Positions 1 through 64,000 of a DNA stretch of 64,000 bases are shown in pieces. A program made the position numbers and the translations under genes. Numbering within the stretch: position 1 is the first letter of the stretch; each line of letters begins with the position of its first letter. Source of the DNA: Acidobacteriota bacterium (lineage in GTDB: Bacteria; Acidobacteriota; Thermoanaerobaculia; Multivoradales; UBA5704). The stretch covers positions 32,001-96,000 of the forward strand of contig JBDTZG010000014.1 in the NCBI GenBank assembly GCA_040005235.1, in the 5' to 3' direction. The notes under the pieces were generated by a model, which saw only the letters and a program-made list of their open reading frames with translations, searched no databases and was not told the DNA's origin.

Positions 1-109
1 CTACGCACACCAGCAGGGCAAGAGCCTTCCTCTGGACCATCAGTTCAACGGTGAGAAGCTGGTCGCCCAGGTGCGCAAGCTCCTGCCCGCCCAGCAGGCT
101 CCAAAGTAG
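1..109 (+). CDS. 3' end of an upstream gene (partial, unknown product)
   Basis: Open frame from position 2 reads YAHQQGKSLPLDHQFNGEKLVAQVRKLLPAQQAPK* (TAG 107-109) with GC-rich third positions, ending 41 nt before ORF1. No recognisable motif. Confidence 0.6.
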   Translation, partial: YAHQQGKSLPLDHQFNGEKLVAQVRKLLPAQQAPK

Positions 110-150
110 GGGACCGGTTAAACCCTGGGGAAACTCGAACCGTAACGACG

Positions 151-3100
151 ATGGTTGCATCTCACACAAATCTGGTCTCCCGGCTCTCGGCTGATCAGTT
201 ACGACGGATCGCTCGGCAACTCCGTGAAAAGGGGGGGGCCGTAGGGACGGATAGCCTTGCCCGGTTGCCCCGCGACCAGGGTGGTTTTCCACTCTCTTTT
301 GCCCAGGAACGACTGTGGTTCCTGGACCAACTTGAGCCTGGATCGATCAGCTATAACGTCGGTGTGAAGGTGCGTTTTCGCGGCCGGCTGGACATCGCGG
401 CTTTGCGAGAGAGCCTGTCGCGGATCGCGGGTCGGCACGAGGCGCTGCGGACCTGCTTCCGATCCGTGGACGGTAAATCCCAGCAGGAGATCCGGCCGGT
501 GGAGCCGGTGGCGGTGCCACTGGTGGATCTCGCGGGCTTCTCGGCTGCGAGGAGCGGGGCCGAGGCCGAGGCTCTTTCGCTCGGCGGCGCCCGGACGCCG
601 TTCGACCTGACTCGTGGACCGCTCCTCAGAGCGACGCTGCTGCGGGTGGCCGAGCAGGAGCATCTGCTCGTCCTGGTTCTTCATCACATCGTCTGCGACG
701 GTTGGTCGGCGGGTATTCTGGTCCGTGAGTTTGCTCTGCTCTACGCGGGTCGGGTGGAGGGGCGAGAGGCCGCACTCGCGGAGCTGTCGGTGCAGTATGC
801 CGATTTCGCGGTTTGGCAGCGCCTGCAGGTTACTCAAGGCGCTTGGGCGGAGCAGCTCGCCTATTGGCAAGGTCAGCTCAATGGGCTGCCTCCCCTCATC
901 TTGCGCACCGACCTTCAACGTCCGTCCATCTCGGACGGGAACGGAGAGCGCCATGTCCTCGAATTCAAGCCGGGCACCGCGGAGGCTGTGAGCGAGCTCG
1001 GACGGCGCGCTCAAGCCACGCCGTTCATGGTGCTGTGGTCGGTCTTTTCCGTACTCCTCGCTCGATTGGCCGGACAGGACGATTTTGGTGTCGCGACGCC
1101 GGTGGTCGGGCGCAGCCGGCCGGAGCTTCAGAGCCTCATCGGTTTCTTCGCCGACACCTTGGTCCTGCGCACCTCTCTGAGCGGCAACCCGACCTTCGGC
1201 GAGCTGCTGAATTTGAACCGGGAGATCGTTGCCGCGGCCTTCGCCAACCAGAGCATGCCGTTCGCCCTACTGGTCAAGGAGCTCGCGCCCGACCGCGTGC
1301 TCGGCACCACCCCCCTGGCGCAGGTGATGTTCAGCTTGGAGGATCGACTCTCGATTTCTTCCTTCGCAGGGCTCTCAGTGAGCTTGGAGGAGATCGACAA
1401 TCGGACGGCGAAATTCGATCTGATGCTGACTTTGCGCTTCGGTGCAAACGGGCTCTCGGGCCACCTGGAATATCCCACCGACCTTTTCGAACCGGTGACG
1501 GTGGCACGAATCGCGGCGCAGCTCGCTCTGCTTCTTGAAACCGCGACCACAGTTCCATCGGTGCCGGTTTTCGATTTGCCTCTGCTCGGCGCGGGCGAGC
1601 GCCACCAGGTCGTGACCGAGTGGAATGACAATTCGCGGAGCGCGGAAGCGAGAACGGTTCCGGATCTCCTGGCGGCGCAAGCGGCCCGGGCGCCCGATTC
1701 GACGGCGGTGATCCACGGCTTGGAGCGATTCTCCTACGGGGAGCTGCGCGCTCGGGCTCATCGGCTGGCGGGCCTGCTCAGGCAACGAGGCGTCGGGCCC
1801 GAGGTACGGGTGGGCGTATGCCTGGAGCGGTCTTTCGAGCTGGTGATCGCCCTGGTTGCGGTGCTGGAGGCGGGCGGGGCGTACGTCCCTCTCGATCCTA
1901 CCTATCCCAGAGAGCGCCTCTCCTACATTCTCGCCGACAGCGGCGCCGCCCTCGTGGTGACGAGCGAAGAGAGCGTCGCGTGCCTGCCGACGGACGGCGC
2001 CGTGGCGGTCTGCCTGATTCGAGCCGCGGGAGATTGGAGGACGGCTGAAGAGCCGATGGAGATATCGGGCTACACCCCACGGGCTCTGCCGGAGTCCCTG
2101 GCCTACTTGATCTATACCTCAGGCTCGACGGGGCGGCCCAAGGGAGTGGGGATCGAGCACCGCCACGCAGCGACCTTCCTCACCTGGGCGCGGCGGGCCT
2201 TTCTCAGCTCGGAGATCGCCGGCGTTCTTGCTTCGACCTCCGTCTGCTTCGACCTTTCGGTCTTCGAGCTGTTCGTGCCGTTGGCCTGGGGCGGAAGCGT
2301 AATCCTCGCGGACAACGTGCTGAATCTGCTGGCGCTCCCGGCTTCGACTGAGATCACCTTGGTGAGCTCCGTGCCCTCGGCGGTCGCGGAGTTGGTCGCC
2401 AGCGGCCTGCCGCCCGGAGTGCGCACGGTGAATCTGGCGGGAGAAGCGCTGCCACGGAGTCTGGTCGATCAGCTCTTCGCGCAGCCCGGCGTACGCCGCG
2501 TGCTCAACCTCTATGGTCCGTCCGAGGACACGACCTATTCGACGATGGCCGTAATGCGACGGGAGGACGGCCGGATACCGGCCATCGGCCGCCCCATTGC
2601 TGAGACGCGGGCCTATGTATTGGATGCCTTGCTTCGGCCGTTGCCTCTTGGGATTCCCGGCGAGCTGGCGCTGTCGAGTCGGAGCCTCGCTCGAGGATAC
2701 CTGGGCCGTCCCGAACTGACGGCGGAGAAATTCGTGCCGGATTCGCTGTCCGGGATTCCTGGCGAGAGAATGTACCGAACCGGCGACCTGGTGCGTTGGC
2801 GCGCCGACGGCGAGTTGGAGTTCTTCGGCCGCGCCGACCATCAGGTCAAGATTCGCGGTTTCCGTATCGAGATGGGGGAGATCGAAGCGGCACTTCTCGA
2901 GGTCCCCGGTATCGACGAAGCGGTGGTCGAGGTGTTCGAGGCCGCGGGGGGAGACCGTCGGCTGGCCGGCTTCTATGTGATGCGCCAGGTCGGGTCGGAA
3001 GTCGACGACCTCCCCGAACGGTTACAAGCGCGGTTGCCCGCTTACATGGTGCCGGCGTCCCTCCTACAGATTGCGGCGCTCCCCCGCACGGCGAACGGCA

Positions 3101-6100
3101 AGGTGGATCGCCGCGCGCTGCCGAAGCCGCAGTGGGGCTCCGTCAACGTCGGTGCCGCCGCGCCCCGCTCGGTCGTCGAGCAGATGTTGGCGGACATCTG
3201 GTGTGAAGCTCTGGGCGTGGACCGGGTTGGGCGAGAGGATCGCTTCTTCGATCTGGGTGGGCATTCCCTGCTGGCCACCCGAGTGGTTTCACGAGTGCGT
3301 AGCGTCCTCGGCATCGACATCCCTGTGCGGGCGATCTTCGAGGCGAGGGATCTCTCTGCGCTCGCGGCGCGCATTGAAGCGACGGTGGCTCTGGCCGGCG
3401 GCGACTCACCGGAGCCTCCGGTCCCACCCTTGGCCTCGCTGCCTCGTCCGGAAATGGTTCCATTGTCCTTTGCGCAGCAGCGGCTATGGCTCATCGACCA
3501 ACTCAGGCCCGGTGGCGCAACCTACAATGTGCCGTACGCTTTGCGGGCGGTCGGTCGCCTGGACATCGCCGCGTTGACTCGGGCTTTTTCCGAGATCGCG
3601 CGCCGGCACGAGGGGCTGCGCACCCGCTTCGCCGCCACCGAAAACGGCGAGCCCGCACAGTGGATCTCACCGCCCCTGCCCGTGCCGCTGCCGCTGGTGG
3701 ATCTGAGCTTCTTGAAAGATGCGGGAGCCTGCGCGGAAACGGTGGCAACGGCCGAGGCACGCCGCCCCTTCGATCTCGTTCGTGGGCCGCTCCTGCGTCT
3801 CTGTTTGTTGCGCTTGGCCAAGGAGGAGCATTTGTTGCTCCTCAATTTTCACCACATCGTGATGGATGGCTGGTCACTGGGCGTGCTGATCGGCGAGCTC
3901 GCTGCACTCTATGAAGCCTTCGTCCAAGGTCGTCCGTCGCCGCTGCCCGACCTGACGATCCAGTACGCCGATTTTTCCCTTTGGCAGCGCCAATGGCTGG
4001 CGGGTGGAGCCCTCGAACGGCAGCTTTTTTTCTGGCGCTCCCGTTTGGTAGGTTCGCGGACGCTCGATCTGCAGACGGATCGGCCGCGGACCGGAGCGAC
4101 CGGATTGCGCGGTGGAGCGCAGTCGGTCGCTCTGCCTTCCGACCTCGTGCAGGCCGTTCAAACCCAGGGCCGCTCGCTCGGAGCGACGCCGTTCGTCGTG
4201 TTGTTGACCGCCTTCGCGGCGCTCCTCTCGCGCCTTTCCGGGCACGAGGATCTGTGCGTCGCCGTTCCGGTGGCGGGACGCCGCCGGATCGAGACCGAGC
4301 CGCTCATCGGGTACTTCGTCAACACCCTGGTGCTCCGAATGGACTTCTCCGAGGGGCCGATGTTCCTCGATGCCATAGGCCGGATTCGAAGGGTGGTGCT
4401 CGAAGCGGACGCACATCAGGATCTGCCCTTCGAGCGTCTGGTCGAGGAGCTGCAGCCGGAAAGGAGTCTGGAGCAGCCGCCTTTGGCACAGGTGATGTTT
4501 GCTCTACAGCATTTGCCCCCGGCGCCTCCCTCCATGCCGGGTCTGAGGCTCGAGGGACGCGAGGTTGAGACGGGATCCGCCAAATTCGACCTTTCGCTTT
4601 CCTTGCTCACCTCGTCGACGACGATCGAGGGGCGCCTCGGCTACGACGCCGAGTTGTTCCTGCCGGCCACGACGATCCGCTTTCTACGTCAGTATCAGGT
4701 GCTTCTCGTCGCTGCGTTGAGACATCCTGAGCGCCAGGTGGCGGACTTGCCGTTATTGAGCGAGGGCGAGCGCTTACAACTGGTGGTGGACTGGAACGAG
4801 TCCGGCGAAGCACTCTTTGCACCGCCGGAGGCTTTGCCGCTTCAGATCGCAGCCCGTGCCGCATGGACTCCGGACGCGCCGGCGGTGGTGTTCGAGGGGC
4901 GGTCTTTGACCTTTGGGGAATTGAACCTTCGGGCCAACCAGCTCGCGCATTTTCTATTGCGGCGGGGTGCGGGATCGGAGAAGCCGGTCGCCCTTCTCTT
5001 GGAGCGTTCGGAACAAGTCGTGATCGGAATGCTTGGGATATTGAAATCCGGCGCTCCGTATATCCCTCTCGATCCTTCGCTTCCGCCTGAGCGTCTCGGC
5101 GCCATTCTGGTCGATAGCGGAGCACGAGCTCTGGTGAGCACGTCGAGGCTCTCGCACCGCCTGCCGTCCACCGGCCTCGAAGGTATTCAGCGCGTCCAGC
5201 TCGACTCGGACGCCTCCCCGATCGCCGCCGAGAGCACCGGCGAGCCCTCGGTGCGGATCCTTCGGGAGAGCCTTGCCTATGTGATCTTCACTTCCGGTTC
5301 GACCGGGAGGCCAAAGGGAGTGGCTGTGGAGCACCGGCAGCTCGCCGCGTACGTTCGAGGTGTCGAGTTGCGCTTCGGACTTGCGGAATGTGCGAGCTTT
5401 GCTTTGGTCTCGACGTTTGCGGCCGATCTCGGGCATACCGTCGTTTTCCCTGCGCTCGTCGCAGGCGCCTGCCTGTATGTCGTCTCCCAAGAGCGGTCGG
5501 GGGACGCCGACGCTTTCGGCGACTATTTCGAACAGCACTCGATCGACTGTCTCAAGATTGTTCCTTCCCATCTCGCCGCGCTCCTGGCCGGCTCCCGTCC
5601 TCAGCGGGCGCTCCCACGACGCAAGTTGATCCTGGGAGGCGAAGCCTCGACTTGGGCGGAGATCGACCGCATCCACCTTCTCGCTCCCGGCTGCCGGGTC
5701 TACAACCATTACGGCCCAACCGAAACGACCGTGGGTGCCGTGGCTTTTACCGCTTCGGCGGGTCCCCGGGAAGTGGAGCGCGGATTCCTGCGCGTGCCCC
5801 TGGGTCGCCCCTTGCCCGGATCCCGAGTCTTTGTTCTGGATCGGCAACATCAATTGGTGCCGGTTGGGGTCCCGGGAGAGCTTTGGATCGGCGGCGTCGG
5901 CGTGGCCCGCGGCTATGTGGGAAGACCTGATCTCACCGCCGAGCGATTTTTCCCTGACGTTTGGAGCGGTGCTTCGGGGGCGAGGATCTATCGCACCGGC
6001 GACTTGACCCGGCGTCTGCCCGGAGGCGATCTCGAATTCTTAGGTCGTGTCGATCTTCAGGTAAAGATCCGCGGCTTTCGCGTCGAGCCCCAAGAAGTCG

Positions 6101-9100
6101 CCGCTCACCTCGCACGTCACCCGGAGGTGCGCGAGGCCCTGGTGATCGCTCAGAGCGGTGATGCCGGGGCGCAACTGGTGGCCTATTTCGTGAGCATCGA
6201 GGAGTTGGATGCGGATACGTTGCGCGCGTATCTCGCGGCCAGCCTACCGGACTACATGCTCCCCACGGCATTCGTACGAATCGCCGCGATCCCCTTGACG
6301 CCCAATGGAAAGGTGGACCGGACGGCGCTTCCGCCACCCAACCCGGCGGCGCCCGAACCGCAGACCTCCGCGCCGCGAACTCCCACCGAGGAGCTGCTCG
6401 CCGTCCTCTGGGCTCAGGTGTTGAGTCGCGATCGGGTCGGGGTCTTCGAAGATTTCTTTCGCCTGGGCGGTCACTCTCTCCTGGCCACCCGGCTGGTGGC
6501 TCGCGCACGCCAAACCTTCGGGCTCGACTTACCGTTGCGCAGCCTTTTCGAGGCTCCTACCATCGCCGCACTGGCCACGAGGATCGACGAACTTCGGAGG
6601 GTTGGCGGGCCGGCTCCTCCGCCGCCGATCGTTCGTTGGAACGCCGGCGGCGAGGTGCCGCTGTCGTTCGCTCAGGAGCGCCTCTGGTTCCTCGATCAAT
6701 TGGAGCCGGGAAGCCCCGCCTATTCTTTGCCGTATTTTGCCCGGATCCGCGGTTCGGTTTCCCCGGCGATTCTCGCGGGCGTCCTCCGCTTCTTGACTCG
6801 ACGCCATGAGAGCTTGCGCACCCGCTTTCCCGCGATCGCCGGGCGGCCGTTTCAGCAGATCGTGCCGGAGTCGTCTCTCCCTCTGCCGCAAGTGGATCTT
6901 GCCGGACTGCCCTCGGTCGTCCGGGAAGAGAAACTTGAGCACCTGTTGAGGGCGGCGGCGATGCGCCCGTGGAACCTGGCAACCGGTCCGCTCGTTCGCG
7001 CCTCGCTGATACGGCTCGGCGACGGAGACCAGGTTTTCGCCCTGTCTTTGCACCACATTGTTTCGGACGCTTGGTCGCGCGGTGTGCTGACGCGAGAGAT
7101 GGCCACGCTCTACGTTGCGGTGTTGCAGGCCGAGCCACCGTCGCTCGCTTCCCTGCCGCTTCGGTACTCTGATTTCGCCCACTGGCAGCGCAAGTGGCTG
7201 GATGGCGAAAATCTAGATTCCGAGGTCGCTTGGTGGTGCGCCCGACTCGACGGTATTCCGCCGCTTCAACTGCCGTTGGATCGGCCCCGGCACAAGGTGC
7301 GGAGCGGGCAGGGCTGTGTGCAGTCGGCGCCTCTGCCCCGCGGGTTTGAAGGGCGGGTGGAGGAGTTGGCAAAACGGCTGGGAGCCACGCCGTTCATGGT
7401 TCTTCTCTCGATCTACGCCACACAGCTCCATCGCTACACGGGAAGCGACCGGATCGTAGTGGGCGCTCCCATCGCGAACCGAAACCGGACCGAGATCGAG
7501 GGGCTGATCGGTTGCTTCGTCAACACTCTGGCGCTGCCTGTCCGTTTCGGAGTTGCTCTTTCTTTCGAGGGGCTCGTGGCGCAAATGCGGGAGACCTCTC
7601 TCGGCGCTTACGACCATCAGGATCTGCCGTTCGAGAAGCTCGTGGAGGCGATGATCGGAGAGCGAGACCTTCATCGGCCGCCTCTCGCATCGGTGGCCTT
7701 TCTGTATCAAACCGAGCCGATCGCGAGCCTCGATTTTGCCGGCCTCGTTTGGCAACCTCTCGACCTGCACAATGGTTCGGCGAAGTTTGACCTCGCCCTT
7801 GCCTTCACCGGCACGGAAGGCGAGCGCCGCGCGACCCTGGAGTACGACCGAGACCTCTTGGACGCGGCCACTGTCGTTCGAATGATTGGGCATTTCGGGC
7901 GCCTCGCCGACGCCGCGCTGGAGCGCCCGGAGTTGGCGCTCGTTGCGTTGCCGTTGCTGACCGCGGCGGAAGTCGCCGAGCTGACAGCTTGGAACCGCAC
8001 AGGCCGCACGTATCCGTCGGGCCTCTGCCTCCACCAGCTTTTCGAGGCCCAAGCCGGGCGAACGCCCGACGCCGAGGCGCTTATCTGGGGGCACGAGCGG
8101 ACGACCTATCGCGAGCTCGACCGGCGGGCCGATCAGGTGGCCTGGGAGCTTCGACGTTTGGGGGTAGGCCCAGAAGCGCGAGTAGGGGTCCTGCTCGAGC
8201 GGACCTCGAAGTTGGTGGTCGGACTTCTCGGCATCTTGAAGGCGGGAGCTGCCTACGTCCCGCTCGATCCGGCATACCCGACCGAACGTCTGGCGTGGAC
8301 GGCGAACGACGCAGGAATCGTCGCGGCGCTTGTCGATCTCGGTGCCCAGGACGCCGGTTCACCGGCTCGCTCCGAGCGGTTGGCGGCGATTTTCTCACCC
8401 TCCATGCCTCTGCTCGGTCTGCCGCCGGCGTCGGCGGCGAGGAACGGATTTCACTCGGAGGCCAGTACGGCCGGTCCCGGAAATTTGGCCTACTTGATCT
8501 ATACCTCAGGCTCTACCGGGCGCCCGAAAGCCGTGGCGATCGAGCACCGTAGCGCCGTGGTGCTGATGCGTTGGGCACGGGAAGTCTTCACCGCGGAGGA
8601 ATTGTCGGGGGTTTTGGGGGCCACTTCCATCTCGTTCGATCTATCGGTCTTCGAGCTTTTCGCCCCGCTTTCCTGGGGCGGCAAAGTGGTGCTGGCGGAC
8701 AGCGCCCTGTCTCTCCCTCACCTTCCGGCCGCCGCCGAGGTCAAGTTGGTCAACACGGTGCCTTCCGCGATGACCGAATTGCTTCGCCTGGCGGCAGTGC
8801 CCTCCGGAGCTCGGACGGTAAACCTCGCCGGAGAGTCGCTGCCTCGGTCGCTGGCTGACCGCCTCTACGGAACCGGACACGTCGTGAGGGTGCTCAACCT
8901 GTACGGCCCTTCCGAGGACACCACCTATTCCACCTGGTCGTTGGTCGCGGCGGACGACGTGCGGGCGCCGAACGTCGGGCGTCCCGTCCCTGAGACGCAG
9001 GCCTGGGTGTTGGACGCCCACCTCGGACTCCTCCCGAAGGGGGTGCCCGGCGAGCTCTACCTTGGCGGTGGTGGACTCGCCCGGGGTTACTTGGGACGGC

Positions 9101-12100
9101 CGGAGCTGACGGCCGAGCGTTTCGGGCCGGATCCCTTCGCCGCAGTGCCGGGAGCACGCCTTTACCGGACCGGTGATTTCTGCCGGCTGCGCGCCGACGG
9201 GGAGTTGGAATACCTCGGCCGCCTCGATCACCAGGTCAAGGTACGCGGTTTCCGCATCGAGCCCGGGGAGGTCGAAGCGGCGCTCCTCGCCTGCCACGGT
9301 GTACGCGAAGCGGTCGTCAGGGTCGGAGAGAACAGCACTCTGGTCGCCTGGGTCGCCGCCGATTCCCAGGACGCTCCGCTCGCCCCATCGCTGCGTCTAA
9401 TCCTGGGCGAGAAACTACCGCCCCATATGGTTCCCTCGGTCTTCGTCGAGCTCAAAGCGCTGCCGCGGACGCCCAATGGCAAGGTGGACCGGCAGGCCCT
9501 CCCGAATCCGGCGGAGGAGGGAGTGGCGAATGAGTCCGCGGGGCTCCACAGGTCGCCGATCGAAGAGGTTGTCGCGACGCTGTGGGCGGAGGTGCTCGGC
9601 GGTCGGTTGGCCGGGAGGGAGGAGAGCTTTTTCGAGATCGGCGGCCACTCGCTGCTGGCGGCACAGGTGGTGGCGCGAGTCCGCGTGACGTTCGGCGTGG
9701 AGCTCCCAGTACGAGCGCTTTTCGAAAGTCCGACGGTGGCTGGGCTGGCGACGGCGATTGAGCGAGGGCTAAGGGAAGAAAACGGCGTCGAAGTTCCGCC
9801 GATCGTGCGGGGAATGGCGGCGCCGGACCTACCGGCTCCCCTGTCCTTTGCCCAGGAACGTCTCTGGTTTCTCGATCAGCTGGCGCCGGGCGACCCGGCC
9901 TACAACATCACGCAGGCGATCCAAATGGTTGGCAAGCTTTATCCTTCTCTGCTGGAGCGGAGTCTGGCGGAGGTGGTTCGCCGGCACGAGACCCTGCGCA
10001 GCCGATTTTCCTTCCTGGACGGCGAGCCGGTCTCGGTCCTCGTTCCGGATTCGCGGTTCGCGCTTTCGGAGGTGGATCTTTCCCGGCTGCCGTCGACGAT
10101 CCGGCAGGAGGAGGCCGGCGCGTTGGCGCGTCGCGAGGCGCTGCGCGGATTCGACCTCGGCAGCGGACCGCTGGTCCGAGCCATCTTGCTGCGTCTCGAG
10201 GCCGAAGCCTTGCTGGCTCTCTTCGGTTTCCACCACATCGTCGGCGATGGCTGGTCCATGGGATTGATGGTCCGCGAGATCGGGGCGCTCTACGCCGCCT
10301 TTTGCCGCGGAAAAGGATCGCCGTTGACGGCTCTGCCGCTGAGCTATCGGGACTATGCGGCTTGGCAGCGGGAATGGCTGCGCGGGGAGGTGCTGGAGCG
10401 CGAGATCGCCGTTTGGCGAAGCCGCCTGAGCGGCGCTCCCGCGGTACTGGAGCTACCTGCGGATCGCCTTCGTGGCATTGCGGCCGGCTCCCGAGGAGCG
10501 GCGCTCCCGTTCGTATTGGACGCCAAGGTCGGCGCGAGCCTTGCCGGCCTCGGGCGACGGGAAGGAGCGACGCTGTTCATGGCGCTCCTGGCCGGCTTTC
10601 AGACGCTGCTTGCCCGCTACACCGGGGAGACCCGGATTCCGGTAGGCGTACCGGTGGCCGGTCGCCATCAAGTCGAGACCGAAGAGCTGATCGGGCTCTT
10701 CGTCAATACCCTCGTCCACTGCGGCAACCTCGACGAAGCCCCCACGTTCAGCGAGCTCCTCCAACGGGTCCGGAACGAAGCCCTGGAGGCGTGGGCGCAC
10801 CAGCACCTGCCGTTCGAAAAACTTGTCAGCGCGCTCCAGCCCGAGAGGAACCTGGGCAGTACGCCGTTGTTCCAGGTTCTGTTCGCGCTGCAGAACGCCC
10901 CTCTCCCCGAATTGGCGCTTCCCGGCCTGAGCGTGGAGCTCGTCGAAATACCTCGCGAATCCACCAAGTTCGATTTGAGTTTGGTGCTTGCCGAACGGCG
11001 CGGTGAGATCGTGGGTTGGGTGGAATACAGCACCGACCTCTTCGACCGCGTGCGAATCGAACGATTGGCCGGGCATCTGCGCACGCTGTATCAGGCGGTT
11101 GGTTTGGATGCGGGCAGGTCGGTGTCCGATCTTCCCTTGCTCGCTCCGGCGGAACGATCGCAGCTCGTCGACGAGTGGAACAACACCGGCGCGCCGGCCG
11201 GAGCGGACGGTCTACTGCATGCCCTGTTTGAAGATCAGGTTGCGCGGACACCGGAGGCCGTAGCTCTTGTATCCGGGCAGGAACGGCTCACCTATTCCGA
11301 CCTCGACGGACGAGCCGATCGTCTAGCGTCCTGGCTGCGGCGCCACGCCGTCGGCCCCGAGACCCGAGTTGCTGTTCTCCTCGAGCGAACGGTGGAGATG
11401 GTCGCAGCTCTCCTGGCGATCTTGAAAGCCGGCGGCGCTTACGTGCCTCTCGATCCGAGCTATCCGGATGAGCGGTTGGCAATGATGGCGGAGGATTCCG
11501 GGTTTACTGCGGTGGTCACCCAAAGCTCTCTGGTGACGCGGCTCCCGAGGTCGGTCGCCGATCTTCCCGTCGCCCGAATCGATGCCGACCGTGAGGAGAT
11601 CGACCGTGAATCGGGGCGGAATCGCATCTCCACCGTCGTGCCGCGGAATCTGGCTTACGTGATCTTCACCTCCGGCTCTACCGGCCGTCCGAAGGGGGTG
11701 GCCATCGAGCACCGCAGCGCGGTGGCGATGGTGCATTGGGCGCGCGGCGTTTTCTCCGCCGGTGAGCTCGAGGGTGTTCTGGCTTCGACCTCGATTTCTT
11801 TTGACCTTTCGGTGTTCGAAATCTTCGCCACCCTTTCCTGGGGAGGCAAGGTGGTCTTGGCGGGCAACGTCTTGGACCTGCCGCTTCTACCGGCCGCCGC
11901 CGAGGTTCGCCTGATCAATACCGTTCCTTCCGCCATTTCCGAGCTGCTTGCCGGCGGTGGCCTGCCGAAGTCGGTTCGCACGGTCAATCTCGCGGGAGAG
12001 GAGCTGCCTCTGCCTTTGGTCGACCGCCTTTTCGCCGCCGGCGTCGAGCGGGTCTATAACTTGTACGGGCCTTCCGAGGATACGACCTACTCCACCTTCG

Positions 12101-15100
12101 CCGGGATGACCCCGGGCTCCTCCCAAGCACCCGCAATCGGGCGACCGATCATCGGCACGCAGAGCTACCTGCTGGATTCCGGCCTGCAGCCGGCTCCGCT
12201 GGGGGTTCTGGGCGAATTGTTCCTCGGTGGAGCGGGGCTTGCCCGGGGATATCTCGGGCGGCCGGACCTTACGGCTGCCCGCTTCCTGCCGGATCCTTTC
12301 GGATCGACGGCCGGCGGTCGGCTCTACCGTACCGGAGACCTCTGTGCCTACCGTGCCAACGGCAAACTTGAGTTCCGGGGGCGTACCGATCATCAGACCA
12401 AAATTCGTGGTTTCCGGATCGAGCTCGGCGAGATCGAATCGGTACTGCTGGCCCAGAGGGGCGTTCACGATTCCGTAGTAGTGGCCCGCGAGCACCCGGC
12501 CGGCGGCAAGCAACTGGTGGCGTATGTCGTCCTGAACCCGGAGGATGAGACCAGAGGCACAGCCGCGATGGACCGGCTTCGCCATTCGATCGAACGTTTC
12601 CTGCCGGCTCACATGGTGCCTTCTGCCTTCGTCAGCCTGCCACAGTTGCCGCGCACCCCGAACGGAAAGGTGAATCGCTCGGCACTTCCCATGCCCGAGC
12701 GAGGCTCGGCCGCCCGCGCATTCACGAAGCCCGCTTCGGCGGCTGAAGAGAGCATGACGCGGCTGTGGGCTGACTTGCTCAAGATTTCGCCGGTGGGAAC
12801 CGAGGCCGACTTTTTCGATCTGGGAGGCCACTCGCTTCTCGCGGCGCGTCTGGTCCATAGGATTCGCGACGCCTTCGGCGTGGCCCTCCCCCTGCGGGCG
12901 GTGTTCGAAGCCCCGGTGCTCGCCGACCTCGTCGTGCAGGTCGAAGCGCTGCGCGGGCAAGGTGGGAAGGGGCCGGCCGTTCGCCTGCGGCAGCGAGATC
13001 GGGAGGGGACGGCCCCTCTCACTTTTGCCCAAGAGCGGCTTTGGTTCCTCGAACGATTCGATCAGGGGCGCTCCGCTTTGAACCTGCCGGTGGACCTGGA
13101 GATCCGCGGTTCGCTCCATTTCGTCGCCTTGAAGCGGAGCTTGTCGGAAGTGGTGCGTCGCCATGAAGTGCTGCGATCGGTGTTCCTGAATGTCGAGGGG
13201 AGCGGGTGTCAGAGAGTCATGGCTCCGGCGCCTCTGCTGTTGCCCCGGGTCGACCTGAAGGGATTGGCGCCGGACTTTCGCCAGGACGAGTGCTCCCGTC
13301 TGGTCTCCGGCGAGGCGCTACGGCCCTTCAATCTGGAAAAGGGTCCGCCGTTGCGCGCCCTGCTCGTTTCACTCGGCGGTCGGCTGCAAGTCTTGGGACT
13401 CACGCTTCACCATATCGTCGCCGACGGATGGTCCATCGGCACGCTGGTGCACGAGATGTCGGAGCTCTACCAGGCGTTTTCATCGGGCCGCGCCCTGCAG
13501 CTCCCCGAGTTGGCGGTGCAGTACGCGAGCTTTGCCGAGTGGCAGCGCTCCGAGGAATCCGCCGAGCTTTTTGGCCGACAGCTCGCTTATTGGCGAGAAC
13601 GCCTTGGCGGGGCACCCCCGAGCGTCGACCTTCCGACGGACCGTTTGCGGCCTTCGGTCCAGACCTATCGCGGCGCGCGTTGCACTCTGGTCTTGGAGCG
13701 CGAGCTCGCCGAGGGGCTCATTGCGGTCGGTCAGGCGCGCCATGCGACCTTGTTCATGACCCTGCTCGCGGCGTGGAAGGTACTCCTTTTTCGTTTCAGC
13801 GGTCAGACCGACCTGGTTGTCGGGACTCCTTTTGCCGGCCGCGTCAGCGTCGATCTGGAAGGGCTGATCGGCCTGTTCCTCAACTCGCTCGCTCTGCGCA
13901 CCGACCTGTCGGGCAACCCTTCATTCAGCGAGCTTTTGGATCGGGTGCGCGAGACGGCTCTGGGTGCTTACGCCAACGAGGACGTTCCCTTTGAGAAGGT
14001 CCTTGCGGAGCTGCGGCCGGAGCGCGATCTGAGCCGCACTCCGATCTTCCAAATCTTGTTCAACATGCTCAATTTTGAGGTGGCGGAGGTTCGCCTGCCC
14101 GATTTGGAGTTGCGCCTTCTCGCGACGCCGGAGCTGCCTTCGAAATTCGATCTTACGGTTTACGCCGCGGAGCGACCGGAAGGGATTCTGCTCACCCTGG
14201 TCTACAACGCGGACCTCTTCGACGGCCCCCGGATGACCGAGGCTCTGCGGCAGTTCCGGCTCCTCCTTTGCGGCATCGTCGCCGACCCGCAGATGCGGAT
14301 CGATCGGTTTTCGCTGGTTAGCCAGGACGCAGCGGCGATTCTGCCGGATCCCCGGGCCACTCTGGACGCCACCTGGTACGGTCCGGTACACCAGGTCTTC
14401 AGCCGCCGGGCCGCAGACGTTCCGGATGCCGCGGCGATCCTCGATCCGCAGGGCACGATGAGCTACGGCGAGCTCGATCGGCGCAGCAACCGTTTGGCAC
14501 GTTCCCTGGTCGAGGGCGGCCTCCGGACCGGCGACGCGGTGGCCGTCTACGCCCATCGTAGCTCGCCGATCGTGTGCGCGGTCCTGGCCATCATGAAGGC
14601 CGGTGGAGCGTTCGTAATTCTGGATCCGGCTTACCCGGCGCAGCGCATCATCGAGCTCATCGAAGTGGCCCAACCGCGCGCTTGGATGGAAATGACGGCC
14701 GCCGGCAACTTGGCGCCGGAGCTCGAGGAATATGTCTCCGCGAGATCCTGGTGTCCGAGGGTGCGGCTTCCCCCGGTGCGGGATACGACGCTCGCATGGG
14801 AGCAAGCATCGTCCGAGCCGCTACGGATCGAGGTGGGAAAAGACGACGTTGCCTATGTCGCCTTCACCTCGGGTTCTACCGGAATCCCCAAGGGTGTGCA
14901 GGGACGCCATGGTTCTTTGTCTCACTTCGTGCCTTGGCAGCAAAGCCACTTCGGCCTGGACGCTTCCGATCGGTTCTGCATGCTTTCGGGGATCGCTCAC
15001 GATCCTCTACAGCGGGACATTTTCACGCCGCTGCAAATCGGAGCTTCGATCGTCATTCCGGATCCCGGCGAAATGCTTGCTTCCGGCCGGCTTGCGGAGT

Positions 15101-16293
15101 GGCTGCAGCGCGAAGGAGTAACCGTCGCCCATCTCACCCCGGCCATGGGGCAGGTGATTGTCCAGGCAAAGGCGGGGACCGTTTTGGTTTCCTTGCGGTA
15201 CTCGTTTCTGGTGGGTGACGTGTTGACCCGCCGAGACGCCGCACGGTTGCAGCACCTGGCCCCCCGGATGACCTGTGTCAACTACTTTGGCTCGACCGAG
15301 ACCCAGCGTGCGGTGGGCTTTCACGTCGTTCCAAACGTGGTGGAAGCGAGCCTTGCGGGGGAAGTGAGCCAAGAGGTACTGCCTCTTGGGAGAGGTATCC
15401 GGGACGTTCAACTCCTCGTGTTGAACGCCAACGACCAACTCGCGGGAATCAGCGAAGTCGGCGAGATCTGTGTGCGAAGTCCGCATCTGGCACGCGGCTA
15501 CCTGGGCGATTCCGAGCTGACTTCGCGCAAGTTCGTCCCCAACCCTTTCACCGGTGCGTCCGAAGACCGCCTCTACCGCACCGGCGATCACGGCCGCTAT
15601 CTGGCGGACGGAGAAGTTGGGTTCCTCGGTCGGGCCGATCAGCAGGTCAAGGTTCGAGGTTTCCGGGTCGAGCTCGGCGAGATCCAGGCGGTCCTTGGGC
15701 GTCACTCCGGAGTCCGCGACGTAGTGGTGCTGCCGTGGAAGGACGGAACAGGGGCGACAAGATTGGCAGCCTACGCGGTGCCGAACCCGGGTGTCGATCT
15801 CGATACCGGCGAGCTGCGGAGCTTTCTCCAGGACCGCTTGGCGGCGTACATGGTCCCCTCGGTCTTCCTGATTCTCGACCGCCTGCCGATGACCCCCAAT
15901 GGCAAGCTCGACCGGCGCTCGCTTCCCGATCCTCTCACCGCACGACGTGGTGAGCAGGAGTATGTCCAACCGAGGACCCAAGTCGAGATGACGATCGCCG
16001 ACATCTGGCGCAAGGTACTCGAGGTGGACAAGATCAGCGCTTTCGACAATTTCTTCGACCTTGGTGGTCACTCGTTGTTGCTTCTCCAGGCCCATAGCGA
16101 GCTGGAGAAGCGGCTGAGACTTCAGATCGCGGTGGTTGACCTTTTCAGGTACCCCACGGTCAACGCGCTGGCCAAGGCCTTGACCCAGGACCCGGGTCCT
16201 CCGGACGAAACGCAACTCGATCGACGCGATCGAGCCACCCGCAGGTGGCAAGGGATCGAAGAACGCAAGAAAGGGCTAAGGCGGCAAAGATGA
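151..16293 (+). CDS. ORF1: five-module NRPS (C-A-T)x5; predicted Ala-like, Asp, Ala, Ala, alpha-aminoadipate
   Basis: 5380 aa ORF. Five C domains (SFAQxRLW..., HHxxxD), five A domains ([YF]TSGSTGxPKG, YRTGD, NGK[VL][DN]R) and five T domains (GGHSL). Confidence 0.97.
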   Translation: MVASHTNLVSRLSADQLRRIARQLREKGGAVGTDSLARLPRDQGGFPLSFAQERLWFLDQLEPGSISYNVGVKVRFRGRLDIAALRESLSRIAGRHEALRTCFRSVDGKSQQEIRPVEPVAVPLVDLAGFSAARSGAEAEALSLGGARTPFDLTRGPLLRATLLRVAEQEHLLVLVLHHIVCDGWSAGILVREFALLYAGRVEGREAALAELSVQYADFAVWQRLQVTQGAWAEQLAYWQGQLNGLPPLILRTDLQRPSISDGNGERHVLEFKPGTAEAVSELGRRAQATPFMVLWSVFSVLLARLAGQDDFGVATPVVGRSRPELQSLIGFFADTLVLRTSLSGNPTFGELLNLNREIVAAAFANQSMPFALLVKELAPDRVLGTTPLAQVMFSLEDRLSISSFAGLSVSLEEIDNRTAKFDLMLTLRFGANGLSGHLEYPTDLFEPVTVARIAAQLALLLETATTVPSVPVFDLPLLGAGERHQVVTEWNDNSRSAEARTVPDLLAAQAARAPDSTAVIHGLERFSYGELRARAHRLAGLLRQRGVGPEVRVGVCLERSFELVIALVAVLEAGGAYVPLDPTYPRERLSYILADSGAALVVTSEESVACLPTDGAVAVCLIRAAGDWRTAEEPMEISGYTPRALPESLAYLIYTSGSTGRPKGVGIEHRHAATFLTWARRAFLSSEIAGVLASTSVCFDLSVFELFVPLAWGGSVILADNVLNLLALPASTEITLVSSVPSAVAELVASGLPPGVRTVNLAGEALPRSLVDQLFAQPGVRRVLNLYGPSEDTTYSTMAVMRREDGRIPAIGRPIAETRAYVLDALLRPLPLGIPGELALSSRSLARGYLGRPELTAEKFVPDSLSGIPGERMYRTGDLVRWRADGELEFFGRADHQVKIRGFRIEMGEIEAALLEVPGIDEAVVEVFEAAGGDRRLAGFYVMRQVGSEVDDLPERLQARLPAYMVPASLLQIAALPRTANGKVDRRALPKPQWGSVNVGAAAPRSVVEQMLADIWCEALGVDRVGREDRFFDLGGHSLLATRVVSRVRSVLGIDIPVRAIFEARDLSALAARIEATVALAGGDSPEPPVPPLASLPRPEMVPLSFAQQRLWLIDQLRPGGATYNVPYALRAVGRLDIAALTRAFSEIARRHEGLRTRFAATENGEPAQWISPPLPVPLPLVDLSFLKDAGACAETVATAEARRPFDLVRGPLLRLCLLRLAKEEHLLLLNFHHIVMDGWSLGVLIGELAALYEAFVQGRPSPLPDLTIQYADFSLWQRQWLAGGALERQLFFWRSRLVGSRTLDLQTDRPRTGATGLRGGAQSVALPSDLVQAVQTQGRSLGATPFVVLLTAFAALLSRLSGHEDLCVAVPVAGRRRIETEPLIGYFVNTLVLRMDFSEGPMFLDAIGRIRRVVLEADAHQDLPFERLVEELQPERSLEQPPLAQVMFALQHLPPAPPSMPGLRLEGREVETGSAKFDLSLSLLTSSTTIEGRLGYDAELFLPATTIRFLRQYQVLLVAALRHPERQVADLPLLSEGERLQLVVDWNESGEALFAPPEALPLQIAARAAWTPDAPAVVFEGRSLTFGELNLRANQLAHFLLRRGAGSEKPVALLLERSEQVVIGMLGILKSGAPYIPLDPSLPPERLGAILVDSGARALVSTSRLSHRLPSTGLEGIQRVQLDSDASPIAAESTGEPSVRILRESLAYVIFTSGSTGRPKGVAVEHRQLAAYVRGVELRFGLAECASFALVSTFAADLGHTVVFPALVAGACLYVVSQERSGDADAFGDYFEQHSIDCLKIVPSHLAALLAGSRPQRALPRRKLILGGEASTWAEIDRIHLLAPGCRVYNHYGPTETTVGAVAFTASAGPREVERGFLRVPLGRPLPGSRVFVLDRQHQLVPVGVPGELWIGGVGVARGYVGRPDLTAERFFPDVWSGASGARIYRTGDLTRRLPGGDLEFLGRVDLQVKIRGFRVEPQEVAAHLARHPEVREALVIAQSGDAGAQLVAYFVSIEELDADTLRAYLAASLPDYMLPTAFVRIAAIPLTPNGKVDRTALPPPNPAAPEPQTSAPRTPTEELLAVLWAQVLSRDRVGVFEDFFRLGGHSLLATRLVARARQTFGLDLPLRSLFEAPTIAALATRIDELRRVGGPAPPPPIVRWNAGGEVPLSFAQERLWFLDQLEPGSPAYSLPYFARIRGSVSPAILAGVLRFLTRRHESLRTRFPAIAGRPFQQIVPESSLPLPQVDLAGLPSVVREEKLEHLLRAAAMRPWNLATGPLVRASLIRLGDGDQVFALSLHHIVSDAWSRGVLTREMATLYVAVLQAEPPSLASLPLRYSDFAHWQRKWLDGENLDSEVAWWCARLDGIPPLQLPLDRPRHKVRSGQGCVQSAPLPRGFEGRVEELAKRLGATPFMVLLSIYATQLHRYTGSDRIVVGAPIANRNRTEIEGLIGCFVNTLALPVRFGVALSFEGLVAQMRETSLGAYDHQDLPFEKLVEAMIGERDLHRPPLASVAFLYQTEPIASLDFAGLVWQPLDLHNGSAKFDLALAFTGTEGERRATLEYDRDLLDAATVVRMIGHFGRLADAALERPELALVALPLLTAAEVAELTAWNRTGRTYPSGLCLHQLFEAQAGRTPDAEALIWGHERTTYRELDRRADQVAWELRRLGVGPEARVGVLLERTSKLVVGLLGILKAGAAYVPLDPAYPTERLAWTANDAGIVAALVDLGAQDAGSPARSERLAAIFSPSMPLLGLPPASAARNGFHSEASTAGPGNLAYLIYTSGSTGRPKAVAIEHRSAVVLMRWAREVFTAEELSGVLGATSISFDLSVFELFAPLSWGGKVVLADSALSLPHLPAAAEVKLVNTVPSAMTELLRLAAVPSGARTVNLAGESLPRSLADRLYGTGHVVRVLNLYGPSEDTTYSTWSLVAADDVRAPNVGRPVPETQAWVLDAHLGLLPKGVPGELYLGGGGLARGYLGRPELTAERFGPDPFAAVPGARLYRTGDFCRLRADGELEYLGRLDHQVKVRGFRIEPGEVEAALLACHGVREAVVRVGENSTLVAWVAADSQDAPLAPSLRLILGEKLPPHMVPSVFVELKALPRTPNGKVDRQALPNPAEEGVANESAGLHRSPIEEVVATLWAEVLGGRLAGREESFFEIGGHSLLAAQVVARVRVTFGVELPVRALFESPTVAGLATAIERGLREENGVEVPPIVRGMAAPDLPAPLSFAQERLWFLDQLAPGDPAYNITQAIQMVGKLYPSLLERSLAEVVRRHETLRSRFSFLDGEPVSVLVPDSRFALSEVDLSRLPSTIRQEEAGALARREALRGFDLGSGPLVRAILLRLEAEALLALFGFHHIVGDGWSMGLMVREIGALYAAFCRGKGSPLTALPLSYRDYAAWQREWLRGEVLEREIAVWRSRLSGAPAVLELPADRLRGIAAGSRGAALPFVLDAKVGASLAGLGRREGATLFMALLAGFQTLLARYTGETRIPVGVPVAGRHQVETEELIGLFVNTLVHCGNLDEAPTFSELLQRVRNEALEAWAHQHLPFEKLVSALQPERNLGSTPLFQVLFALQNAPLPELALPGLSVELVEIPRESTKFDLSLVLAERRGEIVGWVEYSTDLFDRVRIERLAGHLRTLYQAVGLDAGRSVSDLPLLAPAERSQLVDEWNNTGAPAGADGLLHALFEDQVARTPEAVALVSGQERLTYSDLDGRADRLASWLRRHAVGPETRVAVLLERTVEMVAALLAILKAGGAYVPLDPSYPDERLAMMAEDSGFTAVVTQSSLVTRLPRSVADLPVARIDADREEIDRESGRNRISTVVPRNLAYVIFTSGSTGRPKGVAIEHRSAVAMVHWARGVFSAGELEGVLASTSISFDLSVFEIFATLSWGGKVVLAGNVLDLPLLPAAAEVRLINTVPSAISELLAGGGLPKSVRTVNLAGEELPLPLVDRLFAAGVERVYNLYGPSEDTTYSTFAGMTPGSSQAPAIGRPIIGTQSYLLDSGLQPAPLGVLGELFLGGAGLARGYLGRPDLTAARFLPDPFGSTAGGRLYRTGDLCAYRANGKLEFRGRTDHQTKIRGFRIELGEIESVLLAQRGVHDSVVVAREHPAGGKQLVAYVVLNPEDETRGTAAMDRLRHSIERFLPAHMVPSAFVSLPQLPRTPNGKVNRSALPMPERGSAARAFTKPASAAEESMTRLWADLLKISPVGTEADFFDLGGHSLLAARLVHRIRDAFGVALPLRAVFEAPVLADLVVQVEALRGQGGKGPAVRLRQRDREGTAPLTFAQERLWFLERFDQGRSALNLPVDLEIRGSLHFVALKRSLSEVVRRHEVLRSVFLNVEGSGCQRVMAPAPLLLPRVDLKGLAPDFRQDECSRLVSGEALRPFNLEKGPPLRALLVSLGGRLQVLGLTLHHIVADGWSIGTLVHEMSELYQAFSSGRALQLPELAVQYASFAEWQRSEESAELFGRQLAYWRERLGGAPPSVDLPTDRLRPSVQTYRGARCTLVLERELAEGLIAVGQARHATLFMTLLAAWKVLLFRFSGQTDLVVGTPFAGRVSVDLEGLIGLFLNSLALRTDLSGNPSFSELLDRVRETALGAYANEDVPFEKVLAELRPERDLSRTPIFQILFNMLNFEVAEVRLPDLELRLLATPELPSKFDLTVYAAERPEGILLTLVYNADLFDGPRMTEALRQFRLLLCGIVADPQMRIDRFSLVSQDAAAILPDPRATLDATWYGPVHQVFSRRAADVPDAAAILDPQGTMSYGELDRRSNRLARSLVEGGLRTGDAVAVYAHRSSPIVCAVLAIMKAGGAFVILDPAYPAQRIIELIEVAQPRAWMEMTAAGNLAPELEEYVSARSWCPRVRLPPVRDTTLAWEQASSEPLRIEVGKDDVAYVAFTSGSTGIPKGVQGRHGSLSHFVPWQQSHFGLDASDRFCMLSGIAHDPLQRDIFTPLQIGASIVIPDPGEMLASGRLAEWLQREGVTVAHLTPAMGQVIVQAKAGTVLVSLRYSFLVGDVLTRRDAARLQHLAPRMTCVNYFGSTETQRAVGFHVVPNVVEASLAGEVSQEVLPLGRGIRDVQLLVLNANDQLAGISEVGEICVRSPHLARGYLGDSELTSRKFVPNPFTGASEDRLYRTGDHGRYLADGEVGFLGRADQQVKVRGFRVELGEIQAVLGRHSGVRDVVVLPWKDGTGATRLAAYAVPNPGVDLDTGELRSFLQDRLAAYMVPSVFLILDRLPMTPNGKLDRRSLPDPLTARRGEQEYVQPRTQVEMTIADIWRKVLEVDKISAFDNFFDLGGHSLLLLQAHSELEKRLRLQIAVVDLFRYPTVNALAKALTQDPGPPDETQLDRRDRATRRWQGIEERKKGLRRQR
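289..3380 (+). other. Module 1: C(LCL-type)-A(Ala-like)-T
   Basis: HHIVCDGWS. Hand-read code DLFSNALTYK from FDLSVF, ITLVSSVPS, VNLAGE, NLYGPSEDTTYS. T motif GGHS at ~3257. Confidence 0.8.
3460..6590 (+). other. Module 2: C-A(Asp)-T
   Basis: HHIVMDGWS. Code DLTKIGHVGK from ADLGHT, CLKIVPSH, LILGGE, NHYGPTETTVG, matching the Asp-type signature. Confidence 0.8.
6660..9770 (+). other. Module 3: C-A(Ala)-T
   Basis: HHIVSDAWS. Code DLFNNALTYK (Ala-type). Confidence 0.8.
9840..12950 (+). other. Module 4: C-A(Ala)-T
   Basis: HHIVGDGWS. Code DLFNNALTYK (Ala-type). Confidence 0.8.
13015..16190 (+). other. Module 5: C-A(Lys2-like, alpha-aminoadipate)-T
   Basis: HHIVADGWS. A motifs FTSGSTGIPKGVQGRH, LSGIAHDPLQRDIFTPL, GRLAEW, HLTPAMGQ, VGDVLTRRD, GSTETQRAV match fungal Lys2 motifs as I recall them. 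Code DPRHFVYRAK. Confidence 0.8.
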
Positions 16294-16295
16294 AG

Positions 16296-16301
16296 AAGGA
16301 G
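16296..16301 (+). promoter_or_regulatory. Shine-Dalgarno site for ORF2
   Basis: AAGGAG 7 nt upstream of the GTG start at 16309. Confidence 0.7.
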
Positions 16302-16308
16302 CTCGTTC

Positions 16309-19300
16309 GTGGCTGAAACGGCGGTCGAGAAGGGAATTGCGATCATCGGCCTAGATGGCCGCTTCCCGGGTGCTCGAAACGCAGAAGAGTTGTGGCAGAA
16401 CCTCTGCGAAGGTGTCGAATCGCTCTCCCGGTTCTCACAGGAAGAGCTGCGCGCGTCGAGCCCTGACGGGACGCGCCTGGAGGATCCGCGGTTGGTACCT
16501 GTTCGCGGTGTTCTTTCCGAGGTCGAGCTTTTCGACGCCGGCTTTTTCGGGATAAGTCCACGCGAGGCGGCCGCGACCGATCCGCAGCAGCGTGTCTTCA
16601 TCGAATGCGCCTGGACCGCGTTGGAGGACGCCGGCTACGACCCGGGCAACTGCGGAGGCCTTGTCGGCGTTTACGCAGGCTCCGCGCTCAGCTCCTACGC
16701 CTGGAACAACCTGGGCTCGGACCCGGAGCTCCTGGCATCGCTGGGAGCCCTCCAGCTCGGCATTTTGAACGGCAAGGACCACCTGCCGACCCGAGTTTCC
16801 TACCTTTTGAATCTCACCGGTCCGAGCGTTGCGGTGCAGACGGCCTGCTCGACGTCCTTGGTGGCCGTACACATGGCCTGCCTTGCCTTGCTCAACTACG
16901 AGTGCGACATGGCGCTGGCGGGAGGCGTCAGCATCGCGGTGCCGCAAAAGGCAGGCTATCTGTTCGAAGAGGGGGGAATCTTGTCGCCGGACGGGCACTG
17001 TCGCGCTTTCGACGCCGCTGCCCATGGCACGGTGATGGGCGATGGCGTCGGCATCGTGGTGCTCAAGCGTCTCGATGAGGCAATGGCGGACGGCGACCGT
17101 ATTCGCGGGGTGATCCTCGGTTCGGCAATCAACAATGACGGCGGAGGAAAGGTTGGCTACACCGCTCCGGGTTTGGAGGGTCAGGCGGAGGTCATCGCGG
17201 CGGCCCATGCGGTGGCGGGGATCGACGCAGGAACGATCAGCTATGTGGAGACGCACGGCACCGGCACCCCTTTGGGCGATCCGGTGGAGATTTCGGCCCT
17301 GACTCGCGCCTTCCGAATGAGCACGGACCGTATCGGTTCCTGTTCTATCGGTTCGCTCAAGACCAATATCGGGCACCTCAACACGGCGGCAGGTGTCGCC
17401 GGCTTGATCAAAGCGGTCCTTGCCCTCGAGCACAAGGCGATCCCACCGAGTTTGCACTTCGAGCGGCCCAATCCACGGATCCATTTTGACGACAGCCCCT
17501 TCTTCGTCAACACGCGTTTGACGGAATGGTCGGCCGACGGCGCGCCGCTCCGCGCGGGTGTCAGTTCGTTCGGCATTGGCGGAACCAACGCCCACGTCGT
17601 TCTTGAGGAAGCTCCGGTGCCGGAGGTGTCCGATGACGCGCGGCGCTGGCAATTGTTGGTGATCTCGGCCAAAACCGAGTCCGCCCTTGAAGCGGCGGCC
17701 CAGAACTTGGCGGAGCACCTCGGCCGGCACCCTGACTTGAAGCTCGCGGACGCTGCCTTCACGTTGCAAGTCGGACGCAACCGCATGGAGCATCGCCAGA
17801 TCTTGGTCTGCCGCGATGCCGCGGAAGCGATCCGCGAGCTGACGGCCGGCGAGGACTCGCGGGCCGTGCGGCTGCACGAAGCGGCTCGGGAGCGGCCGGT
17901 GGTTTTCCTCTTCCCGGGGCAAGGTTCACAGTACGTCGGCATGGGACGCGAGCTCTTCGAGCTCGAGCCTCTCTTTAGAGAGCAGGTTGATCTCTGCGCC
18001 TCTCATCTTTTGCCGCACTTGGGATTCGACATTCGAACGCTCTTCGAGAGCTCAACCGAGGAGTCGCGGGCAGCGGAGGAGCGGCTTCAGGAAACCGCGG
18101 TAGCGCAACCGGCTCTGTTTGTCGTCGAATACTGCCTTGCCCGCCTGTTTGCCGAGTGGGGCATCGAGCCGGAGGCGATGATCGGGCATTCGATCGGGGA
18201 GTACGTCGCCGCCTGTCTTTCCGGGGTCATGAGCCTTCCTGACGCCCTACGTCTGGTGGCGGCCCGGGGTCGCCTCATGGGGGAGTTACCACCCGGCGGG
18301 ATGACCGCGGTTCACCTTTCTGAAGCCCAGGTTAGACATCTTCTACCTGCGGATTTGGAGATCGCGGCGGTCAATGGGCCGACGCTAGTCGTGGTGGCGG
18401 GAACCCTTACCGCCGTGGCGGCTTTTGAAGAAAAGCTGGCTGAGGACGGTGTCGAGCATCGACGGCTCAAGACCTCTCACGCTTTCCACTCCGCGATGAT
18501 GGAGCCGATCTTGGAGCCCTTCGCCCGCGTGGTGGCCTCGATCGCGTTGCACGAACCGCAGCGGACCTTCATTTCAAATCTGACCGGACGACCGGCGACC
18601 GCCTCCGAAGTTACGGACCCCAACTATTGGGTCCGCCACTTGCGCGACGAAGTACGTTTCTCCGACGGTGTCGACGAGATATTCCGCGATCCAGGGCGGG
18701 TCTTCCTTGAGATCGGGCCAGGCCGAGCGCTGACCACGATCGTCCGGCAGAATCCTGGCGCGCAGGCCGGGATGACAATCCCCACCATGCGCCCGCAGTC
18801 TCGGGAAGGGTCGGACTTGGCTTGGGCGCTGGAGGCCCTGGGTCGCGCCTGGCTCGCGGGGGTGGCGATCGATTGGCGCGGTTTCCACCACCGCCATCGC
18901 CGCTTGCGGGTGGCGATGCCTGGTTATCCGTTCGAACGGCAACTGCATTGGATCGAGGCGCGTCCTCTCCGACCGTCCGGACCTCTCTCCGCAATTCCGG
19001 CAAGGAGCGCGGACCCCGCGGGCTGGTTCCATGCCCGGACTTGGCGGCGATCGGCAGGACAGGGCTCAGCCGCGACCGAACCGGGCGCCCTCCTACTGTG
19101 GGCCGCGCCCGGCGGTTTGGGCGGTGAAATCCACCGTGAGCTCACCTCGCGCGGCGTTGCGGTGGTGCTCGCCGAGCTTTCGGGCAGTCTGGAGCCTAGT
19201 TCCTTAACCGCCAGCCTTGCGGAAGAGGTCGCCCCACGACGTATCGCTCTGTTGGTGGAGCGTTGTACGCCGGGGCCGGAAGCAGCCGGGGCGCTCGCCC

Positions 19301-22300
19301 TCCTACTCTCCTCCCTGGCCTCTCGTCCGGAAGGTCGCGATGATTCGCCGGAGCTGATCCTGGTCACCGAATGCGCCGAAGAGGTGGTTGGCAGCGAAGT
19401 GACGAACGCGGTCCCTAACGACACCCTCGCCACCTTGATGGCAGAGGCCGCTCGGATGCCCGGTCTCCGCTGGCGCTGCGTGGACGTTGATGTCGAAGGA
19501 GAAAGCCCGCGGAGCGACAAGCTCGTCGACGAGTTGCTCGCGCCGGGACCGGCCGGCGTGGGGTCTGTGGTGGCCCTTCGAAACGGCTATCGATGGCTGC
19601 CGGCTTACGAGGTGGTTCACTTGGAGCATCGCGCGGGAGCCATTCGGCCCGGCGGTGGTTATCTGGTGGTGGGCCAGATAGGGGTGGCAAGCCAGTCCGT
19701 GCTCGCCGCGTTCGCGGAGGCGGGCGCACAGGCGCAGCTCATCCCGGCCGATCCGGCCGTAATCCTCGCATCTCCGGCGTTTGCATCCAATCTGCACGGA
19801 ATCGTCGTCACGGGCGGTTGGGAGACTCCTGCAGACACTCTCGCGGCGCTCGACGTCGCCCTCGGCGGTCGCGCGCTGGATTTCCGGCTCGTCCTCGCCC
19901 CATTCGCTGCTGGGCAGGAGATCGAAATTGGCGAAACCGTCGCCGAACGGCGGCTTGCCGCAGCGGTTCGCGTCCGTGCCCAAGCCGGTGGTGTCCGCTG
20001 GCGGATCGCCTCCTGGCGGATCACCTCGAGATCGGGTGATGACCAGGGGCTGACCCCGGGGGAGGCCGCGGAAGCCTTCCTGAGGCTCATCACGTGGCAG
20101 GGAGAGGCTCACCTCGTCGTGGCGCCCGTCGACCCTTCGGTTGCGGTACCCGTCGCCGAACCGCTCTCGTTCGCGGCAGAGCTTAAGCCAACAGGCAAGG
20201 GCGGGTATGTGGCGCCGCGCAACGCGGTAGAACGCGATTTGGCTGCGATCTGGGAGCACTTCCTGGGGATCGCTGCCGTGGGCGTTTTCGACAGTTTTCT
20301 CGAGCTCGGCGGACACTCCTTGCTGGCGACGCGCGTGACTGCGCGGATGCGCGAGGTCTTCGGGGTCGAACTGCCGCTCAGCAGCCTCTTCGAGAGCCCC
20401 CACTTGGCCGCGCTGGCCGTCGAAATCGGTGCGCGCCGAGAATCTCTGGGTGAGCCGTCGTCTGCTGCGCAGAGTCCGGCTTTTCACGCGATTGCCGCCC
20501 CGGCGGATCGTTATGATCCGTTTCCCCTTACCGAGGTGCAGCAAGCTTACTGGATCGGGCGTAGCGCCGGATTTGAGCTGGGGAATGTGGCAGCGCACAG
20601 CTACCTTGAGGCGGAGACTCGGAATCTCGATCTCTCGCGGCTTGAGGCGGCGCTCGATCGGCTCGTAAACCGCCACGAAATGTTGCGGGCGGTCGTAACA
20701 CGCGATGGTCAGCAGCGAATTTTGGCTGAGGTTCCGACTTATCGCATTGAAGTCGATGATCTTCGGGGTATGGCCCCAGAGGCTGCGGAAGCGGTCCTCA
20801 AGGAGACGCGAGCTCGCCTGGCGCAAGAGGTCGTACCGACCGACCGCTGGCCGCTTTTCGCCGTGCGCGCCTCGCTCCTGGATTCGGGCGCAACTCGCCT
20901 GCACATCCGACTCGATTACCTGATCGCCGACGCTTGGAGCGCTCGGACTTTGGCACGCGATGTCGGAGCTTTCTACGCCGATCCGACGATTTTCCTGCCG
21001 AACCTCGAGGTCTCGTTCCGAGATTATGTCCTTTGGCTGGAATCCCTGCGCGAAACCGAAGAGCATCGACGAGCCCTCGCCTACTGGCAGGGACGGCTGG
21101 AAAATCTTCCTCCGGCACCGGATCTACCTCTCGCGGTGAGTCCAACCACCCTGCTGAAGCCGCGCTTCGAGCGTCGGCGCGCCGCCCTGCCGGCCTTCCA
21201 TTGGGGGGAGCTCAAGCGCCGCTTCGCACAGGCGGACCTCGCGCCTTCCGCAGCGCTGGCGGCGGTATTTGCAGAGATTCTCACCGGTTGGAGCAAGAGT
21301 CCTCGTTTCACCATCAATCTGACGCTGTTCAATCGTCGGCCGGTGCATGCCCAAGTTGGGGAGTTGGTCGGCGATTTTACCTCTCTCACCTTGTTGGCGG
21401 TGGAGAGCGAACCAGGCGGCGGATTCCTGTCACGAGCCCGCGCCTTACAGCGGCAACTGTGGCGGGACCTTGACCACCAATCGGTGAGCGCCGTTCAGGT
21501 GTTACGCGACCTTTCCCGAGAACGCGGCGAGCTGGCGCGAGGATCGATGCCGGTCGTCTTTACCAGCACTTTGAGCATGACCACCGGCACTTCCGCGGCT
21601 GAGACGGAGGCGAGCGTTGCCGACCCTGTCCAGGTGGTCTACAGCCTCAACCAGGGACCGCAGGTCTGGATCGACCATCAGGTCTCGGAGCGTCAAGGGG
21701 AGCTCGTTTTCAATTGGGATGTCGTGGAGGGCCTTTTCCCACCGGGGCTGATCGACGCGATGTTCGAGGCCTATCGTGCGCTTTTGGAGACGCTCGCCCA
21801 GGCCGATGAAGCTTGGGGGGTTGTCCCGTTGCCCTTGGTGTCAACCGCCCAGCTCGAACAGCGTGCTGCGGTAAATGCCACCGAGGCACCCGTCACCGAC
21901 GATCTCCTTCACACCTTGTTCCGCGCGCAGGCAGCCCGTCGGCCCGAGGCGACGGCGGTAGTCGCCGGAGATCGCCGATTGACCTATGGCGAGCTCGCCG
22001 CACGTGCCGGCTGGCTAGGCCGTCGGCTGCGAGATTTGGGAGCACGGCCCAACACGCTGATTGCGGTGGCGATGGAAAAGGGTTGGGAACAGGTGGCTGC
22101 GGTGCTCGGCGTGCTCGAGGCCGGTGCCGCCTATCTGCCGGTCGATCCGTCGCTGCCCTCCGACCGGCTGGGATATCTGCTCGCCCATGGTGAGGTTCGA
22201 ATCGCCCTCACGCAGTCCTGGCTGGAACATCGTCTCGACTGGCCACCCGGAATCGTGCGCATCTGCGTCGACCGTGAGCCCGCGAAAGAGGGACTCGAAC

Positions 22301-25300
22301 CGCTGGAGATTTCCCAGGCACCCGGCGACTTGGCCTACGTTCTCTACACCTCCGGATCGACCGGCTTGCCCAAGGGCGTAATGATCGACCACCGCGGCGC
22401 CGTGAACACTATTCTCGACGTCAATCGCCGCTTTGCGCTGGGCCCCAACGACGCAGTTCTCGCCGTGTCATCCTTGAGCTTCGATCTTTCGGTCTTTGAC
22501 ATCTTTGGTCTCCTCGCCGCAGGAGGCAAGGTGATCGTGCCGGAGCCCGGGACCAGCCGGGATGCCGAACGATGGGTGGAGCTTCTGCACCGCGAAGGCG
22601 TGACGCTGTGGAATACGGTGCCTGCGCTCTTTGAGATGCTGGTGGAGCACGTGTCGGGTCGGCCGGATCTCCTACCGCCGCCCCTTCGGTTTGCGTTGCT
22701 CTCCGGCGACTGGATTCCTCTGTCGCTTCCCGATCGCGCCCGTCAGGCTCTTCCGGGTATCGAGGTGGTCAGCCTGGGAGGTGCCACGGAAGCGTCGATC
22801 TGGTCCATTCTCTATCCCGTCGCCGAAGTTGCGGGCGATTGGAAAAGCATCCCGTACGGCCGGCCGATGCTCAATCAGTCCTTTTCTGTCCTCGACGGCC
22901 AGCTCGAGGCGCGGCCGGTGTGGGTTCCGGGGCAACTGTACATCGGCGGTATCGGTCTGGCGCTCGGCTACTGGCGCGACGAGGAAAGGACGAGAGCCAG
23001 CTTCATCCGTCATCCACGCACCGGCGAACGCCTGTACCGCACCGGCGATCTCGGTCGATACCTGCCCGATGCAACGATCGAGTTCCTGGGGCGCGAGGAC
23101 TTCCAGGTCAAGATCCATGGCTATCGCATCGAGCTTGGAGAGATCGAGGCCACTCTTTCTCAACACCCGGCGGTGCGCGAATGCGTGGTCGCCGCGCCGG
23201 GCTCACCACAAGGTGCCCGCCGTTTGGTGGCCTACGTGGTTCCAGGCTCCGACCCTGTCGCTGTGAAGAGCGCGAAGACCGAGTCGGCACAGGTGGCGCA
23301 GTGGCAGGCGCTGTTCGACGCCACGTACGGTGCGTCAACCGGTAGAGAGGCCACCTTCGACATCGCCGGGTGGAAAAGTAGCTATGGCGGCGATATACCG
23401 CCGGAGGAGATGCAGCGCTGGGTTTCTTCCACCGTGGAGCGCATTCTGGCCCTGCGGCCCCGGCGCGTACTGGAGATCGGCTGCGGTACGGGCCTGCTTC
23501 TGTTTCGGATCGCCCCTTTCTGCGAGCATTACCGAGGCACCGATCTTTCGGCGGAGGCCCTGGCGTCGATCCATCGCCAGATCGCGGCAGCGGGTATCAA
23601 GCTGCCCCAAATACAGCTTGCTCAATCCGCTGCGGACGACTTCACCGGCGTCGCGTCCGGCGAATTTGATTTGGTGATCATCAACTCGGTCATTCAGTAT
23701 TTCCCGGATGTTGGATATCTGCTTCGGGTGGTCGAGGGAGCGGCAGGAGTTGTCTCACCCGGCGGCCATATCTTCGTGGGCGATGTACGTGACTTGACGA
23801 CGCTTCCCGCCTTTTACGCCTCCATCGAGCAGGCGCTGTCACTGGTCGACCTCGGACAGGAAGAGCTGCGGCGAAGGATCGAGCAGCGTACGGCGAAGGA
23901 AGAGGAATTGGTGGTCAGCCCCGATTTCTTCAGGGCACTTGCAGACCGGCTGCCGGCGGTTCAGGGTGCGGTGATGGAGCCGAAGCGCGGGCGCGACCGC
24001 AATGAGTTGGTCAACTATCGGTACGACGTGACGCTCTTGATCGACCCTCCGGCCGCGCCTCGCCAAGTCCGCTGGCAGGACTGGCAGGACGTCGGCGGAA
24101 CCCTTGCCGCTCTGTGCGACCGGTGGCGCGCCTCAGAAGGCGAGCCGATAGGCGTTCGCGGCATACCGAGCTCACGGCTCACCGGGGATCTCGCCCGGTG
24201 GGCCGATCCCGCACGAGGACCGGACGGATCATCGGCCGGGGCCGTCGAAGCTGTCGATCCGGAAGATTTGTTCCATCTTGGCCAGGAGCTCCGTTGCGGT
24301 ACGACCTTGACCGTTTGCGGCGCGGACCGCCCCGGTGCTCTCGATCTCGTCCTTTGGCCCCTCACAGCATTGGACTCGTCGACGCCTTTTTGGCTCCCGG
24401 CCGAACCGCATTTCGGAGAGCCGAGGTGGAAGTTCTGGGCCAACGATCCATCGAGGCCGCAGCTGGCACATACCTTGGTTCCAAAGCTGACCGCCTTCCT
24501 GCGCGAAAAGTTGCCCGACTACATGGTGCCGGGCGTTTTCGTGATCCTCGACGGTTTACCGCTCACCGCCAATGGCAAGGTTGACCGCAGCGCCTTGCCC
24601 GCGCCCGGCATCGATCCCGAGGCTGCGCCCGGACTCCACGTCGCTCCGCGAACGCCCACCGAGCAAGCGGTGGCGGAAATCTGGTCTCAGGTGCTGCGCG
24701 CGGAGCGGGTGGGTGTCGAGGACAACTTCTTCGACCTGGGAGGCCATTCGCTCCTCGCGATCCAGGTGCTTTCTCGACTGCGTCAGCAACTGAAAGTCGA
24801 AGTTCCGGTTCAAACCCTTTTCGAGTCCGCAACGGTCGCCGGTCTGTCGAGAGAGATCGACGTTCTCCTGCAGCGATCGATTCCGGAAGACGGCGCGCGT
24901 CTCCAGCCTGTATCGCGCGATCAACGACTGCCGCTTTCCTTCTCACAAAAGCGGCTTTGGTTTCTCGATCGCTTAGTTCCGGGGAATGCTTTCTACAACA
25001 TTCCAGCGGGCGTTCGAATGAAAGGAAAAGCGGACCTACGGTCTCTCGCCGCGGCGATCAACGAGATCGTCCGCCGCCATGAAACCCTGCGAACGACGTT
25101 TGCCGAAGCGGATGGCGAACCCTTCCAGGTGATCGCACCGGGGATTCACGTGGCGGTGCCTCACGTCGATCTGCGGAATCTGTCCGATGCAGCAGGAGAG
25201 GCGGAGATCGTGCGCCTGATGAACGAGGAGGCAAAACGCCCGTTCGACCTCGCGGCCGGACCCATGCTGCGCGCCTTCACCCTCTGGCGGGCGGAGAACG

Positions 25301-28300
25301 ACTTCGTCCTCCTTCTCACGTTGCATCACATCGTTTCCGACGGCTGGTCGATGGGCGTCTTCTATCGCGAGCTTCAGGCTCTCTACTCGGCATTTTCCGC
25401 GGGTCGGCCTTCTCCTCTGGCCCCTCTGCCCATCCAGTACGCCGATTTCGCCTACTGGCAGAATCAAGCTCTGCAAGGGGAGCTGCGCGAGGCTCACCTG
25501 TCTTTCTGGCGCGAGCAGCTCGGCGGCTTGCCGTTATTGGAGCTTCCCACCGACCGCCCAAGACCACGTTTCGAGAGCTTCCGCGGCTCCATGGTGTCGG
25601 CCCTGCTCGATCGTACCCTCGTGAGCTCTCTAAAGGCGATGAGCCAGCGCTGCGAGGCCACGTTGTTCATGACGATCCTCGCCGGGTTTAAGGTCTTCTT
25701 GGCGCGATACTCACGGCAGTGGGAAATTGTCGCGGGCTCGGCGGCTGCCGCGCGCAATCGCCCTGAGCTCGAAGGGTTGATCGGATTCTTCCTCAATATG
25801 CTGGTCCTGCGCACCGACCTGTCCGGCAAACCCAGCTTCGAGGCGGCGGTGCGGCGGGTTCGCCAGGTCACCTTGGACGCCTACTCTCATCAGGACCTGC
25901 CTTTCGAAATTTTGGTGGACGAGTTGCAGCCGGAACGCGATCCGAGCCGGAACCCGCTCTGTCAAGTTCTACTGATGTACCAGAACTACCCCGTAGAAGA
26001 GCGCGGGCTCGAGGGCGATTCCCTGAGGCTCATGAAGGTCGATAGCGGTACAGCCAAGTTTGATCTCGTCCTGTTCGTAGACGATGTGGAGCAGGGCTTG
26101 CAGGTAAAGCTGGAGTTCAACACCGATCTTTTCGACCGGACGACGGCGCGGCGGGCGCTCGGGCAATTTGAGATCCTGTTGCGTTCGGCGATGGCGACTC
26201 CGGAGCGGTCGATCACCGATCTGCCGATGATCGACGACGTGGAGAGGCATCAGGTTCTGACCGAATGGAACGACACGGAACATCGATACGCGACGGCGGA
26301 ACGTATCGAAGAGCTATTCGAACGCGCGGCGGCTCGCCAGCCGAATGCCGTGGCAGTGGTGTTCGAAGACGTCGTGCTCACGTACCGACAGCTCGACGAA
26401 CTGGCCAACCAGTTGGCTTGGCGGCTGACAGCTCTCGGCGCGGGCCCAGGAAGCTACATAGCGGTCTATTTGGAACGATCGGCGGCAATGATCCCGGCCC
26501 TGCTCGGTATCCTCAAGGCAGGCGGAGCCTATGTTCCCTTGGAAGTGACCTACCCGGAGGCGCGGATCGAATGGATCCTGGATCGACTGGACATCCGCTT
26601 CGCGGTCACCCAGGCGAGTCTGTCGGCGGCCATCGGCAACCTTGGAGCGGGTTCCTTAAAGACGGTATGCATTGATGACGCCTTGGTGCTCGCCACGCAC
26701 CCGCGGAACCGTCCGGTTCTACCGCTCATTGAAAATGGCATGGCCTACGTCATCTTCACTTCAGGTTCCACCGGTACACCCAAGGGCGTCATGGTGCGCC
26801 ATCGTGCCGTTGTCAATCTAATCGACTGGATTGGCCGCGAACACCGGATCGGTTCGCGGGATCGGGTGCTTTTCGTCACATCCCTTTGCTTCGACCTTTC
26901 GGTCTACGACGTCTTTGGTCTCCTGGCGGCGGGTGGATCGATTCGCGTGGTCTCTGCGGCGGACGTGCGAGATCCGCAACGCCTGCTACAGATTCTGATG
27001 ACCGAGCCCATCACCTTTTGGGATTCGGCTCCGGCCACCTTGCAGCAGTTGGTCCCTTACTTTCCGGTCACGCCACACGAGATCGATCTGCGTCTGGTCT
27101 TTTTGAGCGGAGATTGGATTCCCGTTGGGCTTCCGGACGACGTGCGCGCGAGCTTCCCCGGCACTCAGGTGATCAGCCTTGGCGGTGCTACGGAGGCGAC
27201 GGTGTGGTCCAACTCTTTTCCCATAGGAGAGGTCGAGGCGCATTGGGTGAGCATTCCCTACGGTCGTCCGATGCAGAACGCCCGCTACCACGCCCTGGAC
27301 TCCGATTTCGAGCCGGCGCCTATCGGCGTTCCGGGCGATCTTTACATTGCGGGCGACTGTCTCAGCTCGGGCTATGAGGACGCCGCACTCAGCGCCGAGA
27401 AATATCTGCCGGACCCTTTCTCCGGGCAGCCCGGGGAACGCATCTACAAGACGGGCGACCTGGTACGTTACCGGCCCGACGGAAACCTGGAGTTCCTCGG
27501 CCGCGCCGATCAGCAGGTCAAGGTGCGCGGATTCCGGATTGAGCTGGGGGAGATCGAAAGTTTGTTGGCACGGCATCCGGTGGTTGCGGACGCCGTAGTC
27601 GTGGTGCGCGAGGACGAGCCCGGCGATCAGCGCTTGGTGGCCTATGCCGTTCCGCGACAGGGGGAAGCGGTGTACGCGACCTCGGAGGAAGACTGGCAGC
27701 TACGCGTCGCCGAGTGGCAGACGATCTACGACAACATCTACGGCGATTCTTCCGCCGTGCTCGATCCTACTTTTAACATTTCCGGGTGGCGAAGCAGCTA
27801 CACCGGGCGACCGCTTCCTGCCGAGGAGATGCTGGAGTGGGTGGACGATACGGTCTCCCGCATCCTCGCGCTGCGGCCACGGCGGGTGCTCGAGATCGGT
27901 TGCGGCACCGGACTGCTTCTCTTCCGCGTGGCGCCGCACTGCCGCTCTTATTGGGCCACCGACTTCTCACGCACCGCGCTGCAGGCGATCCGTCGAACCC
28001 TCGGCAGTCCGGGACTGGAACTGCCTCAGGTCCGCCTATTCGAGCGCTTGGCCGACGATTTCGAGGGCCTTCAGGCGGGTTCGTTCGATCTGGTGCTCAT
28101 CAACTCGGTGATCCAGTACTTCCCGAGCCTGGATTATCTCAGCAAGGTGGTGTCCGGGGCCGCGTCCCTCCTTTCACCCGGGGGACATCTTTTCGTGGGC
28201 GACGTGCGGAGCCTTCCGCTTCTCTCGACGTTCCATACCTCGGTGCAACTCTCTCAGGCGCCCCCGGATCTTTCCACGGAGACTCTGCGCCAAAACGTGC

Positions 28301-31300
28301 GAGAGGGTCTTACCCAGGAAGAGGAATTGGTCGTTGCCCCGGCCTTCTTTACCGAGATCGAACAGCGGGTACCCGGCTTAGGTTCAACCCGTATCCTGCT
28401 CAAGCGCGGCGCCATCGACAACGAGCTTAATCGCTATCGCTATGATGTCATCTGCGCTGCGGACCACGGTGAAGCTCAGGCTCCGGAGCCGTGTCATTGG
28501 TTGGCTTGGAAGGAGGAGGCCTGGACGCTTCCCGGCATCGCGCAGTTTTTGAAAGAGACAACCCCAAGCGTGATCGGTTTTTTCGGCGTGCCGAACGCGC
28601 GCCTGGCCGGAGACGCGGAGCTGGAGAGGCTCCTCTCCGATCCGGCCGGACCGGAGACGGTCGGCCAACTTCGAATCGCCATCGCGGCGAGGCCGGAGGT
28701 TGGAGTGGACCCCTCGGAGCTCTGGTCCTCGGGTGAGGTCTTGGGATTTTCCGTCGAAGTCTCCTGGTCGTCGGCGGGCAAAGAGTACTTCGACGTGGTC
28801 TTCCGCGACTCCAGACTTGCGATCCTTCCGGTGTGTCCTCCGGATCGGGATCAGACGACGGAAGAGCCGCAGGTCCTTGCCAACGATCCCCTTCAGGCGC
28901 GGGTACAGCAGCGACTGGCGTCCGCTCTCCGTGCCTGGCTGCAACAGCACCTTCCGCCCTACATGATGCCGTCAGATTTCGTGCTGTTGCAATCCGTGCC
29001 GCTGACACCTAACGGTAAGCTCGATCGAAATTCGCTGCCGATTCCGACACGACGGTCCGGGGGAGCGATCGGCGTACCTCGCAATCCCTTGGAGCAAAAG
29101 CTGGCTGAGATTTGGGCCGAAGTGCTGGGTGTCGAGCAAGTGGGTGTGTTTGACAATTTCTTCGAGCTTGGAGGCCATTCCCTGCTTGCCACGCAGGTGA
29201 TGGCTCGAGTAGCCCAAGCGGTAGGTGAGGAGGTTCCCCTCCGCTCCTTGTTCGAAAACCCAACGGTCGCCGGCCTTGCGGCGAGCTTCGGGCGTTGGCA
29301 GAGTGCGGCGGGTGTGGCGACACTTCCACGGATCGAACCGATTTCCCGCGTTCGGCCTCTCGCACTCTCGTACTCCCAACTCCGCCTCTGGCTGCTGGAC
29401 CGTTTGGCTCCGGGCAATGTCGCCTACAGCATTCCGACCGCGCTTCGGATGGTCGGAAGTCTTGCGCCGGCGATCCTCGCCGCGAGTTTGAGCGAGATCG
29501 TTCGTCGCCATGAGACATTGCGGACGACCTTTTTCCTCGATGGCGATGAACCGGTGCAGGTCATCGCGTCGGCGCGACCCTTGCCTCTTCCCATCATCGA
29601 TCTGAGCGCACTGCCCGCCGAACACTTGGATACCTGCGCCGGCGGACTCAAAGCCTGGCATGCCGCCCGTCCCTTCGACCTGGAGGTAGGCCCGCTGCTA
29701 CGAGTCTGCCTGCTACGTTTCAGCGAACGCGAACACTGGGCGCTCGCCAACCTGCATCACATCGTGGGTGATGGTTGGTCGGTGGGGCTCCTCATTCGCG
29801 AGCTGGCAGCTCTTTACGAGGCGGCGATCGCCGGCCGGCCATCGCCGCTGCCGCCGCTACCGGTCCAATATGCGGACTACGCTCACTGGCAGCGTCAGAG
29901 GGTGCGCGGAGCCCGCCTCTCGACTCTCCTCGACTACTGGCGGCAGCGGCTGGAGGGTGCGCCGGCCGTTCTCGATCTGCCCATGGATCGGCCTCGACCG
30001 GAGGTGCAGACATACGATGGAAACCTAATGTCGGTTCTGGTGCCGACAGGGGTCGTGGCGGAGTTGCGAGCCGTCATTCGCTCCGAATCGGCGACCTTGT
30101 TCATGGCGTTCCTCGCGCTGTTCGGTACCTTGCTCCGCCGCACGACCCGATCTGAAAACTTTGTGATCGGTACGGCCATCGCAGGACGAGCTCAGGTGGA
30201 GATCGAGAGCCTCATCGGTTTCTTCGTGAACACCCTGGCCTTGCCCTTGGATGTTTCAGGCGATCCTGAGTTTTCCGTCCTCCTGCGCCAGGCGAGAGAG
30301 ACGGCCCTGGGCGCTATTGCGAATCAAGAGCTGCCCTTCGAGAAACTCGTCGACGAGCTCCAGCCCGAGCGCTCGCTGAGCCATTCGCCGATTTTTCAGG
30401 TCGCCCTTGTGATTCAAAACACCGCCTGGTCGAGCCTTGACCTTCCCGGGTTGACCCTCAGCCAAGTGAGCTCCGGAGCGCCAACCGCGAAATACGATCT
30501 GACTCTCCTCGCCGAAGAGCGCGGCGACAAACTCGCGGTCGTGTTCGAGTACAACTCAGGACTGTTCGACCGCACGACCATCGCCCGCCTGCTGTCGCAC
30601 CTCATGATCCTGCTCAAGGGCGCTGCCGCGGATCCCCTCCAACGCCTATCCGAATTGAGCTTGATGTCCGCTGCCGAGACGCATCAACTTTTCTGCGAGT
30701 GGAACGACTCGCAGGTGGCGCGGCCGGAAGCAGCGTCCTGCATCCATCAACTCTTTGCCGCCCAAACGCAGCGCACTCCCGAGGCGGTGGCTGTCCGGGT
30801 TGGCGACGCGGCGCTCAGCTATCGTGAGCTCGATCTGCGTACCAACCGGCTTGCCCGGCACCTGCGCGCGCGAGGCGTCGGGGTCGAGTCGCGGATCGGC
30901 GTATTCATCGATCGCTCGTTCGAAATGCCGGTGGCCCTGTTGGCAATCCTCAAAGCGGGTGGTGCCTATCTGCCGTTGGACCCGACGATTCCGGGTCCGC
31001 GCCTGGCCCAGATGCTGAGCGACGGTGGCGTCGAGCTCGGGCTGACCGCTGCGCGATTCATGGCCACCCTCCCCCCGGAGACGCCAAGACCGATCGACTG
31101 GATTGCCATCGATTCCGATGGGCCGGAGTTTAGCGACGATCCATTGGTCGGCGGTGCGGTGCCGGAGAACTTGGCTTACGTGATCTACACCTCGGGATCG
31201 ACGGGCCTGCCTAAAGGCGTGATGATTCCCCACGCAGCGATCGCGAACCGACTTCTTTGGATGCAAGAGCGATTTCCCTTAAGCCCGTCGGACCGGGTAC

Positions 31301-34300
31301 TGCAGAAGACTCCGTACAGTTTTGATGCGTCGGTCTGGGAGCTTTTCGTGCCCCTGTTGGCCGGAGCCGAGCTGGTCATGGCGCGGCCGGGCGGCCATCA
31401 AGAGCCGGCCTACCTCGTCGAGACCATGGCTCGAGACCGCATCACGGTTCTTCAGCTCGTGCCCTCAATGTTGCCGCTGCTCGTGGAGGAGAAGGGGCTC
31501 GATGATTGTCGCTCGCTGCGGCGACTGTTCTGTGGCGGCGAGGCGCTTCCCGTCGAATCTTGCGCCGAATTCGAAGCGAGGCTGGGGGCGCGCGTCATCA
31601 ATCTCTATGGGCCGACCGAGACGGCGATCGATGCGAGCTACTGGCCCTATCGACCGGGGTCCGGAGAGGTCATTGCTCCGATCGGTCGACCGATCTCCAA
31701 CCTGCACTTGCGAATCCTCGGGCAGGTGGCGGAGCCGGTCCCATTGGGCTCGCCAGGGGATCTTCTGGTGGGGGGCATCGGTCTCGCGCGCGGCTATCTG
31801 GACCGGCCCGACCTGACGGCCGAGCGGTTCTTGCCCGATCCCTTCGCGGAGGTGCCTGGAGGGCGCCTCTACAAGACCGGCGACTTGGCGAAGGCGGGCG
31901 TCGATGGAGGGTTGCGCTTCCTGGGCCGTTCCGACCACCAGGTAAAGATTCGCGGCTTCCGCATCGAGCTGTTTGAGATCGAAGAGGCGCTACGCCAGGA
32001 ACCGGGTGTGCGCGAGGCGGCGGTCGTGGCACGGGATGGCGGTGGCGGCAAGCGGCTGGTCGCCTACTTCGTGGCGGCGGCAGGAGAGTCTGTCGACGAA
32101 GAAGAGCTGCGTGGCGGATTGCGAAGGAAATTGCCCGATTGGATGGTGCCGGCAGCTTTTGTTGCTCTGGCGGCGCTGCCCCTCAACGCGAGCGGCAAGC
32201 TCGACCGCTCCGCGCTCCCGGAGCCGAATCTGCCGCGCATGGCGGGCGCGGTGCCACCGCGGACGGCGGCGGAGCGCAAGCTGGTGGAGATCTGGGCACA
32301 GGTGCTCGGCCTCGAGACTCTCGGAGTACATGACAACTTTTTCAGCCTCGGCGGCGACTCGATCCTGAGCATCCTTATCGCTTCGCGGGCGACGCAGGCG
32401 GGTTTCAACTTCTCACCGCAAATGCTTTTCAAGCATCAGACGGTGGCCGAGTTGGCTGCCGTGACTCAGAGCGGTTCCGGCGTACAGGCCGAGCAGGGGT
32501 TGGTCCTCGGTGAGGCACCTTTGACGCCCATCCAGCGCTTTATCCTGGATGCGGATTTGGTCGACCTCCACCACTACAACCAGTCGCTGCTGTTTGCGGT
32601 CCGCGAGCGGCTGGATATCAGAGCCCTCCAAGCGGCGGTGGCGGCACTCCTTCGACATCACGATGCTCTGCGCCTCGGTTTCACGAAAGAAACCTTTGGC
32701 TGGAGCCAGCGCCATCGAGACCTGAACCAGGCTCTTGCCGTCATCGATCTTGGCGGACTTTCGACCGAGGCTCGAAGTCAAGCGATGCTCGCCGCGTCGA
32801 CCGCGCTCCAGGCCGGGTTCGATCTGAGCACCGGATCGTTGTTCCGAGTGGTTCATTTCACGCTGAGCGAACCGCCGGACCGTTTGCTGATCGCCGCTCA
32901 CCACCTGGTGGTGGACGGCGTCTCATGGCGCATTCTCTTGCAGGATCTGGAGGAGTCCTATCGCTCGTTCGCTCGGGATGTTGAGCCCCAGTTGCCGCCC
33001 AAGACCTCGTCCTTCAAGGAGTGGGCGGTACACCTCGCCGAGCACGCTCAGTCTCCTGAGGCGATGTCCGAGATCGGCTACTGGTTGGATCGGAAGCGGA
33101 TCGGGAAACCCCTGCCGGTAGACCTCCCGAGCGGGCGGAATCGTTCCGGATTGGCACGCATCGTGTCGGTCTCTCTCGATCGCGAGACGACTCGCGAGCT
33201 ACTCCAGCAGGTGCCTTCCCACTACCGCATCCAAAGTCCCGAGCTGCTGCTGGCGGCCGTGGCGAGCACACTGGCGGAGTGGACGAGCTTTCCGTTGCTG
33301 CGCATCGATCTCGAGGGGCACGGCCGTGAAAATATCTCCGAGAATCTGGACACCTCACGAACGGTGGGTTGGTTTACCTCGGTCTTCCCCGTAGTCCTGG
33401 AGATGGGCGCAGAAGACGATATCGAGGAGACCCTCAAGGCGGTGAAAGAGCAGATGCGCCGCATTCCCCGCCACGGCATCGGTTACGGTCTGCTGCGCTA
33501 CTTGAGCAACGCGCCGGAGGCTCTGGATTTGCGCTTGCAACCTCAGGCCGAAGTGAGCTTCAACTACCTTGGTCAAGTCGATCAGACTTTGGCGGAGTCT
33601 TCGCCCTTTGCGCTTGCCGCCGAATCGGCGGGACCGGCTCGCAGCCCTCGTCAACCACGGCGCTACCTTCTCGAGGTCGATGGCCTGGTCATCGGTGGTT
33701 GTCTCCAAGTGAATTGGACGTACAGTGAGGAACTGCACCGGCGCGAGACGATCGAGGCGCTTGCCCGACGCTTCCGGGATCGGCTGCTGGCTTTCATCCG
33801 CCACGCCTTGGTAGGCGAGGGAAGCGGATGCGTTCCTTCCGACTTTCCGCTGGCACGCCTCGACCAAGCCGCAATCGATCGTTTGGCGGGCCGCGACCTC
33901 GAAGATCTACTACCGCTCTCGCCGTTACAGCTTGGTTTCCTTTTTCACGCTCTGCATGCTCCGGAATCCGGAGCCTACGTCCAACAGTTGGTCGCCACTT
34001 TGGAGGGGCGGCTCGATGTCGGTGTCTTCGAACGTGCCTGGCAGGAAATCGTGCGTCGTCATTCGATCCTGCGTACGGCTTTCGTCTGGGAAGGCCTGCG
34101 CGAACCCCTGCAGGTTGTGCGGCGCGATACCGACTTGCGCCTCGAACGCTTCGACTGGACGCATTTCGACCCAAGCGAGGTGGAGGAGCAGTCCATTGCG
34201 CTGATCGAGGCCGACCGTCGGCGAGGATTCAACCTTGCCTTGGCGCCGCTGATGCGCTTGGCACTGATCGAGCTGCCAGGGCGAACCTATCGGCTGGTCT

Positions 34301-35310
34301 GGAGCCATCATCACCTCCTCTTGGACGGTTGGTCGCTACCGATCCTGCTGGCGGAGGTCTTTCAGTTCTACATGGCCCTGCGCGAAGGTCGGTTGCCTGA
34401 GCTCCCGCCTGCACGACCCTATCGGGCCTACATCGAATGGCTGCAAGGGCGGGATCTGGCGTCGGCGGAGGCGTTTTGGCGCTCCACATTCGCCGGCTGC
34501 GAGGTGCCGACTCCCTTGCCCGGGCTCGGTCGGCCGGAGGGGGAGGGTGAGATTCTGGAGCGGGTCGCCCAGCTCTCAGAAGAAAAGAGCCAGGCTGTTC
34601 GCACCTTGGCGCGTCGGAGCCGGCTTACTTTGGGCACCCTCGTTCTGAGTGCCTGGGCTCTTCTGCTCCGCCGGCTCAGCGGGCGCGACGACGTGGTATT
34701 CGGTCTCACCCTATCGGTCCGTCCGGCAGAGATTGCCGGAGTGGAGTCCATGGTGGGAGTACTGCTCAATACACTTCCGGTTCGAATCGCTTGTTCTGCC
34801 GAGGAGAAAGCGGCGAGCTGGCTGCGTGGCATCCAGGCGCTGCAGGTGGAGCTGCGCCAGCATGAGCACAGCCCCTTGGTGGACGTCCAGCAATGGGTGG
34901 GAGTTCCCCGGGGAGTACCGTTCTTCGAGAGCGTCGTTACGGTTCAGAACTATCCCGTCGACCCGTCGCTGCGGGAGAACGCGACGGATCTGGCAGTAAA
35001 GGATCTCCGCTTCCTGGAAAAGGCGACCTTTCCATTGAGCCTTGCTTTGATGCATGGCGCGCTCCTGACCCTCCAGATTCGCTACGACAGTCAGCGGTTC
35101 AATATCGAGCAGGTCGATCGTTGGCACGGCTATCTGCAACGGCTGTTGGTCGCATTCGCCGGCCTGGAGGACGAAACGCTGGGAGACCTGGACGAGCTGC
35201 TCGATGAGTTGGATCGGCAGGAGCAAGCGGCTCGGGAAAAAACCTATCGTGAGAGTGAAATGAAGAAGTTTAAGAATGTTCGGCGTCGCTCGACGTCGGT
35301 GGGCGGGTGA
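16309..35310 (+). CDS. ORF2: hybrid PKS-NRPS KS-AT-(vestigial KR)-T-Cy-A(Cys,MT)-T-C-A(Cys-like,MT)-T-C-A(Gln)-T-E-C
   Basis: 6333 aa ORF. KS VQTACSTS/HGTGT/NIGHL; AT GHSIG and HAFHS; Cy DYLIAD; two VLEIGCGTG MT inserts; E domain HHLVVDGVSW/EGHGRE/RTVGWFT; terminal C HHHLLLDGWS. Confidence 0.97.
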   Translation: MAETAVEKGIAIIGLDGRFPGARNAEELWQNLCEGVESLSRFSQEELRASSPDGTRLEDPRLVPVRGVLSEVELFDAGFFGISPREAAATDPQQRVFIECAWTALEDAGYDPGNCGGLVGVYAGSALSSYAWNNLGSDPELLASLGALQLGILNGKDHLPTRVSYLLNLTGPSVAVQTACSTSLVAVHMACLALLNYECDMALAGGVSIAVPQKAGYLFEEGGILSPDGHCRAFDAAAHGTVMGDGVGIVVLKRLDEAMADGDRIRGVILGSAINNDGGGKVGYTAPGLEGQAEVIAAAHAVAGIDAGTISYVETHGTGTPLGDPVEISALTRAFRMSTDRIGSCSIGSLKTNIGHLNTAAGVAGLIKAVLALEHKAIPPSLHFERPNPRIHFDDSPFFVNTRLTEWSADGAPLRAGVSSFGIGGTNAHVVLEEAPVPEVSDDARRWQLLVISAKTESALEAAAQNLAEHLGRHPDLKLADAAFTLQVGRNRMEHRQILVCRDAAEAIRELTAGEDSRAVRLHEAARERPVVFLFPGQGSQYVGMGRELFELEPLFREQVDLCASHLLPHLGFDIRTLFESSTEESRAAEERLQETAVAQPALFVVEYCLARLFAEWGIEPEAMIGHSIGEYVAACLSGVMSLPDALRLVAARGRLMGELPPGGMTAVHLSEAQVRHLLPADLEIAAVNGPTLVVVAGTLTAVAAFEEKLAEDGVEHRRLKTSHAFHSAMMEPILEPFARVVASIALHEPQRTFISNLTGRPATASEVTDPNYWVRHLRDEVRFSDGVDEIFRDPGRVFLEIGPGRALTTIVRQNPGAQAGMTIPTMRPQSREGSDLAWALEALGRAWLAGVAIDWRGFHHRHRRLRVAMPGYPFERQLHWIEARPLRPSGPLSAIPARSADPAGWFHARTWRRSAGQGSAATEPGALLLWAAPGGLGGEIHRELTSRGVAVVLAELSGSLEPSSLTASLAEEVAPRRIALLVERCTPGPEAAGALALLLSSLASRPEGRDDSPELILVTECAEEVVGSEVTNAVPNDTLATLMAEAARMPGLRWRCVDVDVEGESPRSDKLVDELLAPGPAGVGSVVALRNGYRWLPAYEVVHLEHRAGAIRPGGGYLVVGQIGVASQSVLAAFAEAGAQAQLIPADPAVILASPAFASNLHGIVVTGGWETPADTLAALDVALGGRALDFRLVLAPFAAGQEIEIGETVAERRLAAAVRVRAQAGGVRWRIASWRITSRSGDDQGLTPGEAAEAFLRLITWQGEAHLVVAPVDPSVAVPVAEPLSFAAELKPTGKGGYVAPRNAVERDLAAIWEHFLGIAAVGVFDSFLELGGHSLLATRVTARMREVFGVELPLSSLFESPHLAALAVEIGARRESLGEPSSAAQSPAFHAIAAPADRYDPFPLTEVQQAYWIGRSAGFELGNVAAHSYLEAETRNLDLSRLEAALDRLVNRHEMLRAVVTRDGQQRILAEVPTYRIEVDDLRGMAPEAAEAVLKETRARLAQEVVPTDRWPLFAVRASLLDSGATRLHIRLDYLIADAWSARTLARDVGAFYADPTIFLPNLEVSFRDYVLWLESLRETEEHRRALAYWQGRLENLPPAPDLPLAVSPTTLLKPRFERRRAALPAFHWGELKRRFAQADLAPSAALAAVFAEILTGWSKSPRFTINLTLFNRRPVHAQVGELVGDFTSLTLLAVESEPGGGFLSRARALQRQLWRDLDHQSVSAVQVLRDLSRERGELARGSMPVVFTSTLSMTTGTSAAETEASVADPVQVVYSLNQGPQVWIDHQVSERQGELVFNWDVVEGLFPPGLIDAMFEAYRALLETLAQADEAWGVVPLPLVSTAQLEQRAAVNATEAPVTDDLLHTLFRAQAARRPEATAVVAGDRRLTYGELAARAGWLGRRLRDLGARPNTLIAVAMEKGWEQVAAVLGVLEAGAAYLPVDPSLPSDRLGYLLAHGEVRIALTQSWLEHRLDWPPGIVRICVDREPAKEGLEPLEISQAPGDLAYVLYTSGSTGLPKGVMIDHRGAVNTILDVNRRFALGPNDAVLAVSSLSFDLSVFDIFGLLAAGGKVIVPEPGTSRDAERWVELLHREGVTLWNTVPALFEMLVEHVSGRPDLLPPPLRFALLSGDWIPLSLPDRARQALPGIEVVSLGGATEASIWSILYPVAEVAGDWKSIPYGRPMLNQSFSVLDGQLEARPVWVPGQLYIGGIGLALGYWRDEERTRASFIRHPRTGERLYRTGDLGRYLPDATIEFLGREDFQVKIHGYRIELGEIEATLSQHPAVRECVVAAPGSPQGARRLVAYVVPGSDPVAVKSAKTESAQVAQWQALFDATYGASTGREATFDIAGWKSSYGGDIPPEEMQRWVSSTVERILALRPRRVLEIGCGTGLLLFRIAPFCEHYRGTDLSAEALASIHRQIAAAGIKLPQIQLAQSAADDFTGVASGEFDLVIINSVIQYFPDVGYLLRVVEGAAGVVSPGGHIFVGDVRDLTTLPAFYASIEQALSLVDLGQEELRRRIEQRTAKEEELVVSPDFFRALADRLPAVQGAVMEPKRGRDRNELVNYRYDVTLLIDPPAAPRQVRWQDWQDVGGTLAALCDRWRASEGEPIGVRGIPSSRLTGDLARWADPARGPDGSSAGAVEAVDPEDLFHLGQELRCGTTLTVCGADRPGALDLVLWPLTALDSSTPFWLPAEPHFGEPRWKFWANDPSRPQLAHTLVPKLTAFLREKLPDYMVPGVFVILDGLPLTANGKVDRSALPAPGIDPEAAPGLHVAPRTPTEQAVAEIWSQVLRAERVGVEDNFFDLGGHSLLAIQVLSRLRQQLKVEVPVQTLFESATVAGLSREIDVLLQRSIPEDGARLQPVSRDQRLPLSFSQKRLWFLDRLVPGNAFYNIPAGVRMKGKADLRSLAAAINEIVRRHETLRTTFAEADGEPFQVIAPGIHVAVPHVDLRNLSDAAGEAEIVRLMNEEAKRPFDLAAGPMLRAFTLWRAENDFVLLLTLHHIVSDGWSMGVFYRELQALYSAFSAGRPSPLAPLPIQYADFAYWQNQALQGELREAHLSFWREQLGGLPLLELPTDRPRPRFESFRGSMVSALLDRTLVSSLKAMSQRCEATLFMTILAGFKVFLARYSRQWEIVAGSAAAARNRPELEGLIGFFLNMLVLRTDLSGKPSFEAAVRRVRQVTLDAYSHQDLPFEILVDELQPERDPSRNPLCQVLLMYQNYPVEERGLEGDSLRLMKVDSGTAKFDLVLFVDDVEQGLQVKLEFNTDLFDRTTARRALGQFEILLRSAMATPERSITDLPMIDDVERHQVLTEWNDTEHRYATAERIEELFERAAARQPNAVAVVFEDVVLTYRQLDELANQLAWRLTALGAGPGSYIAVYLERSAAMIPALLGILKAGGAYVPLEVTYPEARIEWILDRLDIRFAVTQASLSAAIGNLGAGSLKTVCIDDALVLATHPRNRPVLPLIENGMAYVIFTSGSTGTPKGVMVRHRAVVNLIDWIGREHRIGSRDRVLFVTSLCFDLSVYDVFGLLAAGGSIRVVSAADVRDPQRLLQILMTEPITFWDSAPATLQQLVPYFPVTPHEIDLRLVFLSGDWIPVGLPDDVRASFPGTQVISLGGATEATVWSNSFPIGEVEAHWVSIPYGRPMQNARYHALDSDFEPAPIGVPGDLYIAGDCLSSGYEDAALSAEKYLPDPFSGQPGERIYKTGDLVRYRPDGNLEFLGRADQQVKVRGFRIELGEIESLLARHPVVADAVVVVREDEPGDQRLVAYAVPRQGEAVYATSEEDWQLRVAEWQTIYDNIYGDSSAVLDPTFNISGWRSSYTGRPLPAEEMLEWVDDTVSRILALRPRRVLEIGCGTGLLLFRVAPHCRSYWATDFSRTALQAIRRTLGSPGLELPQVRLFERLADDFEGLQAGSFDLVLINSVIQYFPSLDYLSKVVSGAASLLSPGGHLFVGDVRSLPLLSTFHTSVQLSQAPPDLSTETLRQNVREGLTQEEELVVAPAFFTEIEQRVPGLGSTRILLKRGAIDNELNRYRYDVICAADHGEAQAPEPCHWLAWKEEAWTLPGIAQFLKETTPSVIGFFGVPNARLAGDAELERLLSDPAGPETVGQLRIAIAARPEVGVDPSELWSSGEVLGFSVEVSWSSAGKEYFDVVFRDSRLAILPVCPPDRDQTTEEPQVLANDPLQARVQQRLASALRAWLQQHLPPYMMPSDFVLLQSVPLTPNGKLDRNSLPIPTRRSGGAIGVPRNPLEQKLAEIWAEVLGVEQVGVFDNFFELGGHSLLATQVMARVAQAVGEEVPLRSLFENPTVAGLAASFGRWQSAAGVATLPRIEPISRVRPLALSYSQLRLWLLDRLAPGNVAYSIPTALRMVGSLAPAILAASLSEIVRRHETLRTTFFLDGDEPVQVIASARPLPLPIIDLSALPAEHLDTCAGGLKAWHAARPFDLEVGPLLRVCLLRFSEREHWALANLHHIVGDGWSVGLLIRELAALYEAAIAGRPSPLPPLPVQYADYAHWQRQRVRGARLSTLLDYWRQRLEGAPAVLDLPMDRPRPEVQTYDGNLMSVLVPTGVVAELRAVIRSESATLFMAFLALFGTLLRRTTRSENFVIGTAIAGRAQVEIESLIGFFVNTLALPLDVSGDPEFSVLLRQARETALGAIANQELPFEKLVDELQPERSLSHSPIFQVALVIQNTAWSSLDLPGLTLSQVSSGAPTAKYDLTLLAEERGDKLAVVFEYNSGLFDRTTIARLLSHLMILLKGAAADPLQRLSELSLMSAAETHQLFCEWNDSQVARPEAASCIHQLFAAQTQRTPEAVAVRVGDAALSYRELDLRTNRLARHLRARGVGVESRIGVFIDRSFEMPVALLAILKAGGAYLPLDPTIPGPRLAQMLSDGGVELGLTAARFMATLPPETPRPIDWIAIDSDGPEFSDDPLVGGAVPENLAYVIYTSGSTGLPKGVMIPHAAIANRLLWMQERFPLSPSDRVLQKTPYSFDASVWELFVPLLAGAELVMARPGGHQEPAYLVETMARDRITVLQLVPSMLPLLVEEKGLDDCRSLRRLFCGGEALPVESCAEFEARLGARVINLYGPTETAIDASYWPYRPGSGEVIAPIGRPISNLHLRILGQVAEPVPLGSPGDLLVGGIGLARGYLDRPDLTAERFLPDPFAEVPGGRLYKTGDLAKAGVDGGLRFLGRSDHQVKIRGFRIELFEIEEALRQEPGVREAAVVARDGGGGKRLVAYFVAAAGESVDEEELRGGLRRKLPDWMVPAAFVALAALPLNASGKLDRSALPEPNLPRMAGAVPPRTAAERKLVEIWAQVLGLETLGVHDNFFSLGGDSILSILIASRATQAGFNFSPQMLFKHQTVAELAAVTQSGSGVQAEQGLVLGEAPLTPIQRFILDADLVDLHHYNQSLLFAVRERLDIRALQAAVAALLRHHDALRLGFTKETFGWSQRHRDLNQALAVIDLGGLSTEARSQAMLAASTALQAGFDLSTGSLFRVVHFTLSEPPDRLLIAAHHLVVDGVSWRILLQDLEESYRSFARDVEPQLPPKTSSFKEWAVHLAEHAQSPEAMSEIGYWLDRKRIGKPLPVDLPSGRNRSGLARIVSVSLDRETTRELLQQVPSHYRIQSPELLLAAVASTLAEWTSFPLLRIDLEGHGRENISENLDTSRTVGWFTSVFPVVLEMGAEDDIEETLKAVKEQMRRIPRHGIGYGLLRYLSNAPEALDLRLQPQAEVSFNYLGQVDQTLAESSPFALAAESAGPARSPRQPRRYLLEVDGLVIGGCLQVNWTYSEELHRRETIEALARRFRDRLLAFIRHALVGEGSGCVPSDFPLARLDQAAIDRLAGRDLEDLLPLSPLQLGFLFHALHAPESGAYVQQLVATLEGRLDVGVFERAWQEIVRRHSILRTAFVWEGLREPLQVVRRDTDLRLERFDWTHFDPSEVEEQSIALIEADRRRGFNLALAPLMRLALIELPGRTYRLVWSHHHLLLDGWSLPILLAEVFQFYMALREGRLPELPPARPYRAYIEWLQGRDLASAEAFWRSTFAGCEVPTPLPGLGRPEGEGEILERVAQLSEEKSQAVRTLARRSRLTLGTLVLSAWALLLRRLSGRDDVVFGLTLSVRPAEIAGVESMVGVLLNTLPVRIACSAEEKAASWLRGIQALQVELRQHEHSPLVDVQQWVGVPRGVPFFESVVTVQNYPVDPSLRENATDLAVKDLRFLEKATFPLSLALMHGALLTLQIRYDSQRFNIEQVDRWHGYLQRLLVAFAGLEDETLGDLDELLDELDRQEQAAREKTYRESEMKKFKNVRRRSTSVGG
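16335..20430 (+). other. PKS module A: hybrid-type KS, malonyl-specific AT, decayed KR region, PCP-like carrier
   Basis: Catalytic Cys at 16846 plus both His residues. NGKD...VQTACSTS is the signature of KS domains downstream of NRPS modules. HAFH indicates malonyl-CoA. Broken Rossmann motif GGGYLVVGQIG at 19651. Carrier LGGHSLL at ~20305. Confidence 0.85.
20515..24860 (+). other. Heterocyclization module: Cy-A(Cys, interrupted by MT)-T
   Basis: FPLTEVQQAYWIGR, DxxxxD (DYLIAD at 20914), PVVFTS, PQVWIDHQ. Code DLFNLSLIWK (Cys-type). MT insert at ~23270-24450 between motifs A8 and A9. Confidence 0.88.
24930..29290 (+). other. Module: C-A(Cys-like, interrupted by N-MT)-T
   Basis: Normal C (HHIVSDGWS). 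A with SGDWIP and SLGGATEATVWS (Cys clade), code DLYDFSLVWK. MT insert at ~27670-28890 (VLEIGCGTG, INSVIQYFP, NELNRYRYD). Confidence 0.82.
29360..33870 (+). other. Module: C-A(Gln)-T-E, predicted D-Gln
   Basis: Code DAWQFGLIDK (Gln-type). T motif GGDS at 32350, typical before an E domain. Complete set of E motifs. Confidence 0.83.
33905..35200 (+). other. C-terminal DCL-type condensation domain (first half of a split module)
   Basis: PLSPLQLGFLFH, LRTAFVWEGL, WSHHHLLLDGWS. Follows the E domain and has no A domain after it in this ORF. Confidence 0.85.
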
Positions 35311-35313
35311 AGC

Positions 35314-38300
35314 ATGGCTACTTCGAGTCTTACTGGAGAAGAACGCATGGGCCCAGCGGCCGTGAATGGATATCGACTTTCACCACAGCAGGAAAGGGTT
35401 TGGTCCCTAAGTAAAGGAGAAAGCGAGGATCATTTCCGCGCCACCTGCCGGGTGCGCATCGCTGGGAACCTCGATCCTGAAGCGATCGCCGCTGCAGCCC
35501 GCCGTTCTGTGGAGCGGCACGAGATTCTGCGGACGGTTTTTCGGAAACCTTTCGGAGCTTCCCATCCGGTGCAGGTGATCCTCGACGAACCTACCCTGGC
35601 TTTCCGATCGGTCGATATGAGCGGGCGGGAGGCAGGTGAGCAGAGGATCTGGCTCCAGCAGCTCGAGGAGGAGGCGAACGCGCCTTTCGACCTGGAGCAT
35701 GGGCCTCTCTTGCGCTGCATCCTCGCCCGGCTGGCTCCTGCCGATAGCGTGCTCTACGTAACTCTGCACTCTCTTTGCGGCGACGGGCCGACCGTCCTTA
35801 ATCTCGTAGACCAAATGGGCCGTACGCATTCCTCGGCGGCGGATGACGAGGAGCCGCTTCAGTATGCCGACTTGGCGGAGTTCTTCAACGAATTGCTAGA
35901 GTCGGAGGAGATGGCGCCGGGCCGGAAGTATTGGCTGGAAAGAGAACGCTCCGGAGCTCAGGACCGCGATTTACCTTTTGATCGTACGAACAGCCCGCTC
36001 GACGCCCCTGAGGTGCGGAGCGCCGCCGTCGCGATGGGCGGTGCGCTGACGGTGCACTCTGGCGATGATGTCAGGATCGCCGATGCTTCGCTTTCCACCC
36101 TGCTGCTGAGCGCCTGGGCGACGGTGCTCTGGCGGCTGACCGGTCGGTCCGATCTCGCTATTTCAGTTGCCAGCGAGGGTCGTGCCTACGAAGGCCTGGA
36201 CGTGGCGCTTGGACTGTTCGCCCGTTCGCTGCCGCTCTCCTGTCGTTTGGCGCCGGAACAGTCGTTCGCCGATCTGATGGTATCGCTCGAAGGCGAGATC
36301 ACCAAGGCGACTCAATGGCAGGGTAGTTTCACCTGGAAACTTTTAGAGGAGAGCCGGGCGCTCGATGGTATCGCTCCGACATCGTTCTTTGGCTTCTCGT
36401 TTCTCGAAGCGCGATCGACCAAGCGTTATGGCGACCTAAGCTTCGTCATCGAACGACTGGACTCGATGTTCGACTCCCCCCGATTGGAGCTGATCGGCAC
36501 GGTGACCTCGGAGCGTCTCGAGCTCCGAGTTCGAGCATCTTCAGAAGTTTGTCCACCTGCCGAGGCTCAGCGGCTATTGGGTCAGCTCACCACGCTGCTT
36601 GAGAATGCCATTGCTAATCCGCAGCGGCGCCTGATCGACCTCCCTTCCCTCTCCCCGGTCGAACGTCATCAACTGTTGTTTGAGTTCAATGACACGGATG
36701 TCTTGCTCACTGCCGAGCAGCGACTGGATAAGCTTGTCCTTGACCAATGCCGCAGGACTCCGAATCGCATCGCCGTCGTCGAAGGCGGTCGCTTCTTGAC
36801 TTTCGCCGCTCTCGACACCCAAGCCGGACGGATCGCCGGCGAGCTGCTCCGGCGCGGGATCGAGACGGATGAGGTCGTGGGTGTCTTCCTAGAGCGATCG
36901 CTGGAGATGGTGGTTTCAATCCTCGGAGTGCTCAAGGCGGGGGCCGCGTACCTGCCGCTCGCTCCGGACTATCCACAGGACCGGCTGGCTTTCATGATCG
37001 CCGATGCGCGGCCCCGATTGATCGTGACCCAACGTCGCCTCCGGCCAAACTTGGAGCCCGCCGACGTTCCGATCTTGTCGCTGGACGAGGAGTGGCGAGC
37101 CGAACCCTTCCGCGAGCAATCACCGGAACATAGCTTGGGAACGGCCGGTACGCTGGCCTACGTGATCTACACCTCGGGCTCGACGGGGCGTCCTAAGGGA
37201 GTCGCAGTCTCGCACTCGGCGATTGGCAATCGGTTGCTCTGGATGCAGCGCCGCTTCCCGATCGGCGAGGATGACGCTGTCGTGTTCAAAACCGCGTTTA
37301 CATTCGACGCCTCGATTTGGGAGTTGTTCGTTCCTTTGCTGGCGGGGGCCCGCGTGATCGTCGCTCGGCCGGGTGGGCAACAGGACAGCCGCTACCTGGT
37401 ACGCCTCGTCCTCGAGCATCGGGCGACAGTGCTCCAACTCGTCCCCTCGATGTTGCGAATCGTGGTCGAGGAACCCGAGCTACCGGAATGCACGTCGCTG
37501 CTTCGCCTGTTCTGCGGCGGCGAGGCTTTCCCCGGCGAGCTTCAGCGCCGTTTTGCGGCTTGTCATACCGCGTCGCTGCACAATCTCTATGGACCTACCG
37601 AGGCCGCGATCGATGCCGCGCACTGGGCCTGCCAACCCGGGGATGCCCCGACATATCTCCCGTTGGGCCGACCGCTGTCGGGAGTCCGGATCTATGTTCT
37701 GGATCCTCGGGTCGCTGAGCCCGCTTTGCGCGGCGTGCCCGGCGAGCTGTGCATCGGCGGTCGAGGCTTGGCCCGCGGCTACCTCGGTAGACCGGATCTT
37801 ACGGCGGAACGTTTTGTGCCTGATGGCCAGAGCGGTTCTTGGGGCGAACGCCTCTATCGCACCGGTGACCGGGTTCGCTTTCGTGCAAGCGGCGTCTTGG
37901 AGTTTCTCGGACGAATCGATCTACAGATCAAGATTCGCGGTTACCGAGTCGAGCTGGGCGAGATCGAGGTCTCGTTGGAGCGGCATCAGGGTGTCGCACA
38001 GGCGGCGGTGGAGTTGCGCTCCAACGAAAAGGGAGATCGTTTGATCGCCTATGTGGTGCCGCGCGCCGAGGCGCCTGATGCAGCCGAGCTGCGTACCTTT
38101 CTGGCCGAATCCTTACCCGACTACATGATACCGGCGGCGGTGGTTTTGTTGCCCGCTTTGCCGCTTCTTCCCAACGGCAAGTTGGATCGCAATGCGCTTC
38201 AAGAGCTCTCGGAGACCGAGGGTGAAAAGAGCAGAGAAGCACCGCAGAGTCTGACTCAGGAGGTTCTGTGCGGGATCTGGAGCGATGTCCTCGGTGTCGA

Positions 38301-41300
38301 CGGCATCGGTATTCGGGACAGCTTTTTCGATCTCGGCGGCCACTCGATCTCGGCGACTCAGATGGCGGCACGCGTTCGAGCCGCATTCGGGGTTGACCTG
38401 ACGCTTCGTGCTGTTTTCGATCACCCTACGATCGTCGAGATTGCAGAAGCGATCGAAGGTTTGCGCAGCGAGAGCCGGGCGCGAAGCCTGCCGCCGATGG
38501 TGATGCAGCCCCGAAACTTGCCGCTACCCCTGTCGTTCGCCCAACGCAGACTCTGGTTCCTCGATCAGCTCCAGCCGGGCAATGCCGCCTATAACGTCGG
38601 CCTTGCCTTTTCCCTCGCCGGTCGCCTCAGCCTGCCGATTCTGATCGAAGCGCTGAACGCCGTGCTGCGGCGCCACGAGGTGTTGCGAACGACGTTTGCG
38701 CGGGTCGACGGCGAGCCGATGCAGACGATCGCGCCAGAGCTCAAGCTGACGCTGCCCTTGGTAGATCTGGCCGGTCTCGAGACGGGCAGACGCGAGCGGA
38801 TCGTCGCGCGATTGGCCTCCGCGGTGGCGGGTCTTTCTTTTGATCTGGTCCGCGGACCGCTCGTGCGCGCTTTGGTGGTGCGTGGCGGCGCTGTCGATCA
38901 CACCGCGGTCGTCGCCCTCCATCACATTGTGACCGACGGATGGTCGACGAGGATCTTGTTGCGTGAGCTGGCCGCGTTCTACCGGATGAAATTGCAGCGG
39001 AGTCCGATGGACCTTCCCGATCTGCCGATCCAATACGCCGATTTTGCGTACTGGCAGCGTCAGTGGTTGCAGGGCGAGGAGTTGAATGCCCAGCTCGCTT
39101 ATTGGCGCAGCCGGCTCGAAGCCCTGTCGGTGCTTCAGCTACCGACCGATCGTCCACGGCCGCCTCTCCAGAGCTTTCGGGGGGCGGCTCAGGCTTTGGT
39201 CCTGCCCGCGCGGGTGGTAGAGAGCCTAGCGCTCATCGGCCGCCGGAACGGCGCCAGCCTATTCATGGTTCTCGTCGCGGCTTTCAGCTGTCTTCTCGCC
39301 CGGCTCAGCGGGTCACGCGACATCGCTATCGGCGTACCGATTGCCGGCCGCAGCCGTCCGGAGGTCGAAGGGCTCATCGGCCTCTTCGTCAACACCTTGG
39401 TACTGCGAGCCGATTTCAGCGGGAAGCCTGGACTCGGAGCGGTCATCGAGAGAATCCGCGAGGCGGTGCTCGGTGCGTCCGCATCCCAGTATCTACCCTT
39501 TGAGCAATTGGTCGAATCTCTCCAGCTTGAGCGTGACCTCAGTCAGAATCCCCTCTTCCAAGTCATGCTCATTCTCCAAAATCTTCCGCAGAATGAGATC
39601 GAGATCGAGGGATTGGCACTGCGGACTCTGCCGGTGAAGACAGGAACCGCCAAGCTTGACCTCTCCCTCGACTTGATGGAAACGGCGAATGGCTTGGTCG
39701 GCGCCTTCGAGTACAACTCCGATCTGTTCGAGCCTGCAACGATCGAGCGTTGGGCGCGTCACTTTACGACCCTCCTGGAGTCGGGCTTGGAGAGCCCCGA
39801 CAGATCCTTCTCGGAGCTCGATATGTTGAGCGAAGGGGAGCGGGGGCAGATCCTGGAACGATGGAACGAGACCGGTGTGACCTACCGGTTATTGACGTTG
39901 CATCAATTGATCGAGGAACAGGTGGCCCGCACTCCAGAGGCTCCTGCACTGGTCTTCGAAGGCGAGCGGATTTCGTATTCCGAGATGGATCGCCGGGCGG
40001 AGCTGTGGGCGCGCCATCTGCGGAACCTCGGCATAGGGCCGGAGATGCCGGTGGGAATCTGCGCCGAGCGCTCGATGGAAATGGTCATCGGGATGCTCGC
40101 GATTCTTAAAGCCGGCGGTGCTTACCTACCGCTCGATCCCAGCCTACCGTCGAAACGCCTGGCATTCATGATGCGAGATGCGGGCTTGCGGCTGGTCCTG
40201 ACTCAGGAACGACTCCTGGGTAGACTGCCGAAGGATTGGGAAGGGCGCTACCTCTGTCTTGATGGCGAGGTACCGACCGATACCGGAATCAACGCGCCGA
40301 CGGTGGTCGACCTTGCCAATCTGGCCTATATCATTTACACCTCGGGCTCGACCGGTTTTCCGAAAGGTGTGATGATCTCGCACGCTGCCATCGCCAACCG
40401 GTTGCTTTGGATGCAGAATGCCTATCGGTTGAGCTCAGAAGACCGCGTCCTCCAGAAGACTCCCTATACTTTCGACGTCTCGGTATGGGAGTTCTTCTGG
40501 CCGCTGCTCGTCGGCGCGACTCTGGTCATCGCCCGGCCCGAGGGGCATATGGACGCCTCCTACCTGGCCTCGCTGATCGCCGCCGAGAAAATCACCACGC
40601 TGCACTTCGTGCCGTCCATGCTGCAGGTGTTCTTGGAAGAGCCGAAGGCGGCCGAGTGCCAATCGCTGCGCCTGATCATCTGTAGCGGCGAGGCTCTATC
40701 CGTCGAGTTGGCAAACCGCTGCCTCTCCCGCTTCTCTCCGTTGGGTGTCGAGCTTCACAACCTCTATGGGCCCACGGAAGCCTCGGTAGACGTCAGTTTC
40801 TGGGAATGCCGTCCGGCAGAGCGGCTGCCCACAACGCCGATCGGGCGGCCGATTGCGAACACGCGGCTTTACGTCGTCGACCTAGAAGGAATGCCGGTTC
40901 CCGTTGGGGTTCCGGGTGAGCTTTTGATCGGCGGCGCCGGACTGGGCCGGGGATATCTCGGGCGAGCCGAGCAGACCGCGGAAAGGTTCGTTCCTGATCC
41001 CTTCGGTGTGGATCCAGGGGGCCGGCTCTATCGAACGGGCGACCTTTCCTGCTTCCTTGCGGACGGCGACATCGAGTTTCGGGGCCGCATCGACTTTCAG
41101 GTGAAAATTCGAGGTTTCCGGATCGAGCTGGGCGAAATCGAGTCGGTCCTTGAGCGCCACGCCGGTGTACGGCAGGCGGTGGCGGTTGCCGTACCGATCG
41201 CCGGTGACCCTCGGTTGGTGGCTTATGTAGTTTCCGAGGAAGAGAGCGCGCCAACTCAGGCCGAGCTGCGAACGCATCTCGCGGCAAATCTCCCCGACTA

Positions 41301-44300
41301 CATGATCCCCGCGGCGATCGTGCTCGTGCCGGCTTTTCCTCTTTCGGCCAACGGTAAGGTAGACCGCCGTGCTCTTCCTGTACCAGGCGCCGTGGAGCCC
41401 GGCGAAAGCGACGACTTCGCGACGCCCCGAACGCCTATTGAAGAGATCATCGCCGGCCTCTGGCAGCAACTCCTGGGCCGTCAGCGGGTCGGGCGAAACG
41501 AGAGCTTCTTCCAACTCGGCGGCCATTCCCTGTTGGCCACCCAAGTTCTCTCGCGATTGCGCGACAACCTCGGCGTGGAACTGCCGTTGCGAACCTTTTT
41601 CGAAGGACCGTCGATCGCCGAGCTTGCCGTGGAGGTAGAGCGGGCCCGCGGAGGTCAGCAACAACCTCTGCCGCCCCTCCGACCGATGAAACGCCAGGGC
41701 GTCGTGCCGCTTTCCTTCGCCCAGGAGCGGGTTTGGTTCGTCGAACAGCTCGTGACCGACAACCCCGTCTACAACATTTCAGCCATTCTCGGCCTCTCAG
41801 GGGATCTCGATGTCCTTTCGTTGGCGGCCTCTTTCAGCGCGATCGTGAGACGGCACGAGGCGCTTCGAACCACCTTTCACGAGGTGGCGGGAGAAGCGAT
41901 GCAGCGCGTCGGTCCGGTGACAGCCGTGGCGATACCCGTCATCGATTTAGGCGGTCTTGCCGAGCCGATACGAAGCGTCGAATCGCACCATCTGCAAGTG
42001 GCTGAGGCACGACGCCCGTTCGATTTGGAGCGCGGCCCGTTGCTGCGAGTGCGCCTTTTGGGTCTGGACCGCTACGACAATCTGGTCCTCTTCACGGTTC
42101 ACCACATCGTCTCCGATGCCTGGTCCATGAACATCTTCAGCCGGGAGCTCGCGGCACATTACGCCGCTCTCCGCTCCGGCGCGCAGGATGCGCTTCCGGA
42201 GTTGCCGATTCAGTACGCCGACTATGCCGCTTGGCAGCGTGACTGGCTGACTGACGAAGTCTTGGAACGCGAGCTGTCTTTTCTCGGCGAGCGGCTTACC
42301 GGCCTTCCCAACCTGGACCTGCCGACCGACCGGCCGCGGCCGCCGCTCCAGTCATTCCGTGGCGATCGCCGTTCTCGCGTACTGCCCGCAGACACTCTGG
42401 GCCTCTTGCAGGCTTTAGGCTCAGCTTCGGGAACGACGCCTTTCATGGCGCTCCTCTCGGTCTTCGAAGCGCTGATGGGGCGTTATTCCGGCCAGGAGTC
42501 CGCCGGGATCGGTGTTCCTATCGCGAACCGGCGCCGGACCGAGGTGGAGCCGCTCATCGGGTTCTTCGTCAACCTGCTGGTCCTGCGAATGGACCTCACG
42601 GGGGAGCCGACCTGTCTCGATCTCCTCACGCGGGTTCGCGCCACGGCGCTCGATGCCTTTATGCATCAGGACATCCCTTTCGAGGTCTTGGTGAGTCACC
42701 TTCGGCCGGAGCGCGATCTGAGTCGAAATCCACTGGTGCAAGTGGCGTTTCAACTCCTGCACAGCCCGGGTGGCCAGAGCGTACTTCCGGGACTGACGCT
42801 GACCCGTCCTCAGCAGCAAGGCGCGGTGGTTCGCTTCGACCTCGAGTTGGTCGCCTCCGAGGTCGGAGGTCGACTGCTCACTCATTTGGACTATTGCAGC
42901 GATCTGTTCGAGGAGGCGACGGCGGAACGGATGCTCGGCCACTTCGAGAACCTTGTGACGGCGTTTCTGAGAGATTCTTCGGTCCGGCTTTCCGAGTTGG
43001 AGCTGCTTTCCGCGACCGAGAGAGAGCAACTCCTGCTCGTATGGAACGATCCGAAAGCCGCTTTGCCCGGCGTCGACACTCTGCATGGTCTCTTCGAGGC
43101 GCAGGCGGCGGTTCGGCCCAAAGCGCCCGCAGTGCTTTTCGAGCTCGATGAGATGTCGTACGGCGAGCTTAACGCTGCGGCAAACCGCTTGGCTCACCAC
43201 TTGCGAGGGCTGGGAGTCGGGCCGGAGACGTTGGTCGGCGTGTGGACGGAGCGGTCGGTCGGCTTGATCGTGGGCTTACTCGGTGTGCTCAAAGCCGGCG
43301 GTGCCTACGTCCCTCTCGACCCGGCCAATCCGCGGGACCGCCTGACCTACATGATGGATGACGCCGGGATTTCGGTCCTCTTGGCACAGCGGAGTCTCGT
43401 CGGCGAGCTGCCGCGGTTGGTCAAGGCATTTGTCGATATCGACGATCCGGGTAGCTGGAAGGGTTCGACGGAGAATCCGCCGCCGTCCGCGACCGCCGAA
43501 AACCTTGCCTATGTAATCTATACCTCCGGTTCCACCGGCCAGCCGAAGGGTGTGATGGTTACTCATGGGCAGGTGAGCCGCCTATTCACCGCTACCCGGA
43601 AATGGTTCGGTTTTGACGAGAAGGATACCTGGGCTCTGTTCCATTCCTATGCCTTCGACTTCTCGGTTTGGGAGTTGTGGGGGGCGCTCCTCCATGGAGG
43701 CCGGTTGGTCGTGGTGCCGTATTGGGCGAGTCGTTCGCCCGAGGCCTTCCACAAGTTGGTCGCGGGAGAAGGCGTCACGGTCCTCAACCAGACGCCCTCC
43801 GCCTTCCAGGAGTTGATCCGTAGCGAAGAGGATCTCGGACGGGTCGATGCCGCCGGCGGGCTTCGCCTGGTCATTTTCGGCGGCGAAGCGCTCAATCTGT
43901 CTGCCCTTCGACCGTGGATCGAGCGCCACGGCGAGAGCAAGCCGCTCCTGGTCAACATGTACGGCATAACGGAGACCACGGTTCACGTCACCTACCGCCC
44001 GGTGTCCTCGGTCGATCTCGGTAGCGACAGGAGCCCTATCGGCGTGCCTATTGCGGACCTCCGGGTTCACTTGGTGGACCGTGCATTGCAGCTCGTGCCC
44101 CTCGGGGTTCCAGGAGAGATGCTTGTCGGAGGATCCGGAGTCGCCCGAGGCTACCTTGCGAGACCCGAGCTGACAGCCGGGCGCTTTTTGCCCGACCCGT
44201 TCGAAGCCGCACCCGGGGCGCGCGTGTACCGCTCAGGCGATCTGGCGCGACGCTTGGTGAACGGTGAGCTTGAATATCTGGGCCGGATCGACCACCAGGT

Positions 44301-47300
44301 CAAGATTCGCGGATTCCGTATCGAGCTTGGGGAGATTGCCGCGCGGCTCGCTCAGCATCCTGGGGTGGAAAACGTGCTCGTCGACGTGCACGCCGACCTG
44401 ATCACCGGTCCTCAGATCGTGGCTTATGTAGTGCCATTTCGGGAGCACGGCCTTGGGCCGGAGCTGATTGCGGAGCTACGGAGCCTGGCACGCCAGCACC
44501 TTCCCGACTACATGGTACCTGCCGCCTTTGTGCTCCTCGACGAAATTCCCCTGACCGCCAACGGCAAGGCGGATCGAAAGGCTCTGGCAGCCTTGCGCGT
44601 CGTGACGGAAGAAGCCGTCCATACCGCGCCGCGTACGCCGATGGAGGCGGTGATCGCGGGGATTTGGGGCGAGCTGCTCAACCGGGAGCGGGTCGGTGTC
44701 GAAGAGAGCTTCTTCGACCTGGGAGGGCATTCTCTGCTCGCCTCGCGGGCGATTGGGCGGATCGGCCGAATTTTTCACGTCGACGTCCCTTTGCGAACCA
44801 TCTTCGAAACGCCCACGGTCGGGGGACTCGCGGAGCATGTGAGGCAGTTGTTGGAGGAGGGCGAAACGCCCCCATCGCCGCCGATCGAGCCGGTTCCACG
44901 CGACCGGGATCTGCTGCTTTCCTTTGCCCAGCAGAGGATCTGGTTCCTCGATCAGCTCATGCCGGGCAGCTTCGCCTACAACATGCCGGTGGTGATTCGC
45001 TTCCATGGAGGCCTGGGCATCGAAACCTTTGGCCGCTGCCTGACTGAGCTGGTGGCCCGTCATGAGACGTTGCGCACCACGTTCCAGTTGGCCAATGGGC
45101 AGCCGGTGCAGATCATCGCTCCGCCGTCACCTTGTCGGTTACCGCGGATCGACCTTCGCGCCCTGCCTGCCGACGGACGCAATGCTCTGTCGGTTCGGCT
45201 GGCCCGCCAAGAAGTCGAGCGTCCCTTCGACCTGCGCCGGGGACCGTTGCTGCGGGTTGCGCTGGTGCAGGTCGCTGAGGAGAGGAACCTGCTGATCTTG
45301 GCGATTCACCACATCGTCTGCGACGGCTGGTCCATGGGGATTTTCGTTCGAGAGACGATCGCTCTCTATCGGTCGTTTACCTCCGGCGATCCATCGCCGT
45401 TTACGCCTCTGCCCTTGCAATTCGCGGACTTCTCCGACTGGCAGCGCCGCTGGCTTTCCGGCGCTTCCTTGGAGTCCCATCTCGCTTACTGGCGACGACA
45501 GCTTGGCGACGATCCTCCTCCTCTAGATTTACCCACCGACCGGCCGCGCCCGTTGGCGCAGACGAACAACGGGAAGAGCCTCAGCCTGGCTTTCTCGCCC
45601 GCCCTCACCCTGCAATTGAAGCAGCTCGCCCGGCAAGAGGGAGCGACTCCGTTTCTGGTCCTCCTCTCGGCCTTCAAGGTGCTTCTGGCCCGCTACTCGG
45701 GTCAGAACGATCTCACGGTCGGCGCGCCGGTGGCCGGGCGCAACCGGATCGAGACCGAGGGGATGATCGGGCTGTTCATCAACACCCTGGCGATGCGCAC
45801 GGACCTGGCGGGTCGCCCCAGCTTCCAGGAGGTCGTTAGGCGGGTTCGCGATGTGTCGCTGGCGGCGCTGGCCTACCAGGATCTGCCCTTCGAGAAACTG
45901 GTCGAAGAGTTGCGACCGCGGCGCAGCCTCGACCGTTCGCCCTTCTTCCAAGTGCTGTTCAATCTCCAGAACACGCCGGAAAGCGCGAGCAACCTGCCGG
46001 GGTTGGATTTGGAGTTCATCGACCTTGAGTCGCGGAGCTCCAAGTTCGACCTCTCCCTCTCCCTCTCCGAGCGGCTGGGGACGTTCGGCGGATCGCTGGA
46101 GTTCAATAGCGACCTCTTCGATTCCGCCTCCGCACAGCGGCTCGTCGGCCATCTCGAGACCCTGTTGGGCAACGCCGTTGCGCTGCCCGAGCACCCGTTT
46201 CCCGAGCTCGGAATTCTCCCGTCCTCCGAGCGTCTTCAGCTCGTCCAGGAGGCGAGCGACACCGGGAGCAGGATTCGCCCGTCGTGCCTCCACGAGCTCT
46301 TCGAGGAGCAGGTGCAGTATCGGCCGGACGCATCCGCCGTCGCCTTCCAGGAGGGTTGTCTTACCTACCGAGAGCTCAATGAAAGGGCGGACCAATGGGC
46401 GCGGCGCCTTCGTTCCCTCGGTGTCGGCCCTGAGGTCTATGTCGGGATCTGTGTGGATCGTTCCCTGGAAATGCTGATCGGTTTGCTGGCGGTGCTCAAA
46501 GCCGGCGGTGCCTATCTACCGATGGACCCTTCCTATCCGGCTTCCCGCCTGGCCTACATGATCGAGGACGCCCGGGTCTCGGTCATCCTGACGCGAGGCG
46601 GCGCCTCCTCCTCGTTCCCTGCCTCATCGGCGATCGTCGTCGACCTCGACGAAACGTTGGAGAGAACCGACGATCGGTGGGCCGGTCGACCGATCGGGAT
46701 CGCCACGCCGCAGAACCTTGCGTATGTCATCTACACCTCGGGCTCCACAGGGCAGCCGAAGGGCGTACAGATCTCGCACCTGGCCCTGGTCAACTTCCTC
46801 GATTCCATGGTGGAGCGGCCTGGGATCTCCTCGGGTGAGCGGCTCGGGGCCGTGACTTCGCTCTCCTTCGACATTGCCGGTCTGGAGCTTTTCTTGCCAC
46901 TGCTCGCCGGAGCCGAGGTGGTGGTCGTCGATCGCGAAACCGCATCGGATGCCCTCGGATTGAGACGTCTACTTGCAGATCGAGAGATCACTTTGATGCA
47001 GGCGACGCCCTCCACTTGGCGCATGTTGACCGAGTCGGGATGGGAGGGACGAAGCGGTCTCAAGATCTTGTGCGGCGGCGAAGCTCTCGCCCAAGACCTC
47101 GCCCGATCCTTGGCCGTCCGTGGCGCATCGCTCTGGAACATGTATGGCCCGACCGAGACGACGATCTGGTCGGCGATGTCATCCGTTGGCGTAGCGGATC
47201 GCACGATCTCCCTCGGCCGTCCGATCGCCAACACTCAGATCCATTGCCTGGACCGAGATCTTGATCTGGTTCCCTACAACGTTGCCGGCGAGGTTTACAT

Positions 47301-48138
47301 CGGCGGAGAGGGGCTTTCCCGCGGGTATCTCGGACGCCCCGCGCTCACCGCCGAGCGTTTCATCCCCGATCCTTACGGAACCGCCCCCGGAGCACGTCTC
47401 TACAAGACCGGTGACCTTTCCCGGCGATCGGCTCACGGCGACATCGAGTTCTTGGGGCGCATCGACTTTCAGGTCAAGGTGCGGGGCTATCGAATCGAGC
47501 TCGGCGAGATCGAAGCGGCCCTCCACCAACACCCCGCCGTGCGGGACACGGTCGTACTGGCACGGGAGGATGGCGGCGGCACGCACAGATTGGTGGCCTA
47601 TTGGGTGCCCCGAGAGGGTTTGGATGCCACCGTGAGCGAGCTTTTGGCCCACGTGCGTAGTCACCTTCCGGAGCAAATGGTGCCGGCCACCTTTATCCGG
47701 CTTGAGTCCTTGCCGCTGACTCCGAACGGAAAAGTCGATCGCCAAGCGCTTCCCGATTCGGCCGGCGACAGGCCCGACCTGGCGAGTGCCTATGTTCCGC
47801 CGTCGAACGAGGTGGAGCAGACGATCGTAGGGATTTGGCAGGAAGCACTGCAGGTCGAGCAGATCGGGGTTCACGACAATTTTTTCGACCTCGGCGGTCA
47901 TTCGCTGCTCATCGTCCAGGTGCAGGGTAGCCTGGTCGATGCTTTTCAGGTCGAGGTGCCGGTGATCGAGCTGTTTCGACATTCGACGGTGGCTTCCCTG
48001 GCCGGCTTCATGACTCGGCAGCGGCCGGAAGAGGTACGGGTGGAGGAGGGGCTTGATCGGGCCGAAAAGCGCCGGGCGGCAATGGCGCGCCGAGGCCGCA
48101 CCGCGACCCGTAGCGGCGATGCGGAGGTGGAGCCTTGA
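35314..48138 (+). CDS. ORF3: NRPS I-A(Gln)-T-C-A(Ser)-T-C-A(Thr)-T-C-A(Gly)-T
   Basis: 4274 aa ORF; an alternative ATG start at 35347 is possible. Degenerate N-terminal C-like domain (HSLCGDG). Codes DAWQFGLIDK, DVWHISLVDK, DFWNIGMVHK, DILQLGMIWK. Four GGHS carriers. Confidence 0.96.
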   Translation: MATSSLTGEERMGPAAVNGYRLSPQQERVWSLSKGESEDHFRATCRVRIAGNLDPEAIAAAARRSVERHEILRTVFRKPFGASHPVQVILDEPTLAFRSVDMSGREAGEQRIWLQQLEEEANAPFDLEHGPLLRCILARLAPADSVLYVTLHSLCGDGPTVLNLVDQMGRTHSSAADDEEPLQYADLAEFFNELLESEEMAPGRKYWLERERSGAQDRDLPFDRTNSPLDAPEVRSAAVAMGGALTVHSGDDVRIADASLSTLLLSAWATVLWRLTGRSDLAISVASEGRAYEGLDVALGLFARSLPLSCRLAPEQSFADLMVSLEGEITKATQWQGSFTWKLLEESRALDGIAPTSFFGFSFLEARSTKRYGDLSFVIERLDSMFDSPRLELIGTVTSERLELRVRASSEVCPPAEAQRLLGQLTTLLENAIANPQRRLIDLPSLSPVERHQLLFEFNDTDVLLTAEQRLDKLVLDQCRRTPNRIAVVEGGRFLTFAALDTQAGRIAGELLRRGIETDEVVGVFLERSLEMVVSILGVLKAGAAYLPLAPDYPQDRLAFMIADARPRLIVTQRRLRPNLEPADVPILSLDEEWRAEPFREQSPEHSLGTAGTLAYVIYTSGSTGRPKGVAVSHSAIGNRLLWMQRRFPIGEDDAVVFKTAFTFDASIWELFVPLLAGARVIVARPGGQQDSRYLVRLVLEHRATVLQLVPSMLRIVVEEPELPECTSLLRLFCGGEAFPGELQRRFAACHTASLHNLYGPTEAAIDAAHWACQPGDAPTYLPLGRPLSGVRIYVLDPRVAEPALRGVPGELCIGGRGLARGYLGRPDLTAERFVPDGQSGSWGERLYRTGDRVRFRASGVLEFLGRIDLQIKIRGYRVELGEIEVSLERHQGVAQAAVELRSNEKGDRLIAYVVPRAEAPDAAELRTFLAESLPDYMIPAAVVLLPALPLLPNGKLDRNALQELSETEGEKSREAPQSLTQEVLCGIWSDVLGVDGIGIRDSFFDLGGHSISATQMAARVRAAFGVDLTLRAVFDHPTIVEIAEAIEGLRSESRARSLPPMVMQPRNLPLPLSFAQRRLWFLDQLQPGNAAYNVGLAFSLAGRLSLPILIEALNAVLRRHEVLRTTFARVDGEPMQTIAPELKLTLPLVDLAGLETGRRERIVARLASAVAGLSFDLVRGPLVRALVVRGGAVDHTAVVALHHIVTDGWSTRILLRELAAFYRMKLQRSPMDLPDLPIQYADFAYWQRQWLQGEELNAQLAYWRSRLEALSVLQLPTDRPRPPLQSFRGAAQALVLPARVVESLALIGRRNGASLFMVLVAAFSCLLARLSGSRDIAIGVPIAGRSRPEVEGLIGLFVNTLVLRADFSGKPGLGAVIERIREAVLGASASQYLPFEQLVESLQLERDLSQNPLFQVMLILQNLPQNEIEIEGLALRTLPVKTGTAKLDLSLDLMETANGLVGAFEYNSDLFEPATIERWARHFTTLLESGLESPDRSFSELDMLSEGERGQILERWNETGVTYRLLTLHQLIEEQVARTPEAPALVFEGERISYSEMDRRAELWARHLRNLGIGPEMPVGICAERSMEMVIGMLAILKAGGAYLPLDPSLPSKRLAFMMRDAGLRLVLTQERLLGRLPKDWEGRYLCLDGEVPTDTGINAPTVVDLANLAYIIYTSGSTGFPKGVMISHAAIANRLLWMQNAYRLSSEDRVLQKTPYTFDVSVWEFFWPLLVGATLVIARPEGHMDASYLASLIAAEKITTLHFVPSMLQVFLEEPKAAECQSLRLIICSGEALSVELANRCLSRFSPLGVELHNLYGPTEASVDVSFWECRPAERLPTTPIGRPIANTRLYVVDLEGMPVPVGVPGELLIGGAGLGRGYLGRAEQTAERFVPDPFGVDPGGRLYRTGDLSCFLADGDIEFRGRIDFQVKIRGFRIELGEIESVLERHAGVRQAVAVAVPIAGDPRLVAYVVSEEESAPTQAELRTHLAANLPDYMIPAAIVLVPAFPLSANGKVDRRALPVPGAVEPGESDDFATPRTPIEEIIAGLWQQLLGRQRVGRNESFFQLGGHSLLATQVLSRLRDNLGVELPLRTFFEGPSIAELAVEVERARGGQQQPLPPLRPMKRQGVVPLSFAQERVWFVEQLVTDNPVYNISAILGLSGDLDVLSLAASFSAIVRRHEALRTTFHEVAGEAMQRVGPVTAVAIPVIDLGGLAEPIRSVESHHLQVAEARRPFDLERGPLLRVRLLGLDRYDNLVLFTVHHIVSDAWSMNIFSRELAAHYAALRSGAQDALPELPIQYADYAAWQRDWLTDEVLERELSFLGERLTGLPNLDLPTDRPRPPLQSFRGDRRSRVLPADTLGLLQALGSASGTTPFMALLSVFEALMGRYSGQESAGIGVPIANRRRTEVEPLIGFFVNLLVLRMDLTGEPTCLDLLTRVRATALDAFMHQDIPFEVLVSHLRPERDLSRNPLVQVAFQLLHSPGGQSVLPGLTLTRPQQQGAVVRFDLELVASEVGGRLLTHLDYCSDLFEEATAERMLGHFENLVTAFLRDSSVRLSELELLSATEREQLLLVWNDPKAALPGVDTLHGLFEAQAAVRPKAPAVLFELDEMSYGELNAAANRLAHHLRGLGVGPETLVGVWTERSVGLIVGLLGVLKAGGAYVPLDPANPRDRLTYMMDDAGISVLLAQRSLVGELPRLVKAFVDIDDPGSWKGSTENPPPSATAENLAYVIYTSGSTGQPKGVMVTHGQVSRLFTATRKWFGFDEKDTWALFHSYAFDFSVWELWGALLHGGRLVVVPYWASRSPEAFHKLVAGEGVTVLNQTPSAFQELIRSEEDLGRVDAAGGLRLVIFGGEALNLSALRPWIERHGESKPLLVNMYGITETTVHVTYRPVSSVDLGSDRSPIGVPIADLRVHLVDRALQLVPLGVPGEMLVGGSGVARGYLARPELTAGRFLPDPFEAAPGARVYRSGDLARRLVNGELEYLGRIDHQVKIRGFRIELGEIAARLAQHPGVENVLVDVHADLITGPQIVAYVVPFREHGLGPELIAELRSLARQHLPDYMVPAAFVLLDEIPLTANGKADRKALAALRVVTEEAVHTAPRTPMEAVIAGIWGELLNRERVGVEESFFDLGGHSLLASRAIGRIGRIFHVDVPLRTIFETPTVGGLAEHVRQLLEEGETPPSPPIEPVPRDRDLLLSFAQQRIWFLDQLMPGSFAYNMPVVIRFHGGLGIETFGRCLTELVARHETLRTTFQLANGQPVQIIAPPSPCRLPRIDLRALPADGRNALSVRLARQEVERPFDLRRGPLLRVALVQVAEERNLLILAIHHIVCDGWSMGIFVRETIALYRSFTSGDPSPFTPLPLQFADFSDWQRRWLSGASLESHLAYWRRQLGDDPPPLDLPTDRPRPLAQTNNGKSLSLAFSPALTLQLKQLARQEGATPFLVLLSAFKVLLARYSGQNDLTVGAPVAGRNRIETEGMIGLFINTLAMRTDLAGRPSFQEVVRRVRDVSLAALAYQDLPFEKLVEELRPRRSLDRSPFFQVLFNLQNTPESASNLPGLDLEFIDLESRSSKFDLSLSLSERLGTFGGSLEFNSDLFDSASAQRLVGHLETLLGNAVALPEHPFPELGILPSSERLQLVQEASDTGSRIRPSCLHELFEEQVQYRPDASAVAFQEGCLTYRELNERADQWARRLRSLGVGPEVYVGICVDRSLEMLIGLLAVLKAGGAYLPMDPSYPASRLAYMIEDARVSVILTRGGASSSFPASSAIVVDLDETLERTDDRWAGRPIGIATPQNLAYVIYTSGSTGQPKGVQISHLALVNFLDSMVERPGISSGERLGAVTSLSFDIAGLELFLPLLAGAEVVVVDRETASDALGLRRLLADREITLMQATPSTWRMLTESGWEGRSGLKILCGGEALAQDLARSLAVRGASLWNMYGPTETTIWSAMSSVGVADRTISLGRPIANTQIHCLDRDLDLVPYNVAGEVYIGGEGLSRGYLGRPALTAERFIPDPYGTAPGARLYKTGDLSRRSAHGDIEFLGRIDFQVKVRGYRIELGEIEAALHQHPAVRDTVVLAREDGGGTHRLVAYWVPREGLDATVSELLAHVRSHLPEQMVPATFIRLESLPLTPNGKVDRQALPDSAGDRPDLASAYVPPSNEVEQTIVGIWQEALQVEQIGVHDNFFDLGGHSLLIVQVQGSLVDAFQVEVPVIELFRHSTVASLAGFMTRQRPEEVRVEEGLDRAEKRRAAMARRGRTATRSGDAEVEP
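35370..36690 (+). other. Interface-like (inactive C) domain 1
   Basis: GYRLSPQQERVW start and RHEILRT. The active site reads LHSLCGDG (35764), lacking the catalytic second His. Confidence 0.78.
48123..48127 (+). promoter_or_regulatory. Shine-Dalgarno site for ORF4 (translationally coupled)
   Basis: GGAGG 7 nt upstream of TTG 48135. The start overlaps the ORF3 stop (TTGA). Confidence 0.7.
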
Positions 48139-51100
48139 ACCAGGAGGGCGGAAACGAGATCGCTGTCATCGGGTTGGCGGGCCGATTCCCCGGTGCGTCT
48201 TCGGTGGATGAGCTGTGGTCCAACCTATGCGCAGGGATCGAGTCGATTTCCGTTTTCTCCGAAGACGACCTGAACGCTGCCGGCATTTCCGCCGAGCTGC
48301 TGCGCCTTCCCAACTACGTTCGAGCGAAAGGCGTCTTGGTCGACGTCGATCTCTTCGATTACGGATTTTTCGCCATCGGGGCCCGCATCGCCCAGGTGAT
48401 GGACCCGCAGCACCGAATTTTCCTCGAATGCTCTTGGGAGGCATTGGAATCCGCCGGTTACGACGCGGAGAGGTTCTCCGGAGCCGTCGGCGTGTTTGCC
48501 GGATGCGGGCTGAACAGCTATTTCTTCCAATGCGTGGCACCCAACTTCCAACTCGTGGCCTCGTTGGGTGAGCTGCAGACGACCTTGGTCAACGATAAGG
48601 ACTTCTTGGCTACGCAGGTTTCCTACAAGCTGGGTCTTCGCGGTCCGAGCGTAACCGTCCAGACCGCTTGCTCGACCAGTCTGGTAGCGGTCCATATTGC
48701 GTGCCAGAGCTTGCTGATGGGCGAGTGCGACATGGCACTGGCGGGGGGTGTCTCGGTGAAGTTTCCCCACCAGGCCGGTTACCTGTATCAGCCCGAGTCC
48801 ATCCTGTCTCCCGATGGCCATTGTCGTCCGTTCGATGCCGCTGCCAATGGAACGGTCAACGGTTCAGGAGCCGGTGTTGTCGTGCTGCGGCGCCTCGCCG
48901 ACGCTTTAGCGGCAGGAGACACCGTGCTCGCCGTGATCAAGGGCTCGGCGGTCAACAATGACGGCTCTCAGAAAGCGGGATTCACAGCACCGAGTCTGGA
49001 TGGCCAGGCCAAGGTCATCGCCGAGGCGATGGCGGTCGCCGGTGTCGAGCCCGAGAGCATCTCCTTCGTGGAAGGCCACGGCACCGGCACTGCGGTGGGG
49101 GACCCCATCGAAGTGGCCGCCCTGAGCCAAGCCTTCGCCGCCACTGCGAAGACCGACCGAAAAGGGTTCTGTGCCTTAGGCTCGATCAAGGGGAACCTCG
49201 GTCACTTAGACGCCGCTTCAGGTATCGCGGGGCTGATCAAAGCGGTTTTGGCACTGCGCTACGGCAAGCTGCCTCCGAGCCTTCATTTCGAACGGCCCAA
49301 TCCGGCGATCGATCTGGCCGAGAGCCCGTTCTTCGTCAACGATCGGCTCGCCGAGTGGCCCACGGACCGTGGTCCTTTGCGGGCAGGGGTGAGCTCCTTC
49401 GGTCTCGGCGGAACCAATGCCCATGTGGTCCTTGAGGAGGCACCGCTTGCGGCGCCGACCACTCCGCCGGTTCGCGCGCCCCAGCTCCTCGTCCTTTCGG
49501 CACGGACCGCCACGGCGCTGGAGCGGATGGCCGGCCGACTCGCCGAGTCCATGAGGCAGGGTTCGGACCCCTCCGCGGTCCTCTCCGCAATCCCCTCCCC
49601 AGGCTCCTCCCCGATACCGGCCGAGCTCCCGGAGATCGCTTTTACCTTGCAGACGGGCCGCAAGGTCTTCGAGTACCGCCGCACTCTGGTCTGTCGCGAT
49701 CGCGAAGAGGCGGTCGCGGCTCTTTCCGCCGGCATCGGTCGGACGTTGCGGGACTCGGCGCGCAACCGCCCGGTCGTCTTTCTCTTCCCCGGGCAGGGGG
49801 AGCAAAGGATCGGAATGGGGGCCGGCCTCTACGCGACCGAGCCGGTGTTCCAAGCCGAAGTGGACCGCGCTTGCGACCTGCTCAAGCCCCACCTGGGATT
49901 CGATCTGCGCGACGTGCTCTACCCCGCACCGGCGGCCGCCGAGGAGATGGCGCTGCGGCTGACCCAGACAGCTGTGGCGCAACCCGCACTGTTCGTCGTC
50001 GAGCATGCTTTGGCTCAGCTTTGGATGAGCTGGGGCATCGTTCCGCAGGCCACGATCGGGCATAGCCTGGGTGAGTACGTCGCCGCCTGCTTGGGAGGTG
50101 CCCTCTCGCTTGCCGACGCTTTGGCCCTCGTCGCTTTCCGCGGTCAGCTCATGCAGTCCGTTTCGCCCGGCGCGATGCTGGCCGTGCGCCTCACTCCCGA
50201 AGCGGTGCGAAAGAAGCTCGCCGAACCCCTGGGCGAAGGCCTCGCCTTGGCGGCCGTCAACGGAGCCGAGCGCTGCGTGGTCTCGGGACCCCTCGACGCC
50301 ATCCTTGCACTGGAAGGCGATTGGTCCTCCGACGGAGTCCCTTGCCGCCGGCTGGAGACCTCCCACGCTTTCCACTCGGCCATGATGGAACCGGTCCTCG
50401 ACGCCTTTCGCAGACGGCTGGAGGGGATTCGTTTCGGCAAGGTGCAAATCCCCTGGCTATCGAACCTTACCGGCGGCTGGATCACGCAGTCGGAGGCTTC
50501 GGATGCGGCCTATTGGTGCGCCCATCTTCGCCAGACGGTCCGCTTCGGCGACGGGGTCCGCGAGCTGCTGGGAGAAGATCGAATCTTTCTGGAGGTCGGT
50601 CCGGGAGCCGTTCTGGGCAACCTGGTCAAGCAGGCTGCGGGGAAATCGGCCGTGCCGGTCCTCCGCTCGCTGCCTCCGGGGCGCGAGGAGCGATCGGACG
50701 AGCCGACCGCGCTCCTGGAGACCCTTGGCGACCTGTGGCGCCACGGCGCCCGAATCTCATGGAACGCTTTCCACAAAGGCACGCGTCGGCGCCGGGTTCT
50801 GTTGCCCACCTACCCCTTCGAGCGCGAGAAGGCATGGCTTGAACCCCCAGCCGCCGGCCCGATGAAGATTCTGGAGCCCTCAGTGCAGAATCCAGTCCTA
50901 ATTTCACCCGTTCCCGTCTCTGCTTCGAGGTTGCCGGAGATCCTGGCCGGTCTCAGCTCGGTCGTTGGCGACCTGATCGGTGCCCGCCCCGATCAGATCG
51001 ACCCTTCCATACCTTTCCTGGACGTAGGAGTGGACTCCCTGCTCCTGATCCAAGCGAGTCAGGCGATTCATCGGCGTTTCGGGATCAAGATTTCCCTGGC

Positions 51101-54100
51101 CGAGCTGCTTGAGAAGTACGTTACGGTGCAGGCGGTGGCGGAGTATCTCGACCGCGAGATGCCGCCGTCGCCGGCCGTCGCCGAACCCTTGGCCGTGGCA
51201 GACCTTCCTCCCGCCGCCGCAGGACCGGCACCGTCAGACGATGACCTTCCCGCTGCCGGGACTGTTTCGTCCGAGCATCTCGACCGCATCATCAACCGGC
51301 AGCTTGAGCTGATGGCGCGCCAGCTGGAGCTCCTGCGCGGGCCGGGACGGGCCGCCGCCCCGGCATCTCGCCCGTCGGAGCCGGCTCCCATCGCCTCCCC
51401 GATCTCTCAGGCTGCCGCTCCCGAAATGCGGCACCCGTTTGCCGCCAAACCGATCCTTACCGAGGCCCCCGGCACCTTCACGGAACCCCAGCGCCGGCAT
51501 TTGGACGACCTCATTTCGCGCCATACCCGGCGCACCGCGGAGTCCAAGCGCCGGACCCAGATGCATCGGCCCCACCTGGCCGAAAATCGGGCTTCGGTGG
51601 GGTTCCGGATGCTCTGGAAGGAGATGGTCTACCCCTTGATCGCCGAACGCTCGGAGGGCGGCCGGTTGTGGGATGTGGACGGCAACGAATACGTCGACAT
51701 CGCGATGGGATTCGGAGTTCACCTTTTCGGCCACTCGCCGGCTTTCGTGGTCGAAGCGCTGAACCACCAGATACGGCGTGGGTTGCAGCTCGGGCCGCAA
51801 TCGGACCTGGCCGGCGAAGTCGCCGCCCTCCTCTGCGAAGCGACCGGCATGGAGCGAGCGACCTTCGCCAACTCGGGCACCGAGGCCGTGATGACCGCGA
51901 TGCGGGTGGCGCGTGCCGTCACCGGCCGAAATCGGATTGCAATATTCAACGGCTCCTACCATGGTTCCTTCGACGGTACCCAGGTTCGCCGAGTGATGCG
52001 CGATGGGCTGGCTCAGCCTGTACCGAGCGCGCCAGGCGTACCGCCGGGAATGGTGGAGGACCTCCTGGTCCTCGACTACGATCGTCCAGAATCCCTGGAG
52101 GAGATCCGTCGTCAGGGGCGGGATCTCGCCGCGGTCTTGGTCGAGCCGGTGCAGAGTCGACGGCCGGATCTGCAGCCGCGAGAGTTCCTTCTGGAATTGC
52201 GGCGGATCACCGAGGAGAGCGGAACCGTTCTGATTTTCGACGATGTCATCCAGGGATTTCGCTGCCACACAGGGGGCAGCCAGGCCGTCTTCGGCGTCCG
52301 TGCAGACCTTGCGGTTTATGGCAAGGTGGTGGGTGGCGGCCTGCCGATTGGAGTCCTGGCCGGCACGTCGAAGGTGATGGATGCCATCGATGGCGGCTAT
52401 TGGAGTTTCGGCGACGACTCCTATCCGCGCGCCGACAAGACATTTTTCGCCGGAACGTTCTGCAAACACCCGCTGAGCATGGCCGCTGCGCTTGCGGTCC
52501 TTCGCCATCTTCGGGAGGAGGGGCCGGCTCTCCAAGAGCGCATCAACGATCGTACGGCGGCCCTCGCCGCCGAGCTGAACGCGTTCTTTTCCGCCGAGCG
52601 TTTTCCGGTCGAGGTCGTTCACTTCGGCTCCCTGTTTCGCTTCCAGTTCAATCGCGACCAGGATCTCGGCGATCTGTTCTTTTTCCACCTTCTCGAACAT
52701 GGCGTCTATACGTGGGAAGGCCGGACCTGCTTCCTCTCGACCGCCCATACCGAAAAGGACCTGGAAATCCTGGTCGATGCGGTTCGGCGCAGTGTCGCCG
52801 ACCTTCGAGCCGGAGGATTTTTCATCCCGGCGGAGCCGCTTCCGGTTCCGTTGGAAGCCCTGGTGGAGCGCCTGCCCCTCACCGCCGCCCAGCGTGGGAT
52901 CTGGTCGCTCTGTCAGCTCGATCCCGCGGCTTCAGGTGCCTTCAACGAAAGCATCGTCTGCCGCTTCGACGGGCCGATCGAATTGGGGGGCCTGCGCCGC
53001 GCCCTGCAAAGGGTCGTCGATCGCCACGACGTGCTGCGAGTCACCTTCGATTCCGATGGCGAGCATCAGGTGGTCCATTCGCGCATTGGGGTCGGCATTC
53101 CCTTGATCGACTTGCAGGTACTGCCGTCGGAGAGACGGACGATGCGCGAAGCCGATCTCGTGAGCGGTGGCCAAGGGCGAGAAGTTTTCGATCTCGAGCA
53201 CGGACCGTTGCTGCGAGCTCGGCTCTACCATTTCGAGCCTGACCGTCATCTTCTCGACCTGACGGTTCATCACTTGGTGACGGACGGCTGGTCCCTGGGT
53301 CTACTGCTGAGCGAAATTCGCCAGCTTTACGTCGGCGAGCTGGAGGGCGCGGCGGTCGAGCTGCCGGCCCCTACGCCGTTCAGGTGGTATGTCGAGCTGC
53401 AGGATCAACGCCTCGGGAGCGCCGGCCACGAGCATGTGGAAGCGTATTGGCTCGCTCGGTTCGGCGGTGCGATACCCGAGCTCAACCTTCCTTGCGACTT
53501 GCCGCGGCCGTCGCTCAAGAGCTACCGGGGTGCCCGGCTTTCGCGTCAAATCGGCGACGACGCGCTGTTGCCGGCTCTGCGGACGCTATGCCGAGATCAG
53601 CGCTGCACCCTTTTCATGCTGCTGCTCAGCGCCTTCGAGGCCTTGATGCAGCATCTCACCGGTGCGGACGACCTGGTCGTCGGCATCACCCTGGCCGAGC
53701 AACCGAGTCTCGACTCCCAGACGCTGATGGGCTACTGCTTGAACGTGCTGCCGCTGCGGGTTCCCGCAGAGGTCGATCTCCCGTTCCGCGAGCTCTTGGC
53801 GCGGACCCGGCACGGCCTCGCCGAGGCTCAGGAGAATCAGGCCTACGACATCGCCCGCCTAGTCAAAAAACTCGAATTGCGAGGTGACCGAAGCCGGAGC
53901 CCGATCTTTACCGTCGGGTTCAACCATGAGCGAGGTGAGGTTTGGCATGCTCCGGGCGGCTTGCGGGTAGAGCAGGTGTCGAGCCCGAACGTGGCGGCAC
54001 AGCTCGATCTCTCCTGGATGACCGTCGAGATGAGCGGTTCGCTGACCGTCCATTGCATCTACAGCACCGACCTGTTCGTCGAGGAGCGGGTCGTCGGCTG

Positions 54101-54293
54101 GATCGAGATCTACGAACGGTTGTTGGGAATTGTCGTTCGGGAACCGGACATCCGATTGAGCGACCTCGGCGAAATCCTGGTCCGGCAAGCGGCGGAAAGG
54201 CTCGAACGCGATCGGGTAGTCCGACGCTCGTCCAGCCTGTCGAAGCTGCGACGCACGGAACGCAAGCCGCTCGTTTCGGCACAGGGCTCGTGA
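48135..54293 (+). CDS. ORF4: PKS-NRPS hybrid KS-AT-ACP-aminotransferase-C
   Basis: 2052 aa ORF. KS NDKD...VQTACSTS/HGTGT/NLGHL; AT GHSLG and HAFHS; ACP GVDSLL (51027); class III PLP aminotransferase motifs DVDGNEYVD, NSGTEA, FDDVIQGFR, YGKVVGGGLP; terminal C HHLVTDGWS. Confidence 0.96.
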   Translation: MNQEGGNEIAVIGLAGRFPGASSVDELWSNLCAGIESISVFSEDDLNAAGISAELLRLPNYVRAKGVLVDVDLFDYGFFAIGARIAQVMDPQHRIFLECSWEALESAGYDAERFSGAVGVFAGCGLNSYFFQCVAPNFQLVASLGELQTTLVNDKDFLATQVSYKLGLRGPSVTVQTACSTSLVAVHIACQSLLMGECDMALAGGVSVKFPHQAGYLYQPESILSPDGHCRPFDAAANGTVNGSGAGVVVLRRLADALAAGDTVLAVIKGSAVNNDGSQKAGFTAPSLDGQAKVIAEAMAVAGVEPESISFVEGHGTGTAVGDPIEVAALSQAFAATAKTDRKGFCALGSIKGNLGHLDAASGIAGLIKAVLALRYGKLPPSLHFERPNPAIDLAESPFFVNDRLAEWPTDRGPLRAGVSSFGLGGTNAHVVLEEAPLAAPTTPPVRAPQLLVLSARTATALERMAGRLAESMRQGSDPSAVLSAIPSPGSSPIPAELPEIAFTLQTGRKVFEYRRTLVCRDREEAVAALSAGIGRTLRDSARNRPVVFLFPGQGEQRIGMGAGLYATEPVFQAEVDRACDLLKPHLGFDLRDVLYPAPAAAEEMALRLTQTAVAQPALFVVEHALAQLWMSWGIVPQATIGHSLGEYVAACLGGALSLADALALVAFRGQLMQSVSPGAMLAVRLTPEAVRKKLAEPLGEGLALAAVNGAERCVVSGPLDAILALEGDWSSDGVPCRRLETSHAFHSAMMEPVLDAFRRRLEGIRFGKVQIPWLSNLTGGWITQSEASDAAYWCAHLRQTVRFGDGVRELLGEDRIFLEVGPGAVLGNLVKQAAGKSAVPVLRSLPPGREERSDEPTALLETLGDLWRHGARISWNAFHKGTRRRRVLLPTYPFEREKAWLEPPAAGPMKILEPSVQNPVLISPVPVSASRLPEILAGLSSVVGDLIGARPDQIDPSIPFLDVGVDSLLLIQASQAIHRRFGIKISLAELLEKYVTVQAVAEYLDREMPPSPAVAEPLAVADLPPAAAGPAPSDDDLPAAGTVSSEHLDRIINRQLELMARQLELLRGPGRAAAPASRPSEPAPIASPISQAAAPEMRHPFAAKPILTEAPGTFTEPQRRHLDDLISRHTRRTAESKRRTQMHRPHLAENRASVGFRMLWKEMVYPLIAERSEGGRLWDVDGNEYVDIAMGFGVHLFGHSPAFVVEALNHQIRRGLQLGPQSDLAGEVAALLCEATGMERATFANSGTEAVMTAMRVARAVTGRNRIAIFNGSYHGSFDGTQVRRVMRDGLAQPVPSAPGVPPGMVEDLLVLDYDRPESLEEIRRQGRDLAAVLVEPVQSRRPDLQPREFLLELRRITEESGTVLIFDDVIQGFRCHTGGSQAVFGVRADLAVYGKVVGGGLPIGVLAGTSKVMDAIDGGYWSFGDDSYPRADKTFFAGTFCKHPLSMAAALAVLRHLREEGPALQERINDRTAALAAELNAFFSAERFPVEVVHFGSLFRFQFNRDQDLGDLFFFHLLEHGVYTWEGRTCFLSTAHTEKDLEILVDAVRRSVADLRAGGFFIPAEPLPVPLEALVERLPLTAAQRGIWSLCQLDPAASGAFNESIVCRFDGPIELGGLRRALQRVVDRHDVLRVTFDSDGEHQVVHSRIGVGIPLIDLQVLPSERRTMREADLVSGGQGREVFDLEHGPLLRARLYHFEPDRHLLDLTVHHLVTDGWSLGLLLSEIRQLYVGELEGAAVELPAPTPFRWYVELQDQRLGSAGHEHVEAYWLARFGGAIPELNLPCDLPRPSLKSYRGARLSRQIGDDALLPALRTLCRDQRCTLFMLLLSAFEALMQHLTGADDLVVGITLAEQPSLDSQTLMGYCLNVLPLRVPAEVDLPFRELLARTRHGLAEAQENQAYDIARLVKKLELRGDRSRSPIFTVGFNHERGEVWHAPGGLRVEQVSSPNVAAQLDLSWMTVEMSGSLTVHCIYSTDLFVEERVVGWIEIYERLLGIVVREPDIRLSDLGEILVRQAAERLERDRVVRRSSSLSKLRRTERKPLVSAQGS
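51600..52810 (+). other. Embedded class III aminotransferase (AMT) domain
   Basis: GFGVHLFGH, SYHG, VEPVQS, PLP-binding Lys at 52323 (YGK), TFFAGTF. Same type as the AMT domains of McyE and MycA. Confidence 0.9.
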
Positions 54294-54300
54294 CCCGCTC

Positions 54301-57300
54301 ATGCCGGTGATCGAATCTTTCCGTCTCTCTCCTCAACAGGAGCGCCTTTGGCACCTCGGCCCCTCGTCGGTCTTTCGAGCGCAGTGCGCGGTGAATCTCG
54401 TGGGCCCGCTCGATCGCGCGGTCCTCGCGAGGGCCGTACGCGACGTCGTCCGGCGGCATGAAATCCTCCGTACCCGATTCGGCCTTTTCGGCGGCACGCT
54501 GGCGGCGCAGGCGCCCGGGGAAAGCGAGGATAGAGCTTGGGTCGAGCTCGATTTGCGCGCCGCCAACCCGCAAGACGGGACGAATCGCATCGCCGGAGCG
54601 TACGCCACCCAAGCGGAGACGCCGCCGGACCTCGGCGCCGGATCGATGCTCGACGTGCAGCTGGTGATTCTGGCGGAGGATCGACACCAGCTGTTGCTGC
54701 GCCTCCCCTCGCTGTGCGCCGACCGCCGAAGCCTTCGTAACCTGGTCCTGGCGATCGCGCGTTCCTATCAGGCCGCGATGGGCGACGGTGGTACCGGGGA
54801 TCAAGCCGCCGCAATGCAGTACATCGAAATCGCGCAGTGGCAGGCGGAGCTGTTGGAATCGACGGATGGCGAAAACGAAAGGCGGCTCTGGCAGGAGAGA
54901 AGTCAGGCGGTCCAGAGCCTCCGACTTCCCCTCGGAGACCCAAGCTCGCCGGAAGTGGAGTCTCATCCCGAGTTGACGACTTTTGAGCTGGGGGAGGGGC
55001 GGATGGCCGGCCTGCGCGCTCTCGCGGATCGAATCGGCATCCCCATGTCGGCGCTTTTTCTCGCTACGTTCTCAGCGCTCCTGGCTCGCCTGGAGGAGTC
55101 GGGAACGACCGCCCTGGGTCTCGTGGCGGAAGGGCGCACCTTCGACGATCTTGCCGACGCTCTCGGGCCGTTCAGCAAGTCCCTGCCTCTCGTCTTCGGC
55201 ACGGAGCAAGGCACCCTTCCCTTCGACCGGTTCGCCCAGCGGGTGCGGAAGGACATGGACGAGGCGGCCGCCATTCAGGAGTTTCTCGAACCCGCCTTCC
55301 TTCCCCTTCGATTCGAGTGGGTCGAGGAGCCGCCGCAGGCGGTCGCGGCGGGGGTGACTTTCGTGATCGACCGCGAGTCGGTCATCACGGATCGCTTCGT
55401 CCTTCAACTCTCCTGTCACGGCGATTCCAGGGGATACTGCGAGCTGCTTTTCGATCCCTCGCGGATGGACCGGACCGAAGCCGAGCGACTGGCAGAGCGC
55501 TTTCGCTCCCTTCTCGACAGCGCTTTGGCCGAACCGTTGAAAACCCTGCGCGAGCTGAACGCCGTGGGGGAGAGGGAGCGAGCGTTCTTGCTCCGGGGTT
55601 TGAATCCGGAGCGGGTTGTCTATCCGGACGCCGATCGATGCCTCCATGAGCTGTTCGAGGAGCAGGTGCGCCGGCGCCCCGGCGCTCCCGCCCTGGTCTT
55701 TGGCGGCACTTCCCTGACCTATGCCCAGCTCGATGCAAAATCGTCGGATCTTGCCGCCCGCCTGGCGAAACGAGGTGCAGGTCCCGAGGTGTTGGTCGGG
55801 ATTTGCATGGAACGTTCGTTGGAGCTGGTAATCGGACTTCTCGGCATACTCAAAGCGGGCGCGGCCTACGTCCCGCTCGAGCCCTCCTATCCGAAAGAGC
55901 GGCTGGAGGCGATGCTGGAGGACCTTGCCGCGACCGGCCGCCTTCCTTTGATTGTCACCCGGGAGTCGCACCTGGCGGCGCTCCCGGAGCGGCCCATAGC
56001 GGACTCCGGTCTACTCCTCCTTTCGGCCGAAGAGCCCGTGGCTCAAGAACGGCATCCATCCGTGCGGATGAATCCCGGGCATCTGGCCTATTCGATCTTC
56101 ACCTCGGGCTCCACTGGCCGTCCCAAAGGGGCGATGAACTCGCACCGCGGCGTGGTCAACCGCCTGCTATGGATGCAGCAAGTCTACGGTCTTTCCCCGC
56201 AGGACCGCGTCTTACAAAAGACGCCGTTTAGTTTCGACGTTTCGGTTTGGGAGCTCTTTTGGCCTTTGATCTGCGGTGCCACCTTGGTGGTTGCAGAGCC
56301 GGATCGACACAAGGACAGCTCCTATCTGATCCGCATCTTGCGCGAGGAGAGGATCACCACGGTCCATTTCGTCCCTTCGCTGCTGCGCATTTTTCTCGAA
56401 GAGCCGACGGTGGCCTCGTGCGGGTCGCTTCATCGGGTCATCTGTAGCGGCGAGGCGCTGCCACCCGATTTGGTGAATCGCTTCTTCGATTGTTTCCGTG
56501 GCGAGCAGGCACCCGAGCTCCACAATCTTTACGGGCCTACGGAGGCGGCGGTCGATGTGACCTGGTGGCGATGCGCTTCCGGAGAAGAAGTGACGCCGAT
56601 CGGCACGCCGGTGGCCAACACCTGCATCTACCTGCTCGACCCGCCGGCAATGGCTTTGCGCCCGGTGCCCTTCGGCGCGCCGGGCGAGATCTGCATCGGC
56701 GGAGTCCAGGTCGGGCGGGGTTACCTGGGACGTCCCGACCTTACAGCCGAGCGTTTTCTGCCCGATCCGTTCTCTCGCGAGCCGGGCGACCGTCTGTATC
56801 GTACCGGCGACGTGGCGCGATACCTGCGCGACGGAGCCATCGAGTACCTTGGCCGCCTCGACGATCAGGTGAAGATTCGGGGGGTCCGGATCGAGCTCGG
56901 CGAGATCGAGTCCGTCCTGCGCCGGCACGAGGGCGTGCTCGACGCGGCGGTGGTGGCGCGAGATGTCGCTCCGGGCGACCGGCGGCTCATCGCCTACGCG
57001 GTGACCCGCGAAACGACCGCTCCGACCGTCGGCGAGTTGCGCTCCTATCTCGAGCGGCTGCTTCCCCAGGCCATGGTCCCTTCCCAGATCGTTCGATTGG
57101 CTGCGTTGCCGCTCACGCCCAGCGGCAAGGTGAATCGTCGAGCCTTGCCGCTTCCCGAACCGGAACGACCGGATCTGGAAGTCGCTTTCGTCGCTCCGCG
57201 GACCGCCGCCGAGAAATTGCTGGCGGGAATCTGGGCGGACCTCTTGCGCGTGAGCGACATCGGTGTCTTCGACGACTTCTTCCAGCTTGGAGGCGACTCC

Positions 57301-58926
57301 ATCCTGGCGGTTCAGGCCGCGTCCAGGGCGAACCGCGCGGGACTTCGCCAATTGCCGATGCAGGTGTTCCGCCATCCAACGATCGCCGCGCTGGCGGCGC
57401 AGTCCGAGGCCCCAGAGACCCCTGAAACCGTAGCGGTCCCGGTCGCCCAGGACGCTCGCGTTCTAGAGGCCGCGGCAGGTCAGTTGGGTGCGAAGGCGGA
57501 GATCGTCGGCGCCTATCCGCTTTCGCCCATTCAGCAGGGGATTCTGTTTCACAGCGTTGAACGCCAGGATCCCAACCGGTACATCCTGCAGGTCAGCTCA
57601 CTCCTTGCGGGGGAGCTGAACGTCGCCGCCTTGCGCTCTTCCTGGCAGCTCCTGGTGGCCCGCCACTCGATCTTCCGCACCGCTTTTCTCTGGGAAGGTC
57701 TGGAGGAGCCGGTTCAGGTGGTTCTCGCGCGCGTCGAAACTCTTTTCGCCAATGTGGATCTCGGCGCTCTCGAGCCGGCGGTGCGAGACCACGCGATCGA
57801 CGAGTGGCTGGAGGCCGACCGCGCCGACGGGTTCGATTTCCGCGTCGCCCCTTTGATTCGTTTGGCGCTCTTTCATCTGGGCGAGAATAGCTATCAATTC
57901 GTTTGGACCTTCCATCACCTGGTCATGGACGGTTGGTCGGAACGAGTGGTTCTCGACGAGCTCAACCGTCTCTACTCGGACTTCTGCCGGGGTCCGGGGG
58001 TCGAGCTCGATCCGGCGCCGCAATTCGACGCTTACATCGAATGGCTACGTCGACGGGACCTCGCCTCGGCGGAAGCATTCTGGCGGGAGGAGTTGCAGGG
58101 TTTCAGTGGCTCGACTCCTCTCGAAGTGCCGGGCGATGGGGTGATCGAAACCGGCGAGGGGACGGGCGTCGAGGTCCGGCAACTTCTCTGGAGCGCGGAA
58201 GAGACGGGTGCTCTTCGGTCGTTCGCCCAAGACTCCCGCCTTACCCTCAACACCCTGGTTCAGGGTGCCTGGGCTCTGTTGCTCGGAGTCGCGAGCAGCC
58301 GGCGGGACGTGGTCTTCGGGGCGACGGTTTCGGGACGCCCCGCCGACCTTTCGGGAGTCGAGTCGATCGTCGGACCTTTTCTCAACACTCTGCCGGTGCG
58401 CTTGCGTTGGCGGCCGGAGGAAAACCTCCTGCCCTGGCTGACCGAGGTCCAAAATCACTTCGCGGAGTTGCGGAGCTATGAGTTCAGCCCGCTGGTCGCC
58501 ATTCAAGGCTGGAGCCAGGTGCCGCGCGGTTTGCCGGTTTTCGAGAGTCTCGTGGGATTCCAGAATCGGCCTTTGCTGCCCGAGGGGGAGCCGAAGCAGG
58601 CCGCGGGCGGCTTTGCGGTGCGCAGTCGCGGGTATCGCGGCGGGCGCAACAACTTCCCGCTTGGACTTGAGGTCGATCCCGGACCGCGGCTCAATTTGAT
58701 GCTTGCCTATGACCGAGCACGGTTTCGGGCGGTGGGCATCGAGCTCCGGCTCAAGTTGTGCGCGACTCTGCTGGCGTCCTTCATGGCGCAGCCCGACGCG
58801 ACGCTTTCCTCCCTGGAAACCAGCCTGGAAGGCAGCCTGCGGCGGTGGCACGAAGAGGACGACCGGCTGCGGGAGCAGCGGAATGTCCAGAATCTAAGGT
58901 TTGCGAGGCGGAGAGTCTCGTCGTAA
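54301..58926 (+). CDS. ORF5: NRPS I-A(Ser)-T-C(DCL-like)
   Basis: 1541 aa ORF. SFRLSPQQERLW start; degenerate site LPSLCAD (~54703); code DVWHISLVDK; T GGDS (57289); terminal C YPLSPIQQGILFH...FHHLVMDGWS. Confidence 0.95.
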   Translation: MPVIESFRLSPQQERLWHLGPSSVFRAQCAVNLVGPLDRAVLARAVRDVVRRHEILRTRFGLFGGTLAAQAPGESEDRAWVELDLRAANPQDGTNRIAGAYATQAETPPDLGAGSMLDVQLVILAEDRHQLLLRLPSLCADRRSLRNLVLAIARSYQAAMGDGGTGDQAAAMQYIEIAQWQAELLESTDGENERRLWQERSQAVQSLRLPLGDPSSPEVESHPELTTFELGEGRMAGLRALADRIGIPMSALFLATFSALLARLEESGTTALGLVAEGRTFDDLADALGPFSKSLPLVFGTEQGTLPFDRFAQRVRKDMDEAAAIQEFLEPAFLPLRFEWVEEPPQAVAAGVTFVIDRESVITDRFVLQLSCHGDSRGYCELLFDPSRMDRTEAERLAERFRSLLDSALAEPLKTLRELNAVGERERAFLLRGLNPERVVYPDADRCLHELFEEQVRRRPGAPALVFGGTSLTYAQLDAKSSDLAARLAKRGAGPEVLVGICMERSLELVIGLLGILKAGAAYVPLEPSYPKERLEAMLEDLAATGRLPLIVTRESHLAALPERPIADSGLLLLSAEEPVAQERHPSVRMNPGHLAYSIFTSGSTGRPKGAMNSHRGVVNRLLWMQQVYGLSPQDRVLQKTPFSFDVSVWELFWPLICGATLVVAEPDRHKDSSYLIRILREERITTVHFVPSLLRIFLEEPTVASCGSLHRVICSGEALPPDLVNRFFDCFRGEQAPELHNLYGPTEAAVDVTWWRCASGEEVTPIGTPVANTCIYLLDPPAMALRPVPFGAPGEICIGGVQVGRGYLGRPDLTAERFLPDPFSREPGDRLYRTGDVARYLRDGAIEYLGRLDDQVKIRGVRIELGEIESVLRRHEGVLDAAVVARDVAPGDRRLIAYAVTRETTAPTVGELRSYLERLLPQAMVPSQIVRLAALPLTPSGKVNRRALPLPEPERPDLEVAFVAPRTAAEKLLAGIWADLLRVSDIGVFDDFFQLGGDSILAVQAASRANRAGLRQLPMQVFRHPTIAALAAQSEAPETPETVAVPVAQDARVLEAAAGQLGAKAEIVGAYPLSPIQQGILFHSVERQDPNRYILQVSSLLAGELNVAALRSSWQLLVARHSIFRTAFLWEGLEEPVQVVLARVETLFANVDLGALEPAVRDHAIDEWLEADRADGFDFRVAPLIRLALFHLGENSYQFVWTFHHLVMDGWSERVVLDELNRLYSDFCRGPGVELDPAPQFDAYIEWLRRRDLASAEAFWREELQGFSGSTPLEVPGDGVIETGEGTGVEVRQLLWSAEETGALRSFAQDSRLTLNTLVQGAWALLLGVASSRRDVVFGATVSGRPADLSGVESIVGPFLNTLPVRLRWRPEENLLPWLTEVQNHFAELRSYEFSPLVAIQGWSQVPRGLPVFESLVGFQNRPLLPEGEPKQAAGGFAVRSRGYRGGRNNFPLGLEVDPGPRLNLMLAYDRARFRAVGIELRLKLCATLLASFMAQPDATLSSLETSLEGSLRRWHEEDDRLREQRNVQNLRFARRRVSS

Positions 58927-58930
58927 GGGG
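58924..58930 (+). promoter_or_regulatory. Probable Shine-Dalgarno site for ORF6
   Basis: TAAGGGG, overlapping the ORF5 stop, 7 nt upstream of TTG 58938. Confidence 0.55.
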
Positions 58931-58937
58931 TGCAGCT

Positions 58938-61900
58938 TTGAATCAGTCAGGTATCGAGAATCGACCAGGCGAGCCCGGCTCGGAAGAGATCCTGGGGTTC
59001 AGCCTATCGCCGCAACAGCGCCGTGCGCTCTGGTTGAAAGAGCGCACGGCCGGCTCGGCTTTTTGGATTCAATGCACCTTTCGGATCGAAGGCCCGATCG
59101 AGCTGAAAGCGCTGCGCCATGCCGTGAGTAGGGTGGTGGCTCGCTATGAAGTCCTACGGACGGTTTTCGTGACCACGCCGGCCCCTGCCAAACAGGTGAT
59201 TCGCGAGTATCTGGCGCCGCATTTGCGACATCTCGATTTGCGCTCTCTGGACGAGGAGGCCCGCGCCGCCGCCGTCGATCTCGCGGTTTCCGAGGCGGTC
59301 CGGGAGCCCTTCGACCTGGAGCGCGGGCCCTTGATGCGGGTCTCTTTTTTGACTCTGGAGCCCGAGCTGTCGATCTTGGAAATATCCCTGGCGGCCGTCT
59401 GCGGTGATCGCTCCACCCTGCTCCGAATCGTTGAGGAAATTGCCCGCGGGGTCGACCCGCCCGATGGGGAACCCGAAGGCGAGGTGCTTCAGTATGCCGA
59501 TATGGCCGATTGGCTGAATCAACTCGAAGAATCGAGCGAGCCCTGGACCCGAGAAGCGGCCTGGCCGAGCCGCGACGCAGCGGAGCTGGACGCTCTGCTT
59601 CTCCCGTTCGAAAGCCCAACGGCGAGCTTCAGGCCCGGCGTAATTCCGGTGCCGTTGGCGCCCGGAGCGCTCGCCGGGCTGGAGGCCCTGGCCGCTCGTC
59701 GCGGAGCCTCTCTTGCGGGAGTCCTTCAAGCGGCCTGGCATGCGGTGCTCGGCCGCCTCACGGGCTCCCGCGAGATGGTCGTCGGATCGTCGACGGACGG
59801 GCGAAGGTACGATGAGCTCCGGGAAGCCGTCGGCCCCCTCTCCAAAGCCTTGCCGATCCGCTCCCGACCCGCTCCGGCAATGCCATTTTTCGACCTGCTC
59901 GCTGCGGTCGAAGCCGCCATCGCCGAGGCGATACGAATCGAGGAGTCGTTCAGTTGGGAGCCGCTCCTCGGAGGGCGCGAAGGGCGGGGGTATTTCCCCT
60001 TCGCTTTCGAGCTCTGGGAAGAGCCGGTACCGTTGCGAATCGGCGGTACGGTGTGGAGCCTCGGACAGGTCTCCGGCGGCGGAGAACGCTTTACCGCGGC
60101 CCTCGTTTGCCGACATTCAGCGGGTGCTCTCAAAGCCGAGGTCGGCTACAACGAGGCGGTCCTGAGCCGCGAAGAGGCGGAGCGGCTGGCCGAGCGTTTC
60201 GCCACCTTCCTCTCTTCCCTCATGGCTACGCCCGAGGCACCGACCGGCTCCTTGTCGATGGTGGGCTCCAAAGAACGGCTGCAGCTGCTTGGCGACTGGA
60301 ACGAAACCCGCAGCGAAGATGTCGAGAAATGGCCGGTCCACCGGTGGTTCGAGCGGCAGGCGCGCACTACGGCCGAGAACACGGCCGTGGTGGCAGGAGG
60401 GGTGCGCCTGACCTACTCGGAGCTGGACCGACGCAGCAATCAACTTGCGCGTTTTCTGCGCCGGTCCGGCGTTTCTCCCGACGTCCTCGTCGGCCTCGCC
60501 GTGGAGCGATCCGTCGCGATGGTCGTCGGCCTCCTGGGGGTCTTGAAGGCCGGAGGGGCGTATCTCCCCCTGGACCTCGGCCACCCTCGGGAGCGACTCG
60601 AAATGATCCTCACGGAGGCGCGTCCGGCGGTGGTTCTCACCACAATGGAGTCCCTCGAGCGCCTGCCTGTAGCCGCGGAGCGGCGGGTCTGCCTCGACCG
60701 CGATTGGGAGCGGATCGCCGTCGAGAGCGCCGAACCGGTGGCTGCCGCGGTGGCCTTGGAGAATCTGGCCTACGTGATCTACACCTCGGGGTCTACCGGC
60801 CGACCCAAGGGGGTGATGATCTCCCACGGCGGACTGCGCAATTACCTGCTTTGGGCCACCCGGGCCTATGGAGCCGGAGAAGGGCAGGGGTCTCCGGTTC
60901 ACTCGCCCCTCGGTTTCGATCTTACCGTGACCAGCCTTTTGAGCCCGTTGGTTGCCGGCGGCGCGGTCGTCTTGGTGGAGGAGGCGTCCGGCGTCGACGG
61001 CCTTCTTGAGGTTCTGCGCCAGGGAATGGACTTCGGCCTGGTGAAGCTGACGCCGGCCCACCTTTCGCTGGTGGAACAGGGCCTAGGGGTGCCATTCGAG
61101 GGAAAAGTGCGCACGTTGGTCGTCGGGGGGGAAGCCCTTTTCGCCGAGAGTTTCGCCGCCTTGCGTGCCGAGGCGCCGGCCACGCGCATCATCAATGAGT
61201 ACGGTCCGACGGAGACCGTCGTCGGTTGCTGCACCTACGAGGTCCCCCTGGAGGGAGCGCCGCCCGCCGGAGCGGTTCCCATCGGTCGTCCGATCGCCAA
61301 TACCCGCCTCTACCTGGTCGACGGGTGGTGGAATCCGGTGCCTCGCGGCGTCCAAGGCGAGATTTGGATCGGCGGCGCGGGGGTCGGTCGCGGCTATCTC
61401 GCCCGGCCGGATCTGACGGCCGAGCGCTTCGTCCCCGATCCCTTCTCGGACGAACCGGGAGAGCGGGTCTACGTCAGTGGCGATCTCGGCCGCCTTGGGC
61501 TGGACGGAAACCTCGTCTATCTCGGACGAACCGATCACCAAGTCAAGATTCACGGCTATCGGATCGAGCTCCAGGAGATCGAGGCCGTCCTGCGTCGCCA
61601 TCCGCACGTCCGTGAGGCGGCGGTGGTCGTGGCGGGCTCGGGGTTGGATAGCAGGCTCCTCGCCTTCGTGGTTCCTTCCGGCGAGGCGGTGGATCAAACA
61701 GCGCTGGCCGCTTTTTTAACCCTTCATCTTCCTTCGTACATGATCCCCGCCCAGATCGGCCAGATCGCGTCCCTTCCCTTGACGGAAAACGGCAAGGTGG
61801 ATCGCGGTCTCTTGTTGGCCCGAGAGGCGGAGACGGCTGCCCGGAGGGATTTCATCGCGCCTCGGACGCCGGTCGAAGAGCTGCTCTCCGGGATCTGGGG

Positions 61901-64000
61901 TGATTTGCTCGGCGTGGCTCGCGTGGGGGTGGACGACGACTTCTTCGAGCTCGGAGGGCACTCACTCCTCGCCATGCGTCTCGTCTCCCGCATCCGGTCG
62001 GCCTTCGGAGCCCGCCTCTCGCTGGGCGTCGTTTTCAGCGCCCGCACGGTGTCGAGCCTGGCTCGGGCCGTAGAGGCCGAACGCTGGCGAGACCTTGAGA
62101 GGGGGGCCGGCGCGATCACCCGAGCCGAGCGGGACAAACCGCTGCCGGTCTCACTGCAACAGCGCCGGCTTTGGATACTCCATCAGGTGAACCAAGGCGA
62201 AATGGTTTACCACATACCCTATGCCTTACGGCTGGCCGGCGACCTGGACCTCGAATCCCTGAGGTGGGCGATCACCCGGCTGAGCGGGCGTCACGAGTCG
62301 TTACGAACGACCTTCGGCAACTTGGACGGCGAGCTGGTCCAGATCGTGGCCGATCCGATGGCCGTGCAGTGCCCGTGTCTCGATCTCAGCTGCCTCTCCG
62401 AGGAGGATCGGGAGGTCGAGGCCCGACGTCGAGTCCGGGAAATGATGCACCGGACTTTCGACCTCCAAACCGGCCCGCTGCTGCGAATACTTACGCTTCG
62501 GCTCGCCCGGCAGGAACACATCGTCGCCCTGTCGATGCACCACATCATCTCCGATGGTTGGTCGATGGAGATTTTCGTGCGCGAGCTCGTCACCCTGTAC
62601 GAGGCCTTTCGCGCCGGAGAAGGGCCGCGGCTGCCGGAGTTGCCGATCCAATACGGCGACTACGCCGCCTGGCAGCACCGCTGGCTGACCGGGGAGGTCC
62701 TCGATCGGCACATCGATTTCTGGCGCCGCCGGCTCGCCGAGCCCCTGCCCCAGCTGGAGCTCCCGACCGATCGGCCCCGTCCGGAATTTCCCGGCTTGGG
62801 CGGCGGCACTGTGGCGATCGCTTTCGATGGCGGCGTCTATGGCGATCTGCGGCAACTGGGACAACGTCAGCTCGCCACGTCTTTCATGTTGTTCCTCGCG
62901 GCTTGGAACGTTCTGCTCAACCGCTATACCGGCCAGGAGGACATTCTGATCGGGACCCCTATCGCGGGGCGGGACCATCCGGAAGTCGAAGGTCTGATTG
63001 GGTTTTTCGTCAACACTCTGATCTTGCGCAACGACTTGACGGGAGAGCCGACCTTCATCGATCTCCTGGATCGGGTGCGCGATCGGGCGCTCGACGCCTA
63101 TGCCCATGACGAGCTGCCGTTCGATCGCCTGGTCGAAGAGCTTCAGCCGGAGCGACGGTCGGGGCAGACGCCGTTTTTCCGGGTTGCCTTCACCCTGGTC
63201 AACCGGCCGCGGGTGGATGTCGGCTTCAGCGGACTCAAACTCGGAGCGTTCGAGATCGAGGTGCCGATCTCCAAATTCGATTTGACGCTGAGCTGCCTCG
63301 AACAGGAACATCAGGTTCTGCTAGAGATCGAGTACAGATCCGATCTCTACGAAAGCTCCACCGCCTTGCGCATGCTCGGGCATCTCGACGTGCTTCTGCG
63401 AGCCGTCGCCGCGGATCCCGCCCGGCCGATCTCGGAGCTGCCGATGCTCACGCCAAGCGAGCTGCGGCAGGCGGTGGGGGATTGGAACGCCACGGCGACG
63501 AAGTATCCCGTCGGTTCCTGTATCCACGAGCTTTTCGAGACCCAGGCTCGTCGGACCCCTGGCCGGCAGGCGGTCGTCTTCGGTGACCGATCGCTGACCT
63601 ACGGCGAGCTCGACGAGCGCGCCACCGGGCTGGCGCAGGGACTCCGCAAACTGGGGGTCGGCCCCGAGGTGTTGGTGGGACTGCTGATGGACCGGTCGAT
63701 CGACATGGTCGTGGCGATGGTCGGCATCCTCAAGGCGGGAGGCGCCTATCTGCCCCTCGATCCGTCCTACCCCCGCGAGCGCCTCATGCTGATGCTGGAG
63801 GATTCCGGATCACCCTTGGTGGTCACCCATCAGGCGCGGCTTGCGGAGGTCCCGGAAGGAAATTGGAAAACCTTGTCGTTGGAGCAGGATGCCGGCGAGG
63901 GTCGAGGCGGCGCCATCTTTTCCGGCGCCACCCCCGAGAGCCTCGCCTACGTCATCTATACCTCCGGATCGACCGGTGTTCCGAAGGGCGTGGCGGTGCC
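58938..64000 (+). CDS. ORF6 (3' truncated by the window): NRPS I-A(Asn)-T-C-A(partial)
   Basis: Hand translation: MNQSGIENRPGEPGSEEILGFSLSPQQRRAL...; LAAVCGD (59388); YTSGSTGRPKG (60780); code DLTKVGEVGK (Asn-type); FFELGGHSLL (61941); MHHIISDGWS (62535); YVIYTSGSTGVPKG (63948). All motifs lie in the same frame. Confidence 0.93.
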   Translation, partial: MNQSGIENRPGEPGSEEILGFSLSPQQRRALWLKERTAGSAFWIQCTFRIEGPIELKALRHAVSRVVARYEVLRTVFVTTPAPAKQVIREYLAPHLRHLDLRSLDEEARAAAVDLAVSEAVREPFDLERGPLMRVSFLTLEPELSILEISLAAVCGDRSTLLRIVEEIARGVDPPDGEPEGEVLQYADMADWLNQLEESSEPWTREAAWPSRDAAELDALLLPFESPTASFRPGVIPVPLAPGALAGLEALAARRGASLAGVLQAAWHAVLGRLTGSREMVVGSSTDGRRYDELREAVGPLSKALPIRSRPAPAMPFFDLLAAVEAAIAEAIRIEESFSWEPLLGGREGRGYFPFAFELWEEPVPLRIGGTVWSLGQVSGGGERFTAALVCRHSAGALKAEVGYNEAVLSREEAERLAERFATFLSSLMATPEAPTGSLSMVGSKERLQLLGDWNETRSEDVEKWPVHRWFERQARTTAENTAVVAGGVRLTYSELDRRSNQLARFLRRSGVSPDVLVGLAVERSVAMVVGLLGVLKAGGAYLPLDLGHPRERLEMILTEARPAVVLTTMESLERLPVAAERRVCLDRDWERIAVESAEPVAAAVALENLAYVIYTSGSTGRPKGVMISHGGLRNYLLWATRAYGAGEGQGSPVHSPLGFDLTVTSLLSPLVAGGAVVLVEEASGVDGLLEVLRQGMDFGLVKLTPAHLSLVEQGLGVPFEGKVRTLVVGGEALFAESFAALRAEAPATRIINEYGPTETVVGCCTYEVPLEGAPPAGAVPIGRPIANTRLYLVDGWWNPVPRGVQGEIWIGGAGVGRGYLARPDLTAERFVPDPFSDEPGERVYVSGDLGRLGLDGNLVYLGRTDHQVKIHGYRIELQEIEAVLRRHPHVREAAVVVAGSGLDSRLLAFVVPSGEAVDQTALAAFLTLHLPSYMIPAQIGQIASLPLTENGKVDRGLLLAREAETAARRDFIAPRTPVEELLSGIWGDLLGVARVGVDDDFFELGGHSLLAMRLVSRIRSAFGARLSLGVVFSARTVSSLARAVEAERWRDLERGAGAITRAERDKPLPVSLQQRRLWILHQVNQGEMVYHIPYALRLAGDLDLESLRWAITRLSGRHESLRTTFGNLDGELVQIVADPMAVQCPCLDLSCLSEEDREVEARRRVREMMHRTFDLQTGPLLRILTLRLARQEHIVALSMHHIISDGWSMEIFVRELVTLYEAFRAGEGPRLPELPIQYGDYAAWQHRWLTGEVLDRHIDFWRRRLAEPLPQLELPTDRPRPEFPGLGGGTVAIAFDGGVYGDLRQLGQRQLATSFMLFLAAWNVLLNRYTGQEDILIGTPIAGRDHPEVEGLIGFFVNTLILRNDLTGEPTFIDLLDRVRDRALDAYAHDELPFDRLVEELQPERRSGQTPFFRVAFTLVNRPRVDVGFSGLKLGAFEIEVPISKFDLTLSCLEQEHQVLLEIEYRSDLYESSTALRMLGHLDVLLRAVAADPARPISELPMLTPSELRQAVGDWNATATKYPVGSCIHELFETQARRTPGRQAVVFGDRSLTYGELDERATGLAQGLRKLGVGPEVLVGLLMDRSIDMVVAMVGILKAGGAYLPLDPSYPRERLMLMLEDSGSPLVVTHQARLAEVPEGNWKTLSLEQDAGEGRGGAIFSGATPESLAYVIYTSGSTGVPKGVAV

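Follow-up and report, generated by a model that had tools for sequence, protein, structure and literature searches.

An intact NRPS-PKS cluster of an uncultured soil-type bacterium for a predicted lipopeptide of some 20 units, with interface domains predicted to form halves of split modules

Pyochelin and yersiniabactin synthetases place a methyltransferase (MT) inside an adenylation (A) domain of a heterocyclising Cy-A(MT)-T module, and the logic of PchF and PchG belongs to the background of pyochelin biosynthesis. Units of the mycosubtilin and iturin type turn a beta-keto thioester into a beta-amine. Interface (I) domain modules are reportedly a feature of beta-hydroxylated siderophore systems, as set out by Reitz et al. 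in 2019. The account of myxoglucamide places I domain modules of a beta-hydroxylated NRPS product on MxgA/MxgB (PMC13638107), and a 2026 study presents the I domain as dispensable for the hydroxylation attributed to it. The product of cplA from Collimonas is described with an N-terminal KS / malonyltransferase / aminotransferase (PMC8313283). The known systems nearest to the locus described below include these.

The window (the whole stretch of DNA that was analysed, 64 kb) is the middle of one very large, intact cluster for an uncharacterised peptide with a fatty-acid cap and about 20 units; its enzyme parts are familiar, apart from a few unusual arrangements. The host is an uncultured soil-type bacterium; its genome is rated 100% complete and the cluster is whole on one contig. 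Judged by what its nearest homologues are called, the lineage is apparently Acidobacteriota (Thermoanaerobaculia-labelled MAGs). ORF calling gave six megasynthetase genes in the window, all on the + strand, and positions below are window positions on this strand unless the contig is named. Genes g1 to g5 lie at 151-16293 (5380 aa), 16309-35310 (6333 aa), 35314-48138 (4274 aa), 48135-54293 (2052 aa), and 54301-58926 (1541 aa), followed by a frame that is open past the window edge (g6, 58938-64000 in the window; the whole gene codes for 3489 aa and extends to contig position 101407). The sequence-only reading had six co-directional genes separated by 15, 3, -4, 7, and 11 nt, and the ORF list agrees, with the last value conditional on a g6 start at TTG 58938. 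The earliest g6 start given by the ORF finder, GTG 58758, would produce a 169-nt overlap with g5; the TTG start fits, without being proven by it, the beginning of the N-terminal domain in the domain HMM searches.

Domains were annotated with Pfam and purpose-built domain HMMs, which for the window gave 2 PKS modules next to 14 complete NRPS modules, together with the first part of a 17th unit. The domain order is (C-A-T)x5 in g1, KS-AT-KR0-ACP-Cy-A(MT)-T-C-A(MT)-T-C-A-T-E-C in g2, I-A(Gln)-T, C-A(Ser)-T, C-A(Thr)-T, C-A(Gly)-T in g3, KS-AT-ACP-aminotransferase-C in g4, I-A(Ser)-T(LGGDSI)-C in g5, and I-A(Asn)-T, C-A(Ile/Val)-T, C-A(Cys-like)-T-TE in g6. Lipo-initiation and termination are both outside the window, and both were recovered on the same contig: upstream, gene g0 (contig 22696-31164) encodes FAAL-ACP-C-A-T-C-A-T with a starter-type C domain, and the terminal TE of g6 lies downstream. 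One giant hybrid NRPS-PKS line of at least 17 units had been proposed from the window; in full, the line has 18 NRPS modules and 2 PKS modules of putative malonyl type behind a lipid starter. Its seven genes span about 79 kb (contig positions 22,696-101,407), with gaps of -4 to 42 nt and with the window as the central 64 kb.

Of 91 further genomes in the family, 2 (G163 and G175) gave full-length marker matches and contain orthologous clusters, both uncharacterised; none of the 7 other genomes of the same genus gave such a match. G163 keeps the order o475-permease-g0-o308-g1-g2-g3-g4 at 68-79% protein identity. G175 keeps the order permease-g0'-o308-g1-g2-g3-(fused g4-g6)-SDR-carbamoyltransferase at about 58-71% identity. 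The specificity codes are almost unchanged across the three clusters. The two orthologues represent natural variants of a cluster that is complete on one contig of a genome rated 100% complete, so that heterologous expression is a practical prospect. A scan of species-representative genomes with g4 had a best identity of 48-49% among the matches listed, and its at least 597 matching stretches, in which the conserved AT motif was dominant, missed the true orthologues; the scan was set aside as evidence of uniqueness, the orthologues having been found by another genome search.

The three I domains of the window are pseudo-C domains at 35341-36702 in g3 (HSLCGDG, second His lost), 54304-55617 in g5 (PSLCADR), and 58968-60317 in g6 (AAVCGDR), so that the second-His motif reads HS, PS, and AA. 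The second His is absent from all 10 I domains of the three clusters and of contig C91 of the genome studied, while the HH pair is present in 76 of 76 ordinary C domains. In a tree of the domains of these clusters and of C91, the 10 I domains form one clade with support 1.0, including the two TauD-adjacent I domains of C91. All six I domains of this genome are N-terminal, and each comes after a protein with a C domain at its C-terminal end; the proteins upstream of the three window I domains end 30-40 aa past their C domain, with no fused hydroxylase. At all 30 surveyed loci of the family, the ORF starts with the I domain and continues with an A domain; at 12 of them a full C domain is directly upstream with no hydroxylase gene between. 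I-type matches also occur about 4.5-6.5 kb apart on single contigs (positions only), which suggests chains of single-module proteins.

As in the systems of Reitz 2019 and in MxgA/MxgB, the I domains here lack the second His of HHxxxDG and are N-terminal on an A-T protein, with the real C domain on the upstream protein. Unlike in those systems, no alpha-ketoglutarate dioxygenase is fused upstream, encoded between the genes, or present elsewhere on the contig (no match to the TauD-type hydroxylase family PF02668 on the 106-kb contig C132), one I module loads Ser, and the orthologous Ser module of G175 is a fused C-A-T in one ORF without an I domain. The probable beta-hydroxy residues of the sequence-only reading are consequently unsupported in cis: because no TauD-type gene was found on the contig, 12 of 30 loci are without an adjacent hydroxylase gene, and Ser is the residue loaded by one of the three I modules, no evidence of beta-hydroxylation can be drawn from the I domains. 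Three modules are split between proteins, with the C domain ending the upstream protein and a catalytically dead I domain heading the downstream one. Judged from this gene arrangement, the I domains may be the half of a split module that serves for docking or positioning, and not markers of hydroxylation.

Hydroxylation could also be supplied from outside the cluster, by a TauD-type dioxygenase encoded elsewhere (the C56 pair or the C91 cluster) that acts in trans on the Gln and/or Asn of the I modules and leads to a beta-hydroxylated, thiazoline- and thiol-bearing, metallophore-like lipopeptide. The window I domains do share their clade with hydroxylase-adjacent ones, TauD stands immediately upstream at 18 of the 30 surveyed loci, and in the orthologous cluster of G163 a TauD gene is directly upstream of the last I-A(Gln)-T gene. 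About 5 kb downstream of the G175 cluster, there is moreover a pair of an ABC-exporter half-transporter and TauD, whose closest relatives in the genome studied here are an adjacent orphan pair on contig C56 (60% and 50% identity). The C56 pair, however, adjoins importer-type ABC genes and not NRPS genes, beta-hydroxylation is chemically implausible at the I module that loads Ser, the Ser module of G175 works without an I domain, and the contig is without a PF02668 match. Neither was the metal binding that had been speculated for the product backed by gene content: none of the 15 contig ORFs or ORF pieces scanned with Pfam is a receptor or uptake gene, and chelating-unit tailoring genes were likewise not seen among the larger ORFs scanned with Pfam and NCBIfam, on a contig that ends 1.9 kb past the carbamoyltransferase gene. 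Hydroxylation in trans is considered unlikely. The preferred reading, which we hold with good confidence, is a single colinear FAAL-primed lipopeptide line with the residue order given below, in which the I domains are the docking or positioning half of split modules. Its wider value lies in the role of the interface domain, given the dispensability for hydroxylation reported in the 2026 study; since many I loci are hydroxylase-free and one orthologue is fused and I-less, a docking role is directly testable.

It is very improbable that the window comprises two or more adjacent independent lines, e.g., g1-g3 and g4-g6. A separate PKS-NRPS line with its own TE is located just upstream on the same contig (contig 605-18391), and the tail after g4 is rearranged in G163, where insertion of the SDR gene plus roughly 4 kb of other sequence comes before the next NRPS gene. 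Against this, the domain HMMs detected neither a release domain (TE or reductase) nor a loading domain in the interval from g0 to the end of g6, each protein end fits the start of the next protein (all junctions are compatible, being T to C, T to KS, or C to I), the gaps among the window genes are at most 15 nt, and g4-g6 are one ORF in G175.

The catalytic motifs of complete A, T, KS, and AT domains had been described as intact, and this stands. The A3 motif was identified in 14 of 14 complete A domains of the window and the carrier serine motif in 16 of 16 carriers; A8 and A10 were found with minor variants. Both KS domains have the Cys (QTACSTS), HGTGT, and N-x-GH motifs, and both AT domains have GHSxG and HAFH. 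About 21,000 codons of the window are free of a stop or frameshift, and stop-free ORFs of 4-19 kb at the G+C content of the window (62-66%) are far beyond chance. That the cluster is a decaying, non-functional relic, as its patchy spread and its I domains without a neighbouring hydroxylase partner might suggest, is the least probable alternative of all, in view of these uninterrupted frames, of the intact state of every catalytic motif checked, and of orthologues that hold domain order and near-identical specificity codes at 58-79% identity.

The heterocyclising module of g2 begins with a Cy domain at 20497-21828 with a DxxxxDxxS motif (DYLIADAWS), followed by a Cys-type A domain interrupted by an MT (21919-24579, code DLFNLSLIWK). 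The next module has an ordinary C domain and a second MT-interrupted A domain (26317-29019, code DLYDFSLVWK), whose code is presumably Cys-like. The top solved relative of both interrupted A domains, over the whole insert, is 5WMM (5wmm_A, 263.5 and 270.5 bits, respectively), which we take to be TioS A4-M4 from thiocoraline biosynthesis, whose methyltransferase acts on the backbone nitrogen of Cys. Unlike in 5WMM, one of the two MT-interrupted A domains here belongs to a heterocyclising module, where N-methylation would need prior reduction of the ring. The (Me)thiazoline proposed earlier, i.e., with a C-methyl group, appears doubtful, because both MTs are closest to this presumed N-methyltransferase. 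The arrangement shares with the pyochelin/yersiniabactin type the Cy DxxxxD motif and the MT inside the A domain, and the Cys code is the one quoted as the predicted code of PchE for L-Cys (PMC11253843). It differs from them in that there is no salicylate starter and in that the module follows a PKS module inside a 20-module lipopeptide line. In contrast to pyochelin, no PchG-type reductase was identified, the sole reductase of the cluster being FabG-like.

The first PKS module is also coded on g2. Its KS-AT part (16309-18831) has the Cys-His-His residues intact and an AT with GHSIG and HAFH, motifs that we take to be of the malonyl type. The KR-derived region that follows (KR0, 18994-20193) is without a recognisable NADPH motif; no Pfam KR match was obtained in it even at E<=1, only a weak match to a KR prefix was seen, and its first 295 aa or so match the AT-KR linker region of other PKSs. 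For this KR-less module, the C2 ketone of the sequence-only reading is uncertain because a conserved gene for a FabG-like reductase (SDR) belongs to the cluster.

The second PKS module is coded on g4, in which a class III (GSA-aminomutase-like) aminotransferase domain at 51465-52829 is followed by a C-terminal C domain at 52848-54194 (HHLVTDG). The KS-AT-ACP-aminotransferase-C order is that of a mycosubtilin/iturin-type unit, with the same class of aminotransferase. Unlike in iturin and mycosubtilin, the g4 unit is not next to the acyl ligase; it comes after the Gly module of g3, 14 modules past the FAAL. Being mid-chain, it would therefore put a beta-amino C2 unit into the peptide backbone and not make a beta-amino fatty acid.

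One E domain was annotated, after the Gln module of g2 (32461-33858), and LGGDSI is the motif of the carrier in front of it. Two C-terminal C domains, that of g2 (33880-35238, HHLLLDG) and that of g5 (57487-58845, HHLVMDG), were assigned to the clade labelled Cd, the latter with no E domain before it. Members of this clade sit after E domains or after LGGDSI carriers, and in the three clusters LGGDSI carriers occur only before an E domain or before an E-less Cd domain (6 of 6). The C-terminal C domain of g5 shares one clade with the C domains that follow E domains; the clade is not split by context, and the tree gave no clean split between plain D-donor and dual epimerisation/condensation (E/C) domains. 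An extra N-terminal His motif is diagnostic of dual E/C domains. From carrier motif and clade, it is possible that the g5 domain is such a dual domain, and the Ser of g5 is probably D-configured.

Ten-residue specificity codes were extracted by alignment anchored on the 10 published positions. For modules 1-5 of g1, they are DLFSNALTYK, DLTKIGHVGK, DLFNNALTYK, DLFNNALTYK, and DPRHFVYRAK. The codes of the line for Gln, Thr, and Ile/Val are identical to published codes, and the Ser code is one position away from a code predicted as Ser in the literature. The Asp, Asn, Ala, Gly, and Leu-like calls are putative assignments after published codes. The unusual code DPRHFVYRAK, with Pro236 and Arg239, belongs to the fifth A domain of g1 (14398-15906). 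A literature search with its first six letters matched no paper, and the nearest A domains in the search of solved structures were uninformative on the substrate; 2-aminoadipate (Aad), as proposed before, is a plausible substrate. The codes reproduced the earlier residue order throughout the window, namely Ala-like, Asp, Ala, Ala, omega-acid-type, Cys (Cy), Cys-like (MT), Gln (then E), Gln, Ser, Thr, Gly, Ser, and Asn, and the positions of the PKS, Cy, MT, E, and aminotransferase domains were likewise the same.

The N-terminal part of the predicted product would be acyl-Gly(like)-Leu(like)-Ala(like)-Asp-Ala-Ala-[omega-acid amino acid, Aad/Glu-like]. It would continue with [C2 unit, keto or hydroxy]-Cys heterocycle-N-methyl-Cys(like)-D-Gln-Gln-Ser-Thr-Gly, and its C-terminal part would be [C2 unit bearing beta-amine]-Ser (probably D)-Asn-Ile/Val-Cys(like). 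The product is expected to be released by the TE; if it is cyclised, the beta-amine or a hydroxyl may speculatively serve as nucleophile. Limited literature searches gave no characterised product or cluster that matches the line.

Four accessory genes are conserved, coding for a 308-aa lipocalin-thioredoxin protein, the FabG-like reductase, a carbamoyltransferase, and an ADOP-type permease. The 308-aa gene (o308; contig 31183-32109, + strand) lies between g0 and g1, at the same position as in both orthologous clusters, and its 3' end is at positions 1-109 of the window. Its product combines a signal peptide with a barrel of the lipocalin kind and with a CxxC domain of thioredoxin fold, in which C175 and C178 are invariant. 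The predicted structure has a pLDDT of 90.2, and its fold matches DsbF, DsbE, CcmG, ResA, and GPx as well as FABP/lipocalin barrels. To guess from the families, this secreted protein possibly handles the three thiols of the product, and the FabG-like reductase possibly acts as a trans ketoreductase or as a thiazoline reductase.

A broader proposal is put forward tentatively, as doubtful at present. According to it, the I domain would not first of all be an adaptor for hydroxylases in this acidobacterial family but a general N-terminal half of split C/A modules, with a hydroxylase gene optionally inserted; the 20 units of the product would make up a new lipopeptide rich in thiols, with a beta-amino C2 unit inserted mid-chain, and its redox state would be handled by the secreted lipocalin-thioredoxin protein, which is from a family that alternates between Cys and selenocysteine at the active site. 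The general split-module part is proposed because of the hydroxylase-free C-I loci, the regular spacing of I-type matches, and the one fused, I-less orthologue.

Pfam at E<=1 had no match for the 308-aa protein, for a 335-aa ORF, or for the first 455 aa encoded by the upstream gene U2. For the neighbouring 475-aa protein (o475), there are weak ATP-grasp leads, from Pfam (E 0.002, below the cut-off) and from language-model neighbours.

The stretch contains no N, has a G+C content of 62-66% and carries on its plus strand five complete ORFs of 5380, 6333, 4274, 2052 and 1541 aa (g1 to g5); the sixth (g6) leaves it at the 3' end. From g1 to g5 the genes are separated by 15 nt and by 3 nt, overlap by 4 nt, and are then separated by 7 nt. 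The spacing of g5 and g6 is 11 nt if g6 starts at TTG 58938; with a start at GTG 58758, the earliest one available, g6 would overlap g5. Domains were called with Pfam on pieces of about 1000 aa and with HMMs made from the domains of the cluster itself, and both gave the same layout. It is (C-A-T)x5 for g1, KS-AT-KR0-ACP-Cy-A(MT)-T-C-A(MT)-T-C-A-T-E-C for g2 (KR0, a degenerate KR region), I-A-T-(C-A-T)x3 for g3 (I, an interface domain), KS-AT-ACP-aminotransferase-C for g4, I-A-T-C for g5 and I-A-T-C-A for the part of g6 inside the window, all on the plus strand. The A3 motif is present in all 14 complete A domains and the carrier serine in 16/16 carriers. Both KS domains have an intact Cys-His-His, and GHSxG and HAFH are present in both AT domains. 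The giant co-directional hybrid line of the sequence-only reading, with its gaps and intact motifs, is thus borne out by the ORFs, the domain calls and the motif counts.

The contig (C132, of which the window is 32001-96000) is 106,205 bp long and belongs to a genome of 6.22 Mb in 140 contigs, rated 100% complete with 0.33% contamination. A starter gene, g0 (contig 22696-31164, same strand as the window genes), encodes FAAL-ACP, a C domain of the starter type (HHIVVDF) and, after it, A-T-C-A-T. It is followed by a gene for a 308-aa protein (o308), whose final 109 nt form the start of the window. Beyond the window g6 continues on the plus strand with C-A-T-C-A-T-TE to contig 101407. With FAAL-ACP in g0 and a TE at the end of g6 on the same contig, the line therefore extends past the window on both sides, and it is composed of a lipid starter, 18 NRPS modules, two PKS modules and one TE. 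An SDR gene (257 aa, FabG-like) and a gene for a 712-aa NodU/CmcH-type carbamoyltransferase lie 3' of g6. A duplicated permease gene of the ADOP family (TIGR03434, 904 bits, above the cut-off) lies 5' of g0, together with o475 (contig 18597-20024, 475 aa), for which no family was found above threshold, only weak ATP-grasp and glutathionylspermidine-synthase-like leads. Farther upstream, contig 605-18391 holds another PKS-NRPS line, separate and with a TE of its own, arranged as KS-AT-ACP-C-A-T-KS-AT-KR-ACP and then a second gene with C-A(MT)-T-TE, whose N-terminal 455 aa matched no Pfam or NCBIfam family.

For the ten-position specificity codes, all A domains were aligned and the columns of GrsA 235, 236, 239, 278, 299, 301, 322, 330 and 331 were read, positions which are confirmed in PMC11253843. 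The alignment-based codes are DILQFGMVYK and DAWFLGHVVK for g0; DLFSNALTYK, DLTKIGHVGK, DLFNNALTYK (twice) and DPRHFVYRAK for g1; and DLFNLSLIWK, DLYDFSLVWK and DAWQFGLIDK for g2. Those of g3 are DAWQFGLIDK, DVWHISLVDK, DFWNIGMVHK and DILQLGMIWK, that of g5 is DVWHISLVDK, and those of g6 are DLTKVGEVGK, DAFFLGVTFK and DLYDFSLVWK. Within these limits they reproduce the residue string proposed earlier, from Ala-like-Asp-Ala-Ala to Ser-Asn; the calls for Asp, Asn, Ala, Gly and Leu-like residues are probable ones, after published codes. The fifth A domain of g1 has Pro236 and Arg239 in its code, for which Aad, as proposed earlier, is a plausible substrate. At its front the string gains acyl-Gly(like)-Leu(like), and at its end Ile/Val-Cys(like). 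Published work anchors five assignments: the Gln code is the same as one quoted in PMC8313283, the Thr and Ile/Val codes are the same as in a table of PMC2533009, the code of the g2 Cy module equals the L-Cys code predicted for PchE in PMC11253843, and the Ser code is one position off a code predicted as Ser in PMC8313283.

The PKS module of g2 has a KR-derived region of 400 aa. Pfam gave no KR match there even at E<=1, and its sequence shows no glycine-rich nucleotide motif. Acting in cis alone, the module would leave the beta-ketone in place, in agreement with the C2 ketone read earlier, but the FabG-like reductase gene is kept in each of the three clusters, and for this reason reduction in trans is as likely as a ketone. 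The best solved relative of both methyltransferase inserts is 5wmm_A (263.5 and 270.5 bits across the full insert), which we take to be the interrupted, backbone N-methylating A domain of thiocoraline synthetase. The N-methyl-Cys proposed for the ordinary C module fits this likeness. In pyochelin logic, ring reduction precedes N-methylation, so N-methylation in the Cy module would require a reduced ring; as both inserts are nearest to 5wmm_A, the methyl-thiazoline is in doubt. Carriers with LGGDSI occur only ahead of the true E domain and of the C domain that ends g5 (6/6, three clusters), and the latter domain falls in a clade whose other members follow E domains. On these two grounds the Ser of g5 is probably epimerised.

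The o308 protein has 47 homologues in a large protein collection, and all names given are "hypothetical protein" from MAGs labelled Acidobacteria and Thermoanaerobaculia. Its predicted model is confident (pLDDT 90.2, pTM 0.84). The N-terminal part is a barrel that matches folds of the lipocalin/FABP kind, and the C-terminal part has a thioredoxin fold with matches to DsbF, DsbE, CcmG, ResA and GPx entries; there is no Pfam model for this lipocalin-thioredoxin family. CxxC is invariant in the family alignment. The first Cys codon of this motif is TGA in four of nine loci inspected (in two others the motif was not found by pattern), and many matches have exactly one in-frame TGA. A single in-frame TGA at this Cys is the pattern expected of a Cys/selenocysteine redox site, and the TGA codons point to such an alternation in the family. 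The position between g0 and g1 is kept in both orthologous clusters. It is a reasonable guess, and only that, that o308 may oxidise or reduce the three thiols of the product.

These clusters were found with the KR-like region of g2 as a marker against 91 other family genomes. Full-length matches were present in two only, G163 (63%) and G175 (43%), which represent two genera other than that of the window; none of the seven further genomes from the same genus as the window had one. This patchy spread over three genera suggests transfer or repeated loss. G163 keeps the order o475-permease-g0-o308-g1-g2-g3-g4 with 68-79% identity (76-78% for o475 beside the permease gene) and diverges after g4. 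G175 keeps the whole order with about 58-71% identity, with g4 to g6 fused, and has a 35% relative of o475 near the cluster. Specificity codes are nearly identical among the three. A scan of species representatives gave 48-49% as the best among the matches listed and missed both orthologues, so it is not evidence of uniqueness. No description of such a cluster was found in limited literature searches. The lipopeptide assembly line is real, intact and conserved, is built from familiar parts and comes from an uncultured lineage with an abundance of such genes. A natural-product specialist would not find it surprising but would think it worth expressing. Of the by-products, what was learned about interface domains is the most useful.

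In g3, g5 and g6 the C-like domain at the N-terminus has HS, PS and AA in place of the HH of C domains. Among 111 C-family domains from the source genome and the two orthologous loci, the second His is absent in all 10 I domains, and HH is present in 76/76 ordinary C domains. The I domains form one clade (support 1.0), including two from contig C91, where they belong to a second lipopeptide cluster and each has a stand-alone TauD hydroxylase gene directly upstream, the arrangement described for interface domains in PMC13638107 and PMC12230676. The cluster of the window lacks such a partner: in a profile search of the contigs, PF02668 matched on C56, C91 (twice) and C8 (weakly), with no match on C132, and the proteins upstream of its I-headed ones stop 30-40 basic residues past their C domains.

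The best-scoring I locus per genome was surveyed in 30 family genomes, three of these loci being from the source genome or the orthologous clusters. Every surveyed I domain heads its ORF with an A domain next, and none has HH at the motif. A TauD gene is immediately upstream in 18 loci; in the other 12, a complete C domain on a separate ORF ends about 100 nt upstream with no TauD gene between, and the arrangement without hydroxylase is therefore not peculiar to this cluster. In the fused ORF of G175, the C domain runs into the Ser A domain without an I domain. We interpret the I domain here as the half of a split module that serves docking or positioning, with hydroxylation as an optional extra. 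This agrees with the in vitro data given in PMC13638107, where coupled hydroxylation did not need the I domain.

It is possible that Gln or Asn is hydroxylated in trans; for Ser, hydroxylation is chemically implausible. There is real evidence against the docking reading: in G163 the last I-A(Gln)-T gene has a TauD gene directly in front of it, and in G175 genes for an ABC half-transporter and a TauD protein follow the cluster at about 5 kb. The closest relatives of these two in the source genome (50% and 60% identity) adjoin each other on C56.

The C56 locus (165363-168336), an orphan TauD gene followed by the ABC half-transporter gene, is away from any NRPS gene. The second FAAL-primed lipopeptide cluster (C91:1-60600) has an ABC half-transporter gene at its start and three I-headed genes, two after stand-alone TauD genes and one not. 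In G175, residues ~2699-3245 of the fused ORF run from C directly to the carrier, with the Asn-module position lacking I and A. Many NRPS lines of the family may be chains of single-module proteins such as g5, each opening with an I domain: on single contigs of other genomes, e.g., G090:C2, G198:C4 and G121:C94, I-type matches recur every ~4.5-6.5 kb.

Follow-up and report, generated by a model that had tools for sequence, protein, structure and literature searches.

The fifth adenylation (A) domain, A5, of an NRPS encoded by an Acidobacteriota bacterium is, as judged from profile scores, a Lys2-type A domain along its entire length, i.e., of the type found in fungal α-aminoadipate reductase, and it is located in a complete C-A-T elongation module that is followed by the KS and AT of a PKS module. 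The best overall explanation is that this Lys2-like domain loads L-2-aminoadipate (Aad) via the δ-carboxyl group and that KS extension follows, a reading to which we assign a probability of roughly 0.45. The window, i.e., the whole stretch of 64,000 nucleotides that was analyzed, is part of a 106-kb NRPS/PKS contig, on which ORF1 and ORF2 are encoded (Table 1). In Pfam searches the fifth module of ORF1 has the order Condensation, AMP-binding, AMP-binding_C and PP-binding, and ORF2 starts with ketoacyl-synt and Acyl_transf_1, which bears out the claim of a preliminary description of this DNA that a Lys2-type A domain is embedded in a C-A-T module feeding a PKS. ORF4, also within the window, is a KS-AT-ACP-aminotransferase-C gene, a layout that is presumably the same as the one ahead of the Glu module in McyE.

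Table 1. Features of ORF1, ORF2 and the module containing A5 (positions in the window).
Feature	Position	Strand	Description
ORF1	151-16293	+	5380-aa NRPS, five C-A-T modules (translation, Pfam)
C5, full-length condensation domain	13003..14334	+	Pfam Condensation 2-452/456, 315 bits; HHIVADG active-site motif
C-terminal half of C5	13591..14250	+	aligns to Lys2 profile positions 2-187 (ADA-equivalent region)
A5, Lys2-like A domain	14251..16050	+	stretch analyzed; Pfam AMP-binding 14398-15504, AMP-binding_C 15679-15906
A5 motif LPDP	14341-14352	+	ORF1 translation
A5 motif KGVQGRH	14890-14910	+	ORF1 translation
A5 substrate-pocket stretch	14983..15315	+	code positions 235-331: D, P, R, H, F, V, Y, R, A
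A5 motif LSGIAHDPLQRDIFTPL	14983-15033	+	ORF1 translation
A5 motif GRLAEW	15085-15102	+	ORF1 translation
A5 motif HLTPAMGQ	15130-15153	+	ORF1 translation
A5 motif VGDVLTRRD	15211-15237	+	ORF1 translation
A5 motif TETQRAV	15295-15315	+	ORF1 translation
A5 motif PNGKLDR	15895-15915	+	contains A10 lysine; ORF1 translation
T5 carrier domain	15994..16182	+	Pfam PP-binding; GGHS serine at 16063-16074
Basic C-terminal tail past T5	16183..16293	+	ORF1 sequence
ORF2	16309-35310		15-nt gap after ORF1 stop; opens with intact KS
KS opening ORF2	16333..17463	+	Pfam ketoacyl-synt, Ketoacyl-synt_C; TACS cysteine, HGTGT, NIGH
AT	17902..18855	+	Pfam Acyl_transf_1; GHSIG and HAFH motifs
AT-to-carrier stretch, ~440 aa	18886..20208	+	no family match
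PKS-module carrier	20236..20418	+	Pfam PP-binding; LGGHS
Next condensation domain	20521..21801	+	Pfam Condensation; leads into further NRPS modules

A Lys2-type adenylation domain outside Lys2

The best NCBIfam model for A5 is the fungal Lys2 model TIGR03443 (541.1 bits, profile positions 193-751), compared with 393.7 bits for the generic A-domain model TIGR01733, whereas the control domain A1 reaches 173.8 bits on TIGR03443 and for the control A4 no TIGR03443 match was listed at E 1e-100. In phmmer searches A1-A4 score 218-256 bits against A5, which has a self-score of 1345, and the divergence of A5 from its neighbors, as it had been described before, far exceeds chance. All seven motifs quoted earlier are present in the fifth module of ORF1 (14341-15915), and modules 1-4 carry EWN, DWN, AWN and EWN at the place of LPDP in A5, a linker motif that we take to be common to Lys2 and A5. 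As the core motifs A3, A5, A7, A8 and A10 of the domain are all intact, it was dismissed that the domain is inactive.

The ten-residue specificity code read from the alignment columns is DPRHFVYRAK. As a control, DFWNIGMVHK was read from the same columns for four further A domains that the genome encodes, and since this equals the Thr code in Table 2 of PMC3547906 the column mapping is considered sound. D235 and K517 are retained in A5, and P236, R239 and H/N at position 278, the pattern of A domains activating side-chain carboxyl groups, are present.

A5 is not a Lys2 orthologue, because it lacks a reductase, is paired with a full-length C domain and, at 541.1 bits (555.4 bits over profile positions 2-751 with the C-domain part added), scores below the TIGR03443 cut-off of 1030.1 bits. 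In Lys2 the carrier is followed by a reductase, whereas ORF1 ends after T5 and the KS of ORF2 comes next, and in this genome no TIGR03443 match reaches past profile position 937 of 1390. The N-terminus of Lys2 is a truncated, non-catalytic ADA region that aligns with the region preceding A5, while C5 is full-length with an HHxxxDG motif and only its C-terminal half aligns. In contrast to Lys2, A5 lies within a multimodular secondary-metabolite assembly line in which the thioester would be passed to a KS. The role of Lys2 in lysine synthesis via the aminoadipate pathway was not recovered either, with LysW and homocitrate synthase not over cut-off and the gene set in an NRPS/PKS contig.

Substrate and regiochemistry of A5

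In the proposed mechanism A5 would be an active A domain, with the A domain of fungal Lys2 as its nearest characterized relative, that selects Aad and adenylates its distal (δ) carboxyl group. Aad would be tethered to T5 through its side chain and C5 would acylate the α-amino group with the upstream peptide, presumably Ala-Asp-Ala-Ala as predicted from the codes of A1-A4. The KS of ORF2 would then extend the side-chain thioester by one malonyl unit, no active KR would follow, and a 2-acylamino-6-oxo-octanedioyl unit with a free α-carboxylate would be handed to the next C domain.

That A5 activates the side-chain carboxyl group of an acidic amino acid is judged probable. To our knowledge, all characterized relatives of the DPRH or EPRN type (Lys2, ACVS, McyE) use the distal carboxyl group. 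The D-Glu module of McyE/NdaF is likewise an elongation module, with a code starting DPRH, in which the C domain acylates the α-amine of γ-tethered Glu and a free α-carboxylate is left; it presumably differs from A5 in its substrate Glu, in code positions 299-331 and in being followed by a C domain and not by a KS. ACVS module 1 initiates the chain, with no upstream condensation on the α-amine, and has a C domain next after its A-T, whereas the A5 module elongates and A5-T5 is followed by a KS. For this ACVS module, PMC7884236 describes activation of the side-chain carboxyl group of Aad and, ahead of the A domain, the remnant of a C domain. The DPRH-coded domain tied in print to side-chain attachment is Zmn16 A1, of zeamine/fabclavine loading, which has the code DPRHLALLAK and an NRPSpredictor call of 2-aminoadipate (PMC3547906); contrary to this prediction, prezeamine begins with side-chain-linked Asp. 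Zmn16 A1 and A5 are both bacterial and have a DPRH code, a likeness at the level of the code, and they differ in that Zmn16 A1 is a loading module, with Asp as the residue found, and A5 is part of a C-A-T elongation module.

Another possibility, considered quite unlikely, is that A5 activates the α-carboxyl group conventionally, e.g., with two arginines holding an acidic amino acid in place, that the likeness to Lys2 reflects ancestry and that the KS receives a normal α-aminoacyl or peptidyl thioester. The preserved D235 and K517, the ordinary C-A-T layout and the ordinary C domain that comes next in 38 of 83 domains of the clade described below speak for it, but the distal carboxyl group is used in Zmn16 and, according to PMC7884236, in ACVS, and clade subtypes with N or S replacing D235 occur, as expected if the amino group beside the activated carboxyl group is dispensable.

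With side-chain activation as the preferred mode, the question is which acidic amino acid is taken. For Aad the odds are put somewhat below even, and the call is made from the resemblance of the A5 code to that of Lys2. We take the yeast Lys2 code to be DPRHFVMRAK, from which that of A5 differs at one position, and exactly this code is present in the clade members P0056 and L060.

A route to Aad by the AAA lysine pathway or a lysine 6-aminotransferase, for which the preliminary description had suggested checking the genome, was not recognized: none of four Aad-supply probes gave a match over cut-off in this genome, which is rated 100% complete. The best match to LAT_fam for lysine 6-aminotransferase scores 145.7 bits (cut-off 520.8) and that for homocitrate synthase 173.3 (cut-off 413.6), LysW was not found, and no Aad supply gene was found on the 106-kb contig. 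LAT and LysW are over cut-off in none of five other carrier genomes. The genome encodes three PF03435 proteins with no NCBIfam name and only weak PDB matches; one of them weakly resembles PDB 3abi (43 bits), which we take to be a lysine 6-dehydrogenase, and is a tentative candidate for this function.

The lack of recognized supply genes in this genome and the five other carriers favors a second reading, held to be rather unlikely overall, in which A5 activates the γ-carboxyl group of Glu or the β-carboxyl group of Asp, for which no dedicated supply is needed, in the manner of microcystin-type Glu modules and zeamine loading; the chain would also run through the side chain and leave a free α-carboxylate, in a unit one or two carbons shorter. 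Zmn16 A1, with its code DPRHLALLAK, its predicted Aad and its product carrying side-chain-linked Asp, points in the same direction. However, positions 299-331 of A5 (F, V, Y, R, A) fit the Lys2 code given above and not that of Zmn16 (L, A, L, L, A), and over the whole of A5 the Lys2 model is the best match.

Predicted transfer from T5 to the PKS module

At the NRPS-to-PKS junction T5 is directly followed by a KS with intact motifs and by an AT. When T domains were scored against T5, those located before a KS had a median of 60 bits and those before a C domain 36.5, and by these scores T5 is of the carrier subtype found ahead of KS domains. The basic tail after T5 is possibly a docking element. 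A second case of A-T leading to KS in this genome lies on contig C118.

By the usual rule the GHSIG and HAFH motifs presumably mark the AT as malonyl-type. The stretch of ~440 aa between AT and carrier has no Pfam match at E 0.001 and no GxGxxG motif, it shows a sub-threshold match to a KR prefix (22 bits), and three of four related loci have a KR domain at the equivalent place; this stretch is probably a decayed KR. The 2-amino-6-oxo-octanedioyl unit suggested earlier is consistent with a malonyl-type AT and with no active KR being detected, and it stays a prediction.

A bacterial clade of A5-like domains

The preliminary description implied a singular case, which proved overstated, as A5 is one member of a well-separated and apparently unstudied bacterial clade that has hundreds of members in protein searches. 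Scores of domains against A5 in phmmer are bimodal, and in a FastTree phylogeny a branch with an SH-like support of 100 separates 83 sequences of the clade from 70 further A domains encoded in this genome. Among named genomes, 83 clade domains lie in 79 loci, mostly of Acidobacteriota, Chloroflexota and cyanobacteria, and two further copies besides A5 are encoded in this genome. Carriers in culture include Aetokthonos hydrillicola CCALA 1050 (L070) and Brevibacillus borstelensis (P0070). TIGR03443 is the top family for all nine clade representatives (474.6-580.7 bits). The domain next after A-T is a C domain in 38/83, a KS in 21/83 and a TE in 17/83, and with a KS next in only 21 members the KS junction was dismissed as a clade-defining trait. 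Across clade members code position 322 may be Y, F, L, M, S, H or A, a variability that counts against the Aad reading.

Codes within the clade fall into several subtypes, in which position 330 is R or Q and position 278 is H or N, and some members adjoin TauD-type or luciferase-like oxygenase domains (Pfam). These features would suit a different substrate of A5, such as a modified, hydroxylated or diacid-like amino acid provided by an unrecognized pathway, which is regarded as very unlikely; no tailoring enzyme of this kind adjoins module 5. Among the DPRN subtypes, 17 of 18 are followed by a C domain, and P236, R239 and N278 are common to these subtypes and the ACVS A1 code, which we take to be EPRNIVEFVK.

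The best 120 of 7962 relatives in the protein search, as well as the best 120 of 2171 matches in a search with the pocket region, are all prokaryotic or metagenomic, with giant NRPSs leading the full-library ranking through summed domain scores. No clade members were among 318 matching plasmid records (top identity 38.7%), a search of the ESM Atlas with A5 yielded nothing beyond generic A-domain clusters, and the best 60 of 103 PDB matches contained no Lys2-type A domain, the top match being LgrA with a score that sums two ordinary A domains. Among 301 sampled genomes of the phylum, with two candidates scored per genome, three matches were obtained at E 1e-140 and none above the cut-off; one of the three, L090, extends into a reductase region but has an ordinary A domain (245 bits). 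Literature searches for the codes and motifs gave no papers, and no assay of any clade member was found.

C5 and the origin of Lys2

The C-terminal half of C5 scores 46.8 bits on TIGR03443, compared with 18-34 bits for C1-C4. Against C5, C domains paired with clade A domains have a median of 423 bits (n = 66) and other C domains 354 (n = 99), and by this measure the paired C domains are a distinct group. In PMC7884236 the relics at the N-termini of Lys2 and ACVS were proposed to be a trace of an ancestral elongation module, and the better match of the C5 half to the ADA region fits this ancestry. The bacterial sisters of Lys2 described in PMC2823734 were only proteins combining an A domain with an acyltransferase, and more bacterial sampling was called for.

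One possibility, unlikely as a whole, is that the C-A-T modules of the clade are present-day examples of the type of elongation module that gave rise to fungal Lys2, and perhaps also to ACVS module 1, and that side-chain-linked Aad is a building block that is common but has been overlooked. In this scenario ADA would have arisen from the second half of the C domain, followed by A and T, with the reductase added. The bearing on Lys2 origin suggested before gains some support from the match of the C5 half and from the proposal in PMC7884236.

Implications

Should the substrate call be right, a branching unit with a free carboxylate would join structure prediction for many gene clusters of uncultured lineages. 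Caution is advised with the label "Aad" that predictors give to such domains, as the Aad call for Zmn16 A1 proved to be Asp. If the ancestry outlined above was true, side-chain-linked Aad would have been overlooked in peptides and polyketides of Acidobacteriota, Chloroflexota and cyanobacteria, and Lys2, an enzyme so characteristic of primary metabolism in fungi, would derive from a bacterial secondary-metabolite module. As the clade offers C-A-T modules that are complete and contain an A domain of the Lys2 type, the origin of Lys2 is now open to phylogenetic test.

Module 5 of ORF1 and its surroundings

The window has a GC content of 0.62-0.66 and is a single run of NRPS/PKS genes on one strand within the 106-kb contig C132, on which such genes extend almost throughout. 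The adenylation domain of ORF1 module 5 (A5) had been read from its sequence as similar to Lys2, the fungal alpha-aminoadipate reductase, and this reading is right: all motifs quoted for it were found in the module, and A5 is unlike its neighbours in showing LPDP where modules 1-4 carry the W-N linker motif. Its best NCBIfam model is TIGR03443, an equivalog for L-aminoadipate-semialdehyde dehydrogenase (541.1 bits, profile positions 193-751; generic A-domain model 393.7), whereas A1, the adenylation domain of module 1 in the same protein, scores 173.8 with TIGR03443 and 419.4 with the generic model. The ten-position code of A5 is DPRHFVYRAK, that of Lys2 is DPRHFVMRAK. The column mapping is backed by a published code: read at the same alignment columns, the genome's remaining A domains give canonical codes, among them DFWNIGMVHK, listed for threonine in Table 2 of PMC3547906. 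The protein was rejected as a true Lys2, as it scores half of the 1030-bit TIGR03443 cut-off, its preceding domain is a full condensation domain with the HHxxxDG motif and it contains no reductase; for the reductase part of Lys2, no match in this genome extends beyond TIGR03443 profile position 937.

By its layout the module hands on to a KS, as the preliminary description had stated: the carrier domain T5 is the last domain of ORF1 and ORF2 begins 15 nt on with KS, AT, a stretch of about 440 residues without family match, carrier and C. The first KS of ORF2 has its active-site residues and the first acyltransferase carries GHSIG/HAFH. The stretch between AT and carrier has no Pfam match, no GxGxxG motif and no paralogue in this genome, and its sole family signal is a KR-prefix match below threshold. 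In the same slot, locus L060 has a clear KR (150.6 bits), L009 and L011 each have a weak one, and the orthologue L003 has none; given the KR domains of these related loci, the stretch is probably a decayed KR.

ORF4 has the order KS-AT-ACP-class III aminotransferase-C, the arrangement by which assembly lines of the mycosubtilin and microcystin type produce beta-amino acyl units. Two A domains of ORF2 contain an inserted methyltransferase domain (Methyltransf_12/25/11 matches). Read at its longest, ORF6 shares 169 nt with the end of ORF5, so that its true start probably lies further downstream. The accessory regions of C132 encode a MacB/FtsX-type permease, a 258-aa SDR and a 736-aa carbamoyltransferase, besides three ORFs (481, 312 and 359 aa) without Pfam match.

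Coordinates and members of the features (window positions unless a locus or contig is named)
Feature	Position or members	Strand	Description
ORF1	151-16293		five C-A-T modules
ORF1 module 5 motifs	14341-15915		
ORF2	16309-35310	as ORF1	
AT-carrier stretch	18886-20208		in ORF2
Methyltransferase insertions	21919-24858, 25309-29300		in ORF2
ORF3	35314-48138	as ORF1	
ORF4	48135-54293	as ORF1	
ORF5	54301-58926	as ORF1	
ORF6	from 58758	as ORF1	longest reading
ORF5/ORF6 overlap	58758-58926		
C132 accessory genes	G000:C132:18401-22700, 101301-106205		L085, L087
C118 Lys2-like module	L001:317-3970 = G000:C118:153317-156970		stand-alone 1218-aa C-A-T protein, DPRHLVLRAK
C84 Lys2-like A domain	L002:3-1475, G000:C84	minus	Q330 subtype DPRHFGFQA-
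PF03435 protein	L083:3518-4672 (G000:C66)	minus	384 aa
DPRN loci	L010, L014, L016, L020, L025, L035, L036, L043, L046, L047, L049, L050, L072, L074, L077, L078		N at 278
D235-less set	P0011-P0017, P0023-P0025, P0028, P0032 and others		metagenome proteins lacking D235

A bacterial clade of Lys2-like domains

The picture of A5 as a singular chimera gives way to that of one member of a sizeable and apparently uncharacterised bacterial clade: in a FastTree phylogeny built on 153 A domains, a quick method used without bootstrap and outgroup, a branch with SH-like support of 100 separates 83 Lys2-like domains from 70 others of this genome, and TIGR03443 is the top family for nine out of nine subtype representatives (474.6-580.7 bits). 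Scored against A5 with phmmer, 1184 A-domain matches in 271 proteins (270 from two database searches plus ORF1) show a bimodal distribution whose main mode lies at 200-300 bits; scores of 450 bits or above are reached by 147 domains, A5 counted in. A search with the pocket stretch only returned 2171 proteins at E 1e-10 from 2760 candidates of 621-1978 aa; the 120 matches listed are all bacterial or metagenomic, the named ones among them mostly from Thermoanaerobaculia, Pyrinomonadaceae and Longimicrobium. Scanning one genome per prokaryote species gave 301 relatives, 80 of which were kept (79 loci), from Acidobacteriota (Thermoanaerobaculia, Pyrinomonadaceae, Blastocatellia, Holophagales, Terriglobia), Chloroflexota, Binatia, 'Deltaproteobacteria' and cyanobacteria (Nostoc, Stigonema, Allocoleopsis, Aetokthonos hydrillicola). 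The closest of these is L003 from a Thermoanaerobaculum MAG, with 78% identity and the same KS-AT-gap-carrier continuation. The plasmid search returned no clade member (best of 318 records 38.7% identity). Among the main texts of openly accessible papers searched, none was found to describe Lys2-type A domains within bacterial C-A-T modules; in PMC12042044, 'Lys2' is a residue number.

After A-T, the 83 clade domains are followed by C (38), KS (21), TE (17) or a new A domain (2), and in five cases by nothing or the contig end. Among the 120 matches listed, two database proteins (P0281 and P0371) have the KS fused in one chain with the clade A domain. Carriers before KS have a median likeness to T5 of 60 bits (n=21), those before C of 36.5 (n=38) and those before TE of 37 (n=15). 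DPRH..R.. subtypes precede KS, C or TE, and the mostly cyanobacterial DPRHFGFQAK subtypes precede TE. DPRN subtypes, 17 of whose 18 members stand before a C domain, have P236, R239 and N278 in common with the code of module 1 of ACV synthetase (ACVS), and these shared positions hint that ACVS A1 may derive from the DPRN branch. Subtypes with N or S instead of D235 also occur; metagenome proteins of about 2780-2830 aa end in such domains (NHRHFGFRAK, SLRHFAFRAK, SHRHFGFRAK). The D235-less codes suggest a substrate that lacks an amino group adjoining the activated carboxyl.

Of the roughly 75 A domains in this genome (6.2 Mb, 140 contigs, rated 100% complete), two besides A5, on contigs C118 and C84, resemble it. 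A KS comes next in both testable cases (A5 and C118), in a genome with six type I KS domains in total. The C118 A domain carries an insertion; a 6894-aa protein (ORF from G000:C118:156808) starts with KS-AT directly after the module, of which another Thermoanaerobaculia MAG has a 94%-identical copy (L055). The C84 domain is the last one in a 7176-aa ORF truncated by the contig end.

Proposed chemistry and aminoadipate supply

The loading module of zeamine, Zmn16 A1, is printed with the code DPRHLALLAK and 2-aminoadipate (Aad) as predicted substrate, and the NMR structure of prezeamine starts with what its authors call 'gamma-aspartate', i.e., aspartate joined via its side-chain carboxyl. Module 1 of ACVS uses Aad via the delta-carboxyl (PMC7884236). 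The literature supports the idea that DPRH-type domains join acidic amino acids through the side chain. Since A5 follows the Lys2 code rather than that of Zmn16 A1 at positions 299-331, Aad is the best single guess for its substrate. In that case the condensation domain C5 would acylate the alpha-amine of Aad, and malonate would be added to the delta-thioester by the KS. With a decayed KR, the beta-keto group would be retained, provided that it is not acted on by the stand-alone SDR at the contig end, and the predicted unit would be the 2-amino-6-oxo-octanedioyl unit proposed before. As a whole, this A5-C5-KS chemistry is a reasonable prediction from the domain sequences.

An AAA lysine pathway or a lysine 6-aminotransferase, suggested earlier as a genomic check, was not recognised in this genome: the best match to LAT_fam reaches 145.7 bits (cut-off 520.8) and that to homocitrate synthase 173.3 (cut-off 413.6), and LysW is absent, with positive controls in Thermus, Deinococcus, Haloferax and Sulfolobus. 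Five other carrier genomes likewise gave no match above the cut-off for LAT or LysW. This lowers the odds for Aad at A5, these being the only supply routes probed. The genome encodes three PF03435 proteins without NCBIfam name; the one at L083 weakly matches PDB 3abi (43 bits), presumably an archaeal lysine dehydrogenase, and is the only lead found for a possible aminoadipate supply.

Relation to fungal Lys2

The text of PMC7884236 describes ADA, the N-terminal C-like domain of Lys2-type reductases, and C* of ACVS as truncated C domains and suggests descent from an elongation module, and PMC2823734 places bacterial A-plus-acyltransferase proteins as sister to the fungal reductases and calls for more sampling. 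In all six cases tested, the C domain that partners a Lys2-like A domain matches TIGR03443 positions 2-187/190 through its C-terminal half, with 42.4-60.6 bits, whereas the other four C domains of ORF1 reach 18.0-34.2 bits in alignments that end at position 133-143, well inside the pieces used (220 aa for the Lys2-like-paired, 200 aa for the others). The median score of C5 is 423 bits with the partner C domains of other clade members and 354 with other C domains. From these scores, the C-A pair behaves as one inherited unit that aligns with ADA-A of Lys2. As to the suggested bearing on the origin of Lys2, the direction of descent is not given by this match, but the match supports the published idea of an elongation-module origin.

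Follow-up and report, generated by a model that had tools for sequence, protein, structure and literature searches.

Three interface-type domains in an acidobacterial lipopeptide assembly line, and a possible remote hydroxylase for the Gln module

The window, a stretch of 64,000 nucleotides from an Acidobacteriota bacterium, carries a giant FAAL-primed NRPS-PKS lipopeptide line of a cluster of about 100 kb, in which three proteins begin with an interface-type (I) domain directly behind a protein ending in a condensation (C) domain. No hydroxylase gene lies at any of these C-I junctions, and our comparisons suggest that, among the three I domains, only the one of the Gln module probably still has a remote hydroxylase as its partner. 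Taken jointly, the reading that all three are true I domains, with Gln as a client in trans, Asn uncertain and the I domain at Ser a relic, stands at an even balance in our estimate.

Split modules and their interface-type domains

The window genes and domains described here lie on the forward strand: ORF2 (16309-35310), ORF3 (35314-48138), ORF4 (48135-54293), ORF5 (54301-58926) and ORF6, which runs from a TTG at 58938, picked by alignment to the other heads (GTG 58845 is the alternative), to beyond the window edge. As the first-pass annotation had described, ORF2, ORF4 and ORF5 each have an intact C domain at the C-terminus, with complete matches to Pfam Condensation at 299, 262 and 260 bits. 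That of ORF2 (33871..35220, HHLLLDG) is preceded by an E domain and belongs, like that of ORF5 (57475..58845, HHLVMDG), to a DCL-type clade; that of ORF4 (52833..54197, HHLVTDG) follows KS-AT-ACP-aminotransferase. Behind them come short C-terminal tails: in ORF2 (35221..35307) a charged helix and then the basic motif KKFKNVRRRSTSVGG, in ORF4 (54198..54290) a stretch ending in LSKLRRTERKPLVSAQGS and in ORF5 (58846..58923) one ending in NLRFARRRVSS. Judged by eye, the charged tail of such upstream C proteins ends in a basic [KR][FL]xx[IVA][KR][KR][KR] motif, with or without a TauD gene next to it. The ORF2 tail, conserved in an orthologous cluster discussed below, is proposed as a docking tail, and in general the charged and basic tail behind the working C domain would dock the two proteins onto each other. 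The gaps ORF2-ORF3, ORF4-ORF5 and ORF5-ORF6 measure 3, 7 and 11 nt and thus have room for no gene, and the 106-kb contig (C132) has zero matches to PF02668 (TauD), so that the earlier claim of junctions without a hydroxylase gene holds.

The domains heading ORF3 (35314..36672), ORF5 (54301..55587) and ORF6 (58938..60284) give weaker PF00668 Condensation matches (163, 135 and 152 bits). They start with GYRLSPQQ, SFRLSPQQ and GFSLSPQQ, and at the aligned HHxxxDG position they read LHSLCGDG, LPSLCADR and LAAVCGDR, so the catalytic motif is lost; the heads [GS][YF]xLSPQQ and the replacements HSLCGDG, PSLCADR and AAVCGDR had been read correctly from the letters. All three are N-terminal in I-A-T proteins, and the protein upstream of each has an intact C domain at its end. 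Judged by these motifs, they are condensation-superfamily members without catalytic activity, heading modules split between C and A. The A-T parts that follow carry the codes DAWQFGLIDK (ORF3 module 1, 36673..38478), DVWHISLVDK (ORF5, 55588..57474, T motif GGDSI) and DLTKVGEVGK (ORF6 module 1, 60285..62105), extracted by motif anchors and corrected by hand, which we take to be Gln-, Ser- and Asn-type from the Stachelhaus tables. The ORF5 code is identical to that of the ordinary module 2 of ORF3.

Phylogenetically, the three are true interface-type domains. A clade of 77 rows (SH-aLRT 100) unites them with domains encoded immediately behind TauD genes and excludes the LCL, DCL, starter and E domains found in this genome; the family is defined operationally by this clade rather than by published reference sequences. 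The best tblastn matches of all three, among all fetched loci, are I domains adjoining TauD genes. The C-domain phylogeny that the first-pass annotation had proposed as a check, within this operational definition, is in line with its assignment. Neither Pfam nor NCBIfam has an interface-domain profile, and antiSMASH 8 is reported to include one. A profile of the clade (alignment A3, window domains included) finds ordinary C domains (Txo1/2, PvdL) as its best structure matches. The domain type recurs six times in the genome, three times on C132 and three times on another contig (C91), so the resemblance is not due to chance.

Residue retention differs among the three. The ORF3 domain keeps 43 of 48 clade-conserved positions, together with all eight interface-specific residues. 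The ORF5 domain keeps only 4/8 specific residues, against a minimum of 5 among 69 TauD-adjacent domains, and the ORF6 domain 36/48 conserved positions, against a minimum of 38 in the same 69.

Interface domains are reportedly associated with Asp and His beta-hydroxylases in siderophore NRPSs, work attributed to Reitz and colleagues in 2019. The window shares with these systems an N-terminal C-superfamily domain without HHxxxDG in an I-A-T protein, preceded by a protein with an intact C domain at its end, and its clade holds TauD-following domains at His-, Asp-, Glu-, Gln- and Asn-coded modules. In contrast to them, neither the junctions nor the cluster of about 100 kb contain a hydroxylase gene, fused or free; the modules are coded for Gln, Ser and Asn instead of Asp or His; and three junctions occur in one FAAL-primed lipopeptide line that is no obvious siderophore producer. 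Three papers describe the siderophore I domains with IBH-type Asp/His beta-hydroxylases (PMC12230676, PMC12971057, PMC13638107).

Hydroxylases and interface domains in this genome and its relatives

The search for TauD/SyrP-like dioxygenases that had been suggested for the flanks gave none on C132 and three TauD genes in the whole genome. C132 stops 1.9 kb past a carbamoyltransferase gene 3' of ORF6, and a further gene may lie in an assembly gap. Two of them stand at C-TauD-I junctions of the C91 cluster, both at Glu-coded modules. The third I module of C91 is Gln-coded and has no adjacent TauD; it carries an FkbM-type methyltransferase, as do both TauD-partnered Glu modules. FkbM enzymes act in O-methylation, and a hydroxyl would therefore be needed in this module as well. 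The genome has zero P450 matches, and C132 zero matches to AspH or PhyH. The X domain of glycopeptide NRPSs is likewise an inactive C-like domain and offers a platform to oxygenases that act in trans, but it sits at the C-terminal end of the final module, and its partners are P450s, which the present genome lacks.

The sole TauD away from any junction lies on contig C56 (C56:165525-166619; PF02668, 177 bits). Its 2-His-1-carboxylate iron ligands H130/E132/H324 and the arginines R326/R333, for 2-oxoglutarate binding, are intact, all five being invariant in 81 sequences including C56. It falls within a clade of 18 non-junction TauDs and one junction TauD (L039), and the nearest other junction relatives of this clade are three Gln-type enzymes (23-row clade, SH-aLRT 86); across 74 labelled rows of the TauD tree, substrate labels switch only 9 times. 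The gene is surrounded by Hsp33, ABC-importer, PRMT-like methyltransferase and TPR genes, a synteny preserved in two relatives (L034 and L038). One syntenic relative, of the same genus (G301 = G433), has no ortholog of the window I domains (best match 295 bits, against more than 600 for the self match), so the C56 TauD is not dedicated to the cluster. Another genome (G304) has a non-junction TauD of the C56 kind and zero I-type domains.

In most relatives, unlike in the window, the gene of a TauD-family Fe(II)/2-oxoglutarate hydroxylase separates the C gene from the I gene. The gene order C, then TauD in one or two copies, then I was found in 56 of 80 TauD-centred loci. A class sample of 400 genomes gave 48 I-type matches outside this genome, 25 with an adjacent TauD, 21 without and 2 at contig edges; in this and the other genome surveys, only 4-5 candidates were scored per genome. 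It is not unusual in the class sampled for an I junction to lack a hydroxylase gene. The G089 genome (99% complete) has an I-type domain and no TauD homolog, which shows that I domains can exist without any TauD. The substrates nevertheless follow a pattern: among 36 hydroxylase-less I modules outside this genome, 29 of the 35 with a code specify Gln, Asp, Glu, Asn or His (13, 8, 4, 3 and 1, respectively), the same residues account for 69/74 coded TauD-adjacent modules, and only 4/67 coded ordinary C-A modules of the same loci select them (30/206 modules yielded no code, and the substrate names follow the Stachelhaus tables). The same narrow set with and without a neighbouring TauD argues for hydroxylation in trans. 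The Gln-type and Asn-type substrates of ORF3 and ORF6 fall within the set of the TauD-adjacent modules and the Ser-type one of ORF5 falls outside it; beyond this genome, a Ser code was found in 0/84 TauD-adjacent and 2/36 hydroxylase-less I modules.

A further genome, G685, contains a cluster (G685:C2:3880015-3952904) that is colinear with that of the window at 57-67% amino-acid identity. It keeps the ORF2-ORF3 junction, with a tail ending in RFKRARRRSAPVGS, the I motif LPALCAD and the code DAWQAALIDK, and retains only this Gln interface domain: its Ser module is a normal C-A-T fusion that lacks I, and its Asn module is without both I and A. Past the TE, G685 continues with an SDR (71%), a carbamoyltransferase (71%), a U3-like gene, an ABC exporter and a TauD, the last 7.7 kb beyond the NRPS stop. 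This cluster-edge TauD belongs to the same non-junction clade as the C56 TauD, in a different subclade and with only 58% identity. Since G685 has seven TauD homologs, the pairing of TauD and cluster there is positional only.

Three positions, three proposed outcomes

The narrow substrates of TauD-less I modules and the free C56 TauD together argue for hydroxylation of Gln, perhaps Asn, in trans. In the scheme that we prefer, the Gln held on the T domain of ORF3 is probably beta-hydroxylated in trans; the C56 TauD would act before or along with condensation by the C domain of ORF2. Hydroxylation at the Asn module of ORF6 is uncertain: the same enzyme may serve there, although the I domain of that module has drifted. 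At ORF5, the I domain would be a structural relic, its only role being to hold A and the docking site, and Ser would stay unhydroxylated. Serine has a beta-hydroxyl already.

Two known systems bear on this scheme. In glidomide biosynthesis (Chen et al. 2022), a stand-alone dioxygenase, GlmF, is paired with an I domain reported to be indispensable. According to that account, a TauD-type enzyme acts on the T-bound residue of an I-headed module, as we propose for Gln, although the sole free candidate of the present genome lies on another contig in a non-NRPS neighbourhood. For myxoglucamide, PMC13638107 describes MxgA (C-Ox) followed by MxgB (I-A-PCP), with Ox fused to the C-terminus of MxgA. The split between C and I, the FAAL-primed hybrid NRPS/PKS line, the polar residue (Glu) and a debated role of the I domain are common to both lines; Ox stands between C and I there, whereas nothing does in the window.

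It is somewhat doubtful, yet worth weighing, that the three I domains all function in the absence of a hydroxylase, as leftovers of module splitting that only stabilise A and dock the upstream C, with plain Gln, Ser and Asn in the product. The contig without a TauD, the conserved non-NRPS setting of the only free TauD, shared by a congener without the window cluster, and the example of G089 all fit this, as do the docking tails that occur regardless of a TauD gene next to them and the ortholog that lacks two of the three I domains. In section 2.9 of PMC13638107, moreover, the MxgB I domain is reported to be dispensable for hydroxylation in vitro. Pure docking should, however, ignore the substrate, which is at odds with 29/35 TauD-less I modules against 4/67 ordinary ones, and the Gln I domain, with its full set of specific residues, is conserved in the ortholog that has a TauD at its cluster edge.

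The first-pass annotation had all three positions, including Ser, tailored in trans by enzymes encoded elsewhere. Trans tailoring as such is partly supported by the narrow substrate set and the non-junction TauD; its extension to all three positions is unlikely. The three domains are all of interface type, the genome has three TauD genes overall, and tailoring genes, for an SDR and a carbamoyltransferase, lie 3' of ORF6. The authors of the myxoglucamide study also speculate, in PMC13638107, that I domains may recruit other enzymes. Against this, of the three TauDs two sit inside the Glu junctions of C91, which leaves one free enzyme for three positions, and the genome offers neither a P450 nor, on the contig, an AspH or PhyH. 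The Ser code is absent from all 84 TauD-partnered I modules outside this genome, the ORF5 domain has lost half of its specific residues, and the Ser and Asn positions of the G685 cluster lack an I domain. That the I domains are catalytic in their own right without the His motif, for example through the Cys and Asp of LxxLCxD, is very improbable: C155 and D157 (ORF3 numbering) do not vary among the genome's six copies, and D157 is invariant in 73/73 aligned sequences, but the Cys stays below 85% conservation across the I clade, the Asp is invariant in ordinary C domains too, and the predicted chemistry of the line needs no extra catalyst at the I positions.

Coming back to trans hydroxylation of Gln, we tentatively extend it: in these Acidobacteriota the non-junction TauD clade may have left the C-I junction and now be a shared trans enzyme for I modules of Gln, possibly Asn, across several clusters within a genome, with the I domain as an address label that is decaying at Ser.

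Meaning for interface domains

There is disagreement on what interface domains do: the I domain is reported to be needed in one system and not in another (PMC13638107). The window cluster and its ortholog in G685 represent a natural experiment, the same line with three versus one I domain, and also with a distant versus a nearby hydroxylase. Mass spectrometry and gene swaps could therefore address the role of the I domain directly. Genome-based structure prediction limited to hydroxylases within the cluster would miss beta-hydroxy-Gln, -Asn or -Asp; almost half of the I-type domains in the class sampled have no adjacent hydroxylase gene, and reading every interface domain as a mark of hydroxylation would lead to over-calling. 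If the enzyme is indeed shared, its clients would be the ORF3 module and, in the C91 cluster, the Gln-coded third I module, and the I domain would guide a remote hydroxylase to the right module among dozens, while modules that switch substrate, such as the Ser module here, would retain a decaying label.

The assembly line and its split junctions

Contig C132 (106 kb) of the source genome, G000, is occupied almost wholly by one assembly line; the window corresponds to G000:C132:32001-96000. It consists of the loader U5 (FAAL..C-A-T-C-A-T), ORF1 with five C-A-T modules, ORF2 (KS-AT-ACP, a Cy-like domain, a pair of Cys-type A domains that hold methyltransferase inserts, and finally C-A-T-E-C), ORF3 (I-A-T and three C-A-T modules), ORF4 (KS-AT-ACP-aminotransferase-C), ORF5 (I-A-T-C) and ORF6 (I-A-T-C-A-T-C-A-T-TE), where I denotes an interface-type, C-like domain. 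Genes for an SDR and a carbamoyltransferase follow 3' of ORF6, just past the window (L011:11411-14258, equal to C132:101411-104258). Complete C domains close ORF2 (HHLLLDG), ORF4 (HHLVTDG) and ORF5 (HHLVMDG), and gaps of 3, 7 and 11 nt separate these genes from ORF3, ORF5 and ORF6, which open with GYRLSPQQ, SFRLSPQQ and GFSLSPQQ. The N-terminal domains of the latter three match the Condensation profile with 163, 135 and 152 bits, compared with 260-299 bits for the C-terminal domains, and carry HSLCGDG, PSLCADR and AAVCGDR at the position of the His motif. The first-pass annotation, which had described intact C-terminal C domains followed by [GS][YF]xLSPQQ heads and degraded His motifs, was correct in all details. 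The specificity codes of the A domains, taken via motif anchors and not from a structural alignment, are DAWQFGLIDK (ORF3), DVWHISLVDK (ORF5) and DLTKVGEVGK (ORF6), which we take, by the Stachelhaus tables, to stand for Gln, Ser and Asn.

The C proteins upstream of such junctions close with ~40 residues of charged helix and, after these, a basic motif, as judged by eye and not by a statistic. Examples are ..QQKLTNVKRRTSR, ..LMSVKRRSIRR and ..KFSSIKRRAVAS; the tails in the window read ..KKFKNVRRRSTSVGG, ..LSKLRRTERKPLVSAQGS and ..NLRFARRRVSS. By eye, the basic tail is present with or without a following gene for a TauD enzyme (PF02668, Fe(II)/2-oxoglutarate hydroxylase), and we infer that it may dock the halves of the split module. 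The tails of ORF2, ORF4 and ORF5 resemble TauD N-termini; that they are remnants of deleted TauD genes was rejected, since the same tail is found on upstream C proteins that still precede a TauD gene.

Several other features of the assembly line may be mentioned here. The first C-like domain of ORF2 (window 20485-21861, plus strand), which follows the PKS ACP, has DYLIADAWS at the HHxxxDG position. This fits DxxxxD, which we take to be the pattern of heterocyclisation (Cy) domains, and since a Cys-type A domain follows, thiazoline formation is likely. Methyltransferase domains (PF08242 and relatives) lie inside both Cys-type A domains of ORF2 (window 23467-23842 and 27883-28222, plus strand). 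The class-III aminotransferase domain of ORF4 (PF00202; window 51630-52715, plus strand), located between the ACP and the C-terminal C domain, may provide a beta-amino acyl unit just upstream of the Ser module. In ORF5 (window 57280-58845, plus strand) the T motif is GGDSI, a type usual ahead of E domains, and the C-terminal C domain groups in the DCL-type clade, even though no E domain occurs in ORF5; the Ser could have either configuration. A 481-aa protein (L010:579-2021, equal to C132:18579-20021), without a match in Pfam or NCBIfam, is also found near NRPS genes on contigs C83 and C79 of G000. The end of C132 (L011:16080-16205) holds short repeats in tandem, each resembling GGGAAATGGGTACGG, which are probably the reason why the assembly breaks 1.9 kb past the carbamoyltransferase gene.

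Interface-type domains and junctions without a hydroxylase

The passages on the interface family in PMC13638107 and PMC12230676 describe C-like domains that lack HHxxxDG, head an NRPS after a C domain and have an Fe(II)/2-oxoglutarate hydroxylase as partner; the three window domains fit the description in these passages. Since the published interface-domain profile is absent from Pfam and NCBIfam, membership rests here on an operational test, with a profile and a clade of our own. When one genome per species was scanned around TauD genes, 80 loci were obtained, belonging to Acidobacteriota, cyanobacteria and myxobacteria. A domain in these loci was called I-type if its I-profile score exceeded its canonical-C-profile score; the order C (gene end), one or two TauD genes, I-type domain was found in 56 of the 80. 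I matches below 250 bits were not scored as I, and domains with an envelope below a cut-off of 300 or 380-400 residues were excluded from alignments and trees. With near-identical cyanobacterial rows thinned by eye, 73 of 92 I references (86 from loci and six of G000) were used in alignment A3 and 81 of 110 TauD references (107 and three of G000) in alignment A4.

In a tree of 77 I-type domains, together with 17 other C-family domains of G000, all I-type rows formed one clade (SH-aLRT 100), in which the three window domains sit on long branches and are not each other's closest kin. Independently of any profile, their best tblastn matches among all fetched loci are TauD-adjoining I domains, at ~30-33% identity. 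The split C/I architecture and the interface-family assignment of the first-pass annotation stand, given the intact upstream C ends and the grouping with TauD-partnered I domains in our own operational clade, and we are confident that the three domains are interface-type. The defining paper of interface domains is reportedly that of Reitz, from 2019. A 'special condensation domain' structure, PDB 8z0q, matches the I profile with 209 bits, and none of its chains matches the TauD profile. Two myxobacterial loci (L081 and L091) were considered as substitutes for the MxgA-Ox fusion described in print and rejected, as TauD is a separate gene there.

G000 holds six domains of this kind, split evenly between C132 and a second NRPS cluster, on contig C91. 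Two of the C91 copies lie directly 3' of stand-alone TauD genes, one of which overlaps its I gene by ATGA. For a wider view, 400 genomes of the same class were surveyed with the I and TauD profiles; since scoring covered the best four to five candidates of each genome, all counts are minima. Outside G000 there were at least 48 I-type matches in at least 29 genomes; of these 48, 25 have a TauD gene immediately upstream, 21 have none and two lie at contig edges. TauD is missing immediately upstream in 14 of 22 I matches in the window's own family, among the best candidates scored per genome, and in 12 of 18 I domains of three further genomes (G306, G307 and G309). Hydroxylase-less C/I junctions are not unusual. 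A phylum-wide survey, in which at least four of 300 other genomes had a match among the best five candidates scored per genome, was superseded by the class survey and by handle-wise searches. In G089, a genome 99% complete, an I-type domain opens an operon, and no TauD homolog was found in the genome at E <= 1e-10. On the 892-kb contig G176:C1, a free-standing C protein precedes an I-A(Ser-like) module, and there is no TauD gene on this contig. Two different TauD genes stand in tandem ahead of one I domain at several acidobacterial junctions (L014, L017, L021, L023, L026, L027, L031, L044 and L061); the tandem copies belong to different TauD clades.

Substrate range and the candidate hydroxylase

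Outside G000, the A domains after 36 I domains without adjacent TauD have codes that presumably denote Gln (13), Asp (8), Glu (4), Asn (3), His (1), Ser (2) and others (4), with no code in one. The corresponding numbers for 84 I modules with adjacent TauD are Gln 8, Asp 13, Glu 12, Asn 7, His 29, Ser 0, other 5 and no code 10, and for 86 ordinary C-A modules of the same loci Gln 2, Asp 0, Glu 0, Asn 2, His 0, Ser 10, other 53 and no code 19; among the 'other' rows, that of L110 is a Gln code parsed wrongly. Among coded modules, 29 of 35 hydroxylase-less and 69 of 74 TauD-adjacent I modules, versus 4 of 67 ordinary ones, have a code for Gln, Asp, Glu, Asn or His, in loci that were reached partly via TauD and among relatives that are not independent. 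If the I domain were purely a docking device, it should not be bound to these five residues, and no other observation argues as strongly as this restriction for hydroxylation in trans of most hydroxylase-less I modules.

An FkbM-type methyltransferase domain (PF05050) lies inside the A domain of two scanned C91 I modules (L007:11868-14630 and L008:1667-4369, both on the minus strand), namely the hydroxylase-less Gln module, which has no adjacent TauD and the code DAWQYGLIDK, and one Glu module; an equal extra length is seen in the third. We assume that FkbM-type enzymes O-methylate a hydroxyl. If the acceptor is the beta-hydroxyl, the C91 Gln would be hydroxylated in trans as well, and the C91 modules may give beta-methoxy residues.

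The first-pass annotation had placed the partner enzymes outside the window, and a search of G000 found three full TauD genes, of which only that at C56:165525-166619 lies outside the C91 Glu junctions, where the other two are embedded. The C56 enzyme shares 54% and 46% identity with the two C91 enzymes and retains its ligands for iron and 2-oxoglutarate. The gene is surrounded by those for Hsp33, an ABC importer, a PRMT-like methyltransferase and TPR proteins. In the TauD trees it falls into a clade of 19 rows (99% support) made up of 18 non-junction acidobacterial enzymes and one junction TauD (L039); the closest junction relatives of this clade, L039 apart, are three enzymes of Gln type (23-row clade, SH-aLRT 86). 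The TauD tree tracks substrate, as the labels switch only nine times across 74 labelled rows. Enzymes of the C56 clade often lie 8-37 kb from an I domain without adjacent TauD (G685, G687, G688, G677, G681 and G645). G279 has two successive C/I junctions without a hydroxylase and its sole TauD at the start of that cluster. As to other oxygenases, no P450 was found in G000, and its matches to PF05118 (one, on C35) and PhyH (three, on C122, C123 and C59) lie on contigs other than C132.

Joint inheritance of the C56 gene with the cluster was rejected. Its synteny is kept in loci L034 and L038, and no ortholog of the window I domains was found in the genome of L034, a congener (G301, identical to G433); another genome, G304, has a C56-type TauD but no I-type domain. 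This argues against a copy dedicated to the cluster.

The state of each domain and the orthologous cluster of G685

In 69 TauD-adjacent I domains, 48 columns are conserved at >=85%, eight of which are interface-specific; these domains keep on average 45 of the 48 and 7.6 of the eight, with minima of 38 and 5. The counts are 43 and 8 for the I domain of ORF3 (Gln), 42 and 4 for that of ORF5 (Ser), and 36 and 6 for that of ORF6 (Asn).

A tblastn search with the SDR and the carbamoyltransferase matched L033, an 'orphan' TauD locus. There, G685:C2:3880015-3952904 is colinear with U5 and ORF1-ORF6 at 57-67% amino-acid identity. The ORF2/ORF3 junction is kept (tail ..RFKRARRRSAPVGS, head ..IEGFRLSPQQ, I motif LPALCAD, code DAWQAALIDK), with no TauD gene at the junction. 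The equivalents of ORF4 and ORF5 form one protein, in which C passes directly into the Ser-type A domain, with no I domain between them. GGDSI is retained in the ORF5 equivalent, and the counterpart of the C domain that ends ORF5 (PHLIMDG in G685) leads on to a T domain and then to the next C domain; I and A of the Asn module are both absent. The last protein (L162-L163, G685:C2:3935832-3952904) contains a C-T-C stretch in which the T has no A domain of its own, and the module would be either skipped or loaded in trans. Past the TE follow the SDR (71%), the carbamoyltransferase (71%), a U3-like gene, an ABC exporter and, 170 nt after the exporter on the same strand and 7.7 kb from the NRPS stop, a TauD gene. 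This enzyme belongs to the non-junction clade and is 58% identical to that of C56; as G685 has seven TauD homologs, it is linked to the cluster by position only. A relative of the 481-aa protein sits between the carbamoyltransferase and the TauD gene. Because the SDR/carbamoyltransferase pair is conserved, the product may bear an O-carbamoyl group.

Taken together, the conservation counts and the G685 ortholog suggest that the Gln I domain of ORF3 is maintained, while those of the Ser and Asn modules look relaxed. The earlier proposal that all three positions are tailored in trans does not stand, given the four of eight specific columns in ORF5 and the lack of Ser and Asn I domains in G685. 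We lean, by a modest margin, towards hydroxylation of the ORF3 Gln in trans, with the C56 enzyme as the likeliest catalyst. Hydroxylation of the ORF6 Asn appears doubtful, and that of the ORF5 Ser highly improbable.

Both the interface family and the hydroxylases that go with it are already known and, according to the passages of the literature that deal with them, are detected by antiSMASH 8. In the literature searched we found no report of hydroxylase-less interface junctions, their frequency or their unchanged substrate range, of a non-junction TauD clade, or of orthologous clusters differing in I domains. A search for acidobacterial beta-hydroxy-Gln peptides likewise gave nothing relevant; neither negative proves absence in print. 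The frequency of hydroxylase-less junctions, their having the same substrate range, the non-junction TauD clade and the ortholog pair differing in I domains are, within the literature searched, apparently new.

Follow-up and report, generated by a model that had tools for sequence, protein, structure and literature searches.

What unit is added when a long peptide, predicted to end in Gly, is handed over to a polyketide module that carries an aminotransferase (AMT), and what becomes of the new amine? This question is raised by ORF3 and ORF4 of an assembly line in an Acidobacteriota bacterium (contig JBDTZG010000014.1), of which the whole stretch of 64,000 nucleotides that was analysed is referred to as the window (Table 1). 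A-domain codes given throughout are predictions. Upstream of ORF4, the window encodes 13 units (12 A domains and one PKS module), a lower limit given that the LCL-like first C domain of ORF1 requires a donor beyond the window. The A domains of ORF1 are presumably specific for Ala, Asp, Ala and Ala, followed by an aminoadipate-reductase-like A domain. None of the nine shadow ORFs, eight antisense and one in an alternative frame, matches Pfam, and the presence of antisense genes was dismissed on this ground.

Table 1. Positions of ORFs and domains in the window (nucleotides, position 1 being its first letter)
Feature	Position	Strand	Description
ORF1	151..16293	+	NRPS, 5x C-A-T
ORF2	16309..35310	+	KS-AT-(KR remnant)-ACP-Cy-A(Cys)-MT-T, C-A(Cys-like)-MT-T, C-A(Gln)-T-E-C(DCL)
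ORF3	35314..48138	+	His-less C-like domain-A(Gln)-T, C-A(Ser)-T, C-A(Thr)-T, C-A(Gly)-T
C domain of Gly module	44908..46242	+	LCL-type; Pfam, C-domain clade
A domain of Gly module	46300..47733	+	Code DILQLGMIWK (presumably Gly); Pfam, code read
T domain of Gly module	47818..48009	+	Donor to ORF4; GGHS, Ser at 47902; Pfam, motif
Arg-rich C-terminal tail of ORF3	48046..48138	+	Putative T-to-KS docking helix
ORF4	48135..54293	+	KS-AT-ACP-AMT-C, 2052 aa
KS of ORF4	48153..49559	+	PCP-accepting clade; NDKD and VQTACSTS motifs; C179, H315, H357
AT of ORF4	49776..50702	+	GHSLG and HAFH motifs (presumably malonyl); S644
ACP of ORF4	50952..51149	+	Ser968
AMT of ORF4	51468..52829	+	Class III PLP aminotransferase, MycA type; D1369, K1397 intact; E1370D, T1373Q, T1394V rare
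C domain of ORF4	52872..54167	+	HHLVTDG
ORF5	54301..58926	+	Acceptor module: His-less C-like domain, A(Ser), T(GGDSI), DCL-clade C, no E
N-terminal domain of ORF5	54307..55599	+	His-less, C-like; C-domain comparison
DCL-clade C of ORF5	57508..58824	+	FHHLVMDG motif
ORF6	58938..64000	+	Probable TTG start at 58938; His-less C-like domain-A(Asn)-T-C-A..., runs past the window end

The terminal module of ORF3 is C-A-T according to Pfam, and its A-domain code was read as DILQLGMIWK, which we take to be a Gly code. In ORF4, Pfam recognizes KS (residues 7-475), AT (548-856), ACP (940-1005), Aminotran_3 (1166-1527) and C (1580-2011), the aminotransferase domain thus lying between ACP and C, while KR, DH, ER and MT are all absent from its 10 Pfam families. 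The HAFH motif of the AT presumably specifies malonyl. The TTG start codon of ORF4 overlaps the stop codon of ORF3, GGAGG lies 9 nt ahead of it, and the ortholog P0001 begins at the same residue; by this stop/start overlap and the ribosome-binding site, the two genes are coupled. Domain order, code and gene overlap confirm the original prediction that a Gly-code module stands directly upstream of a reduction-free KS-AT-ACP-AMT-C module. Tails resembling the Arg-rich tail of ORF3 are also found upstream of KS in three related loci (L025, L036 and L064).

A tree of 47 KS rows separates the 11 acyl-ACP-fed KSs completely from the 34 PCP-fed ones, and the KSs of ORF4 and ORF2 group with the latter (SH-aLRT 100). 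Judged from this placement, the KS of ORF4 is of the PCP-accepting NRPS-to-PKS hybrid type. Starter modules of the iturin/MycA type pair an acyl-clade KS with a donor that is either FAAL-ACP or a PKS; ORF4 instead has an A(Gly)-T donor and a KS of the PCP clade. There is only a very small chance that ORF4 is fed non-colinearly, by ORF1 or by an acyl carrier beyond the window. The ORF1-to-ORF2 boundary is a second T-to-KS junction, the KSs of ORF2 and ORF4 being 60.7% identical, and cross-talk between two such alike junctions is possible in principle. The flavipulchrin PKS-AMT module extends a fatty acyl chain that a Cs domain loads as the starter, and therefore an aminoacyl donor may be dispensable for a KS of this type. 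However, the terminal T domain of ORF3 has no other acceptor, the stop codon of its gene overlaps the start of ORF4, and the KS of ORF4 lies outside the acyl-ACP clade.

Assuming colinearity, ORF3 would incorporate Gly at position 13 or later of the chain, and its T domain would pass the peptidyl-Gly to the KS of ORF4, which would join it to malonyl-ACP to form peptidyl-NH-CH2-CO-CH2-CO-ACP. As ORF4 has no KR, the C3 ketone would be left for the PLP-dependent AMT, which would transaminate it to give an N4-peptidyl-3,4-diaminobutanoyl thioester. The amine donor would probably be Gln, as it is for the AMT of MycA (PMC3870968). The C domain of ORF4, which has the HHxxxDG motif with H1713 and groups with C domains that follow an AMT rather than with the LCL or DCL clade, would then couple this unit to Ser on ORF5. 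Such a 3,4-diaminobutanoyl unit, inside the chain and preceded by 13 or more units, is the likely product of ORF3 and ORF4, given the confirmed architecture, a KS that groups with PCP-accepting ones, the coupled genes and the intact catalytic residues of the AMT.

The AMT of ORF4 finds its top PDB matches in that of MycA (6kfu and 6kfm, E ~1e-158, compared with 1e-58 for GSA mutases). In a quick tree, it falls within a 26-row clade (support 100) together with Bacillus FAAL-type loci and seven mid-chain loci. The idea that PCP-fed AMTs form a single clade was dismissed, since this quick tree requires 11 changes for the starter-like rows and 8 for the mid-chain rows. A comparison of PCP-fed with acyl-fed AMTs (89 and 95 redundant sequences) yielded six weak positions only, and no signature is claimed because the best of them, W1161, is equally Trp in MycA. 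An AlphaFold model of the AMT (5-row alignment) had a mean pLDDT of 56 and was set aside. The PLP-binding Lys (K1397) and the pyridine-binding Asp (D1369) are both kept, and motif matching gives N1246, E1250, Y1275, D1369, V1371, K1397 and T1441 as the apparent counterparts of the PLP-site residues listed in section 9 of PMC3870968. Three residues that lie only a few positions from the PLP-site Asp or Lys are rare: E1370D is found in 1, T1373Q in 0 and T1394V in 4 of 301 relatives. Position 1370 is Glu in the other 300, and the family consensus DE[VIM]xTGFR is replaced by DDVIQGFR in ORF4 and its ortholog. Should these residues make the AMT inactive or weak, the unit would remain 4-amino-3-oxobutanoyl and might cyclise to a tetramate or hemiaminal. 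This is unlikely in view of the retained catalytic Lys and Asp and of the number of departures from consensus, which is 2 among the 127 positions conserved at >=90%, below the median of 4 in 181 relatives. It is also disfavoured by the ortholog P0001, which has the identical three rare residues and in which the AMT is conserved like the AT (identities of 94.9% for AMT, 95.2% for AT, 93.3% for C and 81-89% for linkers). An assembly artefact behind the odd AMT motif, or behind the missing E domain of ORF5 described below, was dismissed because the orthologs P0001 and P0121 show the same features. The AMT of ORF4 looks functional from its residues, with the three rare ones as a caveat. The 3,4-diaminobutanoyl unit of the original prediction therefore stands as the probable product on the grounds of KS clade, gene coupling and a functional-looking AMT, subject to the same caveat.

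The backbone would run through N4 and C1, and therefore the C3 amine would be free on leaving ORF4; its staying free is taken as the default. The original prediction suggested that the amine could be the branch point of a lariat macrocycle; for this, a downstream TE would acylate it with the chain terminus to form a macrolactam whose tail comprises 13 or more units, which is rather doubtful. The AMT-derived amine closes the ring in iturins and microcystins, and the amines of zeamine and fabclavine remain free. Ring closure by the AMT amine in a starter-type system is also described for flavipulchrin (PMC12819058), whereas the AMT domains of zeamine and fabclavine help to make a polyamino-alcohol chain (PMC13291983). 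Moreover, no TE is detected by Pfam in ORF1 to ORF6 within the 64,000-nt window, past the edge of which the line continues, and Ser10, Thr11 and the Ser following ORF4 (predicted codes) would offer rival ring-closing nucleophiles as lactone sites.

ORF5 suggests another fate of the amine. Its Ser code, T(GGDSI) and DCL-clade C domain without an E domain make up a layout similar to that of T4 (GGDSI) and M5C (DCL) of nocardicin NocB, in which Ser is dehydrated and an amine then adds (PMC10880069). The same layout is found in the ortholog P0121, which is 91% identical. This feature was absent from the original prediction. By analogy with NocB, the DCL domain of ORF5 might dehydrate Ser to dehydroalanine, to which the C3 amine might add (7-endo aza-Michael) to give a backbone 1,4-diazepan-5-one, although the chance of this is small. 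In FR900359, a DCL domain likewise comes after N-Me-Dha (PMC10880069). However, dehydration by NocB requires H790 of HHHxxxDG (PMC10880069), for which ORF5, reading FHH in FHHLVMDG, has no equivalent; this position varies in E-preceded DCLs too, being F in 3 of 18. ORF5 also differs from NocB by an additional His-less C-like domain at its N-terminus. Plain loss of an E domain accounts for the layout as well, and E-less DCLs as a dedicated dehydrating clade were dismissed, their 5 rows requiring 5 changes. Equally low is the probability that ORF4 and ORF5 constitute a two-module cassette for on-line ring building, which would install the amine, dehydrate Ser and close the diazepanone. An upstream Cys-like thiol could also add to dehydroalanine in place of the C3 amine.

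Action of an AMT on a peptidyl chain is less exceptional than the original prediction took it to be: a T domain feeds KS-AT-ACP-AMT in 46 of 65 related genomic loci from several phyla, and the aminoacyl/peptidyl-fed module type was already tabulated in 2013, once with Gly, in Salinisphaera F7QBN5 (predicted Gly-Mal-Nrp; PMC3870968, Table 2). In loci of Longimicrobium (L042), Acidobacteriota (L003 and L007) and Nostoc (L035), as in F7QBN5 and ORF3-ORF4, it is a T domain that supplies the chain to a KS of the PCP clade and an AMT. The uncharacterised A-T-KS-AT-ACP-AMT clusters are mostly short lines, apparently with the amino acid as the starter. Thr, Pro, Val/Phe, Ser, Asp and Asn are among their readable upstream codes; unlike in ORF3-ORF4, none of the 36 sampled is Gly. 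Of the matches listed, 120 of similar length and 120 longer, none is a fused A(Gly)-T-KS-AT-ACP-AMT protein, and the fused ones have Pro, Thr or other codes. A mid-chain Gly variant is thus rare in its upstream code, yet the module type itself is common in unstudied genomes. No characterised product or biochemistry of an aminoacyl-fed AMT was found in the literature accessible to us, in which subscription journals are poorly covered, and no product is named among the 40 listed of 154 plasmid records (102 from Ralstonia) matched by tblastn. PMC4247773, PMC8252469 and PMC10510592 likewise contributed nothing relevant.

Among known systems, the nearest solved relative is MycA of mycosubtilin, a member of the iturin family, which likewise has ACP-AMT-C at a PKS-to-NRPS junction; the AMT of ORF4 shares a clade with those of the Bacillus FAAL-type loci L032 and L043. 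MycA differs in that a fatty acyl starter from FAAL-ACP enters an acyl-clade KS, whereas the PCP-clade KS of ORF4 would act after at least 13 units. McyE of microcystin, the flavipulchrin PKS-AMT and ChtnA of chitinimine also combine KS-AT-ACP with an AMT to form a beta-amino thioester ahead of NRPS modules. Their beta-amino acid derives from a lipid or polyketide starter, whereas the product of ORF4 would be a beta,gamma-diamino acid within a peptide. Gly-malonyl-KR modules, which give 4-amino-3-hydroxybutanoyl or statine-type units as in microsclerodermin, likewise join an amino acid and malonate mid-chain, but they carry a ketone-reducing KR at the place of the AMT in ORF4. All parts are known, and the finding would therefore be a moderate surprise to a specialist. 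Since the module type occurs in so many related loci and no product has been found, knowledge of the chemistry of ORF4, or of a shorter relative, would allow that of many orphan clusters to be assigned. If the proposed 3,4-diaminobutanoyl unit is correct, ORF3-ORF4 would show how an assembly line can make beta,gamma-diamino acids, which are to amines what statine-type units are to alcohols, and would provide NRPS engineers with a means of placing a branching amine mid-chain.

The six megasynthase genes lie on one strand of the 64-kb window at ~64% GC, and the source names among their best matches include Thermoanaerobaculia and Acidobacteriota. By Pfam, ORF3 ends in C-A-T and ORF4 has the order KS-AT-ACP-Aminotran_3-C, with the motif residues of the KS, AT, ACP, aminotransferase (AMT) and C domains present and no KR, DH, ER or MT among the 10 Pfam families of ORF4. 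The last A domain of ORF3 has the code DILQLGMIWK, which we take to specify Gly, and the ORF3 stop is overlapped by the TTG start of ORF4, which GGAGG precedes. Pfam, the A-domain code and the gene overlap confirm the original prediction of a Gly-code module directly before KS-AT-ACP-AMT-C without reducing domains. Its placement after about 13 units also holds: 12 A domains and one PKS module lie upstream in the window, and 13 is a minimum because the first C domain of ORF1 is LCL-like.

A KS tree was built from 34 of 46 loci whose KS is supplied by an upstream T domain (PCP-fed; near-copies and cut loci omitted), 7 of 8 acyl-fed loci, four FAAL-fused matches, ORF2 and ORF4. All 11 acyl-fed KSs fall on one side (support 100), and the ORF4 KS lies among the PCP-fed ones. 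Its predicted donor is A(Gly)-T, whereas beta-amino-lipid starter systems such as MycA have an acyl-fed KS. ORF4 would function in the manner of MycA-type AMT modules but, differing in donor and KS clade, falls outside the family of beta-amino-lipid starters. The Arg-rich tail of ORF3, a putative docking element, resembles tails preceding the KS at three related loci (L025, L036, L064), and colinear chain transfer from ORF3 to ORF4 is the simplest reading.

A scan of genome contigs, a sample and not a census, gave at least 80 related loci; L066-L080 were left out (30-39% identity, shorter matches, GSA-mutase-like), and 65 loci were classed by hand. Among these listed loci 46 are PCP-fed: A-T runs straight into KS-AT-ACP-AMT in 28, a C-type domain lies ahead of the feeding A-T or T in 14, and the feeding T has a cut or odd upstream in four. 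The others are acyl-fed (8), stand-alone AMTs (8) or cut (3). The listed PCP-fed loci span Acidobacteriota, Cyanobacteriota, Bacteroidota, Gemmatimonadota, Verrucomicrobiota and Pseudomonadota, and L042 has the entire mid-chain arrangement within a single ORF. None of their 36 readable upstream codes is a Gly code. In a redundant set of 301 AMT-bearing sequences, the KS motif upstream is hybrid-type in 89, acyl-type in 95 and neither in 117. A recurrent form, KS(hybrid motif)-AT-ACP-AMT-C-C-A(DIWE-type code)-T-E, has two C domains after the AMT (proteins P0242, P0244, P0258, P0259, P0277, P0280, P0304, P0316, P0344, P0348). Seven of the eight stand-alone AMTs form one clade; in the cyanobacterial loci L006, L020 and L021 (~4100-11440) such genes immediately follow a His-less C-A(Asp)-T gene. 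In L003 (1-6621) and L007 (1-8529) the A domain immediately ahead of the KS has no core TSGSTG loop and appears to be inactive.

The layout has already been published as a prediction, since PMC3870968 gives Salinisphaera F7QBN5 as C-A-CP-KS-AT-CP-PLP1-C-A-CP with the predicted product Gly-Mal-Nrp, and its supplement holds 21 occurrences of A-CP-KS-AT-CP-PLP1. The characterised cases found, MycA (PMC3870968), chitinimine (PMC13291983) and flavipulchrin (PMC12819058), are of the starter type. No product from an aminoacyl-fed AMT was found in the literature searched, whose coverage is thin for subscription journals.

The best solved relatives of the ORF4 AMT are MycA AMT structures (E ~1e-158, against 1e-58 for GSA mutases). 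Of the 127 positions with at least 90% conservation among 181 relatives, the ORF4 AMT differs at 2, and the median relative at 4. Compared with the ORF4 ortholog P0001 (93.6% identity overall), the AMT is 94.9% identical, close to the AT at 95.2%, whereas the linkers reach 81-89%. Three rare residues, E1370D, T1373Q and T1394V (1, 0 and 4 carriers among 301 relatives), neighbour the PLP Asp and Lys along the chain and count against a working AMT. They are real, because P0001 has the same three, and they may offset one another; a predicted AMT model, built on a 5-row alignment, is too poor for use. The internal 3,4-diaminobutanoyl unit, as predicted, is likely.

The backbone would run through N4 and C1 of this unit, which would leave the C3 amine free after ORF4. 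Closure of a lariat through this amine, as originally proposed, is unlikely: it requires a TE, none was found in ORF1-6 within the window, and Ser and Thr codes on both sides provide competing nucleophiles. The same amine might instead close a seven-membered diazepanone via a dehydrated Ser, by analogy with the nocardicin synthetase NocB. In ORF5, the acceptor, a C domain that is DCL-clade by tree (best PDB match McyB) comes straight after T(GGDSI), without E, and the ortholog P0121 is laid out likewise. NocB has this layout too, and there Ser loses water and an amine then adds; in FR900359 a DCL follows N-Me-Dha (PMC10880069). However, ORF5 has Phe in place of the first His of HHHxxxDG, which that paper gives as essential in NocB, and the E-less DCLs among 43 matches do not group together; diazepanone closure is improbable.

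The N-terminal His-less C-like domain of ORF5 shares a clade (support 100) with its counterparts in ORF3, in ORF6 and in nine relatives. Among 24 pairs of such a domain with an A domain in the 120 ORF5 matches listed, a Ser code occurs in the ortholog alone, and the ORF5 domain shares only 85.6% identity with that of the ortholog, which fits a relic. In five loci with such domains, the intervening gene looks TauD-like by eye in four (L002, L003, L007, L035) and methyltransferase-like in L023. No hydroxylase gene lies between the ORFs of the window; beta-hydroxy-Gln and beta-hydroxy-Asn in the product are possible.

In ORF1, the module 5 A domain best matches TIGR03443 aminoadipate reductase, under cut-off, and may use aminoadipate or Glu, activated at the side-chain carboxyl, ahead of the ORF2 PKS step. 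The KR-like remnant of ORF2 has no match in Pfam or NCBIfam. The ketone of the first PKS unit, beside a thiazoline, is therefore probably retained; the ORF4 AMT could possibly act on it in trans. Two embedded methyltransferases that follow are 47% identical to each other, and their modules suggest a methylated thiazoline, then an N-methyl-Cys-like residue whose thiol is free.

Positions of accessory features in the window
Feature	Position	Remark
ORF1 module 5 A domain	14350-16000	code DPRHFVYRAK, read by eye
KR-like remnant, ORF2	18970-20200	
Cy-A(Cys)-MT-T then C-A(Cys-like)-MT-T	20500-29300	
His-less C-like domain	35360-36660	before Gln code
His-less C-like domain	54307-55599	before Ser code
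His-less C-like domain	58990-60280	before Asn code

A single-protein family of ~2950 aa has the order A(Pro-like code)-T-KS-AT-ACP-AMT-C-T-TE (P0052, P0059, P0078, P0081, P0104, P0105, P0109, P0116, P0119), and these proteins offer a compact system in which the chemistry of an aminoacyl-fed AMT could be tested. Among the loci listed, the T-fed KS-AT-ACP-AMT type is common in orphan clusters and uncommon with Gly.
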